Shown here: positions 1 to 64,000 of the stretch, one piece after another
Layout of the letters: the number at the start of each line of letters is the position of its first letter
Numbering within the stretch: position 1 is the first letter of the stretch
Source of the DNA: an uncultured Planctomycetia bacterium
GTDB lineage: Bacteria > Omnitrophota > Gorgyraeia > Gorgyraeales > Gorgyraeaceae
NCBI GenBank assembly: GCA_964415355.1
Contig: CAYPYS010000001.1
Coordinates: 145,733-209,732 of the forward strand
Direction: 5' to 3'
Length of the DNA: 64,000 bases
Notes under the pieces: model-generated
Database searches by the model: none
Seen by the model: the letters and a program-made list of their open reading frames with translations, nothing else
What the model was told of the DNA's origin: nothing
Translations under genes and position numbers: made by a program

Positions 1-690
1 ACAATAGCAGTCTTTCCGACTCCGGCCTCGCCTAAAAGCACAGGATTATTTTTAGTCCGTCGAGAGAGTATCTGGATGACTCTTTCGATTTCATTTTGTC
101 TGCCGATTACCGGGTCAAGTTTATTTTCGCGCACAAGCTGATTAAGGTTTCTCCCGAATGCGTCAAGCGCAGGAGTCTTAGAGCCTGCCTTTACCCCTGC
201 AGATCGACCTGTCCCATGCTTTGTCCCTCCTCCTCCGGTAAAACCAGGCGTTGCAGAGCCCAGGAGATCTGCTATTTCCTGCCTCACTTTATCCAGATCC
301 AGGCCCAGATTCAAAAGCACCTTAGAAGCCACGCCTTCTCCTTCTTTTATAAGTCCTAACAAAATATGCTCTGTGCCGATATAATTATGGCCCAATGTCC
401 TGGCCTCTTCGCCTGAAAGCTCTATTGACTTTTTGGCCTTTGGCGTAAAAGGGATATCACCTGAAACAGCCGTGCTCGTCCCTGGCTTAACGATCTTCTC
501 GATCTCTAATCGTATTTGCTGCAGGCTTAATCCCATTTTCTGAAGCACTACTGCGGCAACCCCTTCGCCTTCCCTTATAAGTCCGAGCAAAACATGCTCT
601 GTGCCTATGTAATCGTGGTTAAACCTCTTTGCTTCTTCCTTGGCAAGTAAAATCACCTTTCTTGCCCGCTCTGTGAAACGGTTAAACATC
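1..690 (-). CDS. clpC: ATP-dependent Clp protease ATP-binding subunit ClpC, N-terminal ~230 aa (gene continues beyond window start)
   Basis: Reverse-strand translation gives [12 protein letters not shown]..., two Clp_N repeats and Walker [12 protein letters not shown] at the window edge; ATG at 688-690 preceded by a GGAGGGG SD. Confidence 0.85.
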
Positions 691-726
691 TTACCCCTCC
701 TGTCCTATTTTGTGCACAACGCACTC

Positions 727-763
727 TAACTTTACATTTCAACAACGTTAAAGTGTAAAGTTA
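727..763. repeat. 37-bp palindromic intergenic repeat family 1, copy 1 (F orientation, arms A/A)
   Basis: TAACTTTACATTTCAACAACGTTAAAGTGTAAAGTTA; last 3 nt are the mcsB stop codon. Confidence 0.9.
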
Positions 764-1810
764 CCTTCCTATTTTTTCTCTGATTATCTGCGCCCTTTTC
801 ACATCCCTCTCATTGGGATCCAGCCTTTTCTTCTCAAGTTTCTGAAGATGGGCTGGCTGTGTAATTGTAAATAATTCATTTATAAGCGCTTGATCGACTT
901 CTTTTATCAATTTCAAATCAACGCCCAGCCTGATAAGCGACAACAGATCTATCGTCTCGCTGCTGGTAATAATATGCGCACTCTTTAAAGTGCCATAGGC
1001 GCGCCATATCCTATCCTGCAACGCTGATCTGTTTTGAGAATACAATGCCTCTCTTGCGCTCTGCTCATGGTCTATTATCTGTTTGATTATCCTTTCGATA
1101 TTGTCAATGATGTCTTCTTCCTTATGCCCCAGAGAAACCTGATTGGAAATTTGGAAAAAATTGCCGCTGGCCTCTGTCCCTTCTCCATAAAAGCCGCGCG
1201 CAGTAAGGCTGAGTTTTGTAATGGCCTGCAGCACCTTTCCGATCTGTTTTGTCATTACAAGGGACGGCAAATGCACCATTACAGACGCCCGCATCCCGGT
1301 ACCTGTATTCGTAGGGCACGCTGTCAAATATCCAAAATCCACCGAATACGCATAGTGCAATAAATTACCGAGGGCATTGTCAATATCATTGATTATATGC
1401 CATGCGTCCTTCAGGTCAAAACCTGACTTCATGACCTGTATGCGCAAGTGATCTTCTTCGTTTATCATTATGCTTACAACTTCTCTATCCGCCACGCAAA
1501 GACCTTTGTTTTCCGCATCTACTGTATGCTCCTTGCTCATCAAATGTCTTTCAACTAAAAACTGCTTGTCTATCTCTTTAAGTTTCCCTATATCCAAACA
1601 GAGAGAATTTTTTATTTTTTTCGACGCCGCTATTGCCTGCTTCGAAACCTGTAGTATCTCTTGCTGTTCTTTTTTGCTCGCCCAATGAGAAAACGGATAT
1701 CTTGCCAGGTTTCTGGCTAATCTGATGCGCGATGATATAACTATATCAGAATTCGGACCAGTGCACCTGAGCCACTCGCCCTGATTATTAAGTAAATCAT
1801 CTAAATTCAT
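761..1810 (-). CDS. mcsB: protein arginine kinase McsB (ATP:guanido phosphotransferase family)
   Basis: 349-aa ORF with guanido-kinase catalytic-domain motifs; sits between mcsA and clpC as in the classical mcsA-mcsB-clpC operon. Confidence 0.8.
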   Translation of the reverse strand: MNLDDLLNNQGEWLRCTGPNSDIVISSRIRLARNLARYPFSHWASKKEQQEILQVSKQAIAASKKIKNSLCLDIGKLKEIDKQFLVERHLMSKEHTVDAENKGLCVADREVVSIMINEEDHLRIQVMKSGFDLKDAWHIINDIDNALGNLLHYAYSVDFGYLTACPTNTGTGMRASVMVHLPSLVMTKQIGKVLQAITKLSLTARGFYGEGTEASGNFFQISNQVSLGHKEEDIIDNIERIIKQIIDHEQSAREALYSQNRSALQDRIWRAYGTLKSAHIITSSETIDLLSLIRLGVDLKLIKEVDQALINELFTITQPAHLQKLEKKRLDPNERDVKRAQIIREKIGR

Positions 1811-1829
1811 CTAACGACTCCTCCTGCCC

Positions 1830-1866
1830 TAACTTTACATTTCAACAACGTTAAAGTGTAAACTTA
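1830..1866. repeat. family 1 copy 2 (F, chimeric arms A/B)
   Basis: TAACTTTACA...TGTAAACTTA; ends 12 nt before the mcsB SD GGAGGAG. Confidence 0.9.
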
Positions 1867-1877
1867 GGCCTTTGCAA

Positions 1878-2390
1878 TTACTTCTTTTTTCTCTCAAGCC
1901 CTCTGATCTTATCCCGTATTTCAGCTGCCCTTTCGAATTCCTCCAGCTGTATAGCCTTCTGCAATTGCTCTTTTAGTTCCTGCAAAGCGCTTTTTGTCTT
2001 AAGTGCTTTAGCCACCTTCTTTGTCGGAGATTTGCCGTAGTGCTGCGTAGAACCATGTATTCTTTTTAAAAGCGGCAGGAGCGCCTCTTTAAAAGCGGCA
2101 TAACATTCTCCGCAACCAAGCCTGCCTACTTTCTTAAAATCTTCGTAAGTAAGGCCGCATCTCGAACACTTGGCTTTGGCCTTGGCTTCTTTCTTTGTCT
2201 TACTCGTAGTAAACTGTGTCCCTAAATCTGCGAGCCCGGCCAATAAGTCAGCGAGCCCAAAATGGCTTTCCATCTGGGCACCTTTCTTCTGAGCGCACGA
2301 TTCGCAAAGATGCAACTCTGTCATTTTGTCATCTACGATCTCTGTCAAATGCACTGTTGCCTGAATCTTGCCGCAAATGTCACATTGCAT
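1878..2390 (-). CDS. mcsA: McsA-like activator of protein arginine kinase (CxxC zinc-finger pairs plus a C-terminal UVR motif)
   Basis: 170 aa; CDICGK...CESC and CSRCG...CGEC cysteine pairs; UvrB/UvrC-like motif EEFERAAEIRDKI near the C-terminus. Confidence 0.7.
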   Translation of the reverse strand: MQCDICGKIQATVHLTEIVDDKMTELHLCESCAQKKGAQMESHFGLADLLAGLADLGTQFTTSKTKKEAKAKAKCSRCGLTYEDFKKVGRLGCGECYAAFKEALLPLLKRIHGSTQHYGKSPTKKVAKALKTKSALQELKEQLQKAIQLEEFERAAEIRDKIRGLERKKK

Positions 2391-2403
2391 AATTCCTCCT
2401 GCC

Positions 2404-2440
2404 CTAACTTTACACTTTAACGTTGTTGAAATGTAAAGTT
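2404..2440. repeat. family 1 copy 3 (R orientation, A/A)
   Basis: TAACTTTACACTTTAACGTTGTTGAAATGTAAAGTTA; immediately follows the mcsA SD. Confidence 0.9.
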
Positions 2441-2451
2441 AAGGTGATGTC

Positions 2452-3324
2452 TTAATATTTTACGCCGTCGACCGTTGTCAATTTTCTGAATTCCTGCATC
2501 AGTTTTAATGTCGCCTTGCCGGGCTTTCCATTGCCAATGGTTCTTTCCTCGATACTGATAACAGGCATTATCTCAGCAGCCGTGCCTGTCAGAAAGCATT
2601 CGTCCGATGTAAAAAGATTGTGCCTTGTAAGCACTTCTTCTTTGATCTCAAGACCCATCTTCTTTCCAATGTCCATCACTGCTGCACGCGTAATACCTTT
2701 TAAAATTCCTAAATACGCAGGCGGGGTCAACAACGATCCATCTTTTATAATAAAAATATTATCGCCCGTGCACTCTGCCACGTAACCAGAGGATGTAAAC
2801 ATCAATGCCTCTTCATATCCGCTGTTCAGCGCTTCTATCTTCGCCAGAATGTTATTTAAATAATTCAATGACTTGATCTGCGGGTTCAAGGCCTCTGGGA
2901 TATTCCTTGGAGTAGGCACGGTAATAAGCTTCAGGCCTTCTTTGTATAGTTTCTCCGGGTAAAGCGCTATTTTGTCTGTAATGATTATGATGGATGGCGC
3001 CTTGCATTTCCTGGGGTCAAGCCCCAGATCGCCAATGCCCCTTGTGGCAATAAGCCGGATATATGCGTCGTCCAGTTTATTGACCTTCAATGTGTCAACA
3101 ACTGCCTTCATCATTTCCTTTTTAGAAATGCTTATCTTCAGCATAATGCCCTGGGCAGACTCATAGAGCCTGTTCACGTGCTCTTCTAACTTAAAAACCA
3201 GCCTTTTATAAGAACGAATGCCTTCGAACACACCGTCCCCATACAAAAATCCATGGTCAAAAACAGAAACCTTGGCATCTTTCTTGTTAAAATATTCACC
3301 ATTGATATAGACTTTCAAACTCAT
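2452..3324 (-). CDS. class IV aminotransferase (branched-chain amino acid or D-amino-acid aminotransferase)
   Basis: Fold-type IV PLP aminotransferase motifs; ORF track extends to 3351, but a GGAGGGGG SD precedes the internal ATG at 3322-3324 (MSLKVYINGEY...). Confidence 0.7.
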   Translation of the reverse strand: MSLKVYINGEYFNKKDAKVSVFDHGFLYGDGVFEGIRSYKRLVFKLEEHVNRLYESAQGIMLKISISKKEMMKAVVDTLKVNKLDDAYIRLIATRGIGDLGLDPRKCKAPSIIIITDKIALYPEKLYKEGLKLITVPTPRNIPEALNPQIKSLNYLNNILAKIEALNSGYEEALMFTSSGYVAECTGDNIFIIKDGSLLTPPAYLGILKGITRAAVMDIGKKMGLEIKEEVLTRHNLFTSDECFLTGTAAEIMPVISIEERTIGNGKPGKATLKLMQEFRKLTTVDGVKY

Positions 3325-3355
3325 CTGCCCCCTCCTCACTATTACGAACATCGCT

Positions 3356-3392
3356 TAACTTTACATTTCAACAATGTTAAAGTGTAAAGTTA
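3356..3392. repeat. family 1 copy 4 (F variant, A/A) overlapping the lolD 3' end
   Basis: Inner CAACAATGTT variant; lolD reads GGT AAC TTT ACA CTT TAA from the repeat. Confidence 0.9.
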
Positions 3393-4042
3393 CCGTCTTT
3401 TATTTCTAAAATCTTGTCTGCTCTTTTAGCCAGCTCTCTATCATGTGTGGCAACAACGATCGCTGTGCCTTTTTTATTCAACTCGAACAAAATCCTGAGT
3501 ATCTCTTCTCCCATGTCTGAATCAAGATTCCCTGTTGGCTCGTCGCACAAGAGTATATCAGGATTATTTATCAGGGCACGGCCAATAGCCACCCTCTGCT
3601 GCTCGCCTCCTGAAAGCTCGCTCGGCTTATGATGTAATCTTTCGCCAAGCCCAAATTGCCGCAATAATGTCCCTGCTCTGCCTTGAGTCCTTAGCCTGGA
3701 ACCTTGGGTCTTTATCAGCGCTGGCATCATTGCGTTCTCTAAAGCACTGAACTCAGGCATGAGATGGTAGAACTGGAAAACAAATCCTATTTTCTGATTC
3801 CTGAGTCGCGCCCTGGTCCTGTCAGGCAAGGTGTAAAAATCTTTATCGTGTAAAAAAACATTGCCTGACGTAGGCCTGTCTATGCCTCCTATTATATGCA
3901 AAAGCGTCGATTTGCCAGCGCCTGACGGCCCGACCAGCGCTACTGATTCTCCTTTTTTAATTTCAAGGTCAATGCCTTTTAGCACGCGCAGATCTTTTTT
4001 GCCATCTCTGTAAATCTTATGTATGCCCTCAGCTCGTAACAT
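3377..4042 (-). CDS. lolD: lipoprotein-releasing ABC transporter ATP-binding protein LolD
   Basis: Walker A GPSGAGKST, ABC signature LSGGEQQRVAIGRAL, Walker B LLCDEPTGNLD; last codons and stop lie inside repeat copy 4. Confidence 0.8.
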   Translation of the reverse strand: MLRAEGIHKIYRDGKKDLRVLKGIDLEIKKGESVALVGPSGAGKSTLLHIIGGIDRPTSGNVFLHDKDFYTLPDRTRARLRNQKIGFVFQFYHLMPEFSALENAMMPALIKTQGSRLRTQGRAGTLLRQFGLGERLHHKPSELSGGEQQRVAIGRALINNPDILLCDEPTGNLDSDMGEEILRILFELNKKGTAIVVATHDRELAKRADKILEIKDGNFTL

Positions 4043-4045
4043 AGA

Positions 4046-5227
4046 TCACTCGTATCTAAGCGCCTGCACAGGTTCCACGCTCGCCGCCTTCCACGCAGGA
4101 TACATAGTTGAAACCAGGCTGATAGCTATTGCGGCGACTATTACGACTGCTGAGTCTGCCACGTTGACGTTGACAGGAAGCCTGTCAATATAATAAATAT
4201 CTCTAGGCAATTTTACGAACTCATACGTCTTTAAAAGATAGCATAGTAAAAATCCGCCTGATGCGCCCAACGCTGTGCCCAAGCACCCTATAAAAAATCC
4301 ATTTAACATAAAAATCTTTCCTATGCTGGAATTTCTCATGCCAATGGATTTCAAAATACCGATATCCCTTGTCTTCTCCGTAACCATCATGATCAGCGTA
4401 CCCACAATGTTGAAACAGGCAACGAGCACAATGAGCGCGAGTATGATAAACATGGTGACCTTCTCTAATTTCAATGCGTTGAATAAATTCTTGTTTAAAT
4501 CCGCCCAACTCCTCGCCCAATAACTATATCCAATAGAAGACTGGATCTCATCCCTTATGTTATTAGCCTCGTAAGCATCATCGACCTTCACGCCTATGCC
4601 GCCCGCCATATTTCCCACGGCGTAAAAATCCTGCGCAGCCTCCAGGCTCGTAAACACAAGATTCATATCATAGTCGAACATGTCAGATTTAAATATTCCT
4701 ATTACAGTAAAAAGCCTTGGCTTTGTATTCGCAGCTGAAATCAAAGAGATAGTATCGCCGAGCCGCAGATTAAGCCTCCACGCGAGTTCTCTCCCTATGA
4801 GCACCGTGTCTCCTTCCAGCTCAAAACTTCCAGAGATCAAATATTTCTTTAAATTCGTGACTTGCTTTTCTCTCTGCGGGTCAATGCCCCTGAACAATAC
4901 CCCTGTTACCTGGTCCTCCTGCCTTATCAGGGCCTGTCCGTTCACAAAAGGCGCGCTCGCTACGACGCGCGGTATATTATTTATCTCCTCTACCAGTGCA
5001 TTGTAATTCTCGATGCCGCCGTCTTTTTCTATGACAATGTGTGAATTCGTGCCCACTATTTTGTCGCGCAGGTCATTATCAAAGCCGCTCATTACCGAAA
5101 GTACGACTATGAGCGCCATCACTCCGACAGCCACGCCCAGAATAGAGATGAAGCTTATAAAAGAAATAAATCTTTCCTTGCGCCTCGAAAACAAATACCT
5201 TAAGCTTATCCAAAATTCACACTTCAT
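4046..5227 (-). CDS. LolC/LolE-type lipoprotein-release permease (FtsX/MacB-like)
   Basis: 393 aa; N-terminal TM helix, large periplasmic domain and a C-terminal FtsX-like 3-TM bundle; directly downstream of lolD. Confidence 0.75.
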   Translation of the reverse strand: MKCEFWISLRYLFSRRKERFISFISFISILGVAVGVMALIVVLSVMSGFDNDLRDKIVGTNSHIVIEKDGGIENYNALVEEINNIPRVVASAPFVNGQALIRQEDQVTGVLFRGIDPQREKQVTNLKKYLISGSFELEGDTVLIGRELAWRLNLRLGDTISLISAANTKPRLFTVIGIFKSDMFDYDMNLVFTSLEAAQDFYAVGNMAGGIGVKVDDAYEANNIRDEIQSSIGYSYWARSWADLNKNLFNALKLEKVTMFIILALIVLVACFNIVGTLIMMVTEKTRDIGILKSIGMRNSSIGKIFMLNGFFIGCLGTALGASGGFLLCYLLKTYEFVKLPRDIYYIDRLPVNVNVADSAVVIVAAIAISLVSTMYPAWKAASVEPVQALRYE

Positions 5228-5284
5228 GATTAGCTATCATTCTGTCATTCCCACTTTCGTGGGAATGACACTCTTGTTGCATAC

Positions 5285-6727
5285 TTAAGCTTCGGGTTTT
5301 AGCTGCGGAAACAGGATCACGTCGCGTATCGCAGGCTGATTGGCGAGAATCATAACCAGCCGATCTATGCCAATACCCAGACCGCCTGCCGGAGGCATGC
5401 CGTATTCCAACGCGCGCACAAAATCTTCGTCGATCTTCTTCGCGCCTTCCTGTCCCACCAGCTGCTCTTCAAATCGCTTTCGCTGCTCGATCGGATCATT
5501 GAGCTCTGAATACGCGTTCGCGACTTCTATGCCGCCAATGAAAAGCTCAAACCTATCTGTAAGCAAGGGATTGCCCTTCTTTCTCTTTGCCAGAGGACAT
5601 ATATCAGCAAATAAGTCAATGACAAATATAGGCTTATCTTTTGTTTCAGGCTCCAGCATATCTGAAATAATGTTAACTATTTGAGAACGCGTAATATCCT
5701 TGCCCTTGAAATCCATGCCCTTCTTCTTGAGTTTTTTGATCCATTCCTTCGCAGGATCATCAGGATTTATGTCGAACCGCTTTTTAATTTCGTCTGCAAA
5801 TGACCATTTGGGCCACGGCGTTTCAAGATCGATATCCTGGTTTCCAAACCTGACCCTGGTCGTGCCTAAGACTTCTTTTGCCGCATGACTGAACAATTCT
5901 TCTGTAAGCCGCATCATACCTTCGCAATCAGAATACGCCTCGTACACCTCAAGCATCGTAAACTCAGGATTATGCCTGATGGAAATACCCTCGTTTCTAA
6001 AATTCCTATTAAGCTCATATACCTTATCAAACCCGCCAACAAGCAGCCTCTTCAAATGCAATTCCGGCGCAAGCCTCAAAAACAGATCCATGTCGAGCGC
6101 CTTGTGATGCGTCTTAAACGGCTCACCAGCCGCGCCACCTGCCAGCGAATGCATCATCGGGGTCTCTACCTCCAAAAATCCCTTTTCATCCAAAAAGCTT
6201 CTTATTTTTGAAATTATTTTACTGCGCAATTTAAAGACGCTTCGCACGTCTTCGTTTACGATCAAATCAACATATCTCTGGCGATATCTTATCTCAACGT
6301 CCTTTAGGCCATGCCACTTTTCAGGAAGCGGCCGCAGACCCTTGGAAAGCAATGTTATTTCAGTCGCGTTTATCGTGATCTCTCCGGTGCGCGTCTTGAA
6401 CAAGCTCCCCTCTACCCCCAATATATCACCTATATCTAATCTTTTTAATATATTATCATATATATCTACGCCAATATTATTACTCTTTATATAGACCTGT
6501 ATCCTGCCGCCTGCATCTCGAAGATCAAGAAAAGTGCTTTTACCGTGCTCGCGAAACGCGGTGATCCTGCCGGCAGTTTTGACATTCGCGCCTTCAGCAA
6601 AGTCTTTTGTCAGGTCATGGATACGCTTTGTTTTATTGAAACGCCTGCCGTACGCATTAACTCCTATCTCGTTGAGTGCATTTAACTTATCGATTCTCTG
6701 TTTTACAAATTCGTTCATATCCTGCAT
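5285..6727 (-). CDS. lysS: lysine--tRNA ligase (class II)
   Basis: 480 aa; OB-fold anticodon-binding N-terminus and class II core motifs (FLEVETPMM, GGIEVANAYSELNDP, GLGIGIDRLVM). Confidence 0.9.
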   Translation of the reverse strand: MQDMNEFVKQRIDKLNALNEIGVNAYGRRFNKTKRIHDLTKDFAEGANVKTAGRITAFREHGKSTFLDLRDAGGRIQVYIKSNNIGVDIYDNILKRLDIGDILGVEGSLFKTRTGEITINATEITLLSKGLRPLPEKWHGLKDVEIRYRQRYVDLIVNEDVRSVFKLRSKIISKIRSFLDEKGFLEVETPMMHSLAGGAAGEPFKTHHKALDMDLFLRLAPELHLKRLLVGGFDKVYELNRNFRNEGISIRHNPEFTMLEVYEAYSDCEGMMRLTEELFSHAAKEVLGTTRVRFGNQDIDLETPWPKWSFADEIKKRFDINPDDPAKEWIKKLKKKGMDFKGKDITRSQIVNIISDMLEPETKDKPIFVIDLFADICPLAKRKKGNPLLTDRFELFIGGIEVANAYSELNDPIEQRKRFEEQLVGQEGAKKIDEDFVRALEYGMPPAGGLGIGIDRLVMILANQPAIRDVILFPQLKPEA

Positions 6728-6789
6728 GAGTATACACTCCTTTGCGGCAATTATATCCTATATGCCATATAGTGTCAACATTAATTGGC

Positions 6790-6826
6790 TAACTTTACAT
6801 TTCAACAACGTTAAAGTGTAAACTTA
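6790..6826. repeat. family 1 copy 5 (F, A/B)
   Basis: Last 3 nt are the lnt stop codon. Confidence 0.9.
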
Positions 6827-8194
6827 GGGTAAAGGGAGTTTAATTTTGGAGGTTTTGTGGCCAGTGATAAAAAGGTGGGTTCCGCTGTCTTCCACAGAAT
6901 CATATATCCTGCCCCTTGCATCAATAAAACAGGAAAGGCCTGTGTTAGCGCATCTTACTACAGGTACGCGATTTTCTATTGCGCGAAAAACAGAGCATGC
7001 AGCGTGTTGATATGGCGCGCCCGTCCTGCCGTACCAAGCGTCGTTGGTGATGACAACGAGAAATTGCGCTCCGCTCTTTACGAACTCGCGAGAAATCTCA
7101 GGAAAAATGTCTTCGTAGCAGATCAGGACGGCAAATTTAGCTTGGAGTCCGGAGCCTTGAGTCCGGAGCCTAAATATTCTAAATTCTTTTCCTGCAGTAA
7201 ATTCTCCCAATTCCCCTAATACTAAATTGCGCAGGACTGGAAATTTTTCAGAAAATGGCACATATTCTCCGAAAGGGACAAGGTGGATCTTGTCGTATCT
7301 CCCGGTGGTCTCGCCTTTGCCCGAGACAAGAACCGCGCTGTTAAAATTTCGCACACCTTCATATGTATTGGCTCCCAATAAAATCGGCATGTTTATATCC
7401 TTTGCCAGATCCAAAACTAGCTGCGTGTGCCCTCTGTCCTCTTCAAAAAATCCGGGAAACGACGTCTCTGGCCAGATTATTAGATCAGAGGCGTCAAAGG
7501 CCGAAAGCCTGGTCAGGTCTGTGTATCTATCCAGGATATATTCTGTAAAGTCGGGATCCCACTTCATCTCCTGCGGGATATTACCCTGCACGACTGAGAT
7601 TTTAACAGCGCTCCCTTCTTCGTATTTAACCTCATTAATTATCCCGTATGCAACCGCTGCCACCAAAACCATGGCGGCAATTATTATTTCGCGAAACGAT
7701 CTCTTAAATAACCTGTAGATCGCAACGTTTACAAGCATTATCATGAAAGACACGCCGTATACCCCTGCAAAATCCGCAATCTGTATCAACGGTAAATTTT
7801 TGTATTGCGAATAACCTAAAAGCGCCCAGCCGAATCCGGTAAATAAATGCGCCTGGACATATTCGAGCAATATCCATATAAAAGGCGTGAATAAAATCGC
7901 TGTTTGCCGCCTACCGCCTGCCGCTCGACTAAAAACAAAACCAAATACTCCAAAATACAACGCCAGATAAAGGCAAAGTACTATTAATCCAAAAATCGTC
8001 ACATGATAGAGCCAATACAAGGTTCCTAAATAAAATAAAAATCCACAGAGATAGGAAATTAAAAATGCCCTTTTAGGCGGCTGGTTTTTAATCGCAAAAA
8101 ACAACGGCACAAAACCGATAAAAGCGATGTAGCTGAGATTAAAATTCGGGAATGAAATGACTAATAGTAAAGACGAAAAAAGTAGTAATAGCAT
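6824..8194 (-). CDS. lnt: apolipoprotein N-acyltransferase
   Basis: 456 aa; N-terminal multi-TM region plus a CN-hydrolase domain (VICYEDIFPE); stop codon is the last 3 nt of repeat copy 5. Confidence 0.8.
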   Translation of the reverse strand: MLLLLFSSLLLVISFPNFNLSYIAFIGFVPLFFAIKNQPPKRAFLISYLCGFLFYLGTLYWLYHVTIFGLIVLCLYLALYFGVFGFVFSRAAGGRRQTAILFTPFIWILLEYVQAHLFTGFGWALLGYSQYKNLPLIQIADFAGVYGVSFMIMLVNVAIYRLFKRSFREIIIAAMVLVAAVAYGIINEVKYEEGSAVKISVVQGNIPQEMKWDPDFTEYILDRYTDLTRLSAFDASDLIIWPETSFPGFFEEDRGHTQLVLDLAKDINMPILLGANTYEGVRNFNSAVLVSGKGETTGRYDKIHLVPFGEYVPFSEKFPVLRNLVLGELGEFTAGKEFRIFRLRTQGSGLQAKFAVLICYEDIFPEISREFVKSGAQFLVVITNDAWYGRTGAPYQHAACSVFRAIENRVPVVRCANTGLSCFIDARGRIYDSVEDSGTHLFITGHKTSKIKLPLP

Positions 8195-8271
8195 GATATG
8201 CTCGTTTTGGAATCACTTCTCACCTTGGGCAGGTCTAAAAAAGCCTCTTTATTTTTTGCGGGCATGGCGCC

Positions 8272-8308
8272 TAAGTTTACACTTTAACGTTGTTGAAATG
8301 TAAACTTA
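8272..8308. repeat. family 1 copy 6 (R, arms B/B)
   Basis: TAAGTTTACACTTTAACGTTGTTGAAATGTAAACTTA; between the secA terminator and the lnt start. Confidence 0.9.
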
Positions 8309-8314
8309 GGCGAG

Positions 8315-8370
8315 CAAAAAATAAAACGGAGCGAAGTCCGCCTCGCTGGGGCGGACAAGCGTCTTTTTTA
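8315..8370. terminator. putative bidirectional intrinsic terminator after secA
   Basis: GTCCGCC-tcgctgg-GGCGGAC hairpin (8336-8356), followed by a T-run on the plus strand (TCTTTTTTA) and by TTTTATTTTTTG on the minus strand. Confidence 0.5.
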
Positions 8371-8404
8371 AGGTCTGCCCAAGGTGAGAAGCATTAACTT
8401 AAAA

Positions 8405-11173
8405 TCACTTGCCATGGCACTTCTTGTATTTCTTTCCGCTGCCGCAGGGGCAGGGGTCATTTCTGCCGACTTTATCTTGTTGAGTATGCTGCTCGAGCGG
8501 CACGATTGGTTCTTGCGGCCCAGCCAGCCCCGCTGCCGGACGGATCGGCTTTTTCGACATTGGCGAAACATCGTTATGCACAAATTTCTGAGGCAGCGAC
8601 TGGAATACACTTTTCACCTTTATGTCTTCTCGCACGGCCTGGACCTTAAATAAGAACTCTACGGTCTCGTCTTTTATGGAATCTATCATCGACATGAACA
8701 TGTTATAACCTTCGTGTTGATATTCCACCAATGGATCGCGCTGGCCATATGCCCTGAGTCCTATACCCTCTCTCAGATTATCCATCGCGTGCAGATGGTC
8801 TTTCCATTTCGTATCAATGATCTGAAGCATTATCATCTTCTCGACATGCCTCATGGCATCCGGGTTCATGTTTTTCTTTTTTTCTTCATACAGACTCTTG
8901 ACTAAGCCTAAAAGCGCGCTTAAAATTCCATCTCTATCTTTTCCTTCTGTCATGTCCTCGAGATTTTGAACGCGTATATTAAATTTTGACCAGAACCATT
9001 CGTTGAACTCGCTGTATTTCCAGTCAGCCTTGCTGATGTCAGGATTAAGATACGTCTCGATCGCGGCGTCGATAATCTCCTCTACGATCTCGTATAAATG
9101 AGACTCCAGATTATCCTCGAGCAAAACCTTTCGTCTCTCCGCGTATATGACCTCACGCTGCTTGTTCATTACATTATCGTATTCCAATATGTGTTTTCGT
9201 ATGTCAAAATTATGCTGCTCCACTCTTTTCTGCGCCACCTCGATCGCACGGCTCACAAGTGGATGCTGGATGTCCTGGCCTTTTTCTATCCCAAGCCTGT
9301 CGTATATGCCGGAGATCCTGTCCGAGCCAAAGAGTCTCATGAGATCGTCTGCGAGCGAGATGTAAAAGCGCGATGAACCTGGGTCGCCCTGTCTGCCTGC
9401 GCGGCCGCGTAACTGATTGTCAACGCGCCTCGACTCATGGCGCTCCGTGCCTATCACGTGCAGGCCGCCAAGCCCAACGACTTTTTCGTGGTCATTGCCG
9501 ACCTTTTCTTTTGCCTCGGGAAGCAATTTTTTTATCTCTTCTTCGGCCGTGTCATCCGGCCCAAGTCCTTTCGCCTTTAGCCAGTCATTCATTAAGAATT
9601 CCGCGTTGCCGCCAAGCAAAATATCTGTGCCGCGGCCAGCCATGTTCGTCGCAATAGTCACGCCGCCGAGCCTGCCTGCCTGCGCGACGATCGTCGCCTC
9701 CATCTCGTGATACTTCGCGTTAAGGACATTGTGCGGAATGCTGCGACGTTTCAAAAGCGAGCTCAAGCGCTCAGACCGCTCAATAGAAATAGTGCCTACG
9801 AGAACAGGCCTGCCTTTTTTGTTGAGCTCCTCGATCTCGTTGCACACAGCATCAAACTTTTCTTCTTCTGTCTTGTAGATCACGTCAGCGTGGTTCGTCC
9901 TTATCAGAACTTTATTCGTGGGCACTGCCACTGTGTCCAATTTATAGATGTGGCTGAATTCCGATGCTTCTGTCATCGCGGTGCCGGTCATGCCGGCGAG
10001 TTTTTTATACATCCTGAAATAATTTTGAAATGTAATAGTGGCGAGTGTCTGGTTTTCTCTTTCTATCTTCATCCCCTCTTTCGCCTCGACCGCCTGATGC
10101 AGGCCATCTGACCAGCGCCTGCCAGGCATGAGGCGGCCGGTGAATTCGTCGACGATGATCACCTGTCCGTCCTTCACCACGTAGTCCACATCTTTCTCGA
10201 AGAGGTTATGCGCCTTCAGGGCCTGTATGATATGGTGCCGGTATTCCATCGTGCTGATATCGTGCATGTTTTCAATGCCAAGCGCTTCTGCCACCTTTAC
10301 CTCGCCCTGCTCTGTCAGGTGCGCGGTGTGCGCCTTTTCGTCGACAATGTAATCATAGCCCTGCGAAAGGTCAATGCCTTTAAACTTCGCATCGATCTCG
10401 TCTTTTTCCAGGATTATTCTGCCTTTGAGGCGCGGCACTATCTTGTTGCATGTATAATATTTATCAGTGGACTCTTCTGAGGGCCCTGAGATAATAAGAG
10501 GTGTACGCGCTTCGTCAATTAGAATGCTGTCGACCTCGTCGACAATCGTATAGCTTAGCTCGCGCTGCACCATATGTTCTTTCCTCGCAACCATGTTGTC
10601 GCGCAGGTAATCGAATCCGAATTCGTTATTGGTGCCGTACGTTATGTCGCTAGCGTAAGCCTTCTGCCTGAGCACAGGCTCCATGTCATGTTGAATTACT
10701 CCAACGGTAAGCCCTAAAAATTCATAGACAGGCCCCATCCACTCCCTGTCTCTGCGAGCTAGGTAGTCATTGACAGTAATGATGTGCGTGCCTTTGCCTG
10801 GAAGCGCGTTTAGATAAGCAGCCAGCGTCGCGACAAGCGTTTTTCCCTCGCCAGTCGCCATCTCTGCTATCTTGCCCTGGTGAAGCACGATGCCGCCTAT
10901 GAGCTGCACGTCAAAGTGCCGCATACCGATTGTGCGGCGCGCAGTCTCGCGCACAGTAGCGAATGCCTCCGGCAATATGTCGTCTACTGTCTCTCCGCGA
11001 GACAGGCGTTCCCTGAACTCACTGGTCTTCTGGCGCAGCTTGTCGTCCGAGAGCTTTTGAAACTCCGGCTCAAGGGAATTTATCTTTTCCACTTCCGGCT
11101 GCAGCTTCTTAAGCTCTCTCTGATTCTGCGTCCCTATCATTTTATTCAACACCCACGCAAACATAATCCCCAT
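8405..11173 (-). CDS. secA: preprotein translocase ATPase SecA
   Basis: 922 aa with DEAD-motor, preprotein-crosslinking and scaffold domains and a C-terminal zinc finger [14 protein letters not shown]; the better-placed start is probably the MFAW methionine at ~11164, with an AGGTGG SD just upstream. Confidence 0.9.
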
Positions 11174-11179
11174 CCCACC

Positions 11180-11216
11180 TAAGTTTACATTTTAACGTTG
11201 TTGAAATGTAAACTTA
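11180..11216. repeat. family 1 copy 7 (R variant, B/B)
   Basis: TAAGTTTACATTTTAACGTTGTTGAAATGTAAACTTA; abuts the AGGTGGG SD of secA. Confidence 0.9.
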
Positions 11217-11232
11217 CGCGCAGCTTTATAGC

Positions 11233-12324
11233 CTATTTCCGCGCGCGCCACTTTAAAAACGCCTCGATAAAATCCACGAGCGCGCCATTCATCACAGCGT
11301 TTACATTAGACGTCTCGCAGCTGGTCCTGTGATCCTTTACCATCGAATATGGGTGCATGACATACGAACGTATCTGGCTACCCCATTCTATTTTTCGCTT
11401 CTTCGAATACTCAGCTTCTATTTCCTTCCTTCTCTCTTCCGCTTTTAGCTCGTAAAGCTTTGCCTTCAAGACCTTCATCGCAGTGGCCTTATTCTTATGC
11501 TGCGAGCGTTCGTTCTGACATTGCGTGACAATGCCTGTCGGCAAATGCGTGATCCTCACCGCAGAATCAGTTACATTCACGTGCTGGCCTCCTGCGCCGC
11601 TAGAGCGATACGTGTCGATGCGTAGCTCAGATTCATTGATATCTACATCAATGTCATCCTCGACCTCGGGTATGACGTCAACTGACGCAAAAGACGTGTG
11701 CCTCCGCTTGTTAGCGTCGAACGGCGAGATCCTCACGAGACGATGCACCCCTATTTCTGACTTTAGATAGCCAAACGCGTAGTCGCCCGTTACGATCATG
11801 ACCGCGCTTTTAACTCCAGCTTCTTCGCCAGGAAGAACATCTATTATCTTTGTCTTGTAGCCATTGCTCTCGGCCCACATCGAATACATCCTCAAAAGCA
11901 TGCTCGCCCAATCGCAGGACTCAGTGCCGCCAGCCCCTGCGTGCAAACTTAGAATCGCGTTATTCATGTCGCGCTGACCGCTCATTAGACTCTTGAACTC
12001 AAGTGAATCAATATCGCGCTCGAGCTTCTGCAATGACTCTTTTACTTCTTTCGCAGAGCCCTCGTCCTCCACCAGCACCAAAAGTTCGTTCAGCTCGTCA
12101 AACTCCTTCCTGCACTCAAAATAAGGATCGACCACAGCGCGCGCCTTTTTTAGCTCCTGGATCACGGAGCGCGCCTTTTCCTGGTTATCCCAAAATCCAG
12201 GGCTCGCGAGCTTTGCCTCAAGCTCCTTCAATGCAGCCTCATTTTTCTCGATTTCCAAATAAGACCGAAGCTCGCCGAGTTTCTTATCTAGTACCTTAAG
12301 TCTCGCTTTTATCTCTTCCAGCAT
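11233..12324 (-). CDS. prfB: peptide chain release factor 2 (no programmed frameshift)
   Basis: SPF tripeptide and GGQ motif (SGAGGQHVN); continuous 363-aa ORF. Confidence 0.85.
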   Translation of the reverse strand: MLEEIKARLKVLDKKLGELRSYLEIEKNEAALKELEAKLASPGFWDNQEKARSVIQELKKARAVVDPYFECRKEFDELNELLVLVEDEGSAKEVKESLQKLERDIDSLEFKSLMSGQRDMNNAILSLHAGAGGTESCDWASMLLRMYSMWAESNGYKTKIIDVLPGEEAGVKSAVMIVTGDYAFGYLKSEIGVHRLVRISPFDANKRRHTSFASVDVIPEVEDDIDVDINESELRIDTYRSSGAGGQHVNVTDSAVRITHLPTGIVTQCQNERSQHKNKATAMKVLKAKLYELKAEERRKEIEAEYSKKRKIEWGSQIRSYVMHPYSMVKDHRTSCETSNVNAVMNGALVDFIEAFLKWRARK

Positions 12325-12586
12325 AACCTTCTCTTTCCAGCCCCAAAAGTCGCTTCTTTAAATCCTCACCAAACGCATATTTGCCGAGCGCACCGCCAGT
12401 ATGCACGATTCTATGGCACGGCACGATCAAGGGGAACGGATTCTTGCTCAATGCCTGCCCGACCGCACGGCTCGCTCCAGGCTCACCGACTTTCTCCGCC
12501 ACCCACGCATAAGTCCTTGCCTGGCCTTGAGGTATGCGCTTCACCACAGTATATACCTTTTTCTGAAATGAAGTCAATGTTTTCAT
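12296..12586 (-). CDS. short methylated-DNA--protein-cysteine methyltransferase domain protein (MGMT/Ogt C-terminal domain only)
   Basis: 96 aa with the PCHR active-site motif (IVPCHRIVHTGG); overlaps the prfB start by 29 nt. Confidence 0.6.
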   Translation of the reverse strand: MKTLTSFQKKVYTVVKRIPQGQARTYAWVAEKVGEPGASRAVGQALSKNPFPLIVPCHRIVHTGGALGKYAFGEDLKKRLLGLEREGYAGRDKSET

Positions 12587-12610
12587 CGCCCCGCACGCAC
12601 CCTCACCGCC

Positions 12611-12647
12611 TAAGTTTACATTTTAACATTGTTAAAGTGTAAACTTA
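12611..12647. repeat. family 1 copy 8 (near-perfect palindrome, B/B)
   Basis: TAAGTTTACATTTTAACATTGTTAAAGTGTAAACTTA; only one mismatched pair across 37 bp. Confidence 0.9.
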
Positions 12648-12686
12648 GCAATATGTCAACGCTCCTGCCTGCCGTCTGTCTGCCTG

Positions 12687-13937
12687 CTATATCCCGGCCT
12701 TCTTCTCCCTCAGCTTATGGTGATACTTGAGCGCGAACCTGTGCGCCTCGTCCCTGATCCTCTGTATAAAATGCAATATCTGCGCGTCCTTATTTATCGT
12801 CAAAGGCCTTCTTGAACTCCGCGTATATATCCTCTCCTCTTGCTTGGCAATCGAGATTATCGGGATGCGGCTGAGATTCAGCCTCACGAGCTCATCGTAC
12901 GCCACGCCCAGATGCCCCTTGCCCCCGTCTATTATAACAAGATCAGGGAGCGCACCGCCTTCTTCTTTGAGCCTCTTATATCTGCGCCTAACGATCTCGC
13001 GGATCATCGCGTAATCATCGATATCATCCACGCTCTTTATCTTAAATTTTCTATAATTCGACTTGTCCGGGCTGCCATTGTGAAAACAAACCATAGAACC
13101 AGTCGCTTCCTTACCCTGGATATTGGAAACATCAAACGCCTCTATTATCAAAGGCAACCTAGGAAGCCGCAAAAGCCTCTTCAGCTTCACCGCGACATCG
13201 CCCCACCCGCTATAATCCCTCATCTTTTTCCCAGGCACTTCTGAAAGCGCAGCGATCCTGTTCCTTATAATAACTGCATCTTCGAAATTCTGCTCTCGAG
13301 CCAGCTCCTTCATCTTCTGCTCTAACTCCCGCAGGAGCCGTGTCTTTTTTCCCTCTAAAAACAACACGAGCTGCGCCACGACCTCGCGGTATTCCTTTAC
13401 CCCCACTTTTTTAACGCACGGCCCAATGCATTGGCCAATGTGATAATTCAAACACACCTGCTTCGGTATTTTCTTGCATGTCCTTAGAGGAAAAATGCTT
13501 TTCATTATAGACAATGCCTTGCGCAAAAGCTTGACCTGCGTGTACGGCCCAAAATACCTCGACCCGTCATCTGACTTTTTCCTGGTGATAATAAGGCGCG
13601 GGAATTTTTCATCAGTCAATTTTAGAAACGGAAAACTCTTGTCGTCTTTTAGGTCAACGTTATACTTTGGCTTTTTCTCCTTTATCAGGTTCGCCTCGTA
13701 TATGAGCGCCTCTTCCTCGGAAGTCGTGACAATATAATCCAACTCCCTCATTTGCTCCAATAAATGCATGTGCCGGCCTGTCTTTGGCCTGCTCTCGTAA
13801 AAATAACTCGACACGCGCTTCGATAAATCCTTTGCCTTACCTATATATAACATCTGGCCCTGGCCGTCTTTCATCATATACACGCCGGGCGCATGCGGTA
13901 CTTCTTTCAACTTTTTCTTCAATCCCTTTGATCTCAT
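12687..13937 (-). CDS. UvrC-like excinuclease subunit, short form (GIY-YIG, UVR motif and RNase H-like endonuclease domain; no C-terminal HhH)
   Basis: GIY-YIG motif (GVYMMKDGQGQMLYIGKAKDL), a UVR motif, and a UvrC endonuclease-domain segment (IEAFDVSNIQG...IIDGGKGHL); only 416 aa. Confidence 0.65.
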   Translation of the reverse strand: MRSKGLKKKLKEVPHAPGVYMMKDGQGQMLYIGKAKDLSKRVSSYFYESRPKTGRHMHLLEQMRELDYIVTTSEEEALIYEANLIKEKKPKYNVDLKDDKSFPFLKLTDEKFPRLIITRKKSDDGSRYFGPYTQVKLLRKALSIMKSIFPLRTCKKIPKQVCLNYHIGQCIGPCVKKVGVKEYREVVAQLVLFLEGKKTRLLRELEQKMKELAREQNFEDAVIIRNRIAALSEVPGKKMRDYSGWGDVAVKLKRLLRLPRLPLIIEAFDVSNIQGKEATGSMVCFHNGSPDKSNYRKFKIKSVDDIDDYAMIREIVRRRYKRLKEEGGALPDLVIIDGGKGHLGVAYDELVRLNLSRIPIISIAKQEERIYTRSSRRPLTINKDAQILHFIQRIRDEAHRFALKYHHKLREKKAGI

Positions 13938-13945
13938 ACATCTCC

Positions 13946-13982
13946 TAACTTTACACTTTAACGTTGTTGAAATGTAAAGTTA
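13946..13982. repeat. family 1 copy 9 (R, A/A), tandem with copy 10
   Basis: Abuts the AGGAG SD of the uvrC-like gene; 2-nt spacer to copy 10. Confidence 0.9.
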
Positions 13983-13984
13983 CG

Positions 13985-14021
13985 TAAGTTTACATTTTAA
14001 CATTGTTAAAGTGTAAACTTA
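13985..14021. repeat. family 1 copy 10 (near-perfect palindrome, B/B)
   Basis: Same sequence as copy 8; last 3 nt are the murJ stop codon. Confidence 0.9.
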
Positions 14022-15539
14022 AGCCCTTCTCAGCATCCACTTTAAAAATTCCTTCGCCTCTTTTACGTCAAAGGCGAGTGTGGCCAATGCATAACTCGCA
14101 ATGCCTATAAAAATCACGGCAAAAAGACAAAGCCCCAGCTTATATGCAAAAAAGTAAATAATCGCAGTCATCACAAGGCTCGCCAATAACACCCTTCCGA
14201 ACGAAACCAATATTTTAAGCTCGCCAAAGCCCCCGATCTTTCTCCTCAACACAAAAAACAGCAAAAAGAAATTAAAGGCGCCCGAGCACGACGTGGCAAG
14301 CGCTAGACCGCTGATCTTAAGAGGAAACATAAAAATAATATTTAAGACTACGTTCAGCACCAGAGATGCGCTCGCGATTTTCACCGGCGTAAGCGTGTCC
14401 TTTAAAGAATAATAACAGGAAACCAATATCTTGATGCCCGCATAACTAAAAAGGCCTATGGAATAAAACGCGAGCGCGCGCGAGGTTATAAACGTTGAAT
14501 ACTGATCGAATACGCCGCGTTCGAACAATGTGCTGGTTATAGGCCGCGCCAACACTATAAGCCCGAGAGAGGCCGGTAGCATTATAAAATTAACTGCCCT
14601 GAGAGAAAACGAAAGCGTCTCTTTTAACTTGCCCAGGCCTGATTCAAGCGCCTGCCTGGACATGGTCGGAAGCGCGGCCTGCGCGATAGCTATTCCAAAT
14701 ATCGCCAATGGAAATTGAAAGATCCTGTTTGCGTAGTAAAGTGCTGCGACGCCCCCTTCGCCTACTATATGCGCAAGCGAGGCGAGCATTGTATTGACAA
14801 AAATATTTATCTGGTACACGCACGAACCCAATATCCTCGGGAGCATCAAAACGCCTATTTTTTTCACTGCTACATGGTGCACTCCGCTCGCAAAATTAAA
14901 ACGAAACCCTTTGGAGAAAAGAACGGGGATCTGCACTGCCAACTGGACCACGCCGCCGATTAAGACTCCTGCCGCTAGCGCCGAGACATCACCCTGCCGC
15001 AGCAAAATGCACATTATTATTGAAAAATTCAAAATCGCCGGCGCGAACGCAGGCGCTGAAAAATGTTTCAGTGAATTAAGCACTCCCATGCAATAAGCCA
15101 GCAGCCCCACCAGCAGAATGTAGGGAAACATGAAGCGCGTCAGCTGTATCGTGACTCTAAGCTTTTCAGCATCGCCTATAAATCCAGGTGCTATCATGCG
15201 TACTATGACAGGCGCGAATACCACTCCCAAAAACGTCACGACCGCGAGCACGATAAGCACAGCGTTTAGAAGCACATTCGCTAGATGCCAGAATTCTTCT
15301 TTCTTTTTGGTCGCAGAGTACTCGCTTAAGACAGGCACGAACGCCGCGTTCGTAGCGCCCTCGCCTATAAGATCGCGAAGCATGTTAGGCAGCCGGAACG
15401 CCACCACAAAGGCCTGCGCGTATCGCGCAGTCCCGAAGAATCTCGCAATCAGGATGTCGCGCGCAAACCCCAGGACCCTGCTCACGACAGTCGCGAACCC
15501 GATCACCCCCGCAGATTTAAGAATATGTCTCCTTGACAT
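14019..15539 (-). CDS. murJ: lipid II flippase MurJ
   Basis: Polytopic MurJ/MviN-family protein; ORF track start 15566 is a TTG inside repeat copy 11, and the real start is probably ATG 15537-15539 (MSRRHILKSAGVIGF...); stop codon is the last 3 nt of repeat copy 10. Confidence 0.8.
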   Translation of the reverse strand: MSRRHILKSAGVIGFATVVSRVLGFARDILIARFFGTARYAQAFVVAFRLPNMLRDLIGEGATNAAFVPVLSEYSATKKKEEFWHLANVLLNAVLIVLAVVTFLGVVFAPVIVRMIAPGFIGDAEKLRVTIQLTRFMFPYILLVGLLAYCMGVLNSLKHFSAPAFAPAILNFSIIMCILLRQGDVSALAAGVLIGGVVQLAVQIPVLFSKGFRFNFASGVHHVAVKKIGVLMLPRILGSCVYQINIFVNTMLASLAHIVGEGGVAALYYANRIFQFPLAIFGIAIAQAALPTMSRQALESGLGKLKETLSFSLRAVNFIMLPASLGLIVLARPITSTLFERGVFDQYSTFITSRALAFYSIGLFSYAGIKILVSCYYSLKDTLTPVKIASASLVLNVVLNIIFMFPLKISGLALATSCSGAFNFFLLFFVLRRKIGGFGELKILVSFGRVLLASLVMTAIIYFFAYKLGLCLFAVIFIGIASYALATLAFDVKEAKEFLKWMLRRA

Positions 15540-15547
15540 AACCCCCC

Positions 15548-15584
15548 TAACTTTACATTTCAACAACGTTAAAGTGTAAAGTTA
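15548..15584. repeat. family 1 copy 11 (F, A/A)
   Basis: Abuts the AGGGGGG SD of murJ. Confidence 0.9.
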
Positions 15585-15653
15585 GCCTCTTATTTCAATT
15601 GACAGGACTTCCTCTATATGTTATCTTAATGCTACAAAATAAGGAGAAACAAG

Positions 15654-15914
15654 ATGCCAATACTGCACGCAGCTTACAAGAGCATAAAAGTGATAAAAAG
15701 AAGGACGGCTCGAAACCTCTCCGTAAAGTCTCAGCTCAAAACAGAGACTGCGAAATTTATTGATTTGCTTTCTTCAAAAAAACCTGATGAAGCAAAAAAG
15801 CAGTTCAATATTCTAATGTCACTGCTAGATAAGGCCTGCTCTAAAGGTGTAATAAAAAATACTACGGCCTCTCGCAAAAAATCCCGCTTAATGAAAAAAC
15901 TCCGCGCCGTCTAA
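15654..15914 (+). CDS. rpsT: 30S ribosomal protein S20
   Basis: 86-aa basic protein with an S20-like N-terminal KSAIKxxRR pattern; the only plus-strand gene in the first 32 kb; TAA stop is the first 3 nt of repeat copy 12. Confidence 0.6.
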   Translation: MPILHAAYKSIKVIKRRTARNLSVKSQLKTETAKFIDLLSSKKPDEAKKQFNILMSLLDKACSKGVIKNTTASRKKSRLMKKLRAV

Positions 15915-15948
15915 CTTTACACTTTAACGTTGTTGAAATGTAAAGTTA
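15912..15948. repeat. family 1 copy 12 (R, A/A) between the convergent rpsT and holA
   Basis: First 3 nt (TAA) are the rpsT stop; last 3 nt (TTA) are the holA stop on the other strand. Confidence 0.9.
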
Positions 15949-16905
15949 GGAGCACATCCGCACTATTAATTTCTCTATGACAGTCCTGGACGGCATACCT
16001 GTCTTGATATCCAGATCTGCCCTGAGTATCTCGTCCAATAAACCCAGGATCTCGCTCTTCTTAAACCTCGAAGCATGCCGCGCGATCTGATCAAACATCC
16101 TTGGATTCAACGCAAGATCCCTGCGCATCTCCGTCTTATTCTTGATACTCAAAAGCTCCTTAACTCTTAAAATCATCCTGGTGCTCCAAGCAATAAGCCC
16201 CAGGAGCTCTATCTCGCTTTTTCTCTCCTTCTTTAAAGTACCAAATACCTGCAGCGCCTTCTTGGCGTCTTTTCTTTCAATGCTACCGATTATGTCAAAC
16301 GCAGTATGCGAAGGGCTCCTGCCAACCACCTTCTCCACATCCTCTTTTGTTATGCCCGGCCTTTTTCCGACATATAAAATTATATTCTCCACATGAGACG
16401 ATAATATTCTCAGGTCATTAGGGAGGCTTTCCTTTATCGCTTCGATCGCCTCACGCGATATTTTTTTATTGAACGCGCCCGCTTTTTTAACCAACCACGA
16501 ATTAAGGCTGCTATCTGTCAATCTCCTAAAGTAGACCAGCTGTGCGGCCTTCGAGGCCCCCAAAAGGAATTCGCCTTTGATAAAAACTGACGAGCTTTCA
16601 ATGACAAATACAGAGCTCTCCTTTGGGTTGCTCAAATAAGATAAGATAGATTTTTTATCAGCCTGAAGCAACGAATCAGCGCCCTTTAATATAACCAGCC
16701 TCTTCTTTGAAATAAAAGGCATTGTCTCAAGTGCATCTGTCAATCGCTTGACGCTAAAATTTTTATCCTTTGCGTAAAAAATACTGTAGTTCAGGTCCCT
16801 GGTTGCCGCATCGAGGAATTTTATCTTTAATGTCTCGATCGCCTCTTCTTTTAAAAAATCTTCTTCGCCAAGGAAAAGATAGGAAGAAATGTTTTTGGTG
16901 GGCAT
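15946..16905 (-). CDS. holA: DNA polymerase III delta subunit
   Basis: 319 aa HolA family; stop codon is the last 3 nt of repeat copy 12; follows an lptE-like gene, as in the leuS-lptE-holA arrangement. Confidence 0.7.
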   Translation of the reverse strand: MPTKNISSYLFLGEEDFLKEEAIETLKIKFLDAATRDLNYSIFYAKDKNFSVKRLTDALETMPFISKKRLVILKGADSLLQADKKSILSYLSNPKESSVFVIESSSVFIKGEFLLGASKAAQLVYFRRLTDSSLNSWLVKKAGAFNKKISREAIEAIKESLPNDLRILSSHVENIILYVGKRPGITKEDVEKVVGRSPSHTAFDIIGSIERKDAKKALQVFGTLKKERKSEIELLGLIAWSTRMILRVKELLSIKNKTEMRRDLALNPRMFDQIARHASRFKKSEILGLLDEILRADLDIKTGMPSRTVIEKLIVRMCS

Positions 16906-16918
16906 TGTTTATAAAGAA

Positions 16919-17482
16919 TTACCAGCCTTCTACGATCTTATTTATTATTCTTCTGGCCAGATCCGATGCAGCCTCATTCAGCGCGTCTGTCTCGCTTTTC
17001 TGTAAAGACCCTGTGGTAAAATAAGTCGTGTCTCCGACTATCTGCTTCTCCTCTATCAATACAGTTGAATCGCTGGACCTCTTTAATCTTACATCACAGA
17101 TCAGGCTTATCCTGTATTCCTCTACGTCCTCATCCTGATATCTGACAGGATCTTTCCTGAACTCTGTTATCTCACCCTCTAAAATAGCATCGGCATTCTT
17201 TTTTTTCGCTACCTTTAGATAGCCGTCTAAAAATATCCTGTCTAAAATAGCGTCACGCAGATCCACTTCGAGATCAGGCCTGTATACTTCGTATTTATCT
17301 TTCGCGCTAACCTCTTTGGTTATATCGATTCTATTTCTAAATATGTCTACGTGGATAGTCTTTACTCCCTCAGGGAGCATGGCCCTTGTTGTATAGCCAC
17401 AGCCGGCAATGATGCATAAAAACAAAAGCACCAGTCCTCTTCCCATTAAAAATAGCATAGCATTAGTTTTTCTCGATCTCAT
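16919..17482 (-). CDS. LptE-like outer-membrane lipoprotein
   Basis: 187 aa; lipobox IIAGCGY; position immediately upstream of holA matches the conserved lptE-holA synteny. Confidence 0.45.
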   Translation of the reverse strand: MRSRKTNAMLFLMGRGLVLLFLCIIAGCGYTTRAMLPEGVKTIHVDIFRNRIDITKEVSAKDKYEVYRPDLEVDLRDAILDRIFLDGYLKVAKKKNADAILEGEITEFRKDPVRYQDEDVEEYRISLICDVRLKRSSDSTVLIEEKQIVGDTTYFTTGSLQKSETDALNEAASDLARRIINKIVEGW

Positions 17483-18413
17483 TAAGCCTCTCCTGTGCCT
17501 TTACCGCCCATTCTGTGTCAGGATAATTCTCCGTTATGTCTCTGTAATATATCGCCGCGCTATCGATCTTCCGCCTGGATTCATAATACTGAGCTATTTT
17601 GTACGCGTTCTCAGCCTCTCTGGATTTCAGTTTAACAACGATCTCTTTCGCCTCGACTGACATATCGCTGTCAGGATGTTTTTCAATAAACTCCTCAAAC
17701 TCCTCTCGCGCAGACACAGTGGGGGTCTGATCATAATCAGGTCTTAGAGACAGGAGCTTCGAACACTCCGCCAATTCATACCTCGCCTTATTTATGAACT
17801 CTGAACCTGGATACTTGTCGATCAAATCCTTAAACATCATTATGGCGCTATCGTAATCAGCTATGCTCTTGTAAGCAAGGCCTGCTTTTAACATTGCCGG
17901 CTCTGCGTACTTCCCATAAGGTGCGTTGTCAATGACGGTCTTAAATATCTCTATTGCCTTGTCCTTGGCCGGCATCTTCAATACACCCAAGATCTCGATC
18001 TTCTTCCCTAAAAAAAACATCTCACCTATTTTGTATTCCCTCTCTATGACCTCTTCCACAAATTCTGTATAAGGGTATAGGTCTATTACCTTCTGGTAGG
18101 CCTTGTACGCCTCATAGTAATTGCCCAGCTCTTCCATGATACGGCCTATATGATATTGGGCCTTGGGCGCTTCTTTTGAGAGCGGGTAATGTTTTATCAG
18201 CTTCTTGAATTCCCTCAGCGCTGCCTTAAAATTCTTTTCTTCATAGAAGATCATCGCATACTCTAGCTGCTCCTGAGGCGTGTCTTTGGCGGCGTACTTA
18301 GGATTTTCCCACTTCCCGCTATCTGGCGTCCACACCCAATAAGCAAAAACAGGCTGGATCGCGAAGCAGAATATAAATATTATTAATATAGATATACGAT
18401 ATATATGAGCCAT
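17463..18413 (-). CDS. BamD-like TPR outer-membrane assembly lipoprotein
   Basis: TPR repeats and a signal peptide; ORF track start 18422 is a TTG, and ATG at 18411-18413 (MAHIYRISILIIF...) is the likelier start. Confidence 0.55.
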   Translation of the reverse strand: MAHIYRISILIIFIFCFAIQPVFAYWVWTPDSGKWENPKYAAKDTPQEQLEYAMIFYEEKNFKAALREFKKLIKHYPLSKEAPKAQYHIGRIMEELGNYYEAYKAYQKVIDLYPYTEFVEEVIEREYKIGEMFFLGKKIEILGVLKMPAKDKAIEIFKTVIDNAPYGKYAEPAMLKAGLAYKSIADYDSAIMMFKDLIDKYPGSEFINKARYELAECSKLLSLRPDYDQTPTVSAREEFEEFIEKHPDSDMSVEAKEIVVKLKSREAENAYKIAQYYESRRKIDSAAIYYRDITENYPDTEWAVKAQERLNEIEKN

Positions 18414-18460
18414 AGTATACAAAATCTTATCACAACCCCTTCTTTATGTCAACCTAAGCT

Positions 18461-18497
18461 TAAGTATACAATTTAACGTTGTTGAAGTGTATACTTA
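18461..18497. repeat. family 1 copy 13 (arms C/C), tandem with copy 14
   Basis: TAAGTATACAATTTAACGTTGTTGAAGTGTATACTTA. Confidence 0.85.
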
Positions 18498-18503
18498 ATA
18501 AGC

Positions 18504-18540
18504 TAACTTTACATTTCAACAACGTTAAAGTGTAAAGTTA
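18504..18540. repeat. family 1 copy 14 (F, A/A) overlapping the comEC 3' end
   Basis: comEC reads AAC TTT ACA CTT TAA (NFTL*) from the repeat. Confidence 0.9.
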
Positions 18541-19928
18541 GCGAAGAAGTCTGCCAGGGTGAATATTATATGGCCGCAGATATTGTTAAAGCTGGCCAGG
18601 GCATCGCCTAGAAACGGCACGCGCCCAAATAAAAGAAAGGCCATGCCCGCTAGCAGAGATAGGGATAAGGCAGGGATAATGAAAATATTGGCAACGACTG
18701 CGATCGGGGTTATTATTTTGAAATAATAAAATATCAATGGGGCGGTTCCAAGCCAGGCTGACACTGAGACCGCCATAGGCATAAAGATATATTTCCTAAT
18801 GTAAAAATTCGTGTTTTCTTTTGTCAATTTCATAAACTTCGGAACAAGATATAATATCGACAGCACTGCCAGGAATGAAAGCTGAAATCCTACACTAAAG
18901 AGATCTTTTGGATTTTTAAGCAATATAAAAATAGCTGCTGCACCCATAGAATTGTAAACGTCCACCTTTCTCCCCATAAGCATACCTAAAAGAAATATGC
19001 ACGCCATAGCCACTGCCCTGACTACCGAGGGCCTGGAAAGCGTGAGCAGGGCAAATAAAATCAAAAACACAATTGTAAATATATAATAAAACCCCCTGCG
19101 AAACCTCACAAGCTTCAAAAAATTTACAATAAAAAAAGCGATGAGAGCAATGTGAAGCCCGCTTATCGCCAGTATGTGCATGGTGCCTGAATTCTTGAAG
19201 GATCCCTGAATATCTTTAGCTAATTCTGAACGATCCCCCAAAAGAATAGCCCTTAAAAACGCGCCGCTATCCAAAGGCATTTTTTCAAGGACCTGATTTT
19301 TGAGCCTCTCGCGGATCGAATAGAGGCACTTCATGACAGGATTTGATTTGTAATCGCGCGATAAAACAAAGACGCCATGCTCTTTCGTATTTATGATAGC
19401 AAATATATTCTGGCGTTCGAGGTATGTTCGGTAATAATCGTCATAGCGAGGACGCCTTATCGTCCCTCTCACAAGCAACCTGTCTCCGTATCTATAATCC
19501 TTCTCTGTCTGTATATTGATATGCGTCAACCCTGACACCCGACGCTTTATGCCTGACGTCTCTATCGCCTCGACCGCGAATATATAAGTCGAATTGATCT
19601 TGCCATAATACGGCCCTCGCTTTAACGCAGGGGTTTTTATAATACCTACGATGCCTGTCTTTACAGGCTCCTCTTCTAAAAAATACGAGATATGATCGTT
19701 CGAAAAACGGTTAGAATTAAAATGCGCGAGGGATCCAAATAAAACTATTGTCAGTAATAAAAAAATATTCGCGGCCTTCCGATATTTTAAAAGCAGAAGC
19801 GAGGCCAAAATAAAGATCAGATTCATCGTAACTATATGGGTAAATCTGACCCATGCCGGCAAAAATTCAGCCAGTGCGATTCCTGCTATGAATAAAATAG
19901 AGATTATGGCGAGTGGCCGTCTATTCAT
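18525..19928 (-). CDS. comEC: ComEC/Rec2-family DNA internalization channel protein (no beta-lactamase domain)
   Basis: 467-aa polytopic protein with a competence-domain region; last 4 codons and stop (NFTL*) lie inside repeat copy 14. Confidence 0.7.
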   Translation of the reverse strand: MNRRPLAIISILFIAGIALAEFLPAWVRFTHIVTMNLIFILASLLLLKYRKAANIFLLLTIVLFGSLAHFNSNRFSNDHISYFLEEEPVKTGIVGIIKTPALKRGPYYGKINSTYIFAVEAIETSGIKRRVSGLTHINIQTEKDYRYGDRLLVRGTIRRPRYDDYYRTYLERQNIFAIINTKEHGVFVLSRDYKSNPVMKCLYSIRERLKNQVLEKMPLDSGAFLRAILLGDRSELAKDIQGSFKNSGTMHILAISGLHIALIAFFIVNFLKLVRFRRGFYYIFTIVFLILFALLTLSRPSVVRAVAMACIFLLGMLMGRKVDVYNSMGAAAIFILLKNPKDLFSVGFQLSFLAVLSILYLVPKFMKLTKENTNFYIRKYIFMPMAVSVSAWLGTAPLIFYYFKIITPIAVVANIFIIPALSLSLLAGMAFLLFGRVPFLGDALASFNNICGHIIFTLADFFANFTL

Positions 19929-20250
19929 TTATTGTCACAAGATTTCTTATTGCTTCGAATTTTTTACCGCCTATGCCTTTTATGTCTTTTAGCTCTTCTA
20001 TCGAACCGTACCCGCCTATCTTCTCCCTGTAGCTGACTATCTTCGTTGCAAAAACAGGACCTATGCCGGGCAAACCTTCGAATTCTCCGGCGGTAGCAGT
20101 GTTTATGTTCAAAAGGGGTTGCTTTTTTTCTATATCTATCGTTTCGATATCAGACAGGGTTTTTTGAAAATAAGAAAATGTCAGGCAGACTACGCCAAAA
20201 ACAAGGAGGGCAAGTATAGTATGTCTTTCGGATTTTGAGATGGCTAACAC
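19921..20250 (-). CDS. comEA: ComEA-like DNA-binding competence protein (tandem helix-hairpin-helix)
   Basis: 109 aa; N-terminal TM helix and HhH motifs (GLPGIGPVFATKIV...IKGIGGKKFEAI). Confidence 0.75.
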   Translation of the reverse strand: MLAISKSERHTILALLVFGVVCLTFSYFQKTLSDIETIDIEKKQPLLNINTATAGEFEGLPGIGPVFATKIVSYREKIGGYGSIEELKDIKGIGGKKFEAIRNLVTINE

Positions 20251-20901
20251 TTATTTAAGGTCTTCCGTTGTCAAGGCAGGCTCTTCTGTCATGATCCTTA
20301 TCAGATTCGCTATATTATCGTCTCTGTCTTTTGTGAAGATCGCATTCACCAGGTCACCGCTATTAATGTCTTCAAAATTAATCACTGCTGCCTGTCTTAG
20401 TATAGGCGTGGCTTCCAAATTTTTTATTTTAATCCTTAATGTGTTATCGAGCAATTGATCTCTTACTTCTATCCATAAAATCTGGTTTTCGTCTATGCCG
20501 GTATTGACAACCCTGCCTATGATGCTGATGAATGCGGGTATATCTGGCAGTTTAATCTGCGCGGGCGCTGTCGGCATTGCGGCCTGCGCCGGCGTACTCG
20601 GCAATTGCGGCAGACGCGTCTGTGGCCCCGCAACAGGCGAGGCGTGGGTAGCCGAGGTAATCGGTTGCGACATCACTCCAGGAGCTGAGATATTAGGCGA
20701 AGGTGTCGGCGAAACAGAAGCTGAAGGACTGGACGGGAGAGTCGGGGGCAATATCGGCCTGGACGGCTGCGCGCTTTGAGGTTGCTTAGGGAGGCTCGGT
20801 GCTGACGGATACGCCTGTGTCTTTTTTCTTTCCTCAGCTAAACATTGCACAGTCAAACCAATATAGAAAAACAACACGCCGATCAAAAGAATATTCCTCA
20901 T
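20251..20901 (-). CDS. secreted Pro/Ser-rich protein of unknown function with a conserved C-terminal domain
   Basis: Signal peptide, low-complexity proline-rich linker and a ~90-aa C-terminal globular region; abuts comEA with no spacer. Confidence 0.5.
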   Translation of the reverse strand: MRNILLIGVLFFYIGLTVQCLAEERKKTQAYPSAPSLPKQPQSAQPSRPILPPTLPSSPSASVSPTPSPNISAPGVMSQPITSATHASPVAGPQTRLPQLPSTPAQAAMPTAPAQIKLPDIPAFISIIGRVVNTGIDENQILWIEVRDQLLDNTLRIKIKNLEATPILRQAAVINFEDINSGDLVNAIFTKDRDDNIANLIRIMTEEPALTTEDLK

Positions 20902-20918
20902 AACAACCTCTCCTCGCC

Positions 20919-21278
20919 TTATTTCTGTAATTCTTCTTTGACTTCTATGTCTTCGTAACCTGTCACGTAGCCTCCCACAAAAAAGATCTTTTTACTCTTT
21001 GATAAATGCCTGAAATCAACCGGTGTATAAGGCATCCACGCATCGTATACCCAGGTCTCTTTCTTAAGTCCCTGCTCGTCATAACCCGTTTCTATTATTT
21101 GGTCCGGTTCGCCCCATTTCTCAAGCACCTCATCTTCGGCCGTGCCAGAGACCACCATTGTCTTTGTGCTGAGAGGGTGCGTCAACGCGTACCCTGCCGT
21201 CGGAGTCTTTACATCCGCGCAACCAACAATAGCTACAGCGACAAACAAAACTAACGTCAAAAACAATTTCTTCTTCAT
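20919..21278 (-). CDS. small lipoprotein of unknown function
   Basis: MKKKLFLTLVLFVAVAIVGC lipobox; GGGAGGAG SD just upstream; ORF track start 21332 is a repeat-derived extension (MLKCILK). Confidence 0.5.
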   Translation of the reverse strand: MKKKLFLTLVLFVAVAIVGCADVKTPTAGYALTHPLSTKTMVVSGTAEDEVLEKWGEPDQIIETGYDEQGLKKETWVYDAWMPYTPVDFRHLSKSKKIFFVGGYVTGYEDIEVKEELQK

Positions 21279-21313
21279 GGCTCCTCCCGTCCCTGCGTTT
21301 AACATCCTCGGCT

Positions 21314-21350
21314 TAAGTATACACTTTAACATTGTTGAAGTGTATACTTA
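21314..21350. repeat. family 1 copy 15 (C/C)
   Basis: TAAGTATACACTTTAACATTGTTGAAGTGTATACTTA. Confidence 0.85.
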
Positions 21351-21373
21351 AGAATTCCCGTGCAGTTCAGTAG

Positions 21374-22573
21374 TTACTTTACTATATACTCGACGAGTTT
21401 TATATTAAAATTTTCTAAATCCTCAAAATCTCCCTTATACGCGCCGAGAAGCGACTCCTTAAAAGCCATGTCTTTTAATATGAATTCGCAAAACCTCCTG
21501 AATTTCTTTCTGCCGTATTGCGTAATTAGAAATTCGACCATCTTTTCTGACTGCGCGTAAAAAAGTTCTCGCATAGCCTTGCCATCGGGATATCGCGCCA
21601 TACGCAAAAGATCCCCCAGGAGAATGTGCCTTCCTTCCTTTATATATTTCACAAGAATCTTATTTGATAGACTCGTTACGCTCGCCTCATAATTCGCCAG
21701 GCCCTCGTTCAGCCACAATGGGATAGTGCTATCATTGGCTATATCCGAAAAAATAAGGTGGGTCAACTCGTGCGGAAACGTAACCGCAAGATATCCGTCG
21801 GACAAGGCGCATAAAAACATCTCTTTCTCGCCGTAATTAGGCACGAATCCGCCCACCAGCTCCGCGTTAAATCCTATATTTTTCAAAAAACTCTTCCATT
21901 TATCAATGTTCTCCACGATATACACCTGACATTTTTTGTCCCATTCTATCTCACCCTCATAACCAAGGTCGTAGGAAATCTTTTCGAAATAATACTCTGC
22001 CTTGTCGCTCACTATCTTCGACTGCGCTTTATCGCGATAATATATTGAAAAATGTTCCGTCTCTCTTACAAACCAATTTCCTTTAGCGAGTAATTTTTTT
22101 GAAAATTCAGACCTCTTCTTCCTATCTGCCTTCTTAGAAAATCTCGTCTCGCTATGTTTTTCACTGGCTATGCTCGATGCCTGCAGTCGTTCTTTCTCTT
22201 CAGGCGTGACCCAATCTCCTTCATGCTCAACCAATCCTTTTTTTCTCTGTTCCTCTTTAAAGGTTTCGTCTATTTTTGGTTCCGTCTCTGACTCCGGAGA
22301 CCCTTTCCTCTGCGCCTTATCTGTTTCCCAGTCTTCCTCCATCTTTAATCGTTCATCATCGGATTCTTTCTCGACTCTATCAATGTCCTTTTTGGAAAAT
22401 GTAACTGTTGCGCCTATATTGATCTTGATCTCAACAGAGTCCTCGCTCTCTTTGGTAATAATGCCCGAGACCTTGTTGCCATTTTTTAGATAAATGTCGT
22501 CTGCAAAAATCACTGAACCGCACAGCGACAATATCAATAACATGCAAATCATACCAAAAATACTTTTTTTCAT
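21374..22573 (-). CDS. secreted HExxH zinc metallopeptidase-like protein with an acidic Lys/Glu-rich region
   Basis: Signal peptide, HELTH motif; ORF track start 22588 is a GTG, and ATG at 22571-22573 (MKKSIFGMICML...) is the likelier start. Confidence 0.5.
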   Translation of the reverse strand: MKKSIFGMICMLLILSLCGSVIFADDIYLKNGNKVSGIITKESEDSVEIKINIGATVTFSKKDIDRVEKESDDERLKMEEDWETDKAQRKGSPESETEPKIDETFKEEQRKKGLVEHEGDWVTPEEKERLQASSIASEKHSETRFSKKADRKKRSEFSKKLLAKGNWFVRETEHFSIYYRDKAQSKIVSDKAEYYFEKISYDLGYEGEIEWDKKCQVYIVENIDKWKSFLKNIGFNAELVGGFVPNYGEKEMFLCALSDGYLAVTFPHELTHLIFSDIANDSTIPLWLNEGLANYEASVTSLSNKILVKYIKEGRHILLGDLLRMARYPDGKAMRELFYAQSEKMVEFLITQYGRKKFRRFCEFILKDMAFKESLLGAYKGDFEDLENFNIKLVEYIVK

Positions 22574-22589
22574 ATGCTTAATTCTCACT

Positions 22590-22626
22590 TAAGTATACAT
22601 TTTAACAATGTTAAAGTGTATACTTA
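22590..22626. repeat. family 1 copy 16 (C/C, near-perfect palindrome)
   Basis: TAAGTATACATTTTAACAATGTTAAAGTGTATACTTA. Confidence 0.85.
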
Positions 22627-22650
22627 AACGTATGAACTCAGACCCAAGGT

Positions 22651-25107
22651 CTACACCGCGAGATTCACGAGCTTGCCTTTAACCAGTATAAATTTCTTGG
22701 GCTGCTTGCCCCCTGTCCACTTGTTGACAACGGGATTTTCCAGCACAAGAGTTTTGATCTCGTCCTCGCTCGCGGAAGAGGAAATCTCGAGCTTGGCCCT
22801 GACCCTGCCGTTTATCTGAATGACCAATGTTAGCTTTTCCTGGCTGAGCGCGCTCTCTTCATAACCAGGCCAATCTGCTCCAAAGACGCTCTTTTTGTTG
22901 CCGAGTTTCTCCCACATCTCTTCGGCAATGTGCGGGACAAACGGCGCCATAAGAATCACTGTTGTCTCAATGGCCTTCTTCACGTCATCCGCATTCTGCA
23001 TCCCGCATTCCGCAGACTTATAAATCTCGTTAACGAGCTCCATTATCGCGCTAAGCGCAGTATTAAAATGAAAAGTTGTTTCCATGTCCTCAGTGACTTT
23101 TTTAATTGTAAGGTGTGTCCTGCGCTTAAGTTCTGAGATTTGATTCTCTGACGGCTGACGACCCGCGGCTGATGACGAACTACTATCGACTAATCTCCAC
23201 ACCCTGTTCAAAAATCTCCACGCGCCTTCTACCCCGCGGTCATTCCACTCAGCATCCTTCTCAGGCGGGCCAATGAATAATGTATAAAGCCGCACTGTAT
23301 CTGCGCCGTATTTGTCGATAAGCTTGTCAGGGCTCACCACATTGCCTTTTGACTTCGACATCTTGGCCCCGTCTTTCACGATCATGCCCTGAGTAAAAAG
23401 TTTCGCGAACGGCTCATTAAAACCGATGTATCCTGCATCGTAAAGCACCTTTACGATGAACCTCGAGTACATAAGATGCAATATCGCATGCTCCACCCCG
23501 CCGATATATTGGTCGACAGGCAGCCATTTATCGACCACGCCCCTGTCAAATGCCTGATTTTTATCTTTTGGCGAGAGATATCTCAGGAAATACCAACTCG
23601 AATCTACAAACGTATCCATGGTATCTATTTCGCGCATTGCCCTTGAACCGCATTTGGGGCATTTTGTATTTACGAAACCCCTGACCTCTTTAAGCGGCGA
23701 CTCGCCATGCGGCCTGAATTCTACTTTTTCAGGCAAAAGTACGGGGAGGTTTTTTTCACTAACTGCCTGCATGCCGCATTTATCGCAATATACAATCGGG
23801 ATAGGCGCACCCCAGTACCTCTGTCTTGAGATCAACCAATCCCTTAATTTATAATGGACCTTGCGCCTGCCTATACCCTCGACCTCCATGTAATCCGAGA
23901 TCTTTTCAATTGCCTCAAGACTCCCCAGGCCATTGAATCGCCCGGAATTCACCATCACACCTTCTCCAGCATAGGCTTGTTTCATGCTCTCGGCTTTAAG
24001 CGGTTCTTTTATATCGTCGATCACCACCACTATCGGCAGTTTGCACTTTTTTGCAAATTCAAAATCGCGCTGGTCGTGCGCAGGGACAGCCATGACCGCG
24101 CCAGTGCCGTATTCCATCAATACATAATTCGCGATCCAGAGCGGGATCTTTTTATTGTTAACCGGATTTATAACATACCTTCCCGTGAATACACCTTTTT
24201 TCTCAACGTCTGCCGCGACCCTCTCTGTGACGCTTTCCTTTTTCACCTCGTTGATGAATTTTTTTATCTCGTCTTTATTCTCGGAATCCCTGATAATATC
24301 TTCGACGAGCGGATGCTCTGCGGCGAGCACCATATAGGTAGCACCAAAAATTGTATCGACCCGCGTTGTGAAACAACCAAGCGCCTCGTCAGTGCCGAAA
24401 ATTTTAAAATCTATCTCGACCCCTTTGCTTTTACCTATCCAGTTCTTCTGCATGGTCTTCACTCTCTCAGGCCAATCCTTTAAGAGCGCCAGATCATCCA
24501 GCAGCCGTTGCGCGTAGTCAGTGATCTTAAAAAACCACTGCTCGAGACTGCGCAGCTCGACCTCTGCCGAACATCTCTCGCAGCCGCCGCTCACGACCTG
24601 CTCATTGGCGAGCACAGTCTTGCAAGAAGGGCACCAGTTTACAGGCGCCTTTTTCTTGTAGGCGAGCCCCTTTTCGTAGAGTTTCAAAAATATCCACTGG
24701 GTCCATTTGTAATAGTCCGGCATGCACGACGCAATCTCTCTGCCCCAGTCATAGCCTACGCCCCATGAATCCAGCTGTTTCTTCATTGTCTTTATATTAT
24801 TTAAGGTAGATGTTTTGGGGTGCACCCTGCTTTTTATCGCAGCGTTCTCAGCCGGCAGGCCAAACGCGTCCCAGCCCATTGGTGCCAGCACATTTAGATT
24901 GCGCATGATCTTATAACGGGCGACCACGTCGCCTATGATGTAGTTCCGGCCGTGCCCAACATGGAGCGACGACGACGGATACGGAAACATCATCAGGCAG
25001 TAATACTTTGCCTTGGGAGACTTGGGATCCATCTTGAACAGACCCTGCTTTTCCCACTTTTTCTGCCATTTCTTTTCGATATTTTTAAAAGAATAAATAT
25101 TGCTCAT
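22651..25107 (-). CDS. leuS: leucine--tRNA ligase
   Basis: 818 aa; class I HIGH (HVGH) and KMSKS motifs; CP1 editing domain. Confidence 0.9.
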   Translation of the reverse strand: MSNIYSFKNIEKKWQKKWEKQGLFKMDPKSPKAKYYCLMMFPYPSSSLHVGHGRNYIIGDVVARYKIMRNLNVLAPMGWDAFGLPAENAAIKSRVHPKTSTLNNIKTMKKQLDSWGVGYDWGREIASCMPDYYKWTQWIFLKLYEKGLAYKKKAPVNWCPSCKTVLANEQVVSGGCERCSAEVELRSLEQWFFKITDYAQRLLDDLALLKDWPERVKTMQKNWIGKSKGVEIDFKIFGTDEALGCFTTRVDTIFGATYMVLAAEHPLVEDIIRDSENKDEIKKFINEVKKESVTERVAADVEKKGVFTGRYVINPVNNKKIPLWIANYVLMEYGTGAVMAVPAHDQRDFEFAKKCKLPIVVVIDDIKEPLKAESMKQAYAGEGVMVNSGRFNGLGSLEAIEKISDYMEVEGIGRRKVHYKLRDWLISRQRYWGAPIPIVYCDKCGMQAVSEKNLPVLLPEKVEFRPHGESPLKEVRGFVNTKCPKCGSRAMREIDTMDTFVDSSWYFLRYLSPKDKNQAFDRGVVDKWLPVDQYIGGVEHAILHLMYSRFIVKVLYDAGYIGFNEPFAKLFTQGMIVKDGAKMSKSKGNVVSPDKLIDKYGADTVRLYTLFIGPPEKDAEWNDRGVEGAWRFLNRVWRLVDSSSSSAAGRQPSENQISELKRRTHLTIKKVTEDMETTFHFNTALSAIMELVNEIYKSAECGMQNADDVKKAIETTVILMAPFVPHIAEEMWEKLGNKKSVFGADWPGYEESALSQEKLTLVIQINGRVRAKLEISSSASEDEIKTLVLENPVVNKWTGGKQPKKFILVKGKLVNLAV

Positions 25108-25123
25108 ATCCTCATTCTACCCC

Positions 25124-25160
25124 TAACTTTACATTTCAACAATGTTAAAGTGTATACTTA
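25124..25160. repeat. family 1 copy 17 (F variant, chimeric A/C)
   Basis: TAACTTTACATTTCAACAATGTTAAAGTGTATACTTA; abuts the leuS SD. Confidence 0.85.
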
Positions 25161-25175
25161 AGTCCTTATATCCTT

Positions 25176-25829
25176 TTAATCCCCATTCGTAAATGCATCT
25201 TTTAACACAAACCTGCTGTCATAGGCCAGTAAAACGAATCTCAGTAAGTTGAACGCCACCAGCGCGATCGAGCCGTAAAAAACAATTTGCCTTAGGCTCA
25301 CCAAAAACATGCGCATCTCAAGAATGCCATTCACGACAATAAGGGAATTTACGACCAATGCGAGCGCGGCCAGGCAAAATATCACGATTTTAAAAACGAG
25401 GTACAGGACGCGAGAGGTCTTGGAAGCTACAAAAAACATACCGAGCTTGGATTTATTTATCGCAAAAGTGCTTATGCCGTTTCGCGACGAATGATGCCTT
25501 ATAAAATCTGCTACAAGAGAACGCGCTACAAATATAATTGGTACCGCTATAGGTATAAGCCGCTTATAGGCGAAAAATATCAAGAAGAGGTTCTCTGTGA
25601 TCCTGTCCCCAAGCGTATCCATGAGCCCACCGAGCTTCGACGAGATCCTAAACCTGCGCGCCACATAGCCATCGAACCAATCCAGAATCGCAATAAATAT
25701 CAATAGCGCAAGCCCTGTGATCCTCGAGACAGGAGACATATTGCTCAGTAAAATTATTATTACAAATACTAAAAAGCTCCTGAAAATCACTATCAAATTA
25801 GCCAGATTTTTAAATATTGCAGGTGGCAT
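25176..25829 (-). CDS. CDP-alcohol phosphatidyltransferase family protein
   Basis: DGx2ARx8Gx3Dx3D signature (DWFDGYVARR...GGLMDTLGD); polytopic membrane protein. Confidence 0.7.
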   Translation of the reverse strand: MPPAIFKNLANLIVIFRSFLVFVIIILLSNMSPVSRITGLALLIFIAILDWFDGYVARRFRISSKLGGLMDTLGDRITENLFLIFFAYKRLIPIAVPIIFVARSLVADFIRHHSSRNGISTFAINKSKLGMFFVASKTSRVLYLVFKIVIFCLAALALVVNSLIVVNGILEMRMFLVSLRQIVFYGSIALVAFNLLRFVLLAYDSRFVLKDAFTNGD

Positions 25830-25831
25830 AT

Positions 25832-26917
25832 TTACACACAGAGCGTTTTCTTTAACGAGCTTCCGATCGCGCTATACGCGTCGCATGGACTCCAGCAGGA
25901 CGGGCACGCGTAATGAGAACACTCATAGCTCAGCTTCCTGGTATAATCTGCATTCCAGATCTCGCTTAATTCATTTCTCATATCTTTTATATTCAGGAGC
26001 TTTTTATTGTACACGGCGCATGGAAACAGATTTCCGTATGGGTCGAGAAAACATGTCGAGGAAAGCGCCTGGCATTTCAGCGGGCATTTATGCGTGTCCA
26101 TATACTTAAGGTATAGTTTTAAATATTTACGCCTTAAAAAATTATTTATAGAAAGCCTGCCTTTGTCCATCTCCAAGATCTTTTTAATCTCGCTTTTCAG
26201 TCGAACATTATCAAGCTCCTGCATATCGACATTTTCATAATAAAATGAGGATTTCTGGAATATATTTACTGTCATATCGTCGAATCTAAACTCCGGATAT
26301 GCCTCTTTTAGTGCATTAAAAGTATCTTTGAATCTGCCTATATTATGAGGAGAAAGCGTAAAGCCTATCTGCGCCTTTGCAAAACCATCATTCTTCAGCG
26401 TCTTAAAAGTATCCACGGCTTTATTCCAAGTGCCGCGCACCCCCCTTATCTCATCATGTAATAAAGGCGGGCCGTCTATGCTGACTGTATACACTACCTT
26501 TAATTTTTTGTTCTTCCTCCTGATGTGATCGGTGACTCCGAGTATTTTTTCCTTTAATTGACCGTTTGTGGCAAAGTGAATCGCGCTTAAGTTACGGCAA
26601 TATTTATTTACAATGTCTATTATATCCGAAAGGTCAGGCCTTAAAAACGGCTCGCCGCCCGTGATCCCGACCCAGGAAAATTTATTTGCCTTTTTGAAAA
26701 AATTATCCAGCTCTTCAACTGTGAGCTCGTTTCCTTCAGGTTCTTTTTTCCATATGTTGCACATCTTGCATCGCAGGTTACACCTGTAGGTCACTGCATA
26801 AGACAATTTGAACGGGAAATTTATTCTTTTGATATTTGAAAGTAATAGGGATTTTAAGAAATAGGCTTTTCGGCTCAAGGTCTCTTTAAGTGAAATAAAT
26901 AATTGGTTGCGGGGCAA
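25832..26917 (-). CDS. radical SAM protein with a C-terminal SPASM-like Cys-rich domain
   Basis: CNLRCKMC CxxxCxxC motif; C-terminal CxxC/CPSC cysteines. Confidence 0.7.
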   Translation of the reverse strand: MPRNQLFISLKETLSRKAYFLKSLLLSNIKRINFPFKLSYAVTYRCNLRCKMCNIWKKEPEGNELTVEELDNFFKKANKFSWVGITGGEPFLRPDLSDIIDIVNKYCRNLSAIHFATNGQLKEKILGVTDHIRRKNKKLKVVYTVSIDGPPLLHDEIRGVRGTWNKAVDTFKTLKNDGFAKAQIGFTLSPHNIGRFKDTFNALKEAYPEFRFDDMTVNIFQKSSFYYENVDMQELDNVRLKSEIKKILEMDKGRLSINNFLRRKYLKLYLKYMDTHKCPLKCQALSSTCFLDPYGNLFPCAVYNKKLLNIKDMRNELSEIWNADYTRKLSYECSHYACPSCWSPCDAYSAIGSSLKKTLCV

Positions 26918-27426
26918 AGAATATCAAATTTTTTTATATCGTAAAACTTGAAGGCAATGCCGTTATCCCCGAACAGCTGCATCCACCCCTCTTTTTCCCT
27001 ATGGGTCAACGGGACCGGCATATTTCTGCAATGAATCTTATTCATCAGAAAATCTCTTGCCTTTGCGATCAAGGTCGGCCTGAGTTCGAATACTAAGACC
27101 TCGCGGCAGACCCGCATCGCCTCTTTTATTATCTTTATCTGATCGCCAAAAGGGATATGGTGCAATACTTCGATAAAAAGGCCTGTGTCAAATTCATTGT
27201 CATCAAAATCGAGCTCATCGCATTTCTGCATCGGTTTAAATTTGATATCCCTTTTCAAATAACTAAAGATATCCGTGCCTGTGAGGTCGCAATTGAAAAA
27301 CTTCTCTATCTCATGCGAGATCACGCCATTGCCGCAGCCAATATCCAAAACCTTCTTGCCTTTCGAAAGATGCGGCGAGATCGCCTTTATAACTATCCTC
27401 GCCCTGTACTTTAATGTAAATTCCAT
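26875..27426 (-). CDS. class I SAM-dependent methyltransferase
   Basis: Motif I VLDIGCGNGVIS; real start is probably ATG 27424-27426 (MEFTLKYRAR...), and ORF track start 27450 is a TTG inside repeat copy 18. Confidence 0.65.
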   Translation of the reverse strand: MEFTLKYRARIVIKAISPHLSKGKKVLDIGCGNGVISHEIEKFFNCDLTGTDIFSYLKRDIKFKPMQKCDELDFDDNEFDTGLFIEVLHHIPFGDQIKIIKEAMRVCREVLVFELRPTLIAKARDFLMNKIHCRNMPVPLTHREKEGWMQLFGDNGIAFKFYDIKKFDILCPATNYLFHLKRP

Positions 27427-27431
27427 ACCCC

Positions 27432-27468
27432 TAACTTTACATTTCAACAACGTTAAAGTGTAAAGTTA
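27432..27468. repeat. family 1 copy 18 (F, A/A)
   Basis: Between the methyltransferase start (SD TAGGGGT) and the tRNA-Ala 3' end. Confidence 0.9.
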
Positions 27469-27494
27469 ACTCCCCTTCACGGGTTCTTGTAAAT

Positions 27495-27568
27495 TGGTGG
27501 AGCTGACGGGAATCGAACCCGTGACTCGACAATGCCATTGTCGTGTGATCCCGCTTCACTACAGCCCC
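27495..27568 (-). tRNA. tRNA-Ala (anticodon GGC)
   Basis: 74-nt cloverleaf GGGGCTG...GGTTCGATTCC...CAGCTCC-ACCA; G3:U70 Ala identity pair; anticodon loop ATGGCAT; encoded CCA. Confidence 0.85.
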
Positions 27569-27570
27569 GT

Positions 27571-27658
27571 TGGTGCCGGAGGTGGGAGTCGAACCCACAC
27601 GAGGGGTAACCTCACACGATTTTGAGTCGTGCGCGTCAGCCAATTCCGCCACTCCGGC
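27571..27658 (-). tRNA. tRNA-Leu (anticodon CAA), type II with long variable arm
   Basis: 88 nt GCCGGAG...CTCAAAA anticodon loop...long variable arm...GGTTCGACTCC...CTCCGGC-ACCA; only 2 nt before the tRNA-Ala. Confidence 0.85.
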
Positions 27659-27663
27659 AACTC

Positions 27664-27700
27664 TAAGTTTACACTTTAACGTTGTTGAAATGTAAAGTTA
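27664..27700. repeat. family 1 copy 19 (R, chimeric B/A)
   Basis: Last 3 nt are the accA stop codon; lies upstream of tRNA-Leu. Confidence 0.9.
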
Positions 27701-28651
27701 GAGAGAACTTCCCATCCTTCTGAATTTTTCGTAACGCTTCTCCGTTAATTTCTCCGGAGAAACTGTTTTTAATTCTTTCAATGCCCGCTTTATGTATTTT
27801 TTAACAGAGCTTGCTGCCTTCTCGGGGTCCCGGTGCGCGCCTCCCAGCGGTTCAGGTATTTCACCGTCGATGATCCCCAGGCCGATAAGATCTTTCGCGG
27901 TAAGCTTCAACACCTCTGAAGCCTCAGGCGCTTTAAGCCTGTCCTTCCACAAAATCGCAGCGCAACCTTCGGGCGATATTACTGAGTAGTAGGCATTTTC
28001 CATGACATACACCCTGTCGCCAATGCCTATACCAAGGGCGCCGCCGCTCCCGCCCTCTCCGATGACTATGACGATGATCGGCACAGTCAGAGAAATCATC
28101 TCTCTCAGATTATAAGCTATGGAATGCGCCTGTCCCCGCTCCTCAGCCCCTATGCCGGGGTATGCGCCGGGCGTATCGACAAACGTGATTATGGGGATTT
28201 CGAATTTCTCGGCAAGCTTCATCAATCTCATTGCCTTGCGATAACCCTCGGGATGAGCGCTCCCAAAATTTCTCATCAGATTCTCTTTCGTGTCCCGGCC
28301 TTTCTGATGCCCCATCACCATGACCTTTTCCCCGTCTATTTTCGCAAGCCCTCCGGCAAGCGCCTTATCGTCCTGGTATAACCTGTCTCCGTGTAACTCG
28401 ATAAAATCAGCCATTATCATGTTTACATAATCGCCGGTATACGGCCTCTTGGGATGTCGCGCGATCTGCACCTTTTGCCACGGCGTAAGGGATTCGAATA
28501 TTTCGCGCTTTAGCTTCTCAAGCCTCGCCTCTAAAGTCTTTATCTCTTCCGAGAGATCGATGCTGCCGTCGTACGCAAGAGACTTCAGCTCAGCAATCTT
28601 AAGCTCTAATTCCAATATTGGTTTTTCAAAATCCAAACCAAGCGTCGCCAT
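27698..28651 (-). CDS. accA: acetyl-CoA carboxylase carboxyltransferase alpha subunit
   Basis: 317 aa; crotonase-fold carboxyltransferase motifs ([19 protein letters not shown]); stop codon is the last 3 nt of repeat copy 19. Confidence 0.85.
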
Positions 28652-28662
28652 AACCTAATCCT

Positions 28663-29568
28663 CTAATCTATTATCGTAACCTCAGTGCCAACCGCTACGA
28701 TCGCGTAAAGCTCTTCTACGTCATGATTGAGCATCCTAACGCAGCCTCTTGTCGCCTGCGTGCCAACGCTGTCCGGCTTTGTTGTGCCGTGAATACCATA
28801 CCCTGGCTCAGACAATCCAAGCCAGCGTGAACCAAGTATATTATCAGGGCTTTCTGCCGGCACGACTGCGCCCTGCGTATACCAAACAGGGTCCGCGATC
28901 CTGTTGATTATTTTAAACGTGCCGAGAGGCGTTGAATTATTCTCGCCCGTTGAAACCGGATAGACCTTTACGATCTCATTGTCGGCCGCAAGAAGCGTCA
29001 AGCGATTCTGAGATTTATCAACCAATATCTTATATCTCTCTTTTGACACCTTAAGCTTTGAATTCGCCATTATCATATCGCCCTCAAGACCATTAGAGGC
29101 CTTTATCAGCTCAACAGTAGTCCCAAATTTTTTGGCGATCTTCAAAAGCGAATCACCCGGTTCTATTTCATAGAGCACATCGGTGTCCGTAATAATTCGA
29201 GAGAATAATATTTCCATATTTAGCTCGGAAAGTCTTTCCTGCACCTCTAGTATATTGTCTACATTTTGATAATTATTCAATATCAAACTGTACACGTCTC
29301 TCGCCTTGACCAGATCCTTCTTCTCGTATGCCTTTGCCAATTTAAAATAAACCTTGCCAAGCGCTTTCGAATCAGCATTCGCCTCTGCTGATATTGTATC
29401 GATCTTCTCCTTTGCCTCATCCAGCTTGCCATCTGAGATAAAATCTTTGACAGAATTCAACTCTAAATAACCCCCGGCGCCGCCATCCTTCCTTGTGCCG
29501 TATACGACAAATATCAGGACCGTTATCAATGCCAAAACAACGCCTATAGCTATAAACCTATTATTCAT
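28663..29568 (-). CDS. L,D-transpeptidase with LysM domain
   Basis: LysM (YEIEPGDSLLKIAKKFG) and a YkuD catalytic domain with H...C (GIHGT...TRGCVRM); N-terminal TM helix. Confidence 0.75.
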   Translation of the reverse strand: MNNRFIAIGVVLALITVLIFVVYGTRKDGGAGGYLELNSVKDFISDGKLDEAKEKIDTISAEANADSKALGKVYFKLAKAYEKKDLVKARDVYSLILNNYQNVDNILEVQERLSELNMEILFSRIITDTDVLYEIEPGDSLLKIAKKFGTTVELIKASNGLEGDMIMANSKLKVSKERYKILVDKSQNRLTLLAADNEIVKVYPVSTGENNSTPLGTFKIINRIADPVWYTQGAVVPAESPDNILGSRWLGLSEPGYGIHGTTKPDSVGTQATRGCVRMLNHDVEELYAIVAVGTEVTIID

Positions 29569-29576
29569 GAATCCTC

Positions 29577-30023
29577 CTATCTATAACAAATAAGGGCAAC
29601 GATGATCCCCAGGGCAGAGCCTATTATCACCTGTATAGGCGTATGGCCTAGCAACTGTATCAGGCGCTCCTGGTTTATGCCTCTGTTTAAATAAATATCC
29701 TCTATCATCTTGTTCAATATCTCTGCCTGCTGGCCGCTCTGTCTTCTCACTCCTTGAGCGTCTAACATTATTATAAACGCGAAGAAAAAGGTAATTGCAA
29801 AAAACGGCGAGGCAAATCCATACGTAAGGCCGACAGCTGTAGCGAGGGCCGAGACAGTGGCAGCGTGCGAAGAGGGCATGCCGCCTGTTCCGACAAACCA
29901 TCTGAAGTTAAACCTCTTCTCGCGTATAACGCCAATAGCCACCTTTATGGTCTGAGCCAAAAGCCAGGCCATAAATACAGTTATAAACATCTGATTTCTC
30001 GCGATACTGAAAGAAAAGCCCAT
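29577..30023 (-). CDS. divergent PAP2 (DUF212) family membrane protein
   Basis: 148 aa with a GGMPSSHAA motif typical of acid-phosphatase/vanadium-haloperoxidase-related membrane proteins. Confidence 0.6.
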   Translation of the reverse strand: MGFSFSIARNQMFITVFMAWLLAQTIKVAIGVIREKRFNFRWFVGTGGMPSSHAATVSALATAVGLTYGFASPFFAITFFFAFIIMLDAQGVRRQSGQQAEILNKMIEDIYLNRGINQERLIQLLGHTPIQVIIGSALGIIVALICYR

Positions 30024-30026
30024 AAT

Positions 30027-30054
30027 AGCTATATATTATATATAATATATAGCT
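30027..30054. promoter_or_regulatory. 28-bp perfect AT-rich palindrome immediately upstream of the PAP2-like gene start
   Basis: AGCTATATATTATATATAATATATAGCT; contains TATAAT-like hexamers; 4 nt from the ATG. Confidence 0.4.
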
Positions 30055-30090
30055 CCTATGGCAAGGAAAAGTTTAAATCTCAAAAAGAAA

Positions 30091-30118
30091 TGCAGGGGAG
30101 CCTTAAGGTTCCCCTGCA
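30091..30118. repeat. GC-rich REP family 2 copy a (28-bp palindrome with one G/T mismatch)
   Basis: TGCAGGGGAGCCTTAAGGTTCCCCTGCA, followed by GCGGATAAGTTAT, which is shared with copy c. Confidence 0.8.
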
Positions 30119-30152
30119 GTGCGGATAAGTTATAAAGCAAAAATGAAGTTAT

Positions 30153-30989
30153 TTAGAATTTTAGGGTGCCGCCGAGGGTAAGGGCAGTCTCGTTTATAAG
30201 ACGCAGTTCCAGATTAAGAAGATAATGGCTTAAATAGAAAGGCATGACATCGCAGCCCAAGACAAAACCGAATACATTTTCATCGCTCGCGTCATATGTG
30301 GAATAAAGCAAGCCGTTGGTTGCATCTGTAAAGTTCACATCCGCTTCAAGAGAAGAATATGTCAATCCGGTATATGGCACAACATAAAAATCGCTTGCCC
30401 CTATTGGTTTGATATATTTTTTGCTCAGCAATAAACTTGTCTGCCAATCTTTTATATCAAAATTATCGCTATTAGTACCAGCCGTAGAACCGCCAATAGT
30501 TGCCTTCTCAAAATCCAAAGTAATATTTCTGTATTGGAAATCAAGGGTTAATTTGGTGCCATAATCATTACCCCACACCTTTGCCTTTACACCTGCTCCC
30601 CATACAAAACCAGGATCAGTCTCTACTTCAATAGACTCGCCATGCTGGGTCCAATTTACTCTAAGATTAGACGTTCCCACTTTAATATAAGGCTCAATAA
30701 CATCATGGAAGCTGCTGGAGAACTTGACCATAAAATTATGGCCTTCTATCTCTGCTTCTGTAGTATCTGCGGGCGCTGACGTAAGCTCCCTCTTAAAAAT
30801 AATGTCTGCATCCACGCTGGCCTTTATATTCATGTTGTATTCCAGCCTGTCGAGCGCCTTTTTTATAGCCTGGTCTTTTAAAAACTTGGATTCCTCGGGT
30901 ACGGTCATGTCAGGCCCCCCGACACTCATTGCCAGGCACGGCGTAGCAAGACTCAATATAAATAAAATGACTACTATTAATTTTTTCAT
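30153..30989 (-). CDS. putative outer-membrane beta-barrel protein (paralog A)
   Basis: Signal peptide, alternating beta-strand pattern, C-terminal LTLGGTLKF with terminal Phe; paralogous to the next gene. Confidence 0.55.
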   Translation of the reverse strand: MKKLIVVILFILSLATPCLAMSVGGPDMTVPEESKFLKDQAIKKALDRLEYNMNIKASVDADIIFKRELTSAPADTTEAEIEGHNFMVKFSSSFHDVIEPYIKVGTSNLRVNWTQHGESIEVETDPGFVWGAGVKAKVWGNDYGTKLTLDFQYRNITLDFEKATIGGSTAGTNSDNFDIKDWQTSLLLSKKYIKPIGASDFYVVPYTGLTYSSLEADVNFTDATNGLLYSTYDASDENVFGFVLGCDVMPFYLSHYLLNLELRLINETALTLGGTLKF

Positions 30990-31007
30990 TATAATTCCCT
31001 TCTGTAT

Positions 31008-31865
31008 TTAAAACTTCAAAGTGCCGCCCAGAGTCAAAGCAAGCTCGTTAATAAGCCTGATCTCCATGCTGTAAATAAAAGAACTGCTCGAACTTGGCGA
31101 TATATCGCATCCTATAAGAAAACCATATCTATTTTTATTGTTCGCGTCATAAAGAGAATAATCCGTGCCAGGATTATTCGGGTCTGTAAATTTTATATCC
31201 ACCTTGGAATCAGAAAAAGTAAATCCAGTATAAGGGACTATATAGATATCCTGCCATTGCAAAGGAAGTATATATTTTTTGCTTAATACAAGTGATGCCT
31301 GCCATTCTTCTATGTTAAAATCAGCTCCTGAGTCGGTTATTGACGTTCCGTCTCTATCGATCTCTTCGGCATCTGGCTCTGTATTTATAAATTGCCAATC
31401 GCCTGTCAGGCGAATCCCAAGACTGCTCCATTCCCATATTGTTCCCTTGACGCCGAATCCCCACGCCAAACCATCGTCGGCTTCCACTTTTATTTTGGAT
31501 ATGCCGCTCTGCATCCATTCTGATTCTAGATTAGAGACACCTACTTTAATAAAAGGTTCTATTCTATTGAAGACAGTAATCCCTAATTTTGCCATATAAT
31601 AAGTCCCGCTAATTTCAGCTTTGCTAATTTCAGAAGAACTATCAAGATCTTTATCGAAAACAAACTCAAGATCCAAGCCGGCCTTGATCTTGATTACCTG
31701 CTCAGCCTCATCCAATGCCCCTTCTATAATCTCTTGTCGCAAAGCTGCTGATCTATTGGGTAAATCCAGATCAAGCGGATTACCCACAGTAGCTGCCAGA
31801 GCCAAGCTACAGTAGCCAAATAAGATAAGGAAAGATAAAGAAGACAGCCCTACTATCTTTTTCAT
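31008..31865 (-). CDS. putative outer-membrane beta-barrel protein (paralog B)
   Basis: Same architecture and identical C-terminal ALTLGGTLKF; tandem duplicate of 30153..30989. Confidence 0.55.
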   Translation of the reverse strand: MKKIVGLSSLSFLILFGYCSLALAATVGNPLDLDLPNRSAALRQEIIEGALDEAEQVIKIKAGLDLEFVFDKDLDSSSEISKAEISGTYYMAKLGITVFNRIEPFIKVGVSNLESEWMQSGISKIKVEADDGLAWGFGVKGTIWEWSSLGIRLTGDWQFINTEPDAEEIDRDGTSITDSGADFNIEEWQASLVLSKKYILPLQWQDIYIVPYTGFTFSDSKVDIKFTDPNNPGTDYSLYDANNKNRYGFLIGCDISPSSSSSFIYSMEIRLINELALTLGGTLKF

Positions 31866-31959
31866 TAAAAACCTCGGTATTTTATAATAAAATATGATGT
31901 TTTATTATAATTTATTAAGAAGTATACATTACGCTATATAGAATGTCAAGTCCACCCCT

Positions 31960-31996
31960 TAACTTTACACTTCAACAACGTTGAATCTTAAAGTTA
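31960..31996. repeat. family 1 copy 20, degenerate
   Basis: TAACTTTACACTTCAACAACGTTGAATCTTAAAGTTA; several substitutions; in the divergent OMP/yifB promoter region. Confidence 0.6.
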
Positions 31997-32048
31997 AGTG
32001 AAAGAATAGGGCGCCCGGGCATGTCATATTAATAATAGGAGGTGCTAT

Positions 32049-33581
32049 ATGTTGGCAAAGATATTCTCGGCAGCTACAATCGGTATCGAAGCTAGGCAGA
32101 TCGAAATAGAAGTGGACATAGCAAGCGGGCTCCCTGGCATAGTGATTGTAGGTCTTCCTGATATTACGATACGCGAGTCAAGGGACAGGGTAAAAACAGC
32201 CATAAAAAATAGTGGCTTCAACTACCCCTCGCAAAAAATCACAATAAATCTAGCGCCATGCAATATTAAAAAAGCAGGTCCATGTTTTGATCTTCCTATG
32301 GCCGTAGGCATACTTGTTGCCTCAGAGCAGTTGGAATTCGACAATATAAAAGATTTTGTGTTCCTTGGTGAACTTGCGCTAAACGGAAAAATCAGGCCGA
32401 TAAAAGGCGCCCTGCCCATTGCGATGTCACTAAAAAATCTGGACAAGAAACTTATTATACCGGAAAAAAATGCATACGAGGCGAGCATTGTCGAAGACAT
32501 TGAAATATATCCTGCAAAAACCCTGAATAATGTATGTGATTTTCTCAAAGGAATCAATGCGCTCAAACCCATAAGCGTCAATAGAATGGATTTTTTTAGT
32601 AAAGATACCGGATGCGAGCTGGATTTTTCAGACGTAAAAGGTCAGGTCTACGCCAAAAGAGCGATGGAAATAGCAGCGGCGGGCGGGCACAATATAATAA
32701 TGATAGGCCCGCCTGGCAGCGGCAAGACAATGCTAGCAAAAAGACTTCCGACAATAATGCCTGACATGACTTTTGAAGAAGCAATCGAAACCACAAAGAT
32801 CTACAGCGTCGCAGGCCTTATCCCGGCAAAGCATTCTATTGTAAACACAAGGCCTTTCAGGACACCTCACCACACTGCCTCTGATGTCTCGCTCGTAGGC
32901 GGAGGAACCCTTTTAAAACCAGGCGAGGTCAGCCTTGCGCACAACGGCGTCCTATTCATGGACGAACTCCCTGAATTTCACAGAAATGTGTTGGAAGCAC
33001 TACGTCAACCTTTGGAAGACAGTCACGTAACTGTCTCAAGGGCAAGCGGCTCTATAAAATTCCCGTCGAATCTGACGCTTGCGTGCAGCATGAACCCTTG
33101 CCCGTGCGGATTCTTAACTGACCCGAAAAAAGAATGCCATTGCACACCTACGCGTATACAAAAATATCTCTCGAAGATCTCCGGGCCTCTGCTCGACAGA
33201 ATCGATATCCACATAGAAGTCCCTCCTGTCCGCTACAAAGAGCTCTCGGACGAAACTTCTTCCGGTGAGAAATCAGAGAAAATAAAAGAAAGGGTTGAGC
33301 AGGCAAGAAAACTCCAGCTCGCCCGTTTAAAAGAAGAAGGGATCTTCTCAAATTCACAGATGAACTACAAACTAATAAGAAAACATTGTAAGCTTGATGA
33401 CGTATCGCGCGATCTCCTGAAATCAGCCATAACAGAGATGGGCTTTAGCGCCAGGTGCTACGACAAGATCTTAAAAGTCTCCCGCACCATCGCGGACCTA
33501 GAAGAAAAACCCAACATCGAATCCGACCACGTGTCCGAAGCCATCCAATACCGCAGCCTCGACAGAAATCTATGGATCTAA
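32049..33581 (+). CDS. YifB/ComM-family Mg-chelatase-like AAA+ ATPase
   Basis: 510 aa; Lon-like N-terminal domain; Walker A GPPGSGKT; ChlI-type AAA module and C-terminal domain. Confidence 0.8.
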   Translation: MLAKIFSAATIGIEARQIEIEVDIASGLPGIVIVGLPDITIRESRDRVKTAIKNSGFNYPSQKITINLAPCNIKKAGPCFDLPMAVGILVASEQLEFDNIKDFVFLGELALNGKIRPIKGALPIAMSLKNLDKKLIIPEKNAYEASIVEDIEIYPAKTLNNVCDFLKGINALKPISVNRMDFFSKDTGCELDFSDVKGQVYAKRAMEIAAAGGHNIIMIGPPGSGKTMLAKRLPTIMPDMTFEEAIETTKIYSVAGLIPAKHSIVNTRPFRTPHHTASDVSLVGGGTLLKPGEVSLAHNGVLFMDELPEFHRNVLEALRQPLEDSHVTVSRASGSIKFPSNLTLACSMNPCPCGFLTDPKKECHCTPTRIQKYLSKISGPLLDRIDIHIEVPPVRYKELSDETSSGEKSEKIKERVEQARKLQLARLKEEGIFSNSQMNYKLIRKHCKLDDVSRDLLKSAITEMGFSARCYDKILKVSRTIADLEEKPNIESDHVSEAIQYRSLDRNLWI

Positions 33582-33597
33582 AAACTTATCCACAATC

Positions 33598-33623
33598 GTA
33601 GGGGAGCCTTAAGGCTCCCCTAC
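33598..33623. repeat. REP family 2 copy b (26-bp core GTAGGGGAGCCTTAAGGCTCCCCTAC), upstream flank of the RAYT gene
   Basis: Perfect 26-bp palindrome starting with GTAG; left flank AACTTATCCACA matches the arm of copy c. Confidence 0.85.
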
Positions 33624-33633
33624 TCTAAAACTT

Positions 33634-34125
33634 ATGACAAATATAAAAAGATACTATATTGAAAATGCGGCCTATTTTTTAACTACTGTTACGAAAGATA
33701 GAATTAAAATATTCGAAGATATAAAATACTGCAAAATATTACTAGTTACTATTGAATATCTAAAACTTATACTAGACTATAGACTTTATGGCTTCTGCAT
33801 CATGCCTGAACATGTACATCTGATCATACACCCATTTGGAAAGTATAATGTTTCATATATTATGATGCTATTAAAAGGGTCTTTTGCAAGAAAAATAAAT
33901 AAGATGAATGGGAATAAGGGCGATATCTGGCAAAAAACTTTCTACGATGAATGCATAACGGACTCTCGCCAGCTAATTAATAAATTAGAATATATCCATA
34001 ACAATCCGGTAGAAGGGCGCTTAGCGACCTCACCCGAAGAATATCCTTATTCTAGTTACAATCATTATATACAAACTGATTATCCACCAAATACTATTAT
34101 TGAAATAGATATTCCAAATTTATAA
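33634..34125 (+). CDS. REP-associated tyrosine transposase (RAYT, IS200-like HUH)
   Basis: 163 aa; HUH motif PEHVHLII; C-terminal TFYDE...YIHNNPVEGRLA tyrosine region typical of RAYTs; flanked on both sides by GTAG-type REP hairpins. Confidence 0.75.
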   Translation: MTNIKRYYIENAAYFLTTVTKDRIKIFEDIKYCKILLVTIEYLKLILDYRLYGFCIMPEHVHLIIHPFGKYNVSYIMMLLKGSFARKINKMNGNKGDIWQKTFYDECITDSRQLINKLEYIHNNPVEGRLATSPEEYPYSSYNHYIQTDYPPNTIIEIDIPNL

Positions 34126-34185
34126 ACTATCTGAATAACAAATTATCTTACATAACTTATTATCATATAATCTGCCATGATTGTA

Positions 34186-34239
34186 AACTTATCCACATAG
34201 TAGGGGAGCCTTAAGGCTCCCCTACTATGTGGATAAGTT
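34186..34239. repeat. REP family 2 copy c, 54-bp perfect palindrome, downstream flank of the RAYT gene
   Basis: AACTTATCCACATAGTAGGGGAGCCTTAAGGCTCCCCTACTATGTGGATAAGTT equals its own reverse complement. Confidence 0.9.
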
Positions 34240-34262
34240 ATTATTAATAATTAAACACGAAC

Positions 34263-35411
34263 TTAAGATTTTGGGAGATTTAAAATAAAAATACTTCCTC
34301 TGTCACGTGAGGTTTCTACGCGTATGCGGCCTTTGTGAAGCTCTATTATATCCTTTGCTATCGGAAGACCAAGGCCAGTGCCTTCTTTTTTTTCAGCGAC
34401 AACTCTTACAAATTTATCAAAAATCTTGCCAACTTGATCCTTGTCCATCCCAGGTCCGGTATCCTGTATCTCGACCTGGATTTCATCTTGAAGTTCTATT
34501 ATTTTAATAATAACATCTCCCTTATCTGTAAATTTTATCGCGTTGCCTATTAGATTCACAAAGACCTGTGTTAATTTATCCTTGTCTGCATCTATCCTGA
34601 GCTCGCCCCCGGGAAATTCCTTTTTGATCCCTATTTTTTTCTCGTTTGCTGTCTTTTCGAAATCCTTCACAACCTCTCCTGCCAACCTTATTATATCCAG
34701 CGTATCTTTCTTAAGCTCCATCTTTCCTGATTCTATCTTCGAAAGATCCAAAAGATCGTTCACCAGCCGCGCCAGCCTGTTCACCACTCTAAAGACATCG
34801 TTTATTATCTCTTTCTGTTTCGGTTGAACCTCGCCCGCAAAGCCCTTTTCTATATTGTCTAAATTCCCTTTTATTAAAGTAAGCGGAGTCCTTAACTCAT
34901 GCACCACGTTCGCAACAAAGTCTGATTTCATCCTATCCAGCTCTTTAAGTTGCGCGTTTGTCTTCTCAAGCTCATCCTTCTTTAACGCGATCTCTCTCTG
35001 TAGCTTCTGGCGCTCCTGTCTTGCCCTAAACTCTGCTATCGTTTTTCTTATCATCAAAGGCACTGAATCTTCATAACCGTCTCTTTTCGGTACATAATCA
35101 AATGCCCCTTCCTTGATGAGTTGCGCCGCGACAGCTTCATCGCCCTGTCCTGTTATCATAACAATCGGTATCTCCATATTCTTCGACTTGACCTCTCGCA
35201 ATGTTTCCAAGCCACTCTTCTTAGGTAGGTTATAATCCAGCAGAGCTATGTGATAAGTCCCATTTTCTAAAGTCACTATAGCATCTTCCCCGGAAACAAC
35301 GTGGTCTATCTCGTAGTCAAAGTTACCATCGCGCTGAAGTTTCTTTTTTACAATAAGGGCATCCGTAGGGTTGTCTTCTATCAATAACACTCTTAGTTTC
35401 TCTTTTGTCAT
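34263..35411 (-). CDS. hybrid response-regulator / histidine kinase (N-terminal REC, then HisKA and HATPase_c)
   Basis: REC domain with a phospho-acceptor aspartate context (LLDYNLPKKSG); H-box (HELRTPL); G-boxes (DTGPGM, GTGLGL). Confidence 0.7.
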   Translation of the reverse strand: MTKEKLRVLLIEDNPTDALIVKKKLQRDGNFDYEIDHVVSGEDAIVTLENGTYHIALLDYNLPKKSGLETLREVKSKNMEIPIVMITGQGDEAVAAQLIKEGAFDYVPKRDGYEDSVPLMIRKTIAEFRARQERQKLQREIALKKDELEKTNAQLKELDRMKSDFVANVVHELRTPLTLIKGNLDNIEKGFAGEVQPKQKEIINDVFRVVNRLARLVNDLLDLSKIESGKMELKKDTLDIIRLAGEVVKDFEKTANEKKIGIKKEFPGGELRIDADKDKLTQVFVNLIGNAIKFTDKGDVIIKIIELQDEIQVEIQDTGPGMDKDQVGKIFDKFVRVVAEKKEGTGLGLPIAKDIIELHKGRIRVETSRDRGSIFILNLPKS

Positions 35412-35426
35412 AATATTCTCTCTCGC

Positions 35427-35463
35427 TAACTTTACACTTTAACGTTGTTGAAATGTATACTTA
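35427..35463. repeat. family 1 copy 21 (R, chimeric A/C)
   Basis: TAACTTTACACTTTAACGTTGTTGAAATGTATACTTA; between the response-regulator start and the kinase terminator hairpin. Confidence 0.85.
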
Positions 35464-35469
35464 AATTTC

Positions 35470-35489
35470 ATTCCCGCGAAAGCGGGAAT
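35470..35489. terminator. possible terminator hairpin after the sensor kinase gene
   Basis: ATTCCCGC-GAAA-GCGGGAAT perfect 8-bp stem with a GNRA-like loop; only a weak U-tract on the coding strand. Confidence 0.35.
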
Positions 35490-35497
35490 CTATAAAA

Positions 35498-38155
35498 TTA
35501 TTTCTTGGATAATGTGAAATTAAAGGTGCTGCCTTTTCCTGCCTCTGACTCCACCCATATCTTCCCGCCGTGATTCTCCACGATCTTTTTAACGATAGTC
35601 AAGCCCGCGCCCGTGCCTTCGTATTCCGAGCCCTTGGCGTGAAGCCGTTGAAATATCTGGAACACCTTATCATGATACTGCTTCTCTATACCAATACCAT
35701 TGTCCTTTACGTAAAATTCATACGTATCGCCTCTATCAAAATACCCTATTTCAATAACAGGTTTTACGTCCTTCTTCGAATACTTGATCGCGTTTGAAAT
35801 AAGGTTAGAGAAGATCTCTGATATCCTGATCCTGTCGCAAGTGACCTTTGGAAAATTTTTACTGACCTTCAGATCCACTTTTTTCTCCTCCAAAGAATAG
35901 GCCAGGTTCTTTTTCACGTCAGACAAAAGCGTATTGAGATCGATACCCGGCTCTATATTCCTGATCCTTCCTATACGCGACAGGTTCAAGAGATCCTCGA
36001 TCAAGTTCGTCATCCTCGAGCTGGATTCTGAAATAGTCTTTAAGTATTCCTTGCCCTCTTTGTCTACCTTGCCAGAATATTCCTCTATTAAAAGTTTTGT
36101 AAACGCCTTAACGCCCCGCAAAGGCTCTTTTAAATCATGCGATACAATATACGTGAAATCATCCAGCTCTTTGTTCTTCAAAGCCAGCAAGTCATTCGCC
36201 TCTGCAAGTTGAGCAGTCCTTTCCTTGACCTTGTTTTCCAGGTTAGTGTAGAGCTCCTTGAGCTCCCCTGCCATCCTGTTAAACCCGGTAGCCAGCTCCT
36301 CTATCTCGTCCCCTGTCTTTATATCCAGTCTGTGGTCCAGATTCCCCTTTCCTATAACCCCGGCCCCCTCATAGAGCTTTTGAATAGGATTTGTTATGGA
36401 TTTCGTGGCATATAAAATTATAAACACCGCTATGACAGCGACCCCTGCTATTATAAGAAATATCAGGGTATTTATCACAGCTATCCTGTTTCTAAGATCA
36501 TTTTTATTTCTTTCTATCTGCGATATCTCGTTTTCCACCGCCCTGCCCAGGCTATCCTTTAAATCTCCCTCTAGTTTCACAAGCTCCCATCCGCGTTCCC
36601 TCATAATGCTATCATGTTCATCTATCACGCTCAGGGCCGATGTATTAAATCTATCCAGCTCCAACTCCATCTCTTTTATCAATGCAGCATCTTTATCGGA
36701 AATGTTTCTATATCTATTCAAATATTTTTTTATGTCAAAATAAACCTCTGAATATCTGTCCTTGTACTGCGCTTCCTGCTCATTCAGATAATTCATAACC
36801 AGGCTGTAGCTATTAGAAAATTCATCCTTTAATCTCAAAAGCATCCATCTCGCAGGCACGATTTCCTTTAAGACCTTCCGCGGCTCGCCCGCCTCTTTTA
36901 TAACAGAATCTTTCTGCGTTATTAATTTATCGATTTTCTTCTCAAGATCTGATTTTATAGACAGGAGATCGGAAAGGCTGGTTTCCTTTTCATCGAACTT
37001 TTCTATGTTGGAATCCACTGTCTCCATGATATTCCTATCCGCCTCTGTAATATCGCCCAAAAAGCGAGTTGCGCCTCTTAGACGCGCGTGCCTTTCGTAA
37101 TCCTTTAGTTCCTTATCTATATTCTGCCTCAACTGAAGATACATATTTTTATACATCTCGTCGCCAGTCAGGACATATCTGCCGCTGAGCCTCAAGGATT
37201 CCGCGACATCCTTTTCAAGTTTAGAAATATTATGTATGGCTGGTATGTCTTCTGTGAGAGCGGCTCCGACTCCTAATTTAGACGAGATCCCGCTCTTCTT
37301 TATGGCTATGATCTTGTCCAGGGTCTCTTTAAAATCCTTCTCTTTGGCCAAGAGAGAGACCATGCTAGAATTTACTTCTCCCTTCAGATCCACTATAGAG
37401 TCAACGACTGGCTTAATCTCGCCTGCTAAATCTATCAGGCCGGTCGCCAAAGAGCGCTCTTTATCAGAAAGAGAATAGCCGTGGTAATTCTTGTAATCCC
37501 GCAGGGATTTTTCCATGACCAAAAGATCTTCTGAAATAGAAGCGGGGTCGCCTTTGCCTTTAGCCGAATAATCCGCAAGTTCATTGAGCAAACTTGAAAA
37601 CCTTGTCTTTGCCTCGAGAATAAGGGTCGAGGCGCTGATATATTGAGTCTGGATCAGCAGAATGTCCTTCTCTTTCAGCATCTTAGATTCCTCAGACTCA
37701 AAAAGCCCTTTCATATTTTTATTATATTGAGTCTCTATCTCCCTTATGTCTTTAAATAAATCCTTTATCTCTGTCTTCTTTTTGAATATATCTACGGCAA
37801 TCACATTGATATCCCCGGCCATGTTTTCCACCTGCCCGAAAAGCCTTTTTTCCTCTTCTTCAGAAATAAATCTTTTAAGTCCTGAAATATCACCTTGCAT
37901 CGTTTTATAAGAACGTTTGTAGCTCGCCTTAAAATTCTCATTACCCGTTATTAGGAAATTATTTAATTCGGAAAGGACGCCTTCCAGCGAAATGGCGATC
38001 TGATAGGTATATCTGGACGCGGGCAGGTCACTTGCAAATACCTTGCCCAGGCCCCTATATATATGCCTGAGGCTATAAATAGAAAGCCCTCCCAGAAATA
38101 TCACCAGGAGGAATGTTACAAAAAAACTCAACCCGATCTTCCTGCTGATTCGCAT
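35498..38155 (-). CDS. large membrane sensor histidine kinase with HAMP domain
   Basis: 885 aa; N-terminal TM, long coiled-coil sensor region, second TM plus HAMP; H-box (VSHDLKEPLR); HATPase_c (DNGIGI, GTGAGL). Confidence 0.7.
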   Translation of the reverse strand: MRISRKIGLSFFVTFLLVIFLGGLSIYSLRHIYRGLGKVFASDLPASRYTYQIAISLEGVLSELNNFLITGNENFKASYKRSYKTMQGDISGLKRFISEEEEKRLFGQVENMAGDINVIAVDIFKKKTEIKDLFKDIREIETQYNKNMKGLFESEESKMLKEKDILLIQTQYISASTLILEAKTRFSSLLNELADYSAKGKGDPASISEDLLVMEKSLRDYKNYHGYSLSDKERSLATGLIDLAGEIKPVVDSIVDLKGEVNSSMVSLLAKEKDFKETLDKIIAIKKSGISSKLGVGAALTEDIPAIHNISKLEKDVAESLRLSGRYVLTGDEMYKNMYLQLRQNIDKELKDYERHARLRGATRFLGDITEADRNIMETVDSNIEKFDEKETSLSDLLSIKSDLEKKIDKLITQKDSVIKEAGEPRKVLKEIVPARWMLLRLKDEFSNSYSLVMNYLNEQEAQYKDRYSEVYFDIKKYLNRYRNISDKDAALIKEMELELDRFNTSALSVIDEHDSIMRERGWELVKLEGDLKDSLGRAVENEISQIERNKNDLRNRIAVINTLIFLIIAGVAVIAVFIILYATKSITNPIQKLYEGAGVIGKGNLDHRLDIKTGDEIEELATGFNRMAGELKELYTNLENKVKERTAQLAEANDLLALKNKELDDFTYIVSHDLKEPLRGVKAFTKLLIEEYSGKVDKEGKEYLKTISESSSRMTNLIEDLLNLSRIGRIRNIEPGIDLNTLLSDVKKNLAYSLEEKKVDLKVSKNFPKVTCDRIRISEIFSNLISNAIKYSKKDVKPVIEIGYFDRGDTYEFYVKDNGIGIEKQYHDKVFQIFQRLHAKGSEYEGTGAGLTIVKKIVENHGGKIWVESEAGKGSTFNFTLSKK

Positions 38156-38205
38156 AGGAAGATTGTATCATAGAGGCTTGTTTACTTCAAGAGCGACCAT
38201 CACTC

Positions 38206-38242
38206 TAACTTTACAATTTAACGTTGTTGAAATGTAAAGTTA
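38206..38242. repeat. family 1 copy 22 (R variant, A/A); last copy before the repeat-free polysaccharide island
   Basis: TAACTTTACAATTTAACGTTGTTGAAATGTAAAGTTA; 5 nt before the GT4 stop codon. Confidence 0.9.
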
Positions 38243-38247
38243 GGGCG

Positions 38248-39426
38248 TTAGCCGTAGGCCTCCAGCAATCTATCTTTGTTAAAATCCCAGGAAAGTTCTC
38301 CTTTTACTCTCTTGTAACCAGCCATCCCCATTTTATCCCTGCGTTTTTCGTCTTCCAGTAATTCGATGATCTTGTCGGCAAATTCCTGGATATTGTTAGG
38401 GGTCGCGTACAAAGCAGCGCTGCCTGCTAAATACTTTGATTCCTTTAAATCAAAACACACTATCGGCCGGGCCAGCGCCATATATTCCAATATCTTGTTC
38501 ATCGTGGAATTGTCATTGAACGGATTTTTAGGGTCGGCCGCAACGCACAAATCAGACGTGGAAAGATTTTTTAACAACCTCTCCCCGGACATCCTGCCAG
38601 TAAAAAAGACTGAACCGTTGAGCTTTAATTCTCTCTTCAACCTACGCAGGTCTTCGAACGAATCGCCGCTTCCTATTATGTTGAATAAAATGTCATCACG
38701 CTTATATCTGTTTATTATTATATCTATCGCGAGCAATAAATAATCGACTCCGTCCTGAGGAGCCGTAATCCCAAGATAAGTGACAAGAAATTTTTTTCCT
38801 TTTTTCAGGCTCTTATCCGGGGAAACCTTTTTAAATCTATCCAGATCGATACCGCTTCTCACGATAGACACCTTATCCGGAGCCAGTCTCCCCCTTGCGA
38901 TAGCAATATTCCTGTAAGAATTATTCGTGACAATGACCTTATCAGCTGTCTTGTATGTAAGATACTCTAAAATCAAGAGCAGCGAATAAAGAAAGTCTTT
39001 GCCTCGGCCTTCATATTTAGCCAGATATAACTCGGGGCATATGTCGTGCTGGTCAAAATAAAATTTCCTGCCAAAAATCTTATAAAACAAACCTGCGACA
39101 AAAAATATATCCGGTGGATTGCACGCATGAATAGCGTCAAAATTATGCCTGACAAAAACCCACAGGCTCAATATAAAGGTAATAATAAAACTGTATAGGT
39201 ACTCGAATATATGGCCAAATATCCCTTTAACACGAAAAGGCAGCATGCTATATCTATAGATATTTACGCCTTCCAATGACTCAAAGCCCTTCTCTTCTTT
39301 GAAACGAGGGCATATAACAGTCACACGTTTCCCGTTGTTTTTCAGCGCCTTGGCTTCAAGCCATACGCGCCTGTCAAAGGGAACTGAAAGATTTTGCACT
39401 AATATCAACACCTTATCGACTGCCAT
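38248..39426 (-). CDS. glycosyltransferase family 4
   Basis: 392 aa GT-B fold with a C-terminal EX7E-like region. Confidence 0.65.
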   Translation of the reverse strand: MAVDKVLILVQNLSVPFDRRVWLEAKALKNNGKRVTVICPRFKEEKGFESLEGVNIYRYSMLPFRVKGIFGHIFEYLYSFIITFILSLWVFVRHNFDAIHACNPPDIFFVAGLFYKIFGRKFYFDQHDICPELYLAKYEGRGKDFLYSLLLILEYLTYKTADKVIVTNNSYRNIAIARGRLAPDKVSIVRSGIDLDRFKKVSPDKSLKKGKKFLVTYLGITAPQDGVDYLLLAIDIIINRYKRDDILFNIIGSGDSFEDLRRLKRELKLNGSVFFTGRMSGERLLKNLSTSDLCVAADPKNPFNDNSTMNKILEYMALARPIVCFDLKESKYLAGSAALYATPNNIQEFADKIIELLEDEKRRDKMGMAGYKRVKGELSWDFNKDRLLEAYG

Positions 39427-39438
39427 GGCGTTCCTTCG

Positions 39439-40830
39439 TTAAATATTGCCTTTATTTACATATGAAATAAAGGGCCTGAATTTAACCGCGCTATTATCTA
39501 TAAGCGCATCTCTTCTGTCCAGGATCAATTCTGTCCCGGCTCCGAAATACTTCCTGACATTGGCCATTATCCTATTTTCATCCTTTTTGCAAAAACCATT
39601 GATTGGAACGAATTTCAGCCTTATTCTATCAAAATCCTCCTGTATAATCTGGGATTCTTTGATAGTATCTTGTAAACCCTGCAGGATGAAATAGACCTCT
39701 GATATGATCCTGCCGTCACGAAGCGTAAAAAAATCGGATAACCTGCCTTCTATCCTTTCTGCTACCTCGAACCTCCTGCCACACTCGCAATCCCTGCCAG
39801 AAAGTTGCACTATGTCTCCTGTGCGATATCGCAAAAGAGGCATCGCGTAATTATGTAAACCCGTTCCAACGAGCTCCAGCTTTCCTGATTCATCATCTAA
39901 AGGCAAAAACTCTGCGATTCCGTATTCCGGAACCACGTGATAGGCGCCCTGTTCGCACATATGTATAGCAGCCGCCCTTTCCGTGCTCCCATAATAATCG
40001 TATATCCTGGCATTAAAGACCTCCTCTATTAGATCCCTGTGTTCCGGCAGAAGTATTTCCGAAGAGGTAAATATTGCCTTGATTGAAGCGGCCCGCAAAG
40101 ATATGCCTTTCTCTTTTATAAATTTTGACAGGATATAAAGCGAGGACGCAACCGCCTCTATGGCCTTTGGCTTAAAATCCTCTATCGCCCTAACATAATC
40201 CAGCGTATTTTCTTTAGATATATGATACGCTGAAAGAAAAATTTTTCTTTCCGGAGCGCTGTATCTCCAGAAAGGCGCTTTTTTTACATTGAACGGCACC
40301 ACCTGCTCGTCCCTAAGCACAGCTATCCTGTCATAAGGACTTATACCTCCCCATTTTTTTTGTCTCCATAAAACAGCGTTTTCAAAATTTATTGAATACA
40401 GATCGCGATAAAATCTAAGCGGCTTCCCTGAAGTCCCGCTGGTAAAATCCCAGTTCAGAAATGCCTTATTGGCATTCCTGTCCAACAGGTCGTTGGAATA
40501 GTTGCGCACATCTTCCTTTGACAAAAGAGGCAGTTTTCTAAAATCGTCTATATTCCTTATATCATCCGGGGTTATTTTTAATTTTTTAAAAAGACTGCCG
40601 TAATAAGGGACGTTTTTATAAGCGTGCTGAATTAACAGATTAAGCTTTTTATCCTGCCATTCTCTGAGCTCTAAATCATTAAAATGCTGGGTCTTCTCGA
40701 GCTCGGAAGATATCTTCCTAAAGGCCCTGCCCTGCCGCAGTGAGCTATATAGTAAACCTCTTCCTGTTATAAAAAGATTCTGCAGTATTACCGGACTTCT
40801 TTTATAAATATTATTTTCTAACATAGCCAA
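39439..40830 (-). CDS. CapK/phenylacetate-CoA-ligase-like adenylate-forming enzyme
   Basis: 463 aa; TSGTSGKP adenylation motif; typical of capsule/EPS clusters. Confidence 0.6.
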   Translation of the reverse strand: MAMLENNIYKRSPVILQNLFITGRGLLYSSLRQGRAFRKISSELEKTQHFNDLELREWQDKKLNLLIQHAYKNVPYYGSLFKKLKITPDDIRNIDDFRKLPLLSKEDVRNYSNDLLDRNANKAFLNWDFTSGTSGKPLRFYRDLYSINFENAVLWRQKKWGGISPYDRIAVLRDEQVVPFNVKKAPFWRYSAPERKIFLSAYHISKENTLDYVRAIEDFKPKAIEAVASSLYILSKFIKEKGISLRAASIKAIFTSSEILLPEHRDLIEEVFNARIYDYYGSTERAAAIHMCEQGAYHVVPEYGIAEFLPLDDESGKLELVGTGLHNYAMPLLRYRTGDIVQLSGRDCECGRRFEVAERIEGRLSDFFTLRDGRIISEVYFILQGLQDTIKESQIIQEDFDRIRLKFVPINGFCKKDENRIMANVRKYFGAGTELILDRRDALIDNSAVKFRPFISYVNKGNI

Positions 40831-42355
40831 GATTATATCTATATTCCTTAGGTATAAATCTATCTAATTTTAAAAAAGATATAAATTCAAATATTATCCC
40901 TGTTTTCTTATTGGCAATATATATCAAGGGAACAGAGGCAATCAGCAATATTATCAACTTTACTATTAATTTTTTAATATCGGAAGACATGTCAAATGAA
41001 CTCGATATCACTATCTCATTAAAAACAAGCACTGAGCTTATATACAAAAGAGGCAGATATAGACCGGTTAGATAGCCCAGGCACTTAAAAGCATCTTTCA
41101 TATAATGGCTTGCCGCATATATAAAGATAACCGATCCTGTAAAAAAAGAAGCTAATAGAAAACCAGCGGCAGCTCCTATGATACCAAAGCCCATGTTTAT
41201 AAAAATCAGGCTGCTCGCAAATGCCGTGATAATACCGATAAAGTACGCCGGCACCAAAAATCTTTGTTTATTTACGGCGGTTATAAAAGAAAAGGCTGTC
41301 GGAGAAAAATAAGCTAAAAAATTAGCGACTAATATAATAAAAAATGCGGGGATAGATGCGGTATAGTCCGGCAAAAAATGTCTTATAAAGAATGCCGATA
41401 CTGTATAATAAACCGCCAATACGATGGGAAACAGCAAGGCCATTACCAGGCTAGGCTTAAATAAGTATTCCTTTAATTCTGAAATCTTGTGCGTCTCTCC
41501 GTATCTCTGATACATATAAGGTTCAAAAACCCTGTCTACGGACTCCTGGAAATACATTAAAAAACGCGCCGCAAGTATAGCAACGGAATAATATCCCAGA
41601 CTCGCTTTTCCCAACACCAGTAATACAATGATCCCCGTGACGCCTGCTATTGCTGTTTCTAAAAAATCTATGGACATAAGCGGAAAACCTATCTTTATCA
41701 ATCTGGATATTTCCCTGGTATTAAAACTCCATCCCAATCTATGGGGTGAACGAAACATAAGGTAAGTGATAGATACTAACGAAACCAATAAGGTAACTAT
41801 ATACACGCCGTATATCTTGAAAGCCGGGACAACAAGTATCGTCATAATCACGGCTAGAATAGAAAATATCATATTAGCCTTGCCTATGAAAAGAAACTTT
41901 TTCAACGCTAGGACCGCTGTCTGATAAAATTCATAGATAAAAAAGGTAAAGGAAAGAAAAGCGACGGTGACAAGCCCTGTTCTTTCAACCAGGGAAAGCC
42001 TGTTCCACAGGATAAGCGTAAAAATAATCAATGCGAATGAAAAAATGAAATTAACAACCAAACAAAAACTAAAAGCCGAATTCCTCGCGTCCTGCATGCC
42101 TTTCTCCGAGCGCATGCCTTTCTGATAAGATATTTCTCTGCCCATGGCCTCAATAGAGCCGAGATTGAGATAATAGCTAAAATTCAAGATTATATTTAAC
42201 GCCGACCATAATCCATATAAACCCGGACCCAGGATCTTCGCCCCCAGAAAGCCCCTTACGAAAAACATTATCCTCGCAACATAGCTGGAACCCGAGAAGA
42301 CCGACGCGTCTCTTAAGATATTCTGTCTGTTATTTGATTCATTCGTCACATTCAT
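40811..42355 (-). CDS. polysaccharide biosynthesis protein / oligosaccharide flippase (MOP/Wzx superfamily)
   Basis: 514-aa polytopic membrane protein (~12-14 TM). Confidence 0.6.
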   Translation of the reverse strand: MNVTNESNNRQNILRDASVFSGSSYVARIMFFVRGFLGAKILGPGLYGLWSALNIILNFSYYLNLGSIEAMGREISYQKGMRSEKGMQDARNSAFSFCLVVNFIFSFALIIFTLILWNRLSLVERTGLVTVAFLSFTFFIYEFYQTAVLALKKFLFIGKANMIFSILAVIMTILVVPAFKIYGVYIVTLLVSLVSITYLMFRSPHRLGWSFNTREISRLIKIGFPLMSIDFLETAIAGVTGIIVLLVLGKASLGYYSVAILAARFLMYFQESVDRVFEPYMYQRYGETHKISELKEYLFKPSLVMALLFPIVLAVYYTVSAFFIRHFLPDYTASIPAFFIILVANFLAYFSPTAFSFITAVNKQRFLVPAYFIGIITAFASSLIFINMGFGIIGAAAGFLLASFFTGSVIFIYAASHYMKDAFKCLGYLTGLYLPLLYISSVLVFNEIVISSSFDMSSDIKKLIVKLIILLIASVPLIYIANKKTGIIFEFISFLKLDRFIPKEYRYNLGYVRK

Positions 42356-42480
42356 TGAAGCTGCCTGTCTGTTTAAACTTTTTTAAAGTCTTGTATAAAA
42401 ATGTACAAAAAATATGCGGTATTGTTTTTAGTCTTACCTTTATTAATGGAACAAATTATCATAACCTCAGCCCAGATAAA

Positions 42481-43935
42481 TTAAATATGCGAAGCTGGAT
42501 CATCAAATCCGTCTGTTGGCGGCGGGAAATCCGGCGGACGCGTAGGCGGAATATAAGTCTCTGCGACCGGCGGTATGTATGTCTCCGCCACTGGTTTCTG
42601 TTTCGCCAGCACGCACATAATGTCGTCTTCTGTATACATCTCAAGAGGCGCGTACAACCTGTATGTTACTTTTACAGGAGAATCTATACTGGGGATCCTG
42701 CCCGTGTCTCCGTCGCCAAAATAGATACTCGCGTAATTTCCCGAATCCAGCCTGACCGTATAATCTTCGTCCAATGAAGAACTTTTTGTAAAATTATTTT
42801 TTCTGTTCCATTCTTCGAAGGTATCATCTTCCTGCACGTACACATGTAAATCGTATATTACAAAACCGGCGTTATTGAGTTCAAAACGCTGATTCTCCCT
42901 TCCATTGCTGCTGCCTACCATTTCATTGACCGGATTCTCATACAACACCATAGCAAGTTCTTCCCGGGTCAACATATCCTTGCGATCCGAACCTACGAAT
43001 ACATCTATACCTTGCCCCGAAAGGATCTCTGCTTCCAATAAATATCTCTCTTCCGGCTCAAGCAGAGCGAAATTTGACGGCAACTGATCTTCTAAATTCA
43101 TGCTCCTTATCAATAAATCCGCGAAATTTTCCTTCGTGAGAGGCTTTGATGGATTGTAAGCAAGCTTTAATTGACTGGTTATCATGGGATTTGAAAGAAG
43201 CGAGGCGGTCTCACATTCAGTAATAACCTCTTTTTCTTTGCCGTATATCTTATAAGACGCCTTCAATTTAGAGCCGGCAACTGGAACCCTGCCTTTATTA
43301 TTATCGCCAAACACAACCCTGGCATTATTGCAAGAGTCTAATTTCATGGCGTAGTGCTTATCAGTCGAAGAGCTTCCTTCGAGATTTCTCCTTCTCTCCC
43401 ATAACTCAAAGCCATCACCTTCGTCAACATAGACCTCCGCGCTATAAATAACAAGCTCGCTGTTTGAAAGTTCAAAATCCTGCTCAGCCAGCCCGGTCGA
43501 GTAACCAAGACCCTCTTCAATAGTCACGATCTGCAAGAGCCTGGCCAGTTCGTCTCTTGTAAGAAAATCCGAAGGATCAGTGCCCGCAAACACATCTATG
43601 CCTTTGTCTTTTAATAAGGTAGTCTCTATGATATAGCGCTTGTCATCTTCTATATCAGCTATACCCTGCGGGAGTTCATTGTCCAGCCTTAAGACCTGAA
43701 ACAAAATATCCACAAACAATAATTTTGTCACAGGTGCGTATTTTGCAGAGCCGCCTTCCCTGCAATGCCTCGCGGCCCTCAACAGAAATTCATTTACAGG
43801 TTCGCAGGGCCCTCTTTCAAGGCAGATAGCTCCCTCATTAGTTCTACATCTTATCCTGCACACATCTGCAGCTGACGCCTGCGTAGCAAAAAACATAACT
43901 CCAACAATCATAATAAGATAAATAATTTTTTTCAT
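42481..43935 (-). CDS. secreted protein with an internally duplicated ~180-aa module and C-terminal PPVAETYIPP repeats
   Basis: Signal peptide; two homologous halves (…GIDVFAGTDPSDFLTRDELA… / …GIDVFVGSDRKDMLTREELA…); tandem PPVAETYIP at the C-terminus. Confidence 0.5.
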   Translation of the reverse strand: MKKIIYLIMIVGVMFFATQASAADVCRIRCRTNEGAICLERGPCEPVNEFLLRAARHCREGGSAKYAPVTKLLFVDILFQVLRLDNELPQGIADIEDDKRYIIETTLLKDKGIDVFAGTDPSDFLTRDELARLLQIVTIEEGLGYSTGLAEQDFELSNSELVIYSAEVYVDEGDGFELWERRRNLEGSSSTDKHYAMKLDSCNNARVVFGDNNKGRVPVAGSKLKASYKIYGKEKEVITECETASLLSNPMITSQLKLAYNPSKPLTKENFADLLIRSMNLEDQLPSNFALLEPEERYLLEAEILSGQGIDVFVGSDRKDMLTREELAMVLYENPVNEMVGSSNGRENQRFELNNAGFVIYDLHVYVQEDDTFEEWNRKNNFTKSSSLDEDYTVRLDSGNYASIYFGDGDTGRIPSIDSPVKVTYRLYAPLEMYTEDDIMCVLAKQKPVAETYIPPVAETYIPPTRPPDFPPPTDGFDDPASHI

Positions 43936-44028
43936 GACACCCTCCTAATTTTTAAGTTAATTAAAATCCTTTTATAACTATTATATTATTATATCAAAAA
44001 TAAGCCTATAAAACAATTGATTTTTGCC

Positions 44029-44592
44029 TCAATCCTTCAGATGCACATCTGCGTATATTGCTAACATTTCCTGTATTTTTCTAGGTGGCAAGATAACAAA
44101 ATAGTGGTCTATAATGCAATGAGCCATCTCGTGCGCCAGTATTCCTTCTTTTACGTCCCTTTCTGTAGTATAAATTGTATTTGTCTTGTAGATGTAAAAA
44201 GAGGCCGCTTTATTTGGCTCATTAAAAATCTCTTCGTACACAGCGTTCAGGCCATTTCTATTCTTATAGATCCTCACTGTAACATTTATCTTAGATGGAA
44301 ACATATCTAATATATCTTCCGTCCTGGCGAATATCGCGTCTAACTTCTCTGCCACAGTTTCCTCTATCGATAAAACCTCTTTTGTTCTGAATCTTCTGGG
44401 ATTATAGAAATCAGAAAATCTAAGATTAATGCGCCTGTTAACCGTCTTCAAGTTGACTCCTTCTTCGTAAAAAACAGTGCAAAATCTGCTTGAAAATACC
44501 TGCCATTCCGTATCATAGCAATATGCAACATCTATCAGAAGCATCATCAAGCAGCCGGCTATCAATAAAATTTGTAAAAATTTAATTCTCAT
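44029..44592 (-). CDS. small secreted HExxH-motif protein (putative metallopeptidase-like)
   Basis: Signal peptide; HEMAHCIIDH motif. Confidence 0.4.
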   Translation of the reverse strand: MRIKFLQILLIAGCLMMLLIDVAYCYDTEWQVFSSRFCTVFYEEGVNLKTVNRRINLRFSDFYNPRRFRTKEVLSIEETVAEKLDAIFARTEDILDMFPSKINVTVRIYKNRNGLNAVYEEIFNEPNKAASFYIYKTNTIYTTERDVKEGILAHEMAHCIIDHYFVILPPRKIQEMLAIYADVHLKD

Positions 44593-44607
44593 AAAATTAC
44601 TGTTTTA

Positions 44608-44661
44608 CTCACCCCATACTCTGTAGGGGAGCCTTAAGGCTCCCCTACAGAGTATGGGGTG
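44608..44661. repeat. REP family 2 copy d, 54-bp perfect palindrome with arms unrelated to copy c
   Basis: TCACCCCATACTCTGTAGGGGAGCCTTAAGGCTCCCCTACAGAGTATGGGGTGA equals its own reverse complement. Confidence 0.9.
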
Positions 44662-44678
44662 AAAAATTTCAAACATGA

Positions 44679-45275
44679 CTAGCGTTTTATCTTGAAATGC
44701 CCCAGTGCCTTTTTCAGGTCTTTCTTGTCTTTCTTAAGCTCAGAAATGACCTTCTTTATGTCCTCCTTTAAAAGCAATTCATTGCTTGAGGAACCGGAAA
44801 GTTTTTCTATCAGATCGCCCAATTTGTCCGAAACATCGACTACCTTTAAAACCCCGCTATTAAGGTCATCTGTCATTTTATTAAAAGCGGTTACAAAATC
44901 TTGAAACTGATCCTTCTTTCTTATGCTTAGGTCCGAGGCTAGCTCTCCGGAGCCGACCTTTTCGACCTGCTTCTGAAACCTATACATAGGGCCCGCGACT
45001 CTATGCGTCATGAGAATCACTATGATAGAAGTAGCTACCGCGGTCAACACACCCACTATAATGCCTCCGAATAATAAACCTGGGATCAGGTAATCTGCCG
45101 TGCTCTTCACTACCAGCCTTGAATTCTCAAAAGACGTGGTGAGCGTCTTACTTGAAAGCGCATAAAGGATCAAGCCGAAAATAATGCACCCGAGCGCGAC
45201 TAGTGCGCAAAATTTCAATATAAATTCCGATTGGAATGCCTTGTTGATAAAATAGTTCCTTCGTCTGTATTTCAT
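44679..45275 (-). CDS. membrane protein with HAMP domain only
   Basis: Two TM helices followed by a HAMP-like amphipathic region and a Lys-rich tail. Confidence 0.45.
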   Translation of the reverse strand: MKYRRRNYFINKAFQSEFILKFCALVALGCIIFGLILYALSSKTLTTSFENSRLVVKSTADYLIPGLLFGGIIVGVLTAVATSIIVILMTHRVAGPMYRFQKQVEKVGSGELASDLSIRKKDQFQDFVTAFNKMTDDLNSGVLKVVDVSDKLGDLIEKLSGSSSNELLLKEDIKKVISELKKDKKDLKKALGHFKIKR

Positions 45276-45285
45276 GATATCCTCC

Positions 45286-45849
45286 TTATTTACTTTCTGA
45301 CAACGCCTTTTTAAAAAGTTCTTCGTTAATCTTTACATTTGCTTTTTCTTTTAATTTTTCTATCCACGCATTCATTGCCTCTGTTTCCTTCTTTTGCCTG
45401 ATAGCCCTTCTTATATCTCTCTTTGTCCTTGAAAAAGGCGCTCTTTCTCCGGAATCCCTATAATATTCTTCTATTTCATTGTCATATACGTGCGAAAGGC
45501 CCGATATCTCCCTGCTTTTCCTTTCGAGCAGCAATTTCAATAGGGCCTGTTCCCAATAACTCTCGATGCTCTTCATAAAATCCTTTTCTCTGTCAAGGCC
45601 CAGACGCTGCGCCTCCTGCAGCAGGATCTCCTTTTCTATTAATCTGTCCAGATACTCCTTGCTCCTGCCTTCTTCTAAAAGTTCCGCTTCGTCGTAGGGC
45701 AGGTTTTTCAGCTCATGCCTGAAATCATCCACTGTCATATTATAATTATTTATCTTTGCCACTATCCGCTTGTCGCCTTCTTCCGTAGCACAAGAACATC
45801 CTGAAAGAATAAGAACGCTGACTAAAATACTAAAAAATACTCTCTTCAT
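45286..45849 (-). CDS. SurA N-terminal-domain-like periplasmic chaperone lipoprotein
   Basis: Lipobox LSGCSC; helical SurA_N-like region. Confidence 0.4.
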   Translation of the reverse strand: MKRVFFSILVSVLILSGCSCATEEGDKRIVAKINNYNMTVDDFRHELKNLPYDEAELLEEGRSKEYLDRLIEKEILLQEAQRLGLDREKDFMKSIESYWEQALLKLLLERKSREISGLSHVYDNEIEEYYRDSGERAPFSRTKRDIRRAIRQKKETEAMNAWIEKLKEKANVKINEELFKKALSESK

Positions 45850-45860
45850 AAGAGCCTCCG

Positions 45861-47309
45861 TTACTTTACGCCTGCTGAAAAAAGAACAGCAGGCACTGTC
45901 TTTAATAAAATTTTAAAATCCAACCCCAAAGACCAATTATCTATATATTCCAGGTCCATCCTCATCCATTTTTCAAAATCTACGCTATTCCTTCCGTTCG
46001 CCTGCCAGAAACATGTCAATCCCGGTTTCATGCTAAGGCGCCTCCTCTGCCATACTTCATATTTAGAAACCTCTGCAGGTATAGGAGGCCTGGGTCCGAC
46101 AATGGACATGTCGCCTTTTAGCACGTTGAAAAGCTGCGGCAATTCATCGAGGCTGCTCCGACGTAAAAACTTGCCGAATCCAGTGACGCGCGGATCATTG
46201 CGCATCTTAAATACGGGACCGTCCATTTCATTAAAAGAGTGAAGGGCGTCTTTTTTCTTTTCAGCCCCGTTTACCATAGTCCTGAATTTATACATTATAA
46301 ACTGCCTGCCGTTAAGCCCGCTTCTTGACTGCTTAAATATAACGGGATTCCCGTAAAACCATTTTATCGCAATAGCCAAAGCTGCAAAAATAGGGAACGC
46401 GGCAATTATGCCTACTACTGATAACATTATATCAAACAACCTCTTTAATAACAATTGCCATTCTTCGCCTATGGTTGTCTTGAACCCTAAGAGCGGAATG
46501 CCTTCTATATCGCCGGATGTCCAATGCGCTATCTTGGTATTAAAAAAATCTGTTGCCAGGCTGGCTTTTATCCCCCGGATCTCACACGCCAACAAGCTTT
46601 TCTCTATCATAGAAAGCCATTTTCTCGGAACTATAAATACCACTTCATCGATTACCTTCTCGCTAAGCAGCTCGGGTATGTCATCAAGGGTACCTATAAC
46701 CCTCTTTCCGCAAATAGTCCTTCCCAGCATATTCTTATCGGCGTCTATCAACCCGATGACCTTCAGCCCCCATTCATTATGTTTATCAATGAGTTTTATA
46801 AATTTCTTTGCCCTGCATCCCGTGCCTACCAATAAAACGTTCTTATAATTGTATCCCTTCTTTCTTAATGACCTCAGAAACGAAACAATGACCCAGCGTT
46901 CAATTATCAATAATAAAGCTGTTATCAAAAACGAAGTCAGCATTAAACTCCTGCTTACAAAACGAAATTTAAAAATAAACGCTATCGATGCAAAAATAAC
47001 CGTTACGAAGAAGCTGCTTTTTACGATCTCCCAAACGATCTCAAAAAAATGCTTTTTTCTAAAGGATTCATACAATCCCGAAGAGCTAAGGGCTGCCCAC
47101 CACACAAAAAGAACAACCGGCAATATATTCAAATAACTCGACAGAGGAGCTACCCGATCGAAGACCTGTTGCCCCGGGAACAAATCAAGCCTGTATAGTA
47201 TCTGTATATTCTGCCTGAACTTAAAGGCAGCGTAAAAGGACACGATTACTATAAATATGTCCAATATCATCAATAATTTTCTAAAAATCTTTTCTTTCTC
47301 TTTTATCAT
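45861..47309 (-). CDS. undecaprenyl-phosphate sugar phosphotransferase (WbaP/exopolysaccharide priming glycosyltransferase)
   Basis: N-terminal TM bundle, Rossmann-like linker and C-terminal bacterial sugar transferase domain (KRLFDI...LPQLFNVLKGDMSIVGPRP). Confidence 0.8.
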   Translation of the reverse strand: MIKEKEKIFRKLLMILDIFIVIVSFYAAFKFRQNIQILYRLDLFPGQQVFDRVAPLSSYLNILPVVLFVWWAALSSSGLYESFRKKHFFEIVWEIVKSSFFVTVIFASIAFIFKFRFVSRSLMLTSFLITALLLIIERWVIVSFLRSLRKKGYNYKNVLLVGTGCRAKKFIKLIDKHNEWGLKVIGLIDADKNMLGRTICGKRVIGTLDDIPELLSEKVIDEVVFIVPRKWLSMIEKSLLACEIRGIKASLATDFFNTKIAHWTSGDIEGIPLLGFKTTIGEEWQLLLKRLFDIMLSVVGIIAAFPIFAALAIAIKWFYGNPVIFKQSRSGLNGRQFIMYKFRTMVNGAEKKKDALHSFNEMDGPVFKMRNDPRVTGFGKFLRRSSLDELPQLFNVLKGDMSIVGPRPPIPAEVSKYEVWQRRRLSMKPGLTCFWQANGRNSVDFEKWMRMDLEYIDNWSLGLDFKILLKTVPAVLFSAGVK

Positions 47310-47320
47310 GACTTTCCCTT

Positions 47321-48472
47321 TTATCTGGCAGCCTTCTTTGTTTCATTCTGCAGTTTTCTTATTTCTTTTTCCCATTGATCCCATATCTTTTTAGTTAATC
47401 TTCTGTCAGGAAAACTGTTCCCGTCTATCGTAATGGGCTTCGTGGTGCCGTCTGTCCAGAATGCATTCTGTATGCCTTCGCGATTCAACCAGTTTGCCCT
47501 GTTGCCTTTGACCACATGATTCCCGCAGTAACCACGTTTGCTGTTGTCGCAAGAGTAAAATGCGACATTGCTTTGCTCCCAAGGCTCGCTGAACATCAGA
47601 TTTTCGCGCACCTCAATATGGCCCCCGCCGCTAAGACCTATACCTACCTGCCCTGGATTAACGCCGATATTCCCCACAGCCTGTTGATAGCTGCCGCCGC
47701 TATCACCAAGCATGATGAACGACCCTGAGCTTGACGGACCATGGCCGCGGGCCCTGTTATAGTCTATCTTCACAGGATCATCAGTAAGCCCATTGACCTT
47801 AAACACTGATATCCAATCCTCAACATCCTCAGCGCCAGGCCTGAGATAATCTCCTATGCGCTCCATAGAATTATAACGCACCCGAATACCTCCGCCTTTG
47901 CACTTTGCCAATTGAACAAAGTTACGCCCGGTATTGACGCCTGTATTATATTCGATGATAATCGGACCTCTGCATCTGGTGGGCAGCACGCCCGAAGAGA
48001 CACGATTGAAATAGCAATTAATGACCTTGATGTCGCGCATGCCGTCAAAGCGCACTGAACCATTTTCCTCTCCGCTTCCAGAGCCGGAGTCCCTTACTGT
48101 TACCCCGTCAATAACAACCTTCGAACCGGAATTAAAGTAGATACCATTATCCGCGTAGTTGCGCAGTTCCAGGCCTTTAATAGTTATTGACTCGGCTCTG
48201 CCGTGAAAGGCGTCACTGATTTCATTCTTGCCATCCAGGATCGCGCCTTTATCGCCGACCCATTTATTTCCCTTCTTAGGATTTATCACGCGCTGCTTTA
48301 CATGAATGCCTGAGGCAACGCGAAAAACCGTACCGCCAGGATACGCATCTTGTATCTGCTGGAAATCATCGCCGACCTTTATCAATACGCCACCCCTGTG
48401 ATCGGCCAGCGAAAATCCACAAAACAAAGCTATCGTAAAAAACAACAAAGAATATTTCAGAAATACCCTCAT
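47321..48472 (-). CDS. right-handed parallel beta-helix repeat protein (putative polysaccharide-modifying enzyme)
   Basis: Signal peptide and Gly/Asn-rich beta-helix repeat pattern. Confidence 0.5.
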   Translation of the reverse strand: MRVFLKYSLLFFTIALFCGFSLADHRGGVLIKVGDDFQQIQDAYPGGTVFRVASGIHVKQRVINPKKGNKWVGDKGAILDGKNEISDAFHGRAESITIKGLELRNYADNGIYFNSGSKVVIDGVTVRDSGSGSGEENGSVRFDGMRDIKVINCYFNRVSSGVLPTRCRGPIIIEYNTGVNTGRNFVQLAKCKGGGIRVRYNSMERIGDYLRPGAEDVEDWISVFKVNGLTDDPVKIDYNRARGHGPSSSGSFIMLGDSGGSYQQAVGNIGVNPGQVGIGLSGGGHIEVRENLMFSEPWEQSNVAFYSCDNSKRGYCGNHVVKGNRANWLNREGIQNAFWTDGTTKPITIDGNSFPDRRLTKKIWDQWEKEIRKLQNETKKAAR

Positions 48473-49920
48473 AAACCGATCTCCTTGACAAATTCTATGT
48501 TATTCTTCCATCCATAGTGCGGCTTAAAGGCCAGACACCTGCCTTTGATATCTTTCAGAGGCTTATCCCAATCCTCTACGTTAGACACGCAGCTAGTTTC
48601 TCTAAGATCAAAATTGCAAAGCTTATCCAGGTTTTCTTTTGATATCTTCTTGAACTTAGGTATCTTCATGGGATCAAAACCCATAAGCCTGCTTGTGACC
48701 GCGTCTACTAAAAAACTGTTTAAGCCAGCCACCAACACCCCGCATGGTTTAACTATAGGATTGGCAGGACCGACTCCCTCCCCTGCTACGATGCCATCCA
48801 CGACTACAAATATATTGCGCTGAGGTTCTTTTTTTAAATTCCCTTTTTTATCAGCGTAAGAAACTATACGGGCAAGGTCTATAATAGTCCTCCAGATTAT
48901 ATCATTGCCATGCCAGTATCCTTTTTTAATACATGAATCTGTGACTCCAATAAAATATCTTAGATCATCCATGACCGGCACAAGAAAATCTCCCAGATAC
49001 CTCTTCAATAACATGACCATTCTTTTTTTGAATCCGCGGGATGCGCCTTTAATGTCGCTGCAGGCCCCGTTGGAACATGACCTATTCGCGTGCGGCAGCC
49101 AATCCCTGTCCCCGGTTATACCTACCATGTTTTTAAGGCCAAGAGTGACGCCGGCTCTTTTGTGAGTTTTCATCTTTGGAAGATTCAATATAACATCTGC
49201 CTCCAATAATGTATTCGATATTAGATATTCACTCTTATCTTTATTGTGATGGAGATGTAATATTTCCGGTCTAAAATTAGGCCCGTCCAAAGATCTGCAG
49301 TCCATGCCGTTTTTCTTGAATTCGCTATTCAAGCCCAGATCTACTCTTGCGTAACCAGCAGGATCCCCCTTAAGCTTGATCGTCTCAACCGCAACTCCGT
49401 TCTTTCTTACGACCCTTTCCTGTCTTAGGTCATATATCTCGATGTTAAAATCAGAATTTTTCCTGTAAAATTCTTTGATCTCGTATAAACCTGAAATCTT
49501 GGTTATCTTTTCAAAATCAGCCTCATCCATAGGCCCGTCTGCTATTATAATCCTGCCTTTCCCTTTTAATGCGATGTACGCATAATCCGCTACTGCCCTG
49601 ATCAAAGACCCATGCGTGATCAAGGCCTTTGTGCCGCCAGCCCTCCCGCTAAAATGTCTCATAAAATTCGGCTTTATGAGCACATTTTGTCCCGGCAATA
49701 TAAAGGAGCCAAATGGATTCCAATCCCCTGTGCCAAAATTATCCAGATCCAGCCCCATAAGTTTAAATAACTCTCTACAGGACACATAGACCTCGTTCCT
49801 CTTATCCACTACACTGCCCTCCTTAAAAGGGTATTCCTCGAATATGAACGGAGGGTTATAGGGCGGCTTTTTTGAATATTTTGCCCTATTCTGTTTGTAG
49901 ATACCGACCTTATGTCTCAT
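48469..49920 (-). CDS. DUF362-like domain protein
   Basis: 483 aa with LIKPN and KTH...GLKN motifs reminiscent of DUF362. Confidence 0.35.
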   Translation of the reverse strand: MRHKVGIYKQNRAKYSKKPPYNPPFIFEEYPFKEGSVVDKRNEVYVSCRELFKLMGLDLDNFGTGDWNPFGSFILPGQNVLIKPNFMRHFSGRAGGTKALITHGSLIRAVADYAYIALKGKGRIIIADGPMDEADFEKITKISGLYEIKEFYRKNSDFNIEIYDLRQERVVRKNGVAVETIKLKGDPAGYARVDLGLNSEFKKNGMDCRSLDGPNFRPEILHLHHNKDKSEYLISNTLLEADVILNLPKMKTHKRAGVTLGLKNMVGITGDRDWLPHANRSCSNGACSDIKGASRGFKKRMVMLLKRYLGDFLVPVMDDLRYFIGVTDSCIKKGYWHGNDIIWRTIIDLARIVSYADKKGNLKKEPQRNIFVVVDGIVAGEGVGPANPIVKPCGVLVAGLNSFLVDAVTSRLMGFDPMKIPKFKKISKENLDKLCNFDLRETSCVSNVEDWDKPLKDIKGRCLAFKPHYGWKNNIEFVKEIGL

Positions 49921-49931
49921 TTAATCCTCTC

Positions 49932-50897
49932 TCAATGCTTCAATGAATATAAAGAAACTGAACTCGCAAAAAGGGTCCTGTTTAAAAGAAAGCTCACGTC
50001 TATGCATCTCAATGAAAATCTATCGGTGTTCCTGCAATTAGATCCTTTAATACATGCCCTGGCGTAATCAAAACCCGCATCCTTGACGATATCCTTAACC
50101 CTTTCATCGTATATGCCGAATGGATAGCAGAACCCTATTTTTTTTAACCCTAACTTTTTCTCCAGTTCCAGTTTAGAATCCGCGAGCTCCCTGCGTATCT
50201 CACTGTCTTCCATAAGGCATAAGTTCCTATGGGTCTTTGTGTGCGAACCAAAATCTATCCCTGACGCTGCCATTTCTTTAATCTGTTGCCAGCCGAGCAT
50301 CTGGTTAGGAGTTATTTTTTTATCTATCCGATACTGTTTTTTCAGGCCGTCTATAAAATCTCTTATCTCGGGTTCCTTCTTATTCATAAGAAAATTGTTT
50401 ATCCTGGCGGCTCTATGCGCATCTTTGAGTATGTTGTTAGACTTAAAACCGTGACATTTCCGTCCGGAACACTTCATTATCTGAAAAACCTCATCCCACC
50501 AAAAAAGATGGTTCTGGCCTATAAAATCCGTCGTAAGAAATATGGTCGCGGTCAAACCATGCTTCTTGATAACAGGAAATGCGTGCTCATAGTTATCCAT
50601 ATAGCCATCGTCCAGATTAATGGATACATAAATACCCTTGCTTCTTTCTTCAGAAACCAAATCCAGTCCGTCTGTCATGTTTACGACCTTAAAATTATCT
50701 TTTATGAATTTCAGGTGTTCTTCGAAAACATCGACAGGTACACCCATATATTCATACGAATCTATCGACGGGGCAATCCTGTGGTAAACTATATTTAATA
50801 AAAGAGGGTGCCTGTGATTGCGTAACAACCAGAGCATGTACCTCTCCATCCCGGAATAATGATGTATGTATCCAGCTATATCCTTTATTGCCCTCAT
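49932..50897 (-). CDS. polysaccharide deacetylase (NodB-type)
   Basis: NLDDGY and HGLTATIFL NodB motifs. Confidence 0.7.
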   Translation of the reverse strand: MRAIKDIAGYIHHYSGMERYMLWLLRNHRHPLLLNIVYHRIAPSIDSYEYMGVPVDVFEEHLKFIKDNFKVVNMTDGLDLVSEERSKGIYVSINLDDGYMDNYEHAFPVIKKHGLTATIFLTTDFIGQNHLFWWDEVFQIMKCSGRKCHGFKSNNILKDAHRAARINNFLMNKKEPEIRDFIDGLKKQYRIDKKITPNQMLGWQQIKEMAASGIDFGSHTKTHRNLCLMEDSEIRRELADSKLELEKKLGLKKIGFCYPFGIYDERVKDIVKDAGFDYARACIKGSNCRNTDRFSLRCIDVSFLLNRTLFASSVSLYSLKH

Positions 50898-52078
50898 AGA
50901 AACCTCTGCTTCGCCTCTTTCAATATTCTATAGACAATTGTGTTCTTTTTTATATTCTCTTTTACGCATTTAAACCCCATGCATAAAAGATAAAGAACCC
51001 TGCCATAAAAACCCTTTTTAAAAATTCTTACTCTCCCGTGAGTCCTGAAATCCTGCGTAAACCTGGTTTTCCACTTCTCCTCTCCTCTGCCGAAATCTAT
51101 CTCTCTTATGCCTCTTGGAATAGAATCTTCTATGTTCCACAACATGAGCATAGTCCCCGGAGAAAGGTACGAATATCTAGAATCAAACTCCACGCTATAG
51201 TTATATATCCTGTTGTTGTGCAAAAAATTATATATATATGCTATGGGTATATTATTCATCCTGAGAATCGATATATCCAGACATCCGGACCCTGGGGTTT
51301 TAAAAAACATCTCCCTGTGGAAATCCCTGTCATAGTCTTTCAGGAACACGCTTTTCTGTCTTCTCCCCTTCCAGCTGCGCTTTGATATAAACTCTATATC
51401 ACGGAACAGGTTCTCTTTTACTTCATCATGCGCGTAACGCCTGAATTTCAGGTTGGCCCAGGCATTACTATTGGATTTTTTAATCTTTCTATGCAATTTT
51501 TTAGAATTCCTCTTTAGAAACAGCTCTGAATCAGAGTCTAATTTAATAAAAAAAGATCTGGTGCTATTACTTGATATATATTTGAGCCTGCGTGACTTAA
51601 CCCAATTTTGTATCAGCTCTACGGTTCCGAAGGACGTCGCCATCTCCTGAAAATCCAGAAAATCCCAATCTGCGCTCATCTCCATAAGATAATCCATTAT
51701 AGGTGGTACACATCTTTCTCTGGGCGCATCCAGGATAAAATCCATTCTGTCTGATACAGTGGTCCCTATGAAACAAACAGACCTTGCATGAGCCCCCATA
51801 AAATCATATCTTCTGATCATAAGGGGGGCAATGCCGACCAATATCTCGCCGTCAAATACAGTCAATACAACAAGCCTGTTGCCGTTACAGCAGTTCCTTA
51901 TATAAGAATCCATCCAGTCATGTGTAAGGAATATATTATCCACTTTGCTCCTTGATATGAGATCGTCCCATGCCTCTCTCATATCCCTGAACTTTTTATA
52001 ACTGGAAATCTCTTTTATCTCTAACATGTCTATCCTTTGTAAATAATTTCTTTGGCCTCTATCCGGCTCTCTATCCAA
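50894..52078 (-). CDS. GNAT/FemAB-CelD-like acyltransferase
   Basis: 394 aa with a C-terminal acetyltransferase-like fold; located in the EPS cluster. Confidence 0.45.
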   Translation of the reverse strand: MDREPDRGQRNYLQRIDMLEIKEISSYKKFRDMREAWDDLISRSKVDNIFLTHDWMDSYIRNCCNGNRLVVLTVFDGEILVGIAPLMIRRYDFMGAHARSVCFIGTTVSDRMDFILDAPRERCVPPIMDYLMEMSADWDFLDFQEMATSFGTVELIQNWVKSRRLKYISSNSTRSFFIKLDSDSELFLKRNSKKLHRKIKKSNSNAWANLKFRRYAHDEVKENLFRDIEFISKRSWKGRRQKSVFLKDYDRDFHREMFFKTPGSGCLDISILRMNNIPIAYIYNFLHNNRIYNYSVEFDSRYSYLSPGTMLMLWNIEDSIPRGIREIDFGRGEEKWKTRFTQDFRTHGRVRIFKKGFYGRVLYLLCMGFKCVKENIKKNTIVYRILKEAKQRFL

Positions 52079-53013
52079 CTATATGTTTCAGCAAGCCCTT
52101 CCTCCAGGCTTACCTTCGGCCCCCAATCTAAAATTCTATGCTGGATAGAATTATCGGAATTTCGGCCTCGTACCCCCTGGGGTTTGCTTAGATCATAGAT
52201 CTTGCTTAGCTTCTTGCCTGATATTTTTATTATCATATCCGCAAGTTCATCTATCGTAACCATGCGGTCAGAACCAATATTAATCGGCTGTCTGTAATCC
52301 GAACGCATCAACCTGTAAAAACCCTCCAGGCAATCATCGATATAACAATATGATCTGGTCTGCTTGCCGTCGCCCCATATTTCAATTGCTTCGCCGTCTC
52401 CGGCAGAAGCGACCTTCCTGCAGATTGCAGCGGGTGATTTTTCTCTCCCTCCTTTGTAATCGCCCTCTGGGCCAAAGATATTATGAAATCTTGCGATCCT
52501 TGTATCCAGTCCGTAATCCAGGTAATAATCAATGCACAGCCTTTCACTAAAAAGTTTCTCCCAGCCATATTCGTTGTCAGGCTCGGCAGGATATGCATCG
52601 GATTCTTTAAGTCCCGCGATATCCGGTTTTTGCTGTTTAAATACTGGATATATGCAGGCGGACGAAGAAAAAAAGAATTTTTTTATCTTATTGGTGCGTG
52701 ACGCCTCAAGCATATGGGTATTTATAAGCACGTTATCCCTCATTATCTCTGCCTTTGCCTGTGTAATAAATCCTATCCCACCCATATTGGCGGCAAGATT
52801 ATACACCTCATCCACGCCTTCTGTGACACGCAGGCAGTTTTCCCATTTTCTCAGGTCGAGGAGCAGGAATTCGTCTGCCGCGCTCTCGCTGTATTGTGGC
52901 TTTTTAATATCGACCCCGCGCACCCAATATCCTTTTTTAATCAGAAATTTTACCAGGTGGCTTCCAATAAACCCTCCCGCGCCCGTAACTACGATCCTTG
53001 TTCTTTTTTTCAT
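52030..53013 (-). CDS. NAD-dependent sugar-nucleotide epimerase/dehydratase (SDR)
   Basis: Rossmann VTGAGGFIGSHL; YxxxK catalytic motif region. Confidence 0.75.
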   Translation of the reverse strand: MKKRTRIVVTGAGGFIGSHLVKFLIKKGYWVRGVDIKKPQYSESAADEFLLLDLRKWENCLRVTEGVDEVYNLAANMGGIGFITQAKAEIMRDNVLINTHMLEASRTNKIKKFFFSSSACIYPVFKQQKPDIAGLKESDAYPAEPDNEYGWEKLFSERLCIDYYLDYGLDTRIARFHNIFGPEGDYKGGREKSPAAICRKVASAGDGEAIEIWGDGKQTRSYCYIDDCLEGFYRLMRSDYRQPINIGSDRMVTIDELADMIIKISGKKLSKIYDLSKPQGVRGRNSDNSIQHRILDWGPKVSLEEGLAETYSWIESRIEAKEIIYKG

Positions 53014-53789
53014 GACTCGCTCCTTATCTCTTGATTTTTTCTGCTAAACAGTTCTTTTATCAGCCAGTATATCAGCATGGAATTGCCTATCAAATAGCGT
53101 TTCCAGAGCCTTCGCGGCTCGACAAGCAGTCTGAAAAGCCATTCCAATCCGGCATTCTGCATAAACTCTGGCGCTTCCTTAAGGTTCCCTGCGTGAAAAT
53201 CAAATGCAGCGCCAACGCCTATCAAGATAGACGCATTTAACTTATCTCTGTGTTCATACATCCAGATCTCCTGCTTAGGCGTACTCAGCCCTACCCATAC
53301 AATATCTGCTCCCGACGAATTAATGGCCCTGCATGCCTTCTTATCTTCTTCCTCGCTCAATTTTCTAAACGGAGGGCAATAAGTCTCTGTTATTTTTACT
53401 CCCGGAAATTTATTTTCAAATACAGCTTTAAGCTGTTCGGCCACGCCTTCTTTGCCCCCGTAGAAAAAATGTCTATATCCTTTCTTAAAGGTATTCTCAA
53501 AAAATGTATGCATAAAAGTCCTGCCGCAGGTTCTTTTCTTAATGGCCTTTGCCCCTTTAAGCCTGCTGATCCATACAAGAGGCATTCCGTCCGGCAGGGC
53601 TAAAAAGGCTGAATTCGATACCTTTTTAAAATAACTGTCCCTTTGAGCGTTGACAAGATTATTGGCGCTCATAAGAGTCACGTAGACAGCAGGGTCTTTT
53701 TTCTGGATCTGCTTCTCTACCTCACTGACAGCGGATCTATAATCTTCTATATTTACCTTTAACCCTAAAATCTCAACGATCTTTTTCAT
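53010..53789 (-). CDS. WecB/TagA/CpsF-family glycosyltransferase
   Basis: 259 aa with family-typical motifs. Confidence 0.65.
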   Translation of the reverse strand: MKKIVEILGLKVNIEDYRSAVSEVEKQIQKKDPAVYVTLMSANNLVNAQRDSYFKKVSNSAFLALPDGMPLVWISRLKGAKAIKKRTCGRTFMHTFFENTFKKGYRHFFYGGKEGVAEQLKAVFENKFPGVKITETYCPPFRKLSEEEDKKACRAINSSGADIVWVGLSTPKQEIWMYEHRDKLNASILIGVGAAFDFHAGNLKEAPEFMQNAGLEWLFRLLVEPRRLWKRYLIGNSMLIYWLIKELFSRKNQEIRSES

Positions 53790-53807
53790 GATCTCGGATA
53801 TCTCTCC

Positions 53808-54983
53808 CTAGCCTATCGCCTTTTTATATATAACCATCAGCCTATCGTAGTGTTTCTCCGGGCCATACTTCTCTTTTGCGCATTTATAAGCATACTTGCC
53901 CATTTGCAATGCCATGTCGGGATTGCTGCTTGCGTATTCCATTTTTTCAGTCAGATCATACGCATTGCCCGGTTCAAACAAAAATCCGTTTTTCCCGTCT
54001 TCAACCACTTCAGGCAATCCGCCAGCCTTGGAGGCTATAACCGGCGTCCCCACAGAAAAACTTTCCAGGATCGACATCGGGAAATTATCATAACACTCCG
54101 AAGGGACGATGTTGAATCTTGCCTTCTGCAGGATTCCAAATCTTTTATCCCCCGGTATATATCCCAAAAATTCTATGCCTGATATATTATTTTTAGCGAC
54201 GTAGCCCTGCAGTTCATCTTCCAAGGGACCTTTTCCTACGATCTTCAATTTTAGTTTGCGTATTTTCCGAAAAACCCTTAACAATGTCACCAGCCCTTTT
54301 TCTTTTGAAACGCGCCCCATAAAAACAGCGTAATCTTCTTTTTTATTATAGTCGGGGGACATCTCTTCCTGAGGCAGGAAATTTTCCTCTACTTCTATCT
54401 TTTCCTCGGGAAACCCGGCTTTAACGAACTTATCCTTTGCGAAACAGGATAATACTATAAACCTGTCTATCTTTTTCTCAAAAGTCCTTATCTTCCTATG
54501 GAGCCAGAAAGTCAATGCGTACAATCCAGATAAGAGAAAACTATCTTTGTAACATTTATGAAAAAAACAGTTAAACGTATTGCCTCCTTTACACTTCTCG
54601 CAAACAGCATTATTCCTATAAAAAAGTCCGTTCGGGCATAGAAAACGGTAATTATGCACTGATTGCACGATTGGTATCCTTCGCCGCTTCAGGCAATAAT
54701 ATACGGAAGGCGATATCACGGGAAAGACATTATGTATATGAGCGACATCGGGCCTCTCGCCATCGATCAACTTATTCATCTCTTTAAGCGTCCTGCGCGA
54801 ATAAACAGTTTCCGCGAGAAATCCGATCTTTTTTATAAGGTTGTATCCTTTTATATCGTTATTATGCATCGTGTATCGAACGACGCTGTGCCCGTTCGCC
54901 TCGAGCAGCCTGCGCTCAGAGTCCACAACCCTGTCTTCGCCTCCGGGAATCTGATAGAAATTATGTATTTGCAGTATGTGCAT
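53808..54983 (-). CDS. glycosyltransferase family 4
   Basis: GT-B GT4 C-terminal motifs (GGLPEVVEDGKNGFL). Confidence 0.7.
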   Translation of the reverse strand: MHILQIHNFYQIPGGEDRVVDSERRLLEANGHSVVRYTMHNNDIKGYNLIKKIGFLAETVYSRRTLKEMNKLIDGERPDVAHIHNVFPVISPSVYYCLKRRRIPIVQSVHNYRFLCPNGLFYRNNAVCEKCKGGNTFNCFFHKCYKDSFLLSGLYALTFWLHRKIRTFEKKIDRFIVLSCFAKDKFVKAGFPEEKIEVEENFLPQEEMSPDYNKKEDYAVFMGRVSKEKGLVTLLRVFRKIRKLKLKIVGKGPLEDELQGYVAKNNISGIEFLGYIPGDKRFGILQKARFNIVPSECYDNFPMSILESFSVGTPVIASKAGGLPEVVEDGKNGFLFEPGNAYDLTEKMEYASSNPDMALQMGKYAYKCAKEKYGPEKHYDRLMVIYKKAIG

Positions 54984-54988
54984 CTTAC

Positions 54989-56476
54989 CTAAACCGTCCC
55001 TTTCCGGGTTTCAATACGGTTGTAATCAACCGTTAATCTGTCGACTATAGCCAGGCCCAGCCCCATAAAAAAGAAATACGGGATCGCCATAAACGGGGAT
55101 TCCAGCAAGACTGCGAAAAAAGAAGCCGCTATAATAGCCAGGATAAAACATCCTATCCATATAAGGATATTATGTATTTTATGTTCGCCCAGGATCCTCG
55201 ATAGCCTGATTCCCTTGAGCATATGCAGAAAGAAAGCGCAGTTAATGGCCAGCCATAAAAATAATCCCACTATTCCCATTCTGCCGAATACTGTTATGAA
55301 AAAATTATGCGGGCTTTTAGCTATGCCGCCCACTTCTTCATATTCCCGCGTCCACTCGCCCACCATCAAAGAATATCTGTTGATCGCGAGAGATGGCCCG
55401 AAGCCTTTTCCCAGGAGTAACGATCTTGGATTCTCTAGCGCATCTTCGATCACGAACCTCCACCAGACCAGCCTATAAGACGCTGTCTGGGACTCATCAG
55501 GCGTAAAAATACTCAAAAATTCCTGCACAGTGCCTTCTGCAGACATGTCATAATGGTCTTCTTCCCCTTTTATCGTAAAATTCGAGACAACACCCGCGGC
55601 AAAGATCAGCATTAAAACTATCATGATTTTAAAAAGTACTTTCTTTGTGCTCGTCATGGATAAAAACATAAAAACAAGAAAACAGGAAACGTAAACAGCC
55701 CTTGACTGAAAAAGCAGGATCAAGAAAAATTGTATGATCACCGACAAAACCACCAGTAATTTATTCCAGTTATGATGCTTTACCATTAACAGAAAATAAA
55801 GAGCGCCTCCCAGGAAAATCAGGCTATCGGCGTCTTCCCGGAAACTAAAAAGCGGCATAAACCCCATCAACAAAGGAGAGTTTGCTGCGACAGTTTCTCT
55901 GGCTATATAGAACAAGCCCCATATTGCGTGAAAGACAAAAATCCATCCTATTATTTTGTAAAAAATTTCTATATTTTTATAGTCCTTATAAAATGCATAT
56001 CCGAACAGCAGGAATATTGAATAATAGACCATGGCGAAATCTCTCGCGATACTGACCGGCCTGTGCTGGCTAAGGTTTGTCATGGCGAGAATGCACCCTA
56101 ATAATATCCAGGCGAAGATCCATTTTGAAACGGCGTTAGAGGCTAATTTAGCGATGGCCGATCCGCGCCTGAAGGATATTAAGGATAAAAATATAACGAT
56201 CTCCCCGATAAACAGATAAATGCTGCCCAGGCGAATGCCCACATAAGAAAATCCTCTGCTTAACATAAAATACCCTGCTATCAGGATAATGATATTGCAC
56301 TGCCAGAACTGAAAATTCTTCAATAAAAAATGGTATAAAACCAGGCATCCGAGCAAGGCGATCGCCGCTATTAAAAATACTTCCGAAAAGAGAACCGTCC
56401 CTCCCGTTAAAATAGAAATTATAACTAAAATTGATATTATTCCTAATGTATTCATATTATCCATGCTTTGTTCCAT
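54989..56476 (-). CDS. O-antigen ligase / polymerase-like membrane protein
   Basis: 495-aa polytopic protein with a Wzy_C-like loop region. Confidence 0.5.
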   Translation of the reverse strand: MEQSMDNMNTLGIISILVIISILTGGTVLFSEVFLIAAIALLGCLVLYHFLLKNFQFWQCNIIILIAGYFMLSRGFSYVGIRLGSIYLFIGEIVIFLSLISFRRGSAIAKLASNAVSKWIFAWILLGCILAMTNLSQHRPVSIARDFAMVYYSIFLLFGYAFYKDYKNIEIFYKIIGWIFVFHAIWGLFYIARETVAANSPLLMGFMPLFSFREDADSLIFLGGALYFLLMVKHHNWNKLLVVLSVIIQFFLILLFQSRAVYVSCFLVFMFLSMTSTKKVLFKIMIVLMLIFAAGVVSNFTIKGEEDHYDMSAEGTVQEFLSIFTPDESQTASYRLVWWRFVIEDALENPRSLLLGKGFGPSLAINRYSLMVGEWTREYEEVGGIAKSPHNFFITVFGRMGIVGLFLWLAINCAFFLHMLKGIRLSRILGEHKIHNILIWIGCFILAIIAASFFAVLLESPFMAIPYFFFMGLGLAIVDRLTVDYNRIETRKGTV

Positions 56477-56504
56477 GGCAGCGCCCTCTTAAATCTGCCG
56501 TGCT

Positions 56505-57824
56505 TCAATTAAGTTTATCTATCGCCCCGGTCAATATATAGTTAAAAGAGATCAGTTTCTTTTGTTTTAAATAAATAAACATGGCTATTGTGACTAAGAT
56601 TTCCGTGATTAACAGAGAAACGGATATCCCTATATGCTTGAAAGGCGGGGTCAATAACAACGATAAGATTATATTGATAACCCCCACGGATACGAGGATC
56701 CCTGAAAAAGCCTTCTTGTGATTAAACGTGAGCATGGTCTGAATGCCTAATATATTGCTCAGGCTGATTATAAACGGTAAAAATGCCAGTATCCTTAATA
56801 CGATTACGGACTGGTAATACTGCCCACCCAGGACTATATTGACTATAGGGGCGGCGAATATAAAAATCGTCAGAGAAATAATGAAAGTCCCCCCACCCAA
56901 AAGAATGGTCAGCTTTCTTATAAACCTTAAAGCCCTTTCCCTGGATTCGTTCGCAAGTTTGCTTATATATGGGAACACTACGTTTGACATAGGGGATAAT
57001 AGCCTCTGTATAGATCTGATGAATCTCTCTGCCGCCGAATAATACCCTACGATTGCATTGCTTGCAAACAACCCCAGAATAAACGTGGTGCTTGTCGTGT
57101 ATAAACTGATCGATGCCCCGGAGATAAATACGTGCCAACCCTCTTTTAACTGGTGGCTTATCGTCTTAAAATTAGGGCGGGAAAATCTTATTTTAAAATT
57201 CTTACGCGCGATCCATAAGCCTAAAATACCGGCTATTAAAAACCCCAGGGATTCTATCAGGGGGACGTAAATATAATCGTGCGTATGCCTTATAAATATA
57301 AATATTGAAGCTGCAAAGACAAACTTGCCGACAATGTTCAAAAACAGGATATGTTTCATTTTTTCCATCCCCTGAAAAAACCAGACCGGCAGAAATGCAT
57401 GGCCTATGACCACGCCAAAGGTAAAAAGATAAACAAGGTAATCCTTCCTGAGCCTGGGGACAAAAAATACCAGTCCCATTAAAAGCGACAGGCTGATGAT
57501 TAAAAAACAAAATTTAATGAACAGCACGGAACTGAAGATCTCATCCGTCTTCTTTTTGTCTTCCCTGTTTATGGATATCTGCCTTGTCGCAGGTATATCT
57601 AATCCGTAATCTATTAAAAGAGAAAAATACTGAATAAACGCACGTGCAAAGGCAATAAGCCCGAATCTTCCGGGACCCAGGACCCTGACCAGATAAGGCA
57701 GGGTAATGAGAGCGAAAAAGGAATCCGCTGCCTTTAAAGAAGACAGGGAGAAAAAATTCTCAAACAATGTCTTTTTTTCCGGAGTAGCAATGGCCCTTTT
57801 AAAAAAATTCTTGCCGAATAACAT
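56505..57824 (-). CDS. oligosaccharide flippase (Wzx/MOP family)
   Basis: 439 aa, ~12 TM; PST-family features. Confidence 0.6.
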   Translation of the reverse strand: MLFGKNFFKRAIATPEKKTLFENFFSLSSLKAADSFFALITLPYLVRVLGPGRFGLIAFARAFIQYFSLLIDYGLDIPATRQISINREDKKKTDEIFSSVLFIKFCFLIISLSLLMGLVFFVPRLRKDYLVYLFTFGVVIGHAFLPVWFFQGMEKMKHILFLNIVGKFVFAASIFIFIRHTHDYIYVPLIESLGFLIAGILGLWIARKNFKIRFSRPNFKTISHQLKEGWHVFISGASISLYTTSTTFILGLFASNAIVGYYSAAERFIRSIQRLLSPMSNVVFPYISKLANESRERALRFIRKLTILLGGGTFIISLTIFIFAAPIVNIVLGGQYYQSVIVLRILAFLPFIISLSNILGIQTMLTFNHKKAFSGILVSVGVINIILSLLLTPPFKHIGISVSLLITEILVTIAMFIYLKQKKLISFNYILTGAIDKLN

Positions 57825-57848
57825 CTCTACCTCTTAGTCGTCCGTTTT

Positions 57849-60407
57849 TTATAAAGTCCTCAATCTGATCCCGTCTATATGAAGATTTCTGTCTTCCGCG
57901 GATTCTTCATCGTAATAATCGTTCTCAAAAACTATCCCCAGCCTGTTAGCGGGGCAATCTACGATTATAATGCCTGAATACTCTTTCCAGTCGCCAATGA
58001 CATCTAAGTCCATCACATGCTTATCATTGAACTTTATTATCATGCGAGGCCATATGCCAAGCGCTTCCCGGCCTTTCGCATTGAGCTTAAATTCATATAT
58101 ACCGGCTGGCAGAAATACATCCAAAGTCAACCCTTCTTCGGAATAGATATCTTTTTTTATGTCAAAATCCAAATCAAAACCTCCTGATCTGAAATCCACT
58201 GACACGGGAATATGATTAAAATCAAGTATCTTTTTTATTTCTGCGGGGCGATAATAAATAGAGCCTGTTTTTCTTGATATCTTATATTCCAGTTGATAGG
58301 CTTCCGCGTTTCTGGAGTCTATTGCCAGCGATTTTTCCAAAAATCTTCTTGCTGTATCTATATGGCCTTCGTTTAAATAATATTCGCCCAGGGATGCAAA
58401 GAATACAGACTTGCTTTCTGGGGAGAATTTCGTCTTCCTGTATCCAGCTAACGCGTCTTCTATAAGAGACATCTTCAGATAGCACTTGAGCCGTCCCAAT
58501 TTTACATTTTCATTGTCTCTCCCGAACGACTCTGCCATCTCATAATAAACCATTGCCTTATTTATGTCCTGAGAGGCAAAGGCCAGATCCGCAATGCTTT
58601 CATAAGGTTCCCCGTCTGTAAAAGATCCCGCCATTGACGAATGCCATTTCGACTCTGACATTGCGCGCGAGGCGTTTTTGTATAACCTGCTGGATATATC
58701 CGTATTACCTGAATTCAGGAGAAAACCGGCATGCTTTTTTAAGTAATACCAGTTTGCCGGGTCTAAATCTACGGCTTTCCTGTAAGCGCTGTCCGCTAAT
58801 CTTAGAAGGTTGTCTTCTGTAACAGAGTATCTGGAGAGGCGATAATAACTATCGGCTAAGCCCATCCACGACCATGCATCTATAGGGTTTAAATACAGCG
58901 CCTCTTTGTATTTCTTCACTGACTTATTAATATATTGCCTGCCGTCAGTTTTGCCCTGAGCCTTCTTGCTATAGATATTTGCCAGTTTATACGGGTATAA
59001 ATAATTAAAACGGCACAGATTTATCGCAGTAAGTGACAAACCTTCTGCTTTTTCCAGATTATTCCTGACAAAAGCCCTGTCAGATGCCGTTGAGCAGATC
59101 TCCGCAGCAAGCACAGTGCTTATAAAAATAATAGATGCTGTCATGGTTATCAACGCAAATGGCTTAAAAAATCTGGTTAAGGCAGGGCTAAGTTTCAAGA
59201 CAAGATCAGGATATCTTTTTTCCTTTTTAGAGGATATGTTGAAAATAAGGGCGGAAAAAACAGTAAATATAATAGCATTGGCGGGTATATAAAAATTGAA
59301 ATCCCCTAATCCGTGAAGAGACATGCTTAAAACCGCCACTGTCAGCGAAAGGGAGCTCCATTTTTTAAAAGAACTCATGGCTATCGCATAAGTCGTAAAT
59401 CCCTTTTTGACTATATTACAGATGATAATAACCGCCAGGCATGAAGCAAATATGCCTATTTCAGAAGCTATCTGCAGATAATCATTGTGCGCATAGTTTA
59501 CAAGCATATTCAAGCCCAGAGGCCTGTATTTTGGAAAATTGTAAATAAAGGTCCCTGGCCCGGTGCCTAAAAACCAGTTATCTTTTATCATGCCAAGAGT
59601 ACCTTTCCATATCTCCACTCTTCCTGCAAAATCCAATTCTTTATAACTCGAGATCCTTGCCAACAGCAATTTTGGATCTATTGCATTGTATATGAAAATT
59701 CCAAGGATTATAAAAAGCAGGGCTGACATAAAAAATACGAACCTGGCCTTACCTCTCTTGATTATAACAGCTGCCATGACAAGTAAAGACAACGATAAAG
59801 AAAACCAGCCGCCTCTTGACATAGAAAGGAGAAAGGCAGTGCATAAAAGCAAAAATGAGTAGATATACAGGGATTTCCTGCTCTTGTCTTTTTCGTATAA
59901 AATCATGCCTATTGAAAGCGGGATAATAAGTTCTGTCAACCCTGCGAAATGGTTATGATTTACATAGGTAGATGATAGAAATCTGGGATTATCCCACCAC
60001 GACTTATCAAGGACGCCCAGATACTGCAATATACCGAATAAAGCTATGCCTGTGCCAATGGCTAAAATTATATTTAGCGTTCTCTTTATCTCCTTTTCGC
60101 TCCTTATGAAATTTACTACGATATAAAAAATTGAGGCCAGGATAGCAAGTTTTATGATCTCCATAATAGACCCATATATATATTTAGAATTAATGATAGA
60201 TATAATAGATATAAGGGCAAATAATAATATAGATATATCTATAGGGGTCTTTTTTATGCGGATCTCTTTTTCCCTGGCTATCATAAAAGTCCAGAAAATA
60301 AGCATCGATAAAGTAAGGATATATATAGGGCCATAAGCCCATATCCTGACTGCCCCCCTTGCTATGGGAGCTAATATAAGGATTGCGTAGAGAATATAAT
60401 GTATCAT
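57849..60407 (-). CDS. O-antigen ligase-like membrane domain fused to periplasmic TPR repeats and a C-terminal beta-sandwich
   Basis: 852 aa; N-terminal polytopic Wzy_C-like region; central TPR repeats; C-terminal soluble domain. Confidence 0.5.
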   Translation of the reverse strand: MIHYILYAILILAPIARGAVRIWAYGPIYILTLSMLIFWTFMIAREKEIRIKKTPIDISILLFALISIISIINSKYIYGSIMEIIKLAILASIFYIVVNFIRSEKEIKRTLNIILAIGTGIALFGILQYLGVLDKSWWDNPRFLSSTYVNHNHFAGLTELIIPLSIGMILYEKDKSRKSLYIYSFLLLCTAFLLSMSRGGWFSLSLSLLVMAAVIIKRGKARFVFFMSALLFIILGIFIYNAIDPKLLLARISSYKELDFAGRVEIWKGTLGMIKDNWFLGTGPGTFIYNFPKYRPLGLNMLVNYAHNDYLQIASEIGIFASCLAVIIICNIVKKGFTTYAIAMSSFKKWSSLSLTVAVLSMSLHGLGDFNFYIPANAIIFTVFSALIFNISSKKEKRYPDLVLKLSPALTRFFKPFALITMTASIIFISTVLAAEICSTASDRAFVRNNLEKAEGLSLTAINLCRFNYLYPYKLANIYSKKAQGKTDGRQYINKSVKKYKEALYLNPIDAWSWMGLADSYYRLSRYSVTEDNLLRLADSAYRKAVDLDPANWYYLKKHAGFLLNSGNTDISSRLYKNASRAMSESKWHSSMAGSFTDGEPYESIADLAFASQDINKAMVYYEMAESFGRDNENVKLGRLKCYLKMSLIEDALAGYRKTKFSPESKSVFFASLGEYYLNEGHIDTARRFLEKSLAIDSRNAEAYQLEYKISRKTGSIYYRPAEIKKILDFNHIPVSVDFRSGGFDLDFDIKKDIYSEEGLTLDVFLPAGIYEFKLNAKGREALGIWPRMIIKFNDKHVMDLDVIGDWKEYSGIIIVDCPANRLGIVFENDYYDEESAEDRNLHIDGIRLRTL

Positions 60408-60506
60408 ATAGACAAAAACTCCCTGGACAGCGATTTTCCCCTCCTTCTCATCTGTCTTTTAGACAGATGCCGTGGCTGGTGGGGCTTCCAGCTTGCCCAG
60501 GGAGCA

Positions 60507-61292
60507 TTATAGATGAAATCCGTTATTAACGATCCTTACGAAATGCTCTACTATATCGCTGTCAAATTGAGCGCCTCTCTTTTGAATGATCTCATTTACG
60601 GCTATTTCTTTAGACACGGGTGTTTTATAAGAATGCGGTGATATCATTGAATCGTATGCTTCTGCTATTGAAATAATACGCGCGCCTTTCTGAATGTTCC
60701 TTCTATCCAGGCCTTTGGGATAACCCTTGCCATTCACTTTCTCATGATGCTGCGCAACTATTGCCGCGACGTCTTTTAACTCTTTTATGGAGCTCAACAT
60801 CTTTGCCCCCAACGCTGGATGTTTTTTTACTAATTCATATTCATGGGGCGTAAGCGTATCTTGTTTAAAAATTATATACTTATCTATACCTATATTTCCT
60901 ATATCGTGAAGAAGGCCTGCTATCTCTATCTTTTTTATATCGGAATCACTCATATTCATATCACGCGCTATTTCTGAAGCCAACCTTGATACTTCCTGGG
61001 CATGAAGGATAGAAGATTCACCGGCAGGGCCAAATGTCTTGAATACGCCTAGTATACTTGTGCATAAAGCATCTATTAATGAAACATTATATATATTACC
61101 ATTATCTATGGGCATATCGCCAAGTATAGACAGAAGTTCACTCTTGCGGATCCTATGATGGCCTCCCGGCGTTTTGAGCGTTCTCAGCTTGCCTGTATAG
61201 ATATAGTTCTTTATGGTCGAGAGACTTAGATTCACATGCCCTGCTGCTTGTTTAGGCGTAAAATAAATCTCTTGGTCAAATTTATTTTTCAT
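60507..61292 (-). CDS. HTH (MerR/excisionase-type) plus HD-GYP domain protein, probable c-di-GMP phosphodiesterase/regulator
   Basis: N-terminal HTH; HD motif (LLHDIGNIGID); GYP motif (GKGYPKGL). Confidence 0.65.
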   Translation of the reverse strand: MKNKFDQEIYFTPKQAAGHVNLSLSTIKNYIYTGKLRTLKTPGGHHRIRKSELLSILGDMPIDNGNIYNVSLIDALCTSILGVFKTFGPAGESSILHAQEVSRLASEIARDMNMSDSDIKKIEIAGLLHDIGNIGIDKYIIFKQDTLTPHEYELVKKHPALGAKMLSSIKELKDVAAIVAQHHEKVNGKGYPKGLDRRNIQKGARIISIAEAYDSMISPHSYKTPVSKEIAVNEIIQKRGAQFDSDIVEHFVRIVNNGFHL

Positions 61293-63390
61293 GGCTGTAA
61301 TACTTTCCGTAATAATATTGCGGGTAAGAGTAACAATCCTTCGTAAGCGATATATTATTAACTATAACCCCTACAATATTAGTGTTCACTTTCTGCAATA
61401 ATTCTTTTGCGTTATTTAAAAGCGGTTTTGTTATCCTGCTGCCGTCCGCTACCAGCACGGCCCCCGTGCAGATACTTGATAATATCTGGGCATCTGTCAC
61501 AAGAGCGACCGGAGGCGTATCAAAAATAACCTTGGAAAATTTGGAAGAGGCGATCTTCAGGAAAAGCTTCATGTTCTCCGATGAAATCAATTCTGCCGGC
61601 TTATCGGTGATCTTTCCTGCTGTAACAAAATAAAGGTTGTTGACCTTCGAAGTTCTGCAAATGCTATCGAAATCATTTCTTCCCAGAAGGAATTGAGAAA
61701 GCCCTGTCTTGTTCTCGACATTGAATACCGTATGCATTCTAGGTTTCCTCATATCGGCATCCACCAAAAGGACCTTTTCGCCGCTATTCGCAATCATAGT
61801 CGCGAGATTTACGGCAGTAAGGGTCTTGCCTTCCTTGGGGACAGAGCTTGTAATAACTATGCTCTTTGCCCCTCCTGAATGATTTATAGAAAATAGTAAA
61901 TTTGTCCTGATGGTGCGATAGGCCTCGGAAGCCAACGAATGCGAATCTCTTTCAACAATGCGATCTATTTCCTCTGCGTTTCTTACGTTTTTCCCGTCAG
62001 GCTTGATCTTAGGGACAGAGCCTAAAATAGGGGATTGAAGCAACGCGGCTATCTCTCTCGGGTCCTTTAACGTAACATCCATATGTTCCTTAAAAAAAGC
62101 CAGGCCTATGCCTCCCCCCAGGCCCAATATAATAGATAAAGCTATATTAAGTCCTTTTTTAGGCCTGACAGGTTTTCTGGGTACCTCCGCGATATCCTGT
62201 ATGCGCACGTTATTCGTCTGTATATTGCTTGCCACGGATGTTTCTTTCAATCTATTCAAGGCAATTTGCAGGATCCTGCTGTTGGTCTCTATCTCTCTTT
62301 CTAATGCATTGTAATCAATGATCTTCCTCTCGAATTCGAGCGCCTGCCTCTTCCTGTCATCTAATGCCGTTTTTAATTCGTTCTCTTCTTCCAGGGAATT
62401 TTCGTATTCTGTCCTTATCCCCGTTAACGCATTGTTGTATTCTGTCTTTATCTCCCTGTTTACAAGTGACTCAAGATGAGAGATGTTTTCCAGAAGCCTT
62501 ATCATCTTAGGATGTTTGTGTTTATATATTTTTTTATACTCTACCAGCAATGATGTCTGCTTTAGATATTCTTCTTTTAACCTCTCAAGGTTCTCATTGG
62601 AAACCAGGGGCGCTGGCAGATTCTCCGTAGTCATATCGCCTTCCTGCCCAAGCAGATTTCTATAGGTGGCCTCGGACTGGATTCTTCTCTTTTGGGCATC
62701 CAGATAACTGGCGTTTAATCTGATCAATGCGTCATTGATTATTTCCTGCTGATTTTCTATGGAAAAGATGTTATTTTCCTCTTTATATTTCTGCAGCCCT
62801 GCTTCCGCTTCACTTACTTTCTTTTTCTGTCTTTCGACTTCTTTCCTTAGCCAATCCTGCGCCTCGTTGGACACGTCTATTTTTAAATCTATATTGGAAT
62901 TGACATAGATCTTTGCAAATTCATTCGCGATCCTGCTTGCAAGCTTAGGATCCCTGCTTTCAGCATGTATTTTTATAATCCTGGCATCTCCTACAAGATC
63001 TACCTTTAATTTCTTGAGCAAAATCTCTATAGGATCTTTCTTTTTCCTGTATTCTTCTTCATCCGCGAGCCTCAGATTTTTCATTACAGCATGAGCGACG
63101 CGCCTGCTTCTTATTATCTCCTTCTGTGTTTCTATGTAATCCCTGTATAAGTAATATTCTGTCTCTCCTAGCTTAACGACATCCTTCACGGACAAAACAG
63201 AAGGGCTCTCTATATCGATTATAACCGTAGCCGCAGCCCTATATACCGGCTTTTGTATAAAAGAAGCCAGCGCGACAGTGGTGACAGTAATAAAAAAGAA
63301 GCTTGCGGCTACCCACTTTCGGCGACGCAATATATTAAGATAGTCTCTCAGGTGCATATTTATATTTTCATTTATAGTACTTAATTCCAT
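61282..63390 (-). CDS. polysaccharide co-polymerase / tyrosine autokinase (Wzc/BY-kinase)
   Basis: 702 aa; N-terminal TM plus GumC/Wzz periplasmic coiled-coil; second TM; C-terminal P-loop kinase with Walker A (SSVPKEGKTLTAVNLA) and Tyr-rich tail (YYYGKYY). Confidence 0.8.
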   Translation of the reverse strand: MELSTINENINMHLRDYLNILRRRKWVAASFFFITVTTVALASFIQKPVYRAAATVIIDIESPSVLSVKDVVKLGETEYYLYRDYIETQKEIIRSRRVAHAVMKNLRLADEEEYRKKKDPIEILLKKLKVDLVGDARIIKIHAESRDPKLASRIANEFAKIYVNSNIDLKIDVSNEAQDWLRKEVERQKKKVSEAEAGLQKYKEENNIFSIENQQEIINDALIRLNASYLDAQKRRIQSEATYRNLLGQEGDMTTENLPAPLVSNENLERLKEEYLKQTSLLVEYKKIYKHKHPKMIRLLENISHLESLVNREIKTEYNNALTGIRTEYENSLEEENELKTALDDRKRQALEFERKIIDYNALEREIETNSRILQIALNRLKETSVASNIQTNNVRIQDIAEVPRKPVRPKKGLNIALSIILGLGGGIGLAFFKEHMDVTLKDPREIAALLQSPILGSVPKIKPDGKNVRNAEEIDRIVERDSHSLASEAYRTIRTNLLFSINHSGGAKSIVITSSVPKEGKTLTAVNLATMIANSGEKVLLVDADMRKPRMHTVFNVENKTGLSQFLLGRNDFDSICRTSKVNNLYFVTAGKITDKPAELISSENMKLFLKIASSKFSKVIFDTPPVALVTDAQILSSICTGAVLVADGSRITKPLLNNAKELLQKVNTNIVGVIVNNISLTKDCYSYPQYYYGKYYSHEK

Positions 63391-63400
63391 GGTCTTCTCC

Positions 63401-63976
63401 TTAAAAGAAACTCTCCGGCACTACGATGATGTCACCTGGTTTAACAGCAATATCCTTGTCCTTATTACCCTTCTTTGTTATGTCGCTCACCTTTATAGGT
63501 ATGGTGATCTCTTCGCCTTCTTCTACGCGTATTATCTTTGTAGAATTTTCAGCTGCGCCTCTTCTGAACCCGCCTGCCATAGTAATGGCCTCCAGCGCTG
63601 TAGTAGGCCTGTCCTTAAAAAGTTCGTACTCGCCCGGCCTATTGACAAATCCCATCACAAACACCTTCTCAGGGTGATACTCCTTTATAAAGACATTCAC
63701 CTGCGGATCTACCAAATAGTCCTTTTCCAGCAAAAATCTTATCTTCTCCTCAACTTCATTTACCGAAAGGTCTTTTATATCCACTGTCCCTAAAAGCGGG
63801 AACATGATCTCGCCGTTCGGGCTGACCCTTAATTCAGTCGTGAGGTCAGGATGCTCGTATACGGTTATAGTAAGGACATCCCCTGCTTCTACCTTATATT
63901 CCTCGGAAGAATAGCTATTGGAGGGGCTGAAGGCTAGAATAATAAATATTATTAATAATATTTTTCTAATAAGCAT
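63401..63976 (-). CDS. polysaccharide export protein (Wza-like)
   Basis: 191 aa; signal peptide, polysaccharide-export and SLBB domain motifs (PGDIIVVPE). Confidence 0.7.
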   Translation of the reverse strand: MLIRKILLIIFIILAFSPSNSYSSEEYKVEAGDVLTITVYEHPDLTTELRVSPNGEIMFPLLGTVDIKDLSVNEVEEKIRFLLEKDYLVDPQVNVFIKEYHPEKVFVMGFVNRPGEYELFKDRPTTALEAITMAGGFRRGAAENSTKIIRVEEGEEITIPIKVSDITKKGNKDKDIAVKPGDIIVVPESFF

Positions 63977-64000
63977 AATGATTTCTTGTGGATTCCCGCT

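Follow-up and report, generated by a model that had tools for sequence, protein, structure and literature searches.

The window, by which we mean the whole 64,000-nt stretch of DNA analyzed here, comes from an uncultivated Omnitrophota bacterium and contains many copies of a 37-nt palindrome (the 37-mer), and our analysis supports its recognition as a genuine miniature palindromic repeat family. The 37-mer is probably a non-autonomous, REP/MITE-like palindromic repeat that was amplified in a single lineage, is confined to one clade of Omnitrophota, and was inserted at the ends of genes.

A search of the window for the 37-mer gave 16 matches with no more than three mismatches, compared to none in 100 shuffles; seven of these 16 copies were identical to the master sequence. 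Six further copies with 5–6 mismatches (starting at 12611, 13985, 18461, 21314, 22590, and 31960) were revealed by a Hamming scan, bringing the total to 22 (Table 1). No copies were found in the window after position 38242, even with 12 mismatches allowed. The initial annotation had listed the same 22 copies, one of them degenerate, in both orientations and with two tandem pairs, and all of these observations were reproduced: the chance expectation was 0, the degenerate copy was the one at 31960, and 12 copies were in the plus and 10 in the minus orientation, with three calls being ambiguous (orientation is readable from the asymmetric centre only). The members of the tandem pairs were separated by 2 nt (13946/13985) and 6 nt (18461/18504). 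The G+C content of the element, previously given as about 27%, was 24% (9 of 37 nt).

The element forms a 17-bp stem with a 3-nt loop, G-C accounting for 4 of the 17 pairs. Its evolution preserved the hairpin: both sides of the stem were altered at 6 of the 17 pairs, and this covariation score was reached by none of 500 shuffles. The predicted energy of the RNA hairpin ranged from -10.7 to -18.6 kcal/mol (z-scores from -4.8 to -6.6). In most element variants, all three reading frames were closed by a stop in either orientation. In comparisons with Rfam, only two tRNAs reached the gathering score, and the region 600–3500, which includes four copies, gave no match at E <= 1; the initial annotation had likewise been unable to assign the element to a named family from the sequence alone. 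No published description of the family was found in the literature.

Table 1. Copies of the 37-mer and the RAYT (REP-associated tyrosine transposase) locus in the window.
Feature	Position	Strand	Remarks
37-mer	727..763	+	Exact master; last 3 nt (TAA, minus strand) are the mcsB stop codon
37-mer	1830..1866	+	Chimeric arms (C/C at pair 4-34); between mcsA stop and mcsB ribosome-binding site GGGCAGGAGG; junction empty in L086 and L087
37-mer	2405..2441	-	Exact master; aminotransferase gene/mcsA junction
37-mer	3356..3392	+	Internal TAA 16 nt in is the end of a lolD-like gene
37-mer	6790..6826	+	Gives lnt stop codon; directly upstream of 12/12 lysS promoter; old site, related-arm elements in L086, L087, and L093
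37-mer	8272..8308	-	Middle of a ~145-nt composite palindrome downstream of the secA terminator
37-mer	11180..11216	-	prfB/secA junction; 3 nt in L086
37-mer	12611..12647	+	B-type arms; ambiguous orientation
37-mer	13946..13982	-	Exact master; tandem pair 1, first member
37-mer	13985..14021	+	B-type arms; tandem pair 1, second member; gives murJ stop codon
37-mer	15548..15584	+	Exact master; murJ ATG 8 nt downstream
37-mer	15912..15948	-	Exact master; entire spacer of convergent rpsT and holA; gives both stop codons
37-mer	18461..18497	-	C-type arms (GTATAC); tandem pair 2; single copy in orthologous L034 spacer
37-mer	18504..18540	+	Exact master; tandem pair 2; internal TAA is the end of comEC
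37-mer	21314..21350	-	C-type arms
37-mer	22590..22626	+	C-type arms; ambiguous orientation
37-mer	25124..25160	+	Chimeric arms (one side A-type, other C-type); upstream of leuS
37-mer	27432..27468	+	Exact master; one flank of tRNA pair
37-mer	27664..27700	-	Gives accA stop codon; other flank of tRNA pair
37-mer, degenerate	31960..31996	+	Divergent promoter region
REP-2	33586..33640		Upstream of RAYT gene
RAYT gene	33634..34125	+	Outside the 37-mer family; Pfam Y1_Tnp; NCBIfam NF047646, 116.6 bits (cut-off 80)
REP-2	34186..34245		Downstream of RAYT gene; full palindrome
37-mer	35427..35463	-	Chimeric arms (C-type and A-type)
37-mer	38206..38242	-	Final copy ahead of the polysaccharide cluster

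Regarding its position relative to genes, the 37-mer is placed at gene ends. For 117 copies, genes were called on both flanks; of these, the neighbors were co-directional in 109, convergent in 5, and divergent in 3. No copy was located inside a gene. The upstream gene stopped at the first TAA of the element in 35 of 108 cases (about a third) and at internal stops in 13 more, with a reading-frame split of 35:6:7 (chi-square p = 4e-8). The next ATG followed at a median distance of about 15–20 nt, often through AGGAG. The initial annotation assigned the element to nearly every intergenic spacer. This holds for spacers of at least 25 nt, of which 19 of 23 in the region 1–38.25 kb contained the 37-mer (the remaining four contained other hairpins), a count that is partly circular because the element itself lengthens the spacer; over all junctions of this region, occupancy was 19 of 35, i.e., about half, and 12 tight junctions had no element.

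Orthologous junctions were compared, as had been proposed earlier, and empty sites were found at four of them: mcsA/mcsB, mcsB/clpC, aminotransferase/mcsA, and prfB/secA. In the relatives L085, L086, and L087, with 81–86% McsB identity to the window, these junctions consist of 3–22 nt (stop, ribosome-binding site, and ATG); in the window they are 59–67 nt long, with the element inside. Thus, the copies arose by insertion. In L084 (93% McsB identity), decayed remnants were present at two junctions holding intact copies in the window. Solo arms, which are decayed copies, also occurred. Five copies had chimeric arms, and in three of four orthologous pairs, the copy was closer to the master of its own genome than to its positional orthologue. 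At lnt/lysS and ispD/ispF, hairpins with the same arms (TAACTTKACA) and different cores were present across lineages with 81–100% McsB identity.

The run of copies is cut off by the edge of the window: on the same JGI contig, 5 further copies were found in 9.2 kb to the left of it, and past the polysaccharide cluster, a 7.4-kb stretch of housekeeping genes contained 4 more. In total, the core DNA of the contig contains 31 copies in about 55 kb, or about one per 1.8 kb. The earlier description of this density as far above that of typical REP/BIME or MITE families was overstated, since it lies at the top of the known range and not outside it. For comparison, the average spacing is about 3 kb for the SMAG repeats of Stenotrophomonas and about 1 kb for the uptake sequences of Neisseria. 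The run had also been said to stop abruptly, with no copy in a 26-kb cluster. The cluster is indeed devoid of copies (0 in about 20 junctions; Fisher p = 4e-5), but there is no true stop: copies resume on its far side, and the polysaccharide cluster is therefore an element-free island of about 27 kb. In a relative, the genes of this cluster are arranged in a different order. A restriction to core parts of the genome has also been reported for GTAG REPs (PMC3733652).

The 37-mer is not genome-specific, as had been supposed: the family is also abundant in the MAG CAYULJ01, and members occur in L084 and on JACKQG01 contigs. In 332 kb of loci, 110 copies were counted, almost all on many CAYULJ01 contigs, and the exact master core was carried by 26 non-overlapping JACKQG01 contigs. 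The 37-mer itself is restricted to a lineage, and more distant Omnitrophota contained relatives with the same arms and other cores. TAACTTKACA arms accompany different cores in the 37-mer, in a 56-nt CAYULJ subfamily, and in variants from L085, L086, L087, and L093. No copy was found in L091 and L092, and L093 had only the related-arm hairpin at lnt/lysS.

We failed to find an autonomous partner or a transposase with matching ends in about 590 kb of sequence; the segment 1943–7140 of L014 encoded no transposase. Direct repeats on both sides of the element were limited to TA (119 of 120 copies), TTAA, and CTTAAG, which are palindromic and not separable from the arms, and no other direct repeats of 2–7 nt were present at any boundary offset. 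Six independent assemblies of one strain did not differ in which copies were present.

The following scenario is the most probable explanation of these data. An older, low-copy hairpin family with the arms TAACTT(T/G)ACA...TGT(A/C)AAGTTA and interchangeable cores may have occupied a few gene ends (lnt/lysS and ispD/ispF). In the lineage to which the window and MAG CAYULJ01 belong, a minimal derivative with two 10-nt arms and a 17-nt centre would have multiplied to about one copy per 1.8 kb of the core genome. Inserted copies would survive only between a stop codon and the next ribosome-binding site, probably the sole place that a compact genome tolerates, and the terminal TAA of the element would commonly turn into the stop codon of the upstream gene. 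The site would remain filled while its occupant is renewed by tandem insertions, collapses into chimeras, decays to half-sites, and drifts toward the genome's own master. We infer that copies are moved by a trans-acting enzyme recognizing the arms or the hairpin, and that no non-palindromic target duplication is left behind. The 17-bp mRNA hairpin would be at most a 3'-end, stability, or processing structure; it may keep the stop codon and the next start spatially close, and insertions would therefore be nearly neutral. The insulating and punctuating role proposed in the initial annotation is hypothetical; what points to a role at the RNA level is the position of the copies and one weak strand bias.

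Alternatively, the element could be a domesticated gene-end signal, i.e., a terminator substitute, a 3'-end stabilizer, or an intercistronic processing site (e.g., one cut by RNase III, as known from the early region of phage T7), with the arms serving as the recognition site of a host factor. We consider this rather unlikely. Canonical intrinsic terminators occupy the position of the element in relatives (rpsT/holA in L034 and lnt/lysS in L091), three copies are immediately followed by strong promoters and are thus at transcription-unit ends, and a tRNA pair is bracketed by copies. A selected host function would also give the pattern seen at lnt/lysS and ispD/ispF, occupied with conserved arms across the same 81–100% range of McsB identity. 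However, most copies are inside what appear to be operons, with the next ribosome-binding site a few nt away; relatives run the same operons with bare 3–22-nt junctions; and copies decay to half-sites without replacement. The stem is followed by no U-tract or T-run, and the terminator scan did not call the element; with these properties and 4 G-C pairs of 17, an intrinsic (Rho-independent) terminator was rejected. On the sense strand in CAYULJ01, the single asymmetric stem position was G.U in 37 cases and A.C in 13. From the sequence, this bias hints at selection on RNA, but it is confounded by the overall skew in orientation (about 47:28). The same test is uninformative in the window because the master carries one G.U and one A.C in either orientation.

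It is improbable that the 37-mer is a REP mobilized by the RAYT encoded in the window, either as a second substrate or as a core-less derivative of its GTAG repeat. The RAYT is genuine, and the size, hairpin, extragenic position, and apparent lack of target duplication of the 37-mer are as expected of a REP. However, copies of another palindrome, the GTAG-tagged REP-2 (GTAGGGGAGCCTTAAGGCTCCCCTAC, with the arm TTATCCACA), lie on either side of the RAYT gene, and the 37-mers closest to it are 1.3–1.6 kb off, past other genes. Neither GTAG nor CGTC was found at an end of any of 40 distinct 37-mer variants. The two repeats are therefore separate, and the earlier view that the 37-mer is not the cognate REP of this RAYT is probably correct. 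The outer arms of the GTAG repeat (CTTATCCACA, or ACTTATACACA at L095 758) are loosely similar to those of the 37-mer, and the two repeats share spacers and nest in one another, but the GTAG repeat is a rare one, with 6 copies against 31 of the 37-mer in about 83 kb.

A role of the 37-mer as a DNA-level protein-binding site or uptake signal (an inverted uptake-sequence pair, a dimeric-regulator operator, or an Xer- or attC-type recombination site) is very improbable. Covariation of the palindromic arms would also be expected of dimer-binding sites, the window contains comEC and a comEA-like gene, and the density of the element is similar to that of Neisseria and Haemophilus uptake sequences. 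However, half-sites are almost never alone, whereas uptake sequences occur singly and within genes; a DNA uptake sequence (DUS/USS) was rejected, as the 9-nt arms occurred 1–2 times outside full elements and 0 copies lay in genes. The copy number is far too high for an operator, and the 7-nt inner arms and 3-nt centre differ from the 11-nt arms and 6-nt centre of Xer sites. Random orientation and the housekeeping nature of the genes argue against an integron cassette array. Finally, an artefact of assembly or scaffolding, the former a possibility named in the initial annotation, has next to no probability. Short-read assemblies do break at 37-mer repeats, and a copy is found close to the end of many JACKQG01 contigs, but six independent assemblies (JGI 3300009008, 3300009374, 3300009128, and 3300009314; ENA ERZ23499040 and ERZ23499064) reproduce the copies at 99.96–100% identity, and the copies differ in sequence and suit the reading frames of the neighboring genes.

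Returning to the favoured reading as a REP/MITE-like repeat, the 37-mer shares with REP/BIME of Enterobacteria and Pseudomonas and with the GTAG superfamily, including Stenotrophomonas SMAG, a 20–40-nt palindrome in hundreds of copies, species-specific master sequences, transcription as mRNA hairpins, and an extragenic position downstream of ORFs of co-directional or convergent genes, often no more than 20 bp from the stop codon. Liang, Rudd, and Deutscher reportedly found in 2015 that when a REP lies no more than about 15 nt from a stop codon, it can influence translation of the gene upstream. In contrast to these repeats, the 37-mer is untagged (no GTAG/CGTC), its near-perfect 17-bp stem is AT-rich (the REP stem is GC-rich and imperfect), it almost always occurs as a single unit and not as an inverted doublet or cluster, and it does not flank the RAYT gene, which has its own GTAG repeat in the same genome. 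Its pattern nevertheless matches the published behaviour of REPs, which follow ORFs and separate unidirectional or convergent genes, with the abundant GTAG families being, like the 37-mer, restricted to the core genome (PMC3733652).

MITEs (Neisseria Correia, enterobacterial ERIC, and IS630-derived elements) have in common with the 37-mer conserved terminal inverted repeats, a variable interior, non-autonomy, ends on TA (compatible with TA target duplication), co-transcription with neighbors, and nested insertions. However, at 37 nt the element is several times below their typical 100–400 nt, the search of about 590 kb revealed no insertion sequence with matching ends that could be its parent, and its TA/TTAA ends are inseparable from the palindrome. 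Mycobacterial interspersed repetitive units (MIRUs) share the intercistronic operon position: Supply et al. reportedly described them in 1997 in operon intercistronic spacers, overlapping upstream stop codons and downstream start signals. Unlike the 37-mer, MIRUs are 40–100-bp direct tandem units with small ORFs and not hairpins.

The 37-mer best fits the loosely defined class of untagged REP-like stem-loop repeats, families of which are present in Mycobacterium, Deinococcus, Bordetella, Brucella, and Cyanobacteria (PMC3733652) and which are likewise small palindromes without a conserved terminal tag or a known dedicated transposase. It differs from them in belonging to another phylum, in its unrelated sequence and higher density, in arms conserved across lineages with swappable cores, and in systematic stop-codon donation. 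Although its family had not been described before, the 37-mer represents a well-known type of small bacterial repeat and not a novel type of system.

Sixteen matches to the AT-rich palindromic 37-mer TAACTTTACATTTCAACAACGTTAAAGTGTAAAGTTA were found in the window at no more than 3 mismatches, against none in 100 shuffles; 7 matches were exact, and a Hamming scan added six copies at 5–6 mismatches. The total of 22 agrees with the initial annotation, and so do the two tandem pairs and the single degenerate copy, which lies at 31960. Past window position 38242, the Hamming scan found no copy even with up to 12 mismatches tolerated. The G+C content of the 37-mer is 24%, and its predicted fold is a stem of 17 bp capped by a 3-nt loop (−10.7 to −18.6 kcal/mol, z-scores −4.8 to −6.6). 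When 40 distinct variants, taken from the window and from relatives, were compared, both bases had changed in six of the stem pairs, as at pair 4/34 (C-G to G-C) and pair 7/31 (T-A to C-G); the observed covariation score was reached by none of 500 shuffles. The region was 99.96–100% identical in six independent metagenome assemblies, which refutes an assembly artefact, and no presence/absence differences in the 37-mer were seen among these same-strain assemblies. In practice, the element disrupts short-read assemblies.

The genes of the window encode McsA, McsB, ClpC, a Lol transporter, Lnt, SecA, PrfB, MurJ, LeuRS, and other housekeeping functions; almost all lie on the minus strand, and their close homologues are labelled Candidatus Omnitrophota. 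Within window 1–38.25 kb, the 37-mer was present at 19 of 35 gene junctions; 12 junctions were tight and without it, and the four remaining long spacers contained other hairpins. The usual arrangement on the coding strand is a stop codon, the element, a G-rich ribosome-binding site, and ATG. The terminal TAA of the element is the stop codon of six window genes (761, 6824, 14019, 15912, 15946, and 27698) and its internal TAA that of two more (3377 and 18525), while the entire spacer between the convergent rpsT and holA is one element giving stop codons to both. Copies with both neighbours called lay between co-directional (109), convergent (5), or divergent (3) genes. Among the loci listed, the upstream gene stops at the first TAA of the element in 35 of 108 cases and at its internal stops in 13 more, a strong preference for the first frame (35:6:7, p = 4e-8). 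Stops in three frames and two orientations are carried by most variants. The palindrome of CAYULJ01, a metagenome-assembled genome (MAG) bearing the 37-mer, is longer (CTTAAG...CTTAAG); its terminal AG frequently starts an AGGAG ribosome-binding site, and the following ATG is typically 10–25 nt off. ORF finders used a TTG inside the element as a start, so that MurJ and a methyltransferase, which are unrelated, share the false N-terminus LLKCKVRG; in these genomes this is a hazard for annotation. Two minus-strand tRNA genes, in an apparent operon between accA and a methyltransferase gene, are bracketed by one 37-mer per side.

We compared orthologous junctions in Omnitrophota relatives. At the McsB-orthologue loci L085, L086, and L087 (86%, 84%, and 81% McsB identity to the window), gene order is retained, and the junctions mcsA/mcsB, mcsB/clpC, aminotransferase/mcsA, and prfB/secA measure 3–22 nt, comprising a stop codon, a ribosome-binding site, and ATG; the same four junctions in the window measure 59–67 nt with the element inside. 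This contrast of empty and filled sites, a comparison the initial annotation had proposed, indicates that the copies arose through insertion, and the sequences of closer relatives point to subsequent turnover. Locus L084 (93% identity) holds four intact copies, a right-half remnant at mcsA/mcsB, and a decayed copy at mcsB/clpC; no copies were found in 21 kb each of L091 and L092 or in 15 kb of L093. A syntenic stretch of CAYULJ01 (75–94% amino-acid identity to the window genes) has an intact copy in both genomes at four of six junctions. At the fifth, the CAYULJ01 37-mer is split by a copy of REP-2, a separate GTAG-tagged palindrome, so a RAYT-type repeat may insert into the hairpin of another family; at the sixth, L034 has a canonical bidirectional terminator. 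Of four orthologous pairs, three consist of copies that each lie closer to the master sequence of their own genome than to their positional orthologue, and some orthologous copies have a flipped centre. Tandem pairs always join unlike arm subtypes, and their collapse by recombination across the common centre would be expected to give chimeric arms, which occur in five copies; solo arms are common. A systematic scan for target-site duplications revealed only palindromic TA/TTAA, and only decayed copies and ordinary genes turned up when solo arms and long arm-to-arm spans were screened for an autonomous element.

In more distant lineages, the junctions ispD/ispF and lnt/lysS carry hairpins with the same ends and different cores (Table); lnt/lysS of L091 has a plain intrinsic terminator. 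A 56-nt subfamily of CAYULJ01 shares these arms and has GC-rich TACCACTTCGTGGCACAGGCTTYCCC in place of the centre's left half; a 196-nt version contains more small palindromes nested in the loop. Fixed ends with free interiors follow the logic of terminal inverted repeats, and the 37-mer looks like the minimal member of an older arm-sharing family, expanded in one subclade.

Other repeats were also observed. A composite palindrome of about 145 nt downstream of secA, with a 37-mer at its centre, A/T-run arms, and the hairpin GTCCGCC...GGCGGAC, is 92% identical to a non-orthologous locus on JACKQG01 metagenome contigs and is therefore itself repeated. A third hairpin family, of low copy number (GTCATTCCCRC-GAAA-GYGGGAATGAC, with a GNRA-type loop), occupies spacers without a 37-mer. 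At the same junctions, more distant Omnitrophota have intergenic inverted-repeat elements of other, unrelated kinds; in L092, a Y1 transposase gene with long flanking inverted repeats (AGAGACGTTTTCCAACCC...) lies between lnt and lysS.

Table. Positions of repeat elements and associated features in the window and comparison loci
Feature	Position	Sequence or remark
RAYT gene	window 33634–34125 (+)	
REP-2 copies flanking RAYT gene	window 33586–33640, 34186–34245	
Other REP-2 copies in window	window 30080–30135, 44603–44668	
REP-2 copies right of window	L095 740–805, 5855–5925	
37-mer split by REP-2	L034 578–680	CAYULJ01; orthologous to window 21333–21373
56-nt subfamily	L004 2626, L011 142, L017 454, L027 1234, L030 2857, L023 ~1990, L046 4796	
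196-nt version	L014 6944–7139	
Same-ends hairpin	L087	TAACTTTACA-GTTGGTGCCAGGCACGAAT-TGTAAAGTTA
Same-ends hairpin	L086	TAAGTTGACAAA...TTTGTCAAGTTA
Same-ends hairpin	L085	version >100 nt
Same-ends hairpin	L093	CTTTACAAA...TTTGTAAAG
Composite palindrome	window 8238–8380; L077 126–268	
Third hairpin family	window 5243–5270, 35466–35492; L042 4761; L075 2207	
Unrelated inverted-repeat elements	L087 9286–9488, L086 4855–5121, L092 4514–5255	
TTG used as ORF start	window 15540–15566, 27427–27450	
tRNA genes	window 27498–27568, 27574–27658	bracketed pair, 27432–27700
Polysaccharide cluster	window 38248–64000 (stretch compared with L094)	
Block shared with L094	window 42481–47309	

In reference genomes, the inner 25-mer matched at least 52 loci, nearly all from many CAYULJ01 contigs; the loci listed contain 110 copies over 332 kb, and three of these loci belong to other Omnitrophota or to unclassified MAGs. 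The CAYULJ01-dominated loci have their own master, TAAGTTTACACTT(C/T)AACAATGTTAAAGTGTAAACTTA. The core of the window's master was found on 27 metagenome contigs, 26 of them without overlap to the window. The element is thus not genome-specific, contrary to what had been supposed, nor is it confined to one region: the 159-kb JGI contig that includes the window (Ga0118720_1000045) carries five further copies in 9.2 kb left of the window and four in 7.4 kb of housekeeping genes past the polysaccharide cluster. The abrupt stop described initially is therefore an island of about 27 kb without the element.

None of about 20 junctions within the cluster has a copy versus 19 of 35 outside (p = 4e-5); the corresponding cluster of a relative, in which the genes are ordered differently, is likewise depleted, with one copy in 21 kb. 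Recent horizontal acquisition of the cluster is only partly supported as the explanation for this gap. GC3 is lower in the cluster (0.457 vs 0.511); its first glycosyltransferase has Omnitrophota orthologues at 65–83% identity, so a foreign origin is not obvious. Abundant REP families have been reported before to be limited to core regions of the genome (PMC3733652). Compared with the comparison locus L094, where its gene order is rearranged, the cluster is a mosaic: one gene block is 78–89% identical and occupies a different place with respect to the CapK-like and GT4 genes, and the remaining genes show only 34–68% identity.

The ORF on the plus strand at 33.6 kb encodes a genuine REP-associated tyrosine transposase (RAYT). 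Its gene is flanked on both sides by the palindrome GTAGGGGAGCCTTAAGGCTCCCCTAC (REP-2 core) with arms TTATCCACA, so the earlier exclusion of the 37-mer as the repeat of this RAYT is now directly evidenced. REP-2 is rare: the window holds four copies, and two others lie to its right. Whether a copy has one arm or both, these match the DnaA-box 9-mer TTATCCACA perfectly in most cases (TGTGGATAA for a right arm), and in full palindromes they form an inverted pair. The copy at 44623 is the sole repeat within the polysaccharide cluster. At L095 5872, folC ends on the TAG of the REP-2 tag, and the mnmE start codon as called (ATG) falls within the right arm. RAYT homologues were not found in the CAYULJ01 loci examined.

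The best reading of these data is that the 37-mer is a selfish non-autonomous hairpin element whose surviving copies lie between a stop codon and a ribosome-binding site. A perfect hairpin would keep these two signals side by side, so insertion would cost little, and some copies may have been recruited to serve as 3'-end structures. There are hints of a role at the RNA level: the 37-mer occupies the places of relatives' terminators at two junctions, three copies lie directly upstream of strong promoters, and at the one asymmetric stem position in CAYULJ01 the sense strand has G.U in 37 cases versus A.C in 13 (p = 0.0009), a difference confounded by an orientation bias of about 47:28. However, the same operons have bare junctions in relatives, and copies decay, which speaks against a required function. 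It is improbable that the 37-mer is a domesticated gene-end cassette of general use. Such a cassette would combine TAA stops in all frames and orientations with a 17-bp hairpin abutting the next ribosome-binding site, its conserved arms being recognised by a factor specific to the lineage; throughout the genome of this Omnitrophota lineage it would replace intrinsic terminators and also provide sites for intercistronic processing or stability. If so, it would be a bacterial counterpart of mitochondrial tRNA punctuation, made by a mobile element.

By its pattern, the 37-mer is neither a sigma-70 promoter nor a canonical terminator, and the Rfam search proposed initially matched no family. A promoter (TTTACA-N19-TAAAGT on both strands) was rejected because the covarying arms TTCACA and TATACA break the hexamers and a promoter scan made no call. 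An uptake sequence was rejected from the half-site count; the half-sites were not found alone, which argues against such a signal. An integron attC site (inner GTTAAAG resembling the GTTRRRY core) was rejected in view of the random orientation, housekeeping genes, and short element, and a Xer/dif-like site, suggested by a resemblance to ATGTTAAA, because of its geometry.

No earlier description of such repeats in Omnitrophota was found in the literature searched, and small palindromic repeats are now extended to this candidate phylum. The lineage series from empty site through old low-copy hairpin to burst, together with the systematic use of the element's TAA as a stop codon, shows how a very compact genome can absorb hundreds of insertions while its gene ends are kept. 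The 37-mer resembles MITEs in its conserved ends and empty/filled sites, but neither a target duplication nor a parent element can be demonstrated for it. It is like REPs in size, position, core-genome restriction, and species-specific masters; however, it has neither the terminal tag nor the flanking of a RAYT gene that define them. It can be placed among the untagged stem-loop repeats, a loosely defined class (PMC3733652). One genome harbours both a rare GTAG repeat, with a copy on each side of the RAYT gene, and a far commoner untagged hairpin; this unusually clean case bears on the question, raised in PMC3733652, of how untagged palindromic repeats originate and spread.

Follow-up and report, generated by a model that had tools for sequence, protein, structure and literature searches.

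Wzx/Wzy-dependent capsule and exopolysaccharide (EPS) loci, exemplified by the E. coli group 1 capsule/colanic acid locus and the EPS locus of Myxococcus xanthus, combine a WbaP/WcaJ-type priming transferase with GT4 and GT26 glycosyltransferases, a MOP flippase, a Wzy_C protein, a Wzc autokinase with a tyrosine cluster, and a Wza-family exporter. They are mosaics in which conserved export genes surround a variable, serotype-like centre. The locus described here shares all of these features. In contrast to the known loci, it lacks a Wzb-type phosphatase gene, carries instead an HTH-HD-GYP gene translationally coupled to wzc, and encodes an extra phylum-conserved Wzy_C-TPR-CBM60 protein together with a second flippase. 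Fusion of a DNA-binding domain to a c-di-GMP phosphodiesterase (EAL) domain is known from "trigger" phosphodiesterases of the PdeL (YahA) type. By analogy, the HTH-HD-GYP protein may represent the same kind of fusion between an HTH and a cyclic-di-GMP phosphodiesterase-type domain, although HD-GYP takes the place of EAL and the HTH is of the excisionase/MerR type (HTH_17); a literature search found no description of an HTH_17-HD-GYP architecture. Acquired islands depleted of REP elements are known from other bacteria. Our locus resembles such islands in the sharp local loss of an otherwise dense intergenic palindrome, but differs from them in its host-like composition, its phylum-wide synteny, and the absence of mobility genes and of a tRNA boundary.

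Composite outer-membrane translocons such as EpsY/EpsX of M. xanthus and VpsN/VpsM of Vibrio cholerae consist of an OPX protein of at most about 200 aa, lacking an outer-membrane helix, and an 18-stranded barrel that interacts with it (PMC9601211, PMC9603273). The likeness to such a translocon (PMC9601211), known here from the genes, is that a short wza lies directly downstream of a gene for a beta-barrel-family BBP2_2 protein. Weak likeness also exists to the EpsD, EpsF/EpsG, stp glycosyltransferase, PrsT, and TIGR03097 families of PEP-CTERM/exosortase (XrtA) EPS loci. Assignment to the PEP-CTERM/exosortase system was rejected, since no zone protein matched an exosortase and every XrtA/PEP-CTERM-specific NCBIfam model stayed below its curated cut-off; matches above cut-off came from the general models TIGR03025, TIGR00696, and TIGR01007.

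The window, a stretch of 64,000 nt from a Candidatus Omnitrophota bacterium, contains most of this locus from position 38248 onwards. Gene families were called with Pfam and NCBIfam, and the Pfam scores of all MOP and Wzy_C proteins of the locus exceed the gathering scores. An earlier note on this DNA had listed two MOP flippases, two Wzy_C proteins, Wzc, Wza, a WbaP-like transferase, and an HTH-HD-GYP protein, and this gene content was confirmed. The region is probably best understood as a resident Wzx/Wzy-dependent EPS locus in an old, conserved slot, in which a palindromic repeat, family 1, is not tolerated or not retained. The slot is bounded by folE on one side and a two-gene sensor-kinase module on the other, and the locus can be divided into four parts, the last of which ends in a relocated trio of genes, all on the minus strand.

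The first part, a phylum-conserved head of predicted export and regulation genes, begins just past the window with the beta-barrel gene BBP2_2 (428 aa; ~64040–65440), which lies directly upstream of wza here and immediately upstream of it in the relatives L020–L022 and L024. In the folE/BBP2 gap, likewise beyond the window, a sigma-70-type promoter, TTGACA-N17-TGGTATACT, which is predicted to drive the head, is kept across four lineages. The short Wza (63401–64000, with a longer call to 64015; 191–204 aa) comprises Poly_export and one SLBB and thus only D1/D2-type domains, as in short OPX proteins. The Wzc-type polysaccharide co-polymerase and tyrosine autokinase (61282–63390; Wzz, GNVR, and AAA_31; TIGR01007 191 bits, above cut-off) is of the PCP-2a class, with a tyrosine kinase domain and the C-terminal tyrosine cluster YSYPQYYYGKYY. 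The HTH_17-HD-GYP gene (60507–61292; HD_5 123.5 bits) overlaps the wzc stop by 11 nt and adjoins wzc in all four lineages examined. Its motifs are intact: among 16 family members, H97, H129-D130, H158, H183-E184, and G190-Y191 are invariant and H182, P192, and D214 at least 90% conserved, and the best match among solved structures is 5z7c, a 3′3′-cGAMP phosphodiesterase. Judged from the intact HD, HHE, and GYP motifs and the adjacency to wzc, the control of the c-di-GMP type suggested in the earlier note is plausible. Between this gene and that of the Wzy_C-TPR protein lies a GC-rich (54%) hairpin of 99 nt followed by a T-run (60408–60506, minus strand), the stem base of which is kept in species B; it gave no match in Rfam and is a candidate attenuator or terminator. 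The Wzy_C-TPR protein itself (57849–60407; Wzy_C 80 bits) consists of a Wzy_C membrane domain, TPR repeats, and a CBM60-like C-terminal domain.

The second part is a variable, serotype-like cassette. Counted from its first gene, it encodes an SDR sugar-nucleotide epimerase/dehydratase (52030–53013; Epimerase 166 bits), a WecG/TagA/CpsF glycosyltransferase of family GT26 (53010–53789; Glyco_tran_WecG 205 bits), a GT4 glycosyltransferase (53808–54983), the Wzy_C protein Wzy495 (54989–56476; Wzy_C 44 bits), and the flippase Wzx439 (56505–57824; Polysacc_synt 207 bits). The third part, a conserved block with presumed roles in modification and initiation, comprises a FemAB-like GNAT acyl/aminoacyl transferase (50894–52078; Acetyltransf_6; JGI call beginning at 52027), a polysaccharide deacetylase (49932–50897; Polysacc_deac_1 85.5 bits, a Pfam family that corresponds to CAZy CE4), a DUF362 protein (48469–49920; 78% identical in L017), a probable right-handed beta-helix protein (47321–48472; weak signal, 72% identical in L017), and a WbaP/WcaJ-like polyprenyl-phosphate hexose-1-phosphate transferase (45861–47309; Bac_transf 231 bits; TIGR03025 419 bits against a cut-off of 296), the sole priming enzyme of the locus.

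The fourth part opens, in the middle of what the earlier note took for an island, with a conserved non-EPS gene set (42481–45849). It consists of an ancestral trio—a SurA_N-like/EpsD-like chaperone-type protein (45286–45849), a 198-aa protein with a weak HAMP-like signal (44679–45275), and a 187-aa protein (44029–44592)—and a 484-aa protein without assigned function (42481–43935), whose orthologs adjoin the kinase in L015, L017, and L018 (56–77% identical). The trio (44029–45849) is found even in two relatives that have no EPS genes at this site (L016, L019). A second, apparently relocated trio follows: the MOP-family flippase-like Wzx2 (40811–42355; Polysacc_synt_3 49.5 bits), a PaaK/CapK/F390-synthetase-like adenylate-forming ligase (39439–40830; NCBIfam matches all below cut-off), and a GT4 glycosyltransferase (38248–39426; Glycos_transf_1 74 bits), which is 65% identical to a GT4 inside the L018 cluster. 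The ligase, 44% identical to a CapK_C gene of the Ca. Gorgyraea locus, is probably a polymer-modifying enzyme.

As predicted from these families, the WbaP-like enzyme would prime undecaprenyl phosphate and the GT26 and GT4 enzymes would assemble the repeat unit, which a MOP flippase would flip and a Wzy_C protein polymerize. Export may proceed through Wzc, the short Wza, and the beta-barrel as a putative composite translocon, and the HD-GYP protein probably couples expression or activity to a cyclic dinucleotide.

Family 1 is a 39-nt palindrome with the consensus CTAACTTTACATTTCAACAACGTTAAAGTGTAAAGTTAG. All 22 copies in the window lie within 1–38243, the final one (38205–38243, no strand assigned) between the sensor kinase gene (35498–38155) and the first cluster gene, from which it is separated by 4 nt; it forms the left edge of the repeat-free zone. 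No copy occurs in 38244–64000 even when 10 mismatches are allowed. On the parent contig, L001 (window coordinate = 73391 − L001 coordinate), the zone reaches approximately window position 66037 (~66.0 kb; 27.8 kb overall), beyond which family 1 is back at the mnmE/folE junction, with three further copies in 6 kb. Family 1 occupies 21 of 39 gene junctions in the flanks (54%) and none of 22 in the zone (Fisher p = 8.8e-6). The sole other repeat element found in 38244–64000 is a family 2 REP (44608–44663, no strand assigned; a perfect 56-nt hairpin with its core at 44625–44646), so that the census agrees with the earlier note, which had described the cluster as free of repeats to the window end apart from this element. 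The REP lies in a gap of 86 nt that folds at −55.9 kcal/mol. The same paucity of family 1 is seen elsewhere: it is absent from the glycan zone of species B (~25 kb), with two copies in 11.4 kb of flank, and from all five zone junctions of the relative L015, with four copies in the flank. In most relatives, family 1-type copies number no more than one per 20 kb. L017 has a family 1-like variant within the region orthologous to the proposed island, where it lies in the gap that separates the 186-aa from the 483-aa gene.

Lineage-specific features are confined to the central Wzx-Wzy-GT4-WecG-epimerase cassette and to where the tail trio sits—flippase, CapK-like ligase, and GT4 beside the kinase, a placement unique to this genome. 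It is conceivable, though doubtful, that the emptiness of the zone stems from these parts: in an old locus, the interior (~45.9–60.4 kb) and the tail trio (38.2–42.4 kb) would have been lately replaced or rearranged by homologous recombination with family 1-poor Omnitrophota alleles, as in capsule switching, repeatedly wiping out insertions. The cassette is not found in the available sequence of species B (L020, L014), where non-orthologous wzy and wzx genes take its place, and the same cassette order recurs elsewhere, in L023. Identity drops across Wzc (73%) and Wzy_C-TPR (58%), and the GNAT is 45% identical to its counterpart in species B but 67% identical to that of the more distant L017. 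The tail trio is swapped for two methyltransferases in L015 and for other genes in L014, and is absent from L017 and L018; the low density of family 1-type copies in most relatives would fit such donors. However, replacement leaves the empty junctions of the vertically inherited head (five) and tail core (three) unexplained, and if these eight were occupied as often as junctions in the flanks, all would be empty with a probability of only ~0.002. The interior is fully host-like in composition, the acetyltransferase-to-WbaP block is no closer to L017 than the flanks are, and no donor is known, as the nearest homolog of Wzy495 among 5.8 billion proteins is 67% identical.

The presence of two flippases and two Wzy_C proteins, described in the earlier note as a duplicated flippase/ligase set, raises the question of whether two independent glycan pathways lie side by side, which we regard as unlikely. 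Neither pair consists of duplicates: BLASTP detects no similarity at E <= 1e-3 between Wzx439 and Wzx2 or between Wzy495 and Wzy_C-TPR. This dissimilarity, and the fact that the variable cassette has its own Wzx-Wzy pair while the phylum-conserved second flippase sits in the tail, would suit two pathways. Wzx2 is orthologous to the conserved flippase of the Omnitrophota locus (66%, 52%, and 36% identical in L020, L022, and L021), and Wzy_C-TPR is likewise conserved phylum-wide (58%, 52%, and 37%). In contrast, Wzx439 and the extra Wzx of species B are just 26% identical, and BLASTP at E <= 1e-3 does not link Wzy495 with the Wzy that relatives share. Wzy495 is rare, with only 24 homolog clusters, and its nearest homolog is found in the same cassette order. 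It is probably the repeat-unit polymerase, although sequence does not tell a polymerase from a ligase. A priming transferase, a MOP flippase, and a Wzy-type polymerase are all present, as is typical of the Wzx/Wzy-dependent pathway, along with a PCP-2a kinase and an OPX exporter (Poly_export + SLBB). There is, however, only one priming transferase, and Wzc, Wza, and the beta-barrel make up a single export set, so that two fully separate glycan pathways are not indicated; the earlier note had considered either two separate products or a branched pathway plausible. Moreover, L021 and L022 have one flippase yet the same pair of Wzy_C and Wzy_C-TPR proteins, which makes Wzy_C-TPR-CBM60 a standing part of one system rather than the mark of a second.

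The view that the whole of 38.2–64 kb is a recent horizontal island, which the repeat has yet to colonize, is very improbable and can be considered largely refuted. It draws on the complete absence of family 1 against an occupancy of 54% in the flanks, a GC content ~3 points below that of 1–38 kb, the lack of EPS genes at the site in L016 and L019, and the precedent of REP-depleted islands. Synteny, the comparison proposed in the earlier note itself, places the cluster in the folE-to-kinase slot of species B, L017, L018, and L021, and at least five lineages besides this one have it flanked by folE and a conserved histidine kinase. The homologs found for the HD-GYP protein and the flanking kinase bear the names Candidatus Omnitrophota/Omnitrophica, with Ca. 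Gorgyraea atricola among them. Even where the kinase or MnmE is only 64–86% identical, the gene order remains ychF-purH-folC-mnmE-folE, cluster, sensor kinase. Species B (L007/L020) has mnmE-folE-BBP2-Wza-Wzc-HDGYP-WzyTPR at 58–89% amino-acid identity, with flank genes at 81–94%; in L021, ychF-purH-folC-mnmE-folE leads into the same head, with a WbaP-like gene at the end, and L022 has the same core. In L017, the order is epimerase-GNAT-deacetylase-DUF362-beta-helix-WbaP-SurA-198-186-483-kinase (56–79% identical), an arrangement that L018 resembles. Divergence is flank-like: BBP2, Wza, and HD-GYP are 88%, 88%, and 83% identical in a species with MnmE at 84%, and the acetyltransferase-to-WbaP genes 66–79% in the lineage with the kinase at 71%. 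The site without EPS genes in L016 and a truncated Wzc remnant beside folE in L019 indicate loss rather than gain.

Composition does not mark the zone as foreign either. GC content is 44.25% in 1–38247 and 41.2% in 38248–64000, so that the AT-richness stated in the earlier note is only weakly confirmed; low GC starts at ~29 kb within repeat-bearing DNA (41.1% in 29001–38247; right flank 42.8%), and the GC and repeat boundaries differ. GC per gene differs between zone and flank (p = 3e-4), chiefly owing to first codon positions and a few GC-rich housekeeping genes (secA, prfB, uvrC, murJ, leuS, and accA). The recommended check of codon usage revealed no deviation in Karlin codon-bias distance to the flank set (0.28 vs 0.29, p = 0.41), in GC3 relative to the near flanks (p = 0.86), or in dinucleotide delta* (p = 0.93), and the tetranucleotide correlation of the zone with the whole contig is no lower than elsewhere: composition and codon usage are host-like. 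The 21 zone proteins include no integrase or transposase, a Y1 transposase (33634–34125) falling outside the zone, and neither a tRNA nor a direct-repeat boundary was found at its borders, the tRNAs lying at 27.5 kb. Finally, family 1-type palindromes are old within the phylum, and their positions have changed between close relatives while the cluster stayed free of them, implying mobility of the element at a time when the locus was in place.

That the zone is empty for lack of opportunity or by chance, its intergenic spaces being too few or too short for a 39-nt element (17 of 22 junctions are <=28 nt or overlapping), is scarcely credible, since flank junctions equally tight once the element is subtracted (<=30 nt) are occupied in 13 of 26 cases, but in 0 of 17 cases within the zone (p = 4e-4). 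Its five wide gaps are empty as well (p = 0.036 vs wide flank gaps), and the family 2 REP entered a junction just 4–36 nt wide in four relatives (L016–L019).

The explanation favoured for the depletion in the resident locus is constraint on long pathway operons and promoter gaps, possibly aided by cassette turnover. The zone is predicted to form a few long, tightly coupled pathway operons, and of the wide gaps, folE/BBP2 holds the conserved promoter and 60408–60506 the conserved hairpin; replacement of the interior cassette by recombination may strip further insertions. Several observations speak against constraint. The 13 occupied flank junctions are otherwise as tight as those of the cluster, so that tight spacing alone fails as an explanation. 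Exclusion from operons is no general rule, as family 1 is inserted between mcsA and mcsB. Two species also share a copy in their type II secretion operon, at an identical position between two pseudopilin genes, which overlap in a more distant relative. Four to five wide zone gaps lack family 1, and a promoter or hairpin has been shown for two. The family 1-like variant of L017, too, counts against constraint. The gap in family 1 would reflect insertions that are untolerated or unretained in the locus, not its newness, and an old EPS cluster at a chromosomal site shared by many related Omnitrophota makes the finding largely ordinary.

To judge from its gene families, the region is a predicted EPS locus of the Wzx/Wzy-dependent type that is conserved across Omnitrophota and includes a composite exporter. 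Read in the direction of transcription, that is, along the minus strand in descending coordinates, it begins beyond the window end with a BBP2_2 beta-barrel gene (~64040-65326), followed by a short Wza with Poly_export and one SLBB domain (63401-63976, with a longer call to 64015), by Wzc (61282-63390), which combines Wzz, GNVR, and P-loop kinase domains and carries a C-terminal YSYPQYYYGKYY, and by an HTH_17-HD-GYP protein (60507-61292) whose gene overlaps wzc by 11 nt. Next come an 852-aa Wzy_C-TPR-CBM60-like protein (WzyTPR, 57849-60407), a Wzx (Wzx439, 56505-57824), a Wzy_C protein (Wzy495, 54989-56476), a GT4 protein (53808-54983), a GT26 protein of the WecG/TagA type (53010-53789), an SDR epimerase (52030-53013), a FemAB-like GNAT (50894-52078), a deacetylase (49932-50897), a DUF362 protein (48469-49920), a probable beta-helix protein (47321-48472), and a WbaP-like priming transferase (45861-47309) that scores 419 bits with TIGR03025, over its cut-off. 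The order is completed by a SurA_N-like protein (45286-45849), two unassigned proteins of 198 and 187 aa (44679-45275 and 44029-44592) with a REP of repeat family 2 in between, an unassigned 484-aa protein (42481-43935), a second MOP protein matching Polysacc_synt_3 (Wzx2, 40811-42355), a PaaK/CapK-like ligase (39439-40830), and another GT4 protein (38248-39426), which is separated from a sensor kinase by a copy of repeat family 1 at 38205. These gene-family assignments confirm the earlier annotation of two flippases, two O-antigen-ligase-like proteins, Wzc, Wza, a WbaP-like transferase, and an HTH-HD-GYP protein. Relaxed Pfam searches with four proteins of unassigned function gave nothing over the cut-off. 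Membership in the PEP-CTERM/exosortase class was rejected because the locus holds no exosortase gene and all matches to XrtA-associated NCBIfam models lie under their cut-offs. The short Wza and the adjacent beta-barrel gene fit the composite OPX/beta-barrel translocon described for Myxococcus xanthus EpsY/EpsX and Vibrio cholerae VpsN/VpsM (PMC9601211). The left flank consists of unrelated housekeeping genes, among them mcsB, mcsA, lolCD, lysS, lnt, secA, prfB, uvrC, murJ, holA, lptE, bamD, comEC, leuS, and accA.

The family 1 element, CTAACTTTACATTTCAACAACGTTAAAGTGTAAAGTTAG, is imperfectly palindromic and 39 nt long; its 18-bp stem encloses a 3-nt loop, and copies are found in both orientations. 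All 22 copies in the window lie within 1-38243, and at up to 10 mismatches none is found past 38243 within the window. The family 2 core, AGGGGAGCCTTAAGGCTCCCCT, occurs four times in the window (30094, 33600, 34202, and 44625), the copy at 44625 being embedded in a 56-nt perfect hairpin (44608-44663); the claim that the cluster from 38248 is devoid of family 1 and holds a lone family 2 REP is thereby borne out. The window is contained in the JGI contig Ga0118720_1000045 (159.5 kb), matched by exact-protein look-up, and L001, the locus of this contig that overlaps the window, adds 10 kb past the window end (window coordinate = 73391 - L001 coordinate). There, folE, mnmE, folC, purH, ychF, and pseudopilin genes of type II secretion follow the BBP2_2 gene; family 1 reappears at the mnmE/folE junction (~window 66038), with three further copies in the following 6 kb, and family 2 occurs twice in this added DNA. 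The family 1-free zone extends over ~38244-66037 (27.8 kb) and contains folE and the polysaccharide genes.

Several side observations concern the repeats themselves. A 163-aa Y1 (IS200-like) transposase gene on the plus strand (33634-34125) has family 2 REP hairpins on either side (33600 and 34202). REP-associated tyrosine transposases (RAYTs) and their REPs are arranged like this stretch (33600-34223), and family 2 is therefore probably mobilized by an enzyme of its own; no mobilizing enzyme was seen for family 1. Five family 1 copies (726, 6789, 13984, 15911, and 27663) share exactly 4 nt, stop codon included, with the upstream gene, the stop codon being provided by the terminal CTAA/TTAG of the element, and two others (3355 and 18503) reach 17 nt into the upstream gene and encode its last residues. 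These overlaps suggest a target close to stop codons or insertion at the 3′ ends of genes. The genes for tRNA-Ala(GGC) and tRNA-Leu(CAA) (27495-27658, minus strand), the only Rfam matches in the window, have oppositely oriented family 1 copies on either side (27431 and 27663). When 18-38 kb and 38-58 kb were scanned with promoter and terminator consensus sequences, terminators were as frequent as in shuffled sequence, family 1 was not flagged as a terminator, and promoter-like sites were in modest excess, similar in both segments.

The depletion of family 1 is statistically marked. At flank density, ~16 copies would be expected in 27.8 kb, and the element occupies 21 of 39 gene junctions in the flanks versus 0 of 22 in the zone (Fisher p = 8.8e-6). 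Once the element is subtracted, 13 of the 21 occupied flank junctions have spacers of at most 30 nt. Among such tight junctions, 13 of 26 are occupied in the flanks versus 0 of 17 in the zone (p = 4e-4), and among wide junctions 8 of 13 versus 0 of 5 (p = 0.036); these counts rule out a shortage of intergenic space as the cause.

The base composition offers little to set the zone apart. The cluster had been called AT-richer, which is true to a marginal extent: GC amounts to 41.2% at 38248-64000 versus 44.25% at 1-38247, but the repeat-bearing stretch 29001-38247 is equally low (41.1%), and the right flank is at 42.8%. Per-gene GC is lower in the zone than in the flanks (p = 3e-4), a deficit that lies mainly at first codon positions, reflecting amino-acid composition, and that GC-rich secA, prfB, uvrC, murJ, leuS, and accA in the left flank inflate further. 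No difference was found in Karlin codon-bias distance to the flank gene set (0.28 vs 0.29, p = 0.41), in GC3 between the zone and the nearer flanks (p = 0.86), or in dinucleotide delta* (56 vs 59, p = 0.93), nor is the tetranucleotide correlation with the whole contig lower in the zone. Uniform codon usage was among the refuting conditions that the earlier note itself named first, and on this count the reading of the cluster as an island fails. Only the Y1 transposase gene (33634-34125; GC 30%, codon-bias distance 0.60), outside the zone, stands out in composition.

The great majority of homologs found for the 885-aa flanking kinase and the HD-GYP protein bear the label Candidatus Omnitrophota/Omnitrophica, and one originates from Ca. 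Gorgyraea atricola. Over up to 21 kb, six assemblies of the region from different metagenome samples (L001-L006) share at least 99.98% identity, pointing to a clonal population that has been sampled widely; the five other than L001 give no signal of strain-level variation. In species B, a relative seen in three loci (L007, L020, and L014) with flank genes 81-94% identical (MnmE 84%, kinase 86%), the order is mnmE-folE-BBP2-Wza-Wzc-HDGYP-WzyTPR-Wzy481-Wzx507-GT4-Wzx506-GNAT-DUF362..., with another gene set beside the kinase; identities are 89% for folE, 88% for BBP2 and Wza, 83% for HD-GYP, 73% for Wzc, 66% for Wzx2, 58% for WzyTPR, and 45% for GNAT. Locus L015 (kinase 89%) has the order 198-187-484, two methyltransferases, kinase, and L017 (kinase 71%) has epimerase-GNAT-deacetylase-DUF362-beta-helix-WbaP-SurA-198-186-483-kinase at 56-79% identity, a tail found with variations in L018 (kinase 68%). 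Further away, L021 (HD-GYP 52%, MnmE 69%) reads ychF-purH-folC-mnmE-folE-BBP2-Wza-Wzc-HDGYP-WzyTPR-Wzy-Wzx-GNAT-deacetylase-GT4-WbaP, and L022, from Ca. Gorgyraea atricola, shares this core, has a CapK-like ligase, and differs in its left flank. In L016 (kinase 71%), folE is directly followed by SurA-198-176 and the kinase, without EPS genes; in L019 (kinase 63%), folE is followed by a 430-aa protein, SurA-197-204, and the kinase. The 430-aa gene (L019 6683-7975) matches Wzc residues 23-180 and 388-684 only and looks like a Wzc remnant with an internal deletion, a probable sign of loss. The most economical reading of these gene orders would be that an EPS locus at the folE-to-kinase slot is ancestral to the clade and was lost in some lines. 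Across relatives, the divergence of locus proteins keeps pace with that of the flanks. The recent acquisition proposed by the earlier note is thus unsupported, given the same slot and flank-paced divergence in relatives and host-like codon usage. Moreover, the conserved backbone includes the SurA-198-187 trio and usually also the 484-aa gene, so that the supposed island consists of two EPS segments parted by core genes. Within the left flank, the adjacent genes 30153-30989, with a weak outer-membrane beta-barrel signal, and 31008-31865 resemble a tandem pair (a 52-nt repeat, 73% identical, in stretches 858 nt apart) and are kept in L015 and L016.

Between conserved ends, the interior of the locus is mosaic, a layout typical of Wzx/Wzy loci. 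The flippases and ligase-like proteins had been taken for a duplicated set, and they are not duplicates: at E <= 1e-3, BLASTP matches neither Wzx439 to Wzx2 nor Wzy495 to WzyTPR. Wzx2 is the ortholog of the locus flippase in L020, L022, and L021 (66%, 52%, and 36% identity); Wzx439 and the additional Wzx of species B share only 26% identity. The conserved Wzy proteins of L020, L022, and L021 (481, 458, and 477 aa) are related to each other and show no similarity to Wzy495, which is rare (24 homolog clusters, the nearest 67% identical). At L023, the locus of this nearest homolog, a 406-aa gene (not annotated), Wzy, a GT4+WecG fusion, and the epimerase occur in the same order. Because of the non-orthologous Wzx/Wzy and this shared order, block 52030-57824 behaves as a swappable, serotype-like cassette. 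The genes of the tail trio (38248-42355) are ordinary members of such a locus; where they sit is unique to this genome. WzyTPR is paired with a plain Wzy_C protein in every relative examined and is therefore a standing component of the system. In a similar locus (L024, 14896-17874; Wzy 49% identical to Wzy495), TPR-CBM60 (444 aa) and Wzy_C (477 aa) are encoded by separate, adjacent genes, so that the 852-aa protein is a fusion of two units able to exist apart. Since there is one priming enzyme and one export set, we consider one pathway with accessory functions more likely than two independent glycans.

Family 1 itself has a long history. Its positions are not the same in this genome, in species B, and in L015: here it occupies ychF/purH and mnmE/folE, neither of which holds it in species B, and at folC/mnmE species B has family 1 where this genome has family 2. 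An origin of the element after the locus, entertained because L016-L019 gave no match at <=11 mismatches, was dropped in view of same-arm variants in L017, L021, and L022. These palindromes of the 39-nt type in distant Omnitrophota (L017 8185-8223, L021 3778-3816, L022 2892-2932) have AACTTTACA...TGTAAAGTT arms or compensatory arm changes (TTGACA/TGTCAA in L021) and a covarying center, their central stems differing and yet pairing (TTTGAGG/CCTCAAA, TTTGAAG/CCTTAAA). By covariation, the hairpin is apparently conserved across the phylum; its density of about one copy per 1.7 kb was found in this genome only. Positional turnover and phylum-wide variants together imply that element and locus have long coexisted.

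The cause of the depletion would most likely be constraint on the long EPS operons and their functional gaps. A glycan zone without family 1 also exists in species B (~25 kb) and in L015, with family 1 present in the flanks of both. In the flanks, copies lie mostly between functionally unrelated genes and are absent from coupled sets such as lolD-lolC, holA-lptE-bamD, and a CDP-alcohol transferase and radical-SAM set, which suggests selection against punctuating co-expressed pathway genes. Strict exclusion from operons had to be downgraded, since family 1 lies between mcsA and mcsB and, in two species, between two pseudopilin genes that overlap in a more distant relative; a family 1-like copy between the 186-aa and 483-aa genes of L017 indicates that the tail gaps are not strictly refractory either. 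Recombinational turnover of the locus interior ranks next and may be a real contributor alongside this constraint. Acquisition of the locus as a whole, by which the repeats would be missing through recency, is refuted by the synteny at the slot in relatives and by the old history of family 1.

Regulation of the locus may center on the HTH_17-HD-GYP protein, which is translationally coupled to wzc at a position conserved across Omnitrophota (directly after wzc in four of four lineages inspected), the usual place of the Wzb phosphatase, which the locus lacks. Among 16 family members, H97, H129-D130, H158, H183-E184, and G190-Y191 of the HD-GYP domain are invariant and H182, P192, and D214 at least 90% conserved, and the HTH segment (TIKNYIY.GKL...KTPGGHHRI) is more conserved still. 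The best solved-structure matches of the domain are a 3′3′-cGAMP phosphodiesterase and c-di-GMP HD-GYP enzymes, and control of the locus by a cyclic dinucleotide is plausible. The architecture occurs in more than 370 proteins, of which the source-named ones are mostly from Omnitrophota and one from Thermodesulfobacteriota; our literature search found no description of it or of an Omnitrophota EPS locus. In the folE/BBP2 gap (L001 7950-8064, ~window 65327-65441), an A-rich tract precedes TTGACA-N17-TGGTATACT, which is kept in four Omnitrophota lineages and is likely a strong promoter of the export operon. Between the HD-GYP and WzyTPR genes, at 60408-60506, lies a 99-nt hairpin rich in GC (54%; -45.6 kcal/mol, no Rfam match) with a T-run behind it; stem base and T-run are kept in species B, and an inner hairpin was gained in this genome; in L021 and L022 the two genes overlap, without the gap. 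On an improbable reading, the HTH_17-HD-GYP protein would be a "trigger enzyme": a phosphodiesterase for cyclic dinucleotides that also binds DNA and sets either transcription from the conserved EPS promoter or hairpin read-through. A separate reading, also improbable, is that the palindrome gap marks transcription units intolerant of punctuation. If this were true, the palindrome would act on RNA (processing, stability) rather than being neutral junk.

Nothing here will surprise a specialist; modest interest attaches to the HTH-HD-GYP protein as a partner for Wzc, to the Wzy_C-TPR-CBM60 fusion, and to a zone from which so dense a palindrome is excluded. The analysis defines an EPS locus of Omnitrophota that comprises a conserved promoter, a composite exporter, an uncharacterized HTH-HD-GYP regulator, and a Wzy_C-TPR-CBM60 protein, and it offers a clear case of a swappable center between conserved ends. 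The distribution of the 39-nt palindrome reflects more than residence time. A repeat gap with slightly lower GC mimics a young island, and this tempting inference is corrected here, where the locus ranks among the oldest multi-gene loci conserved in an uncultivated phylum.
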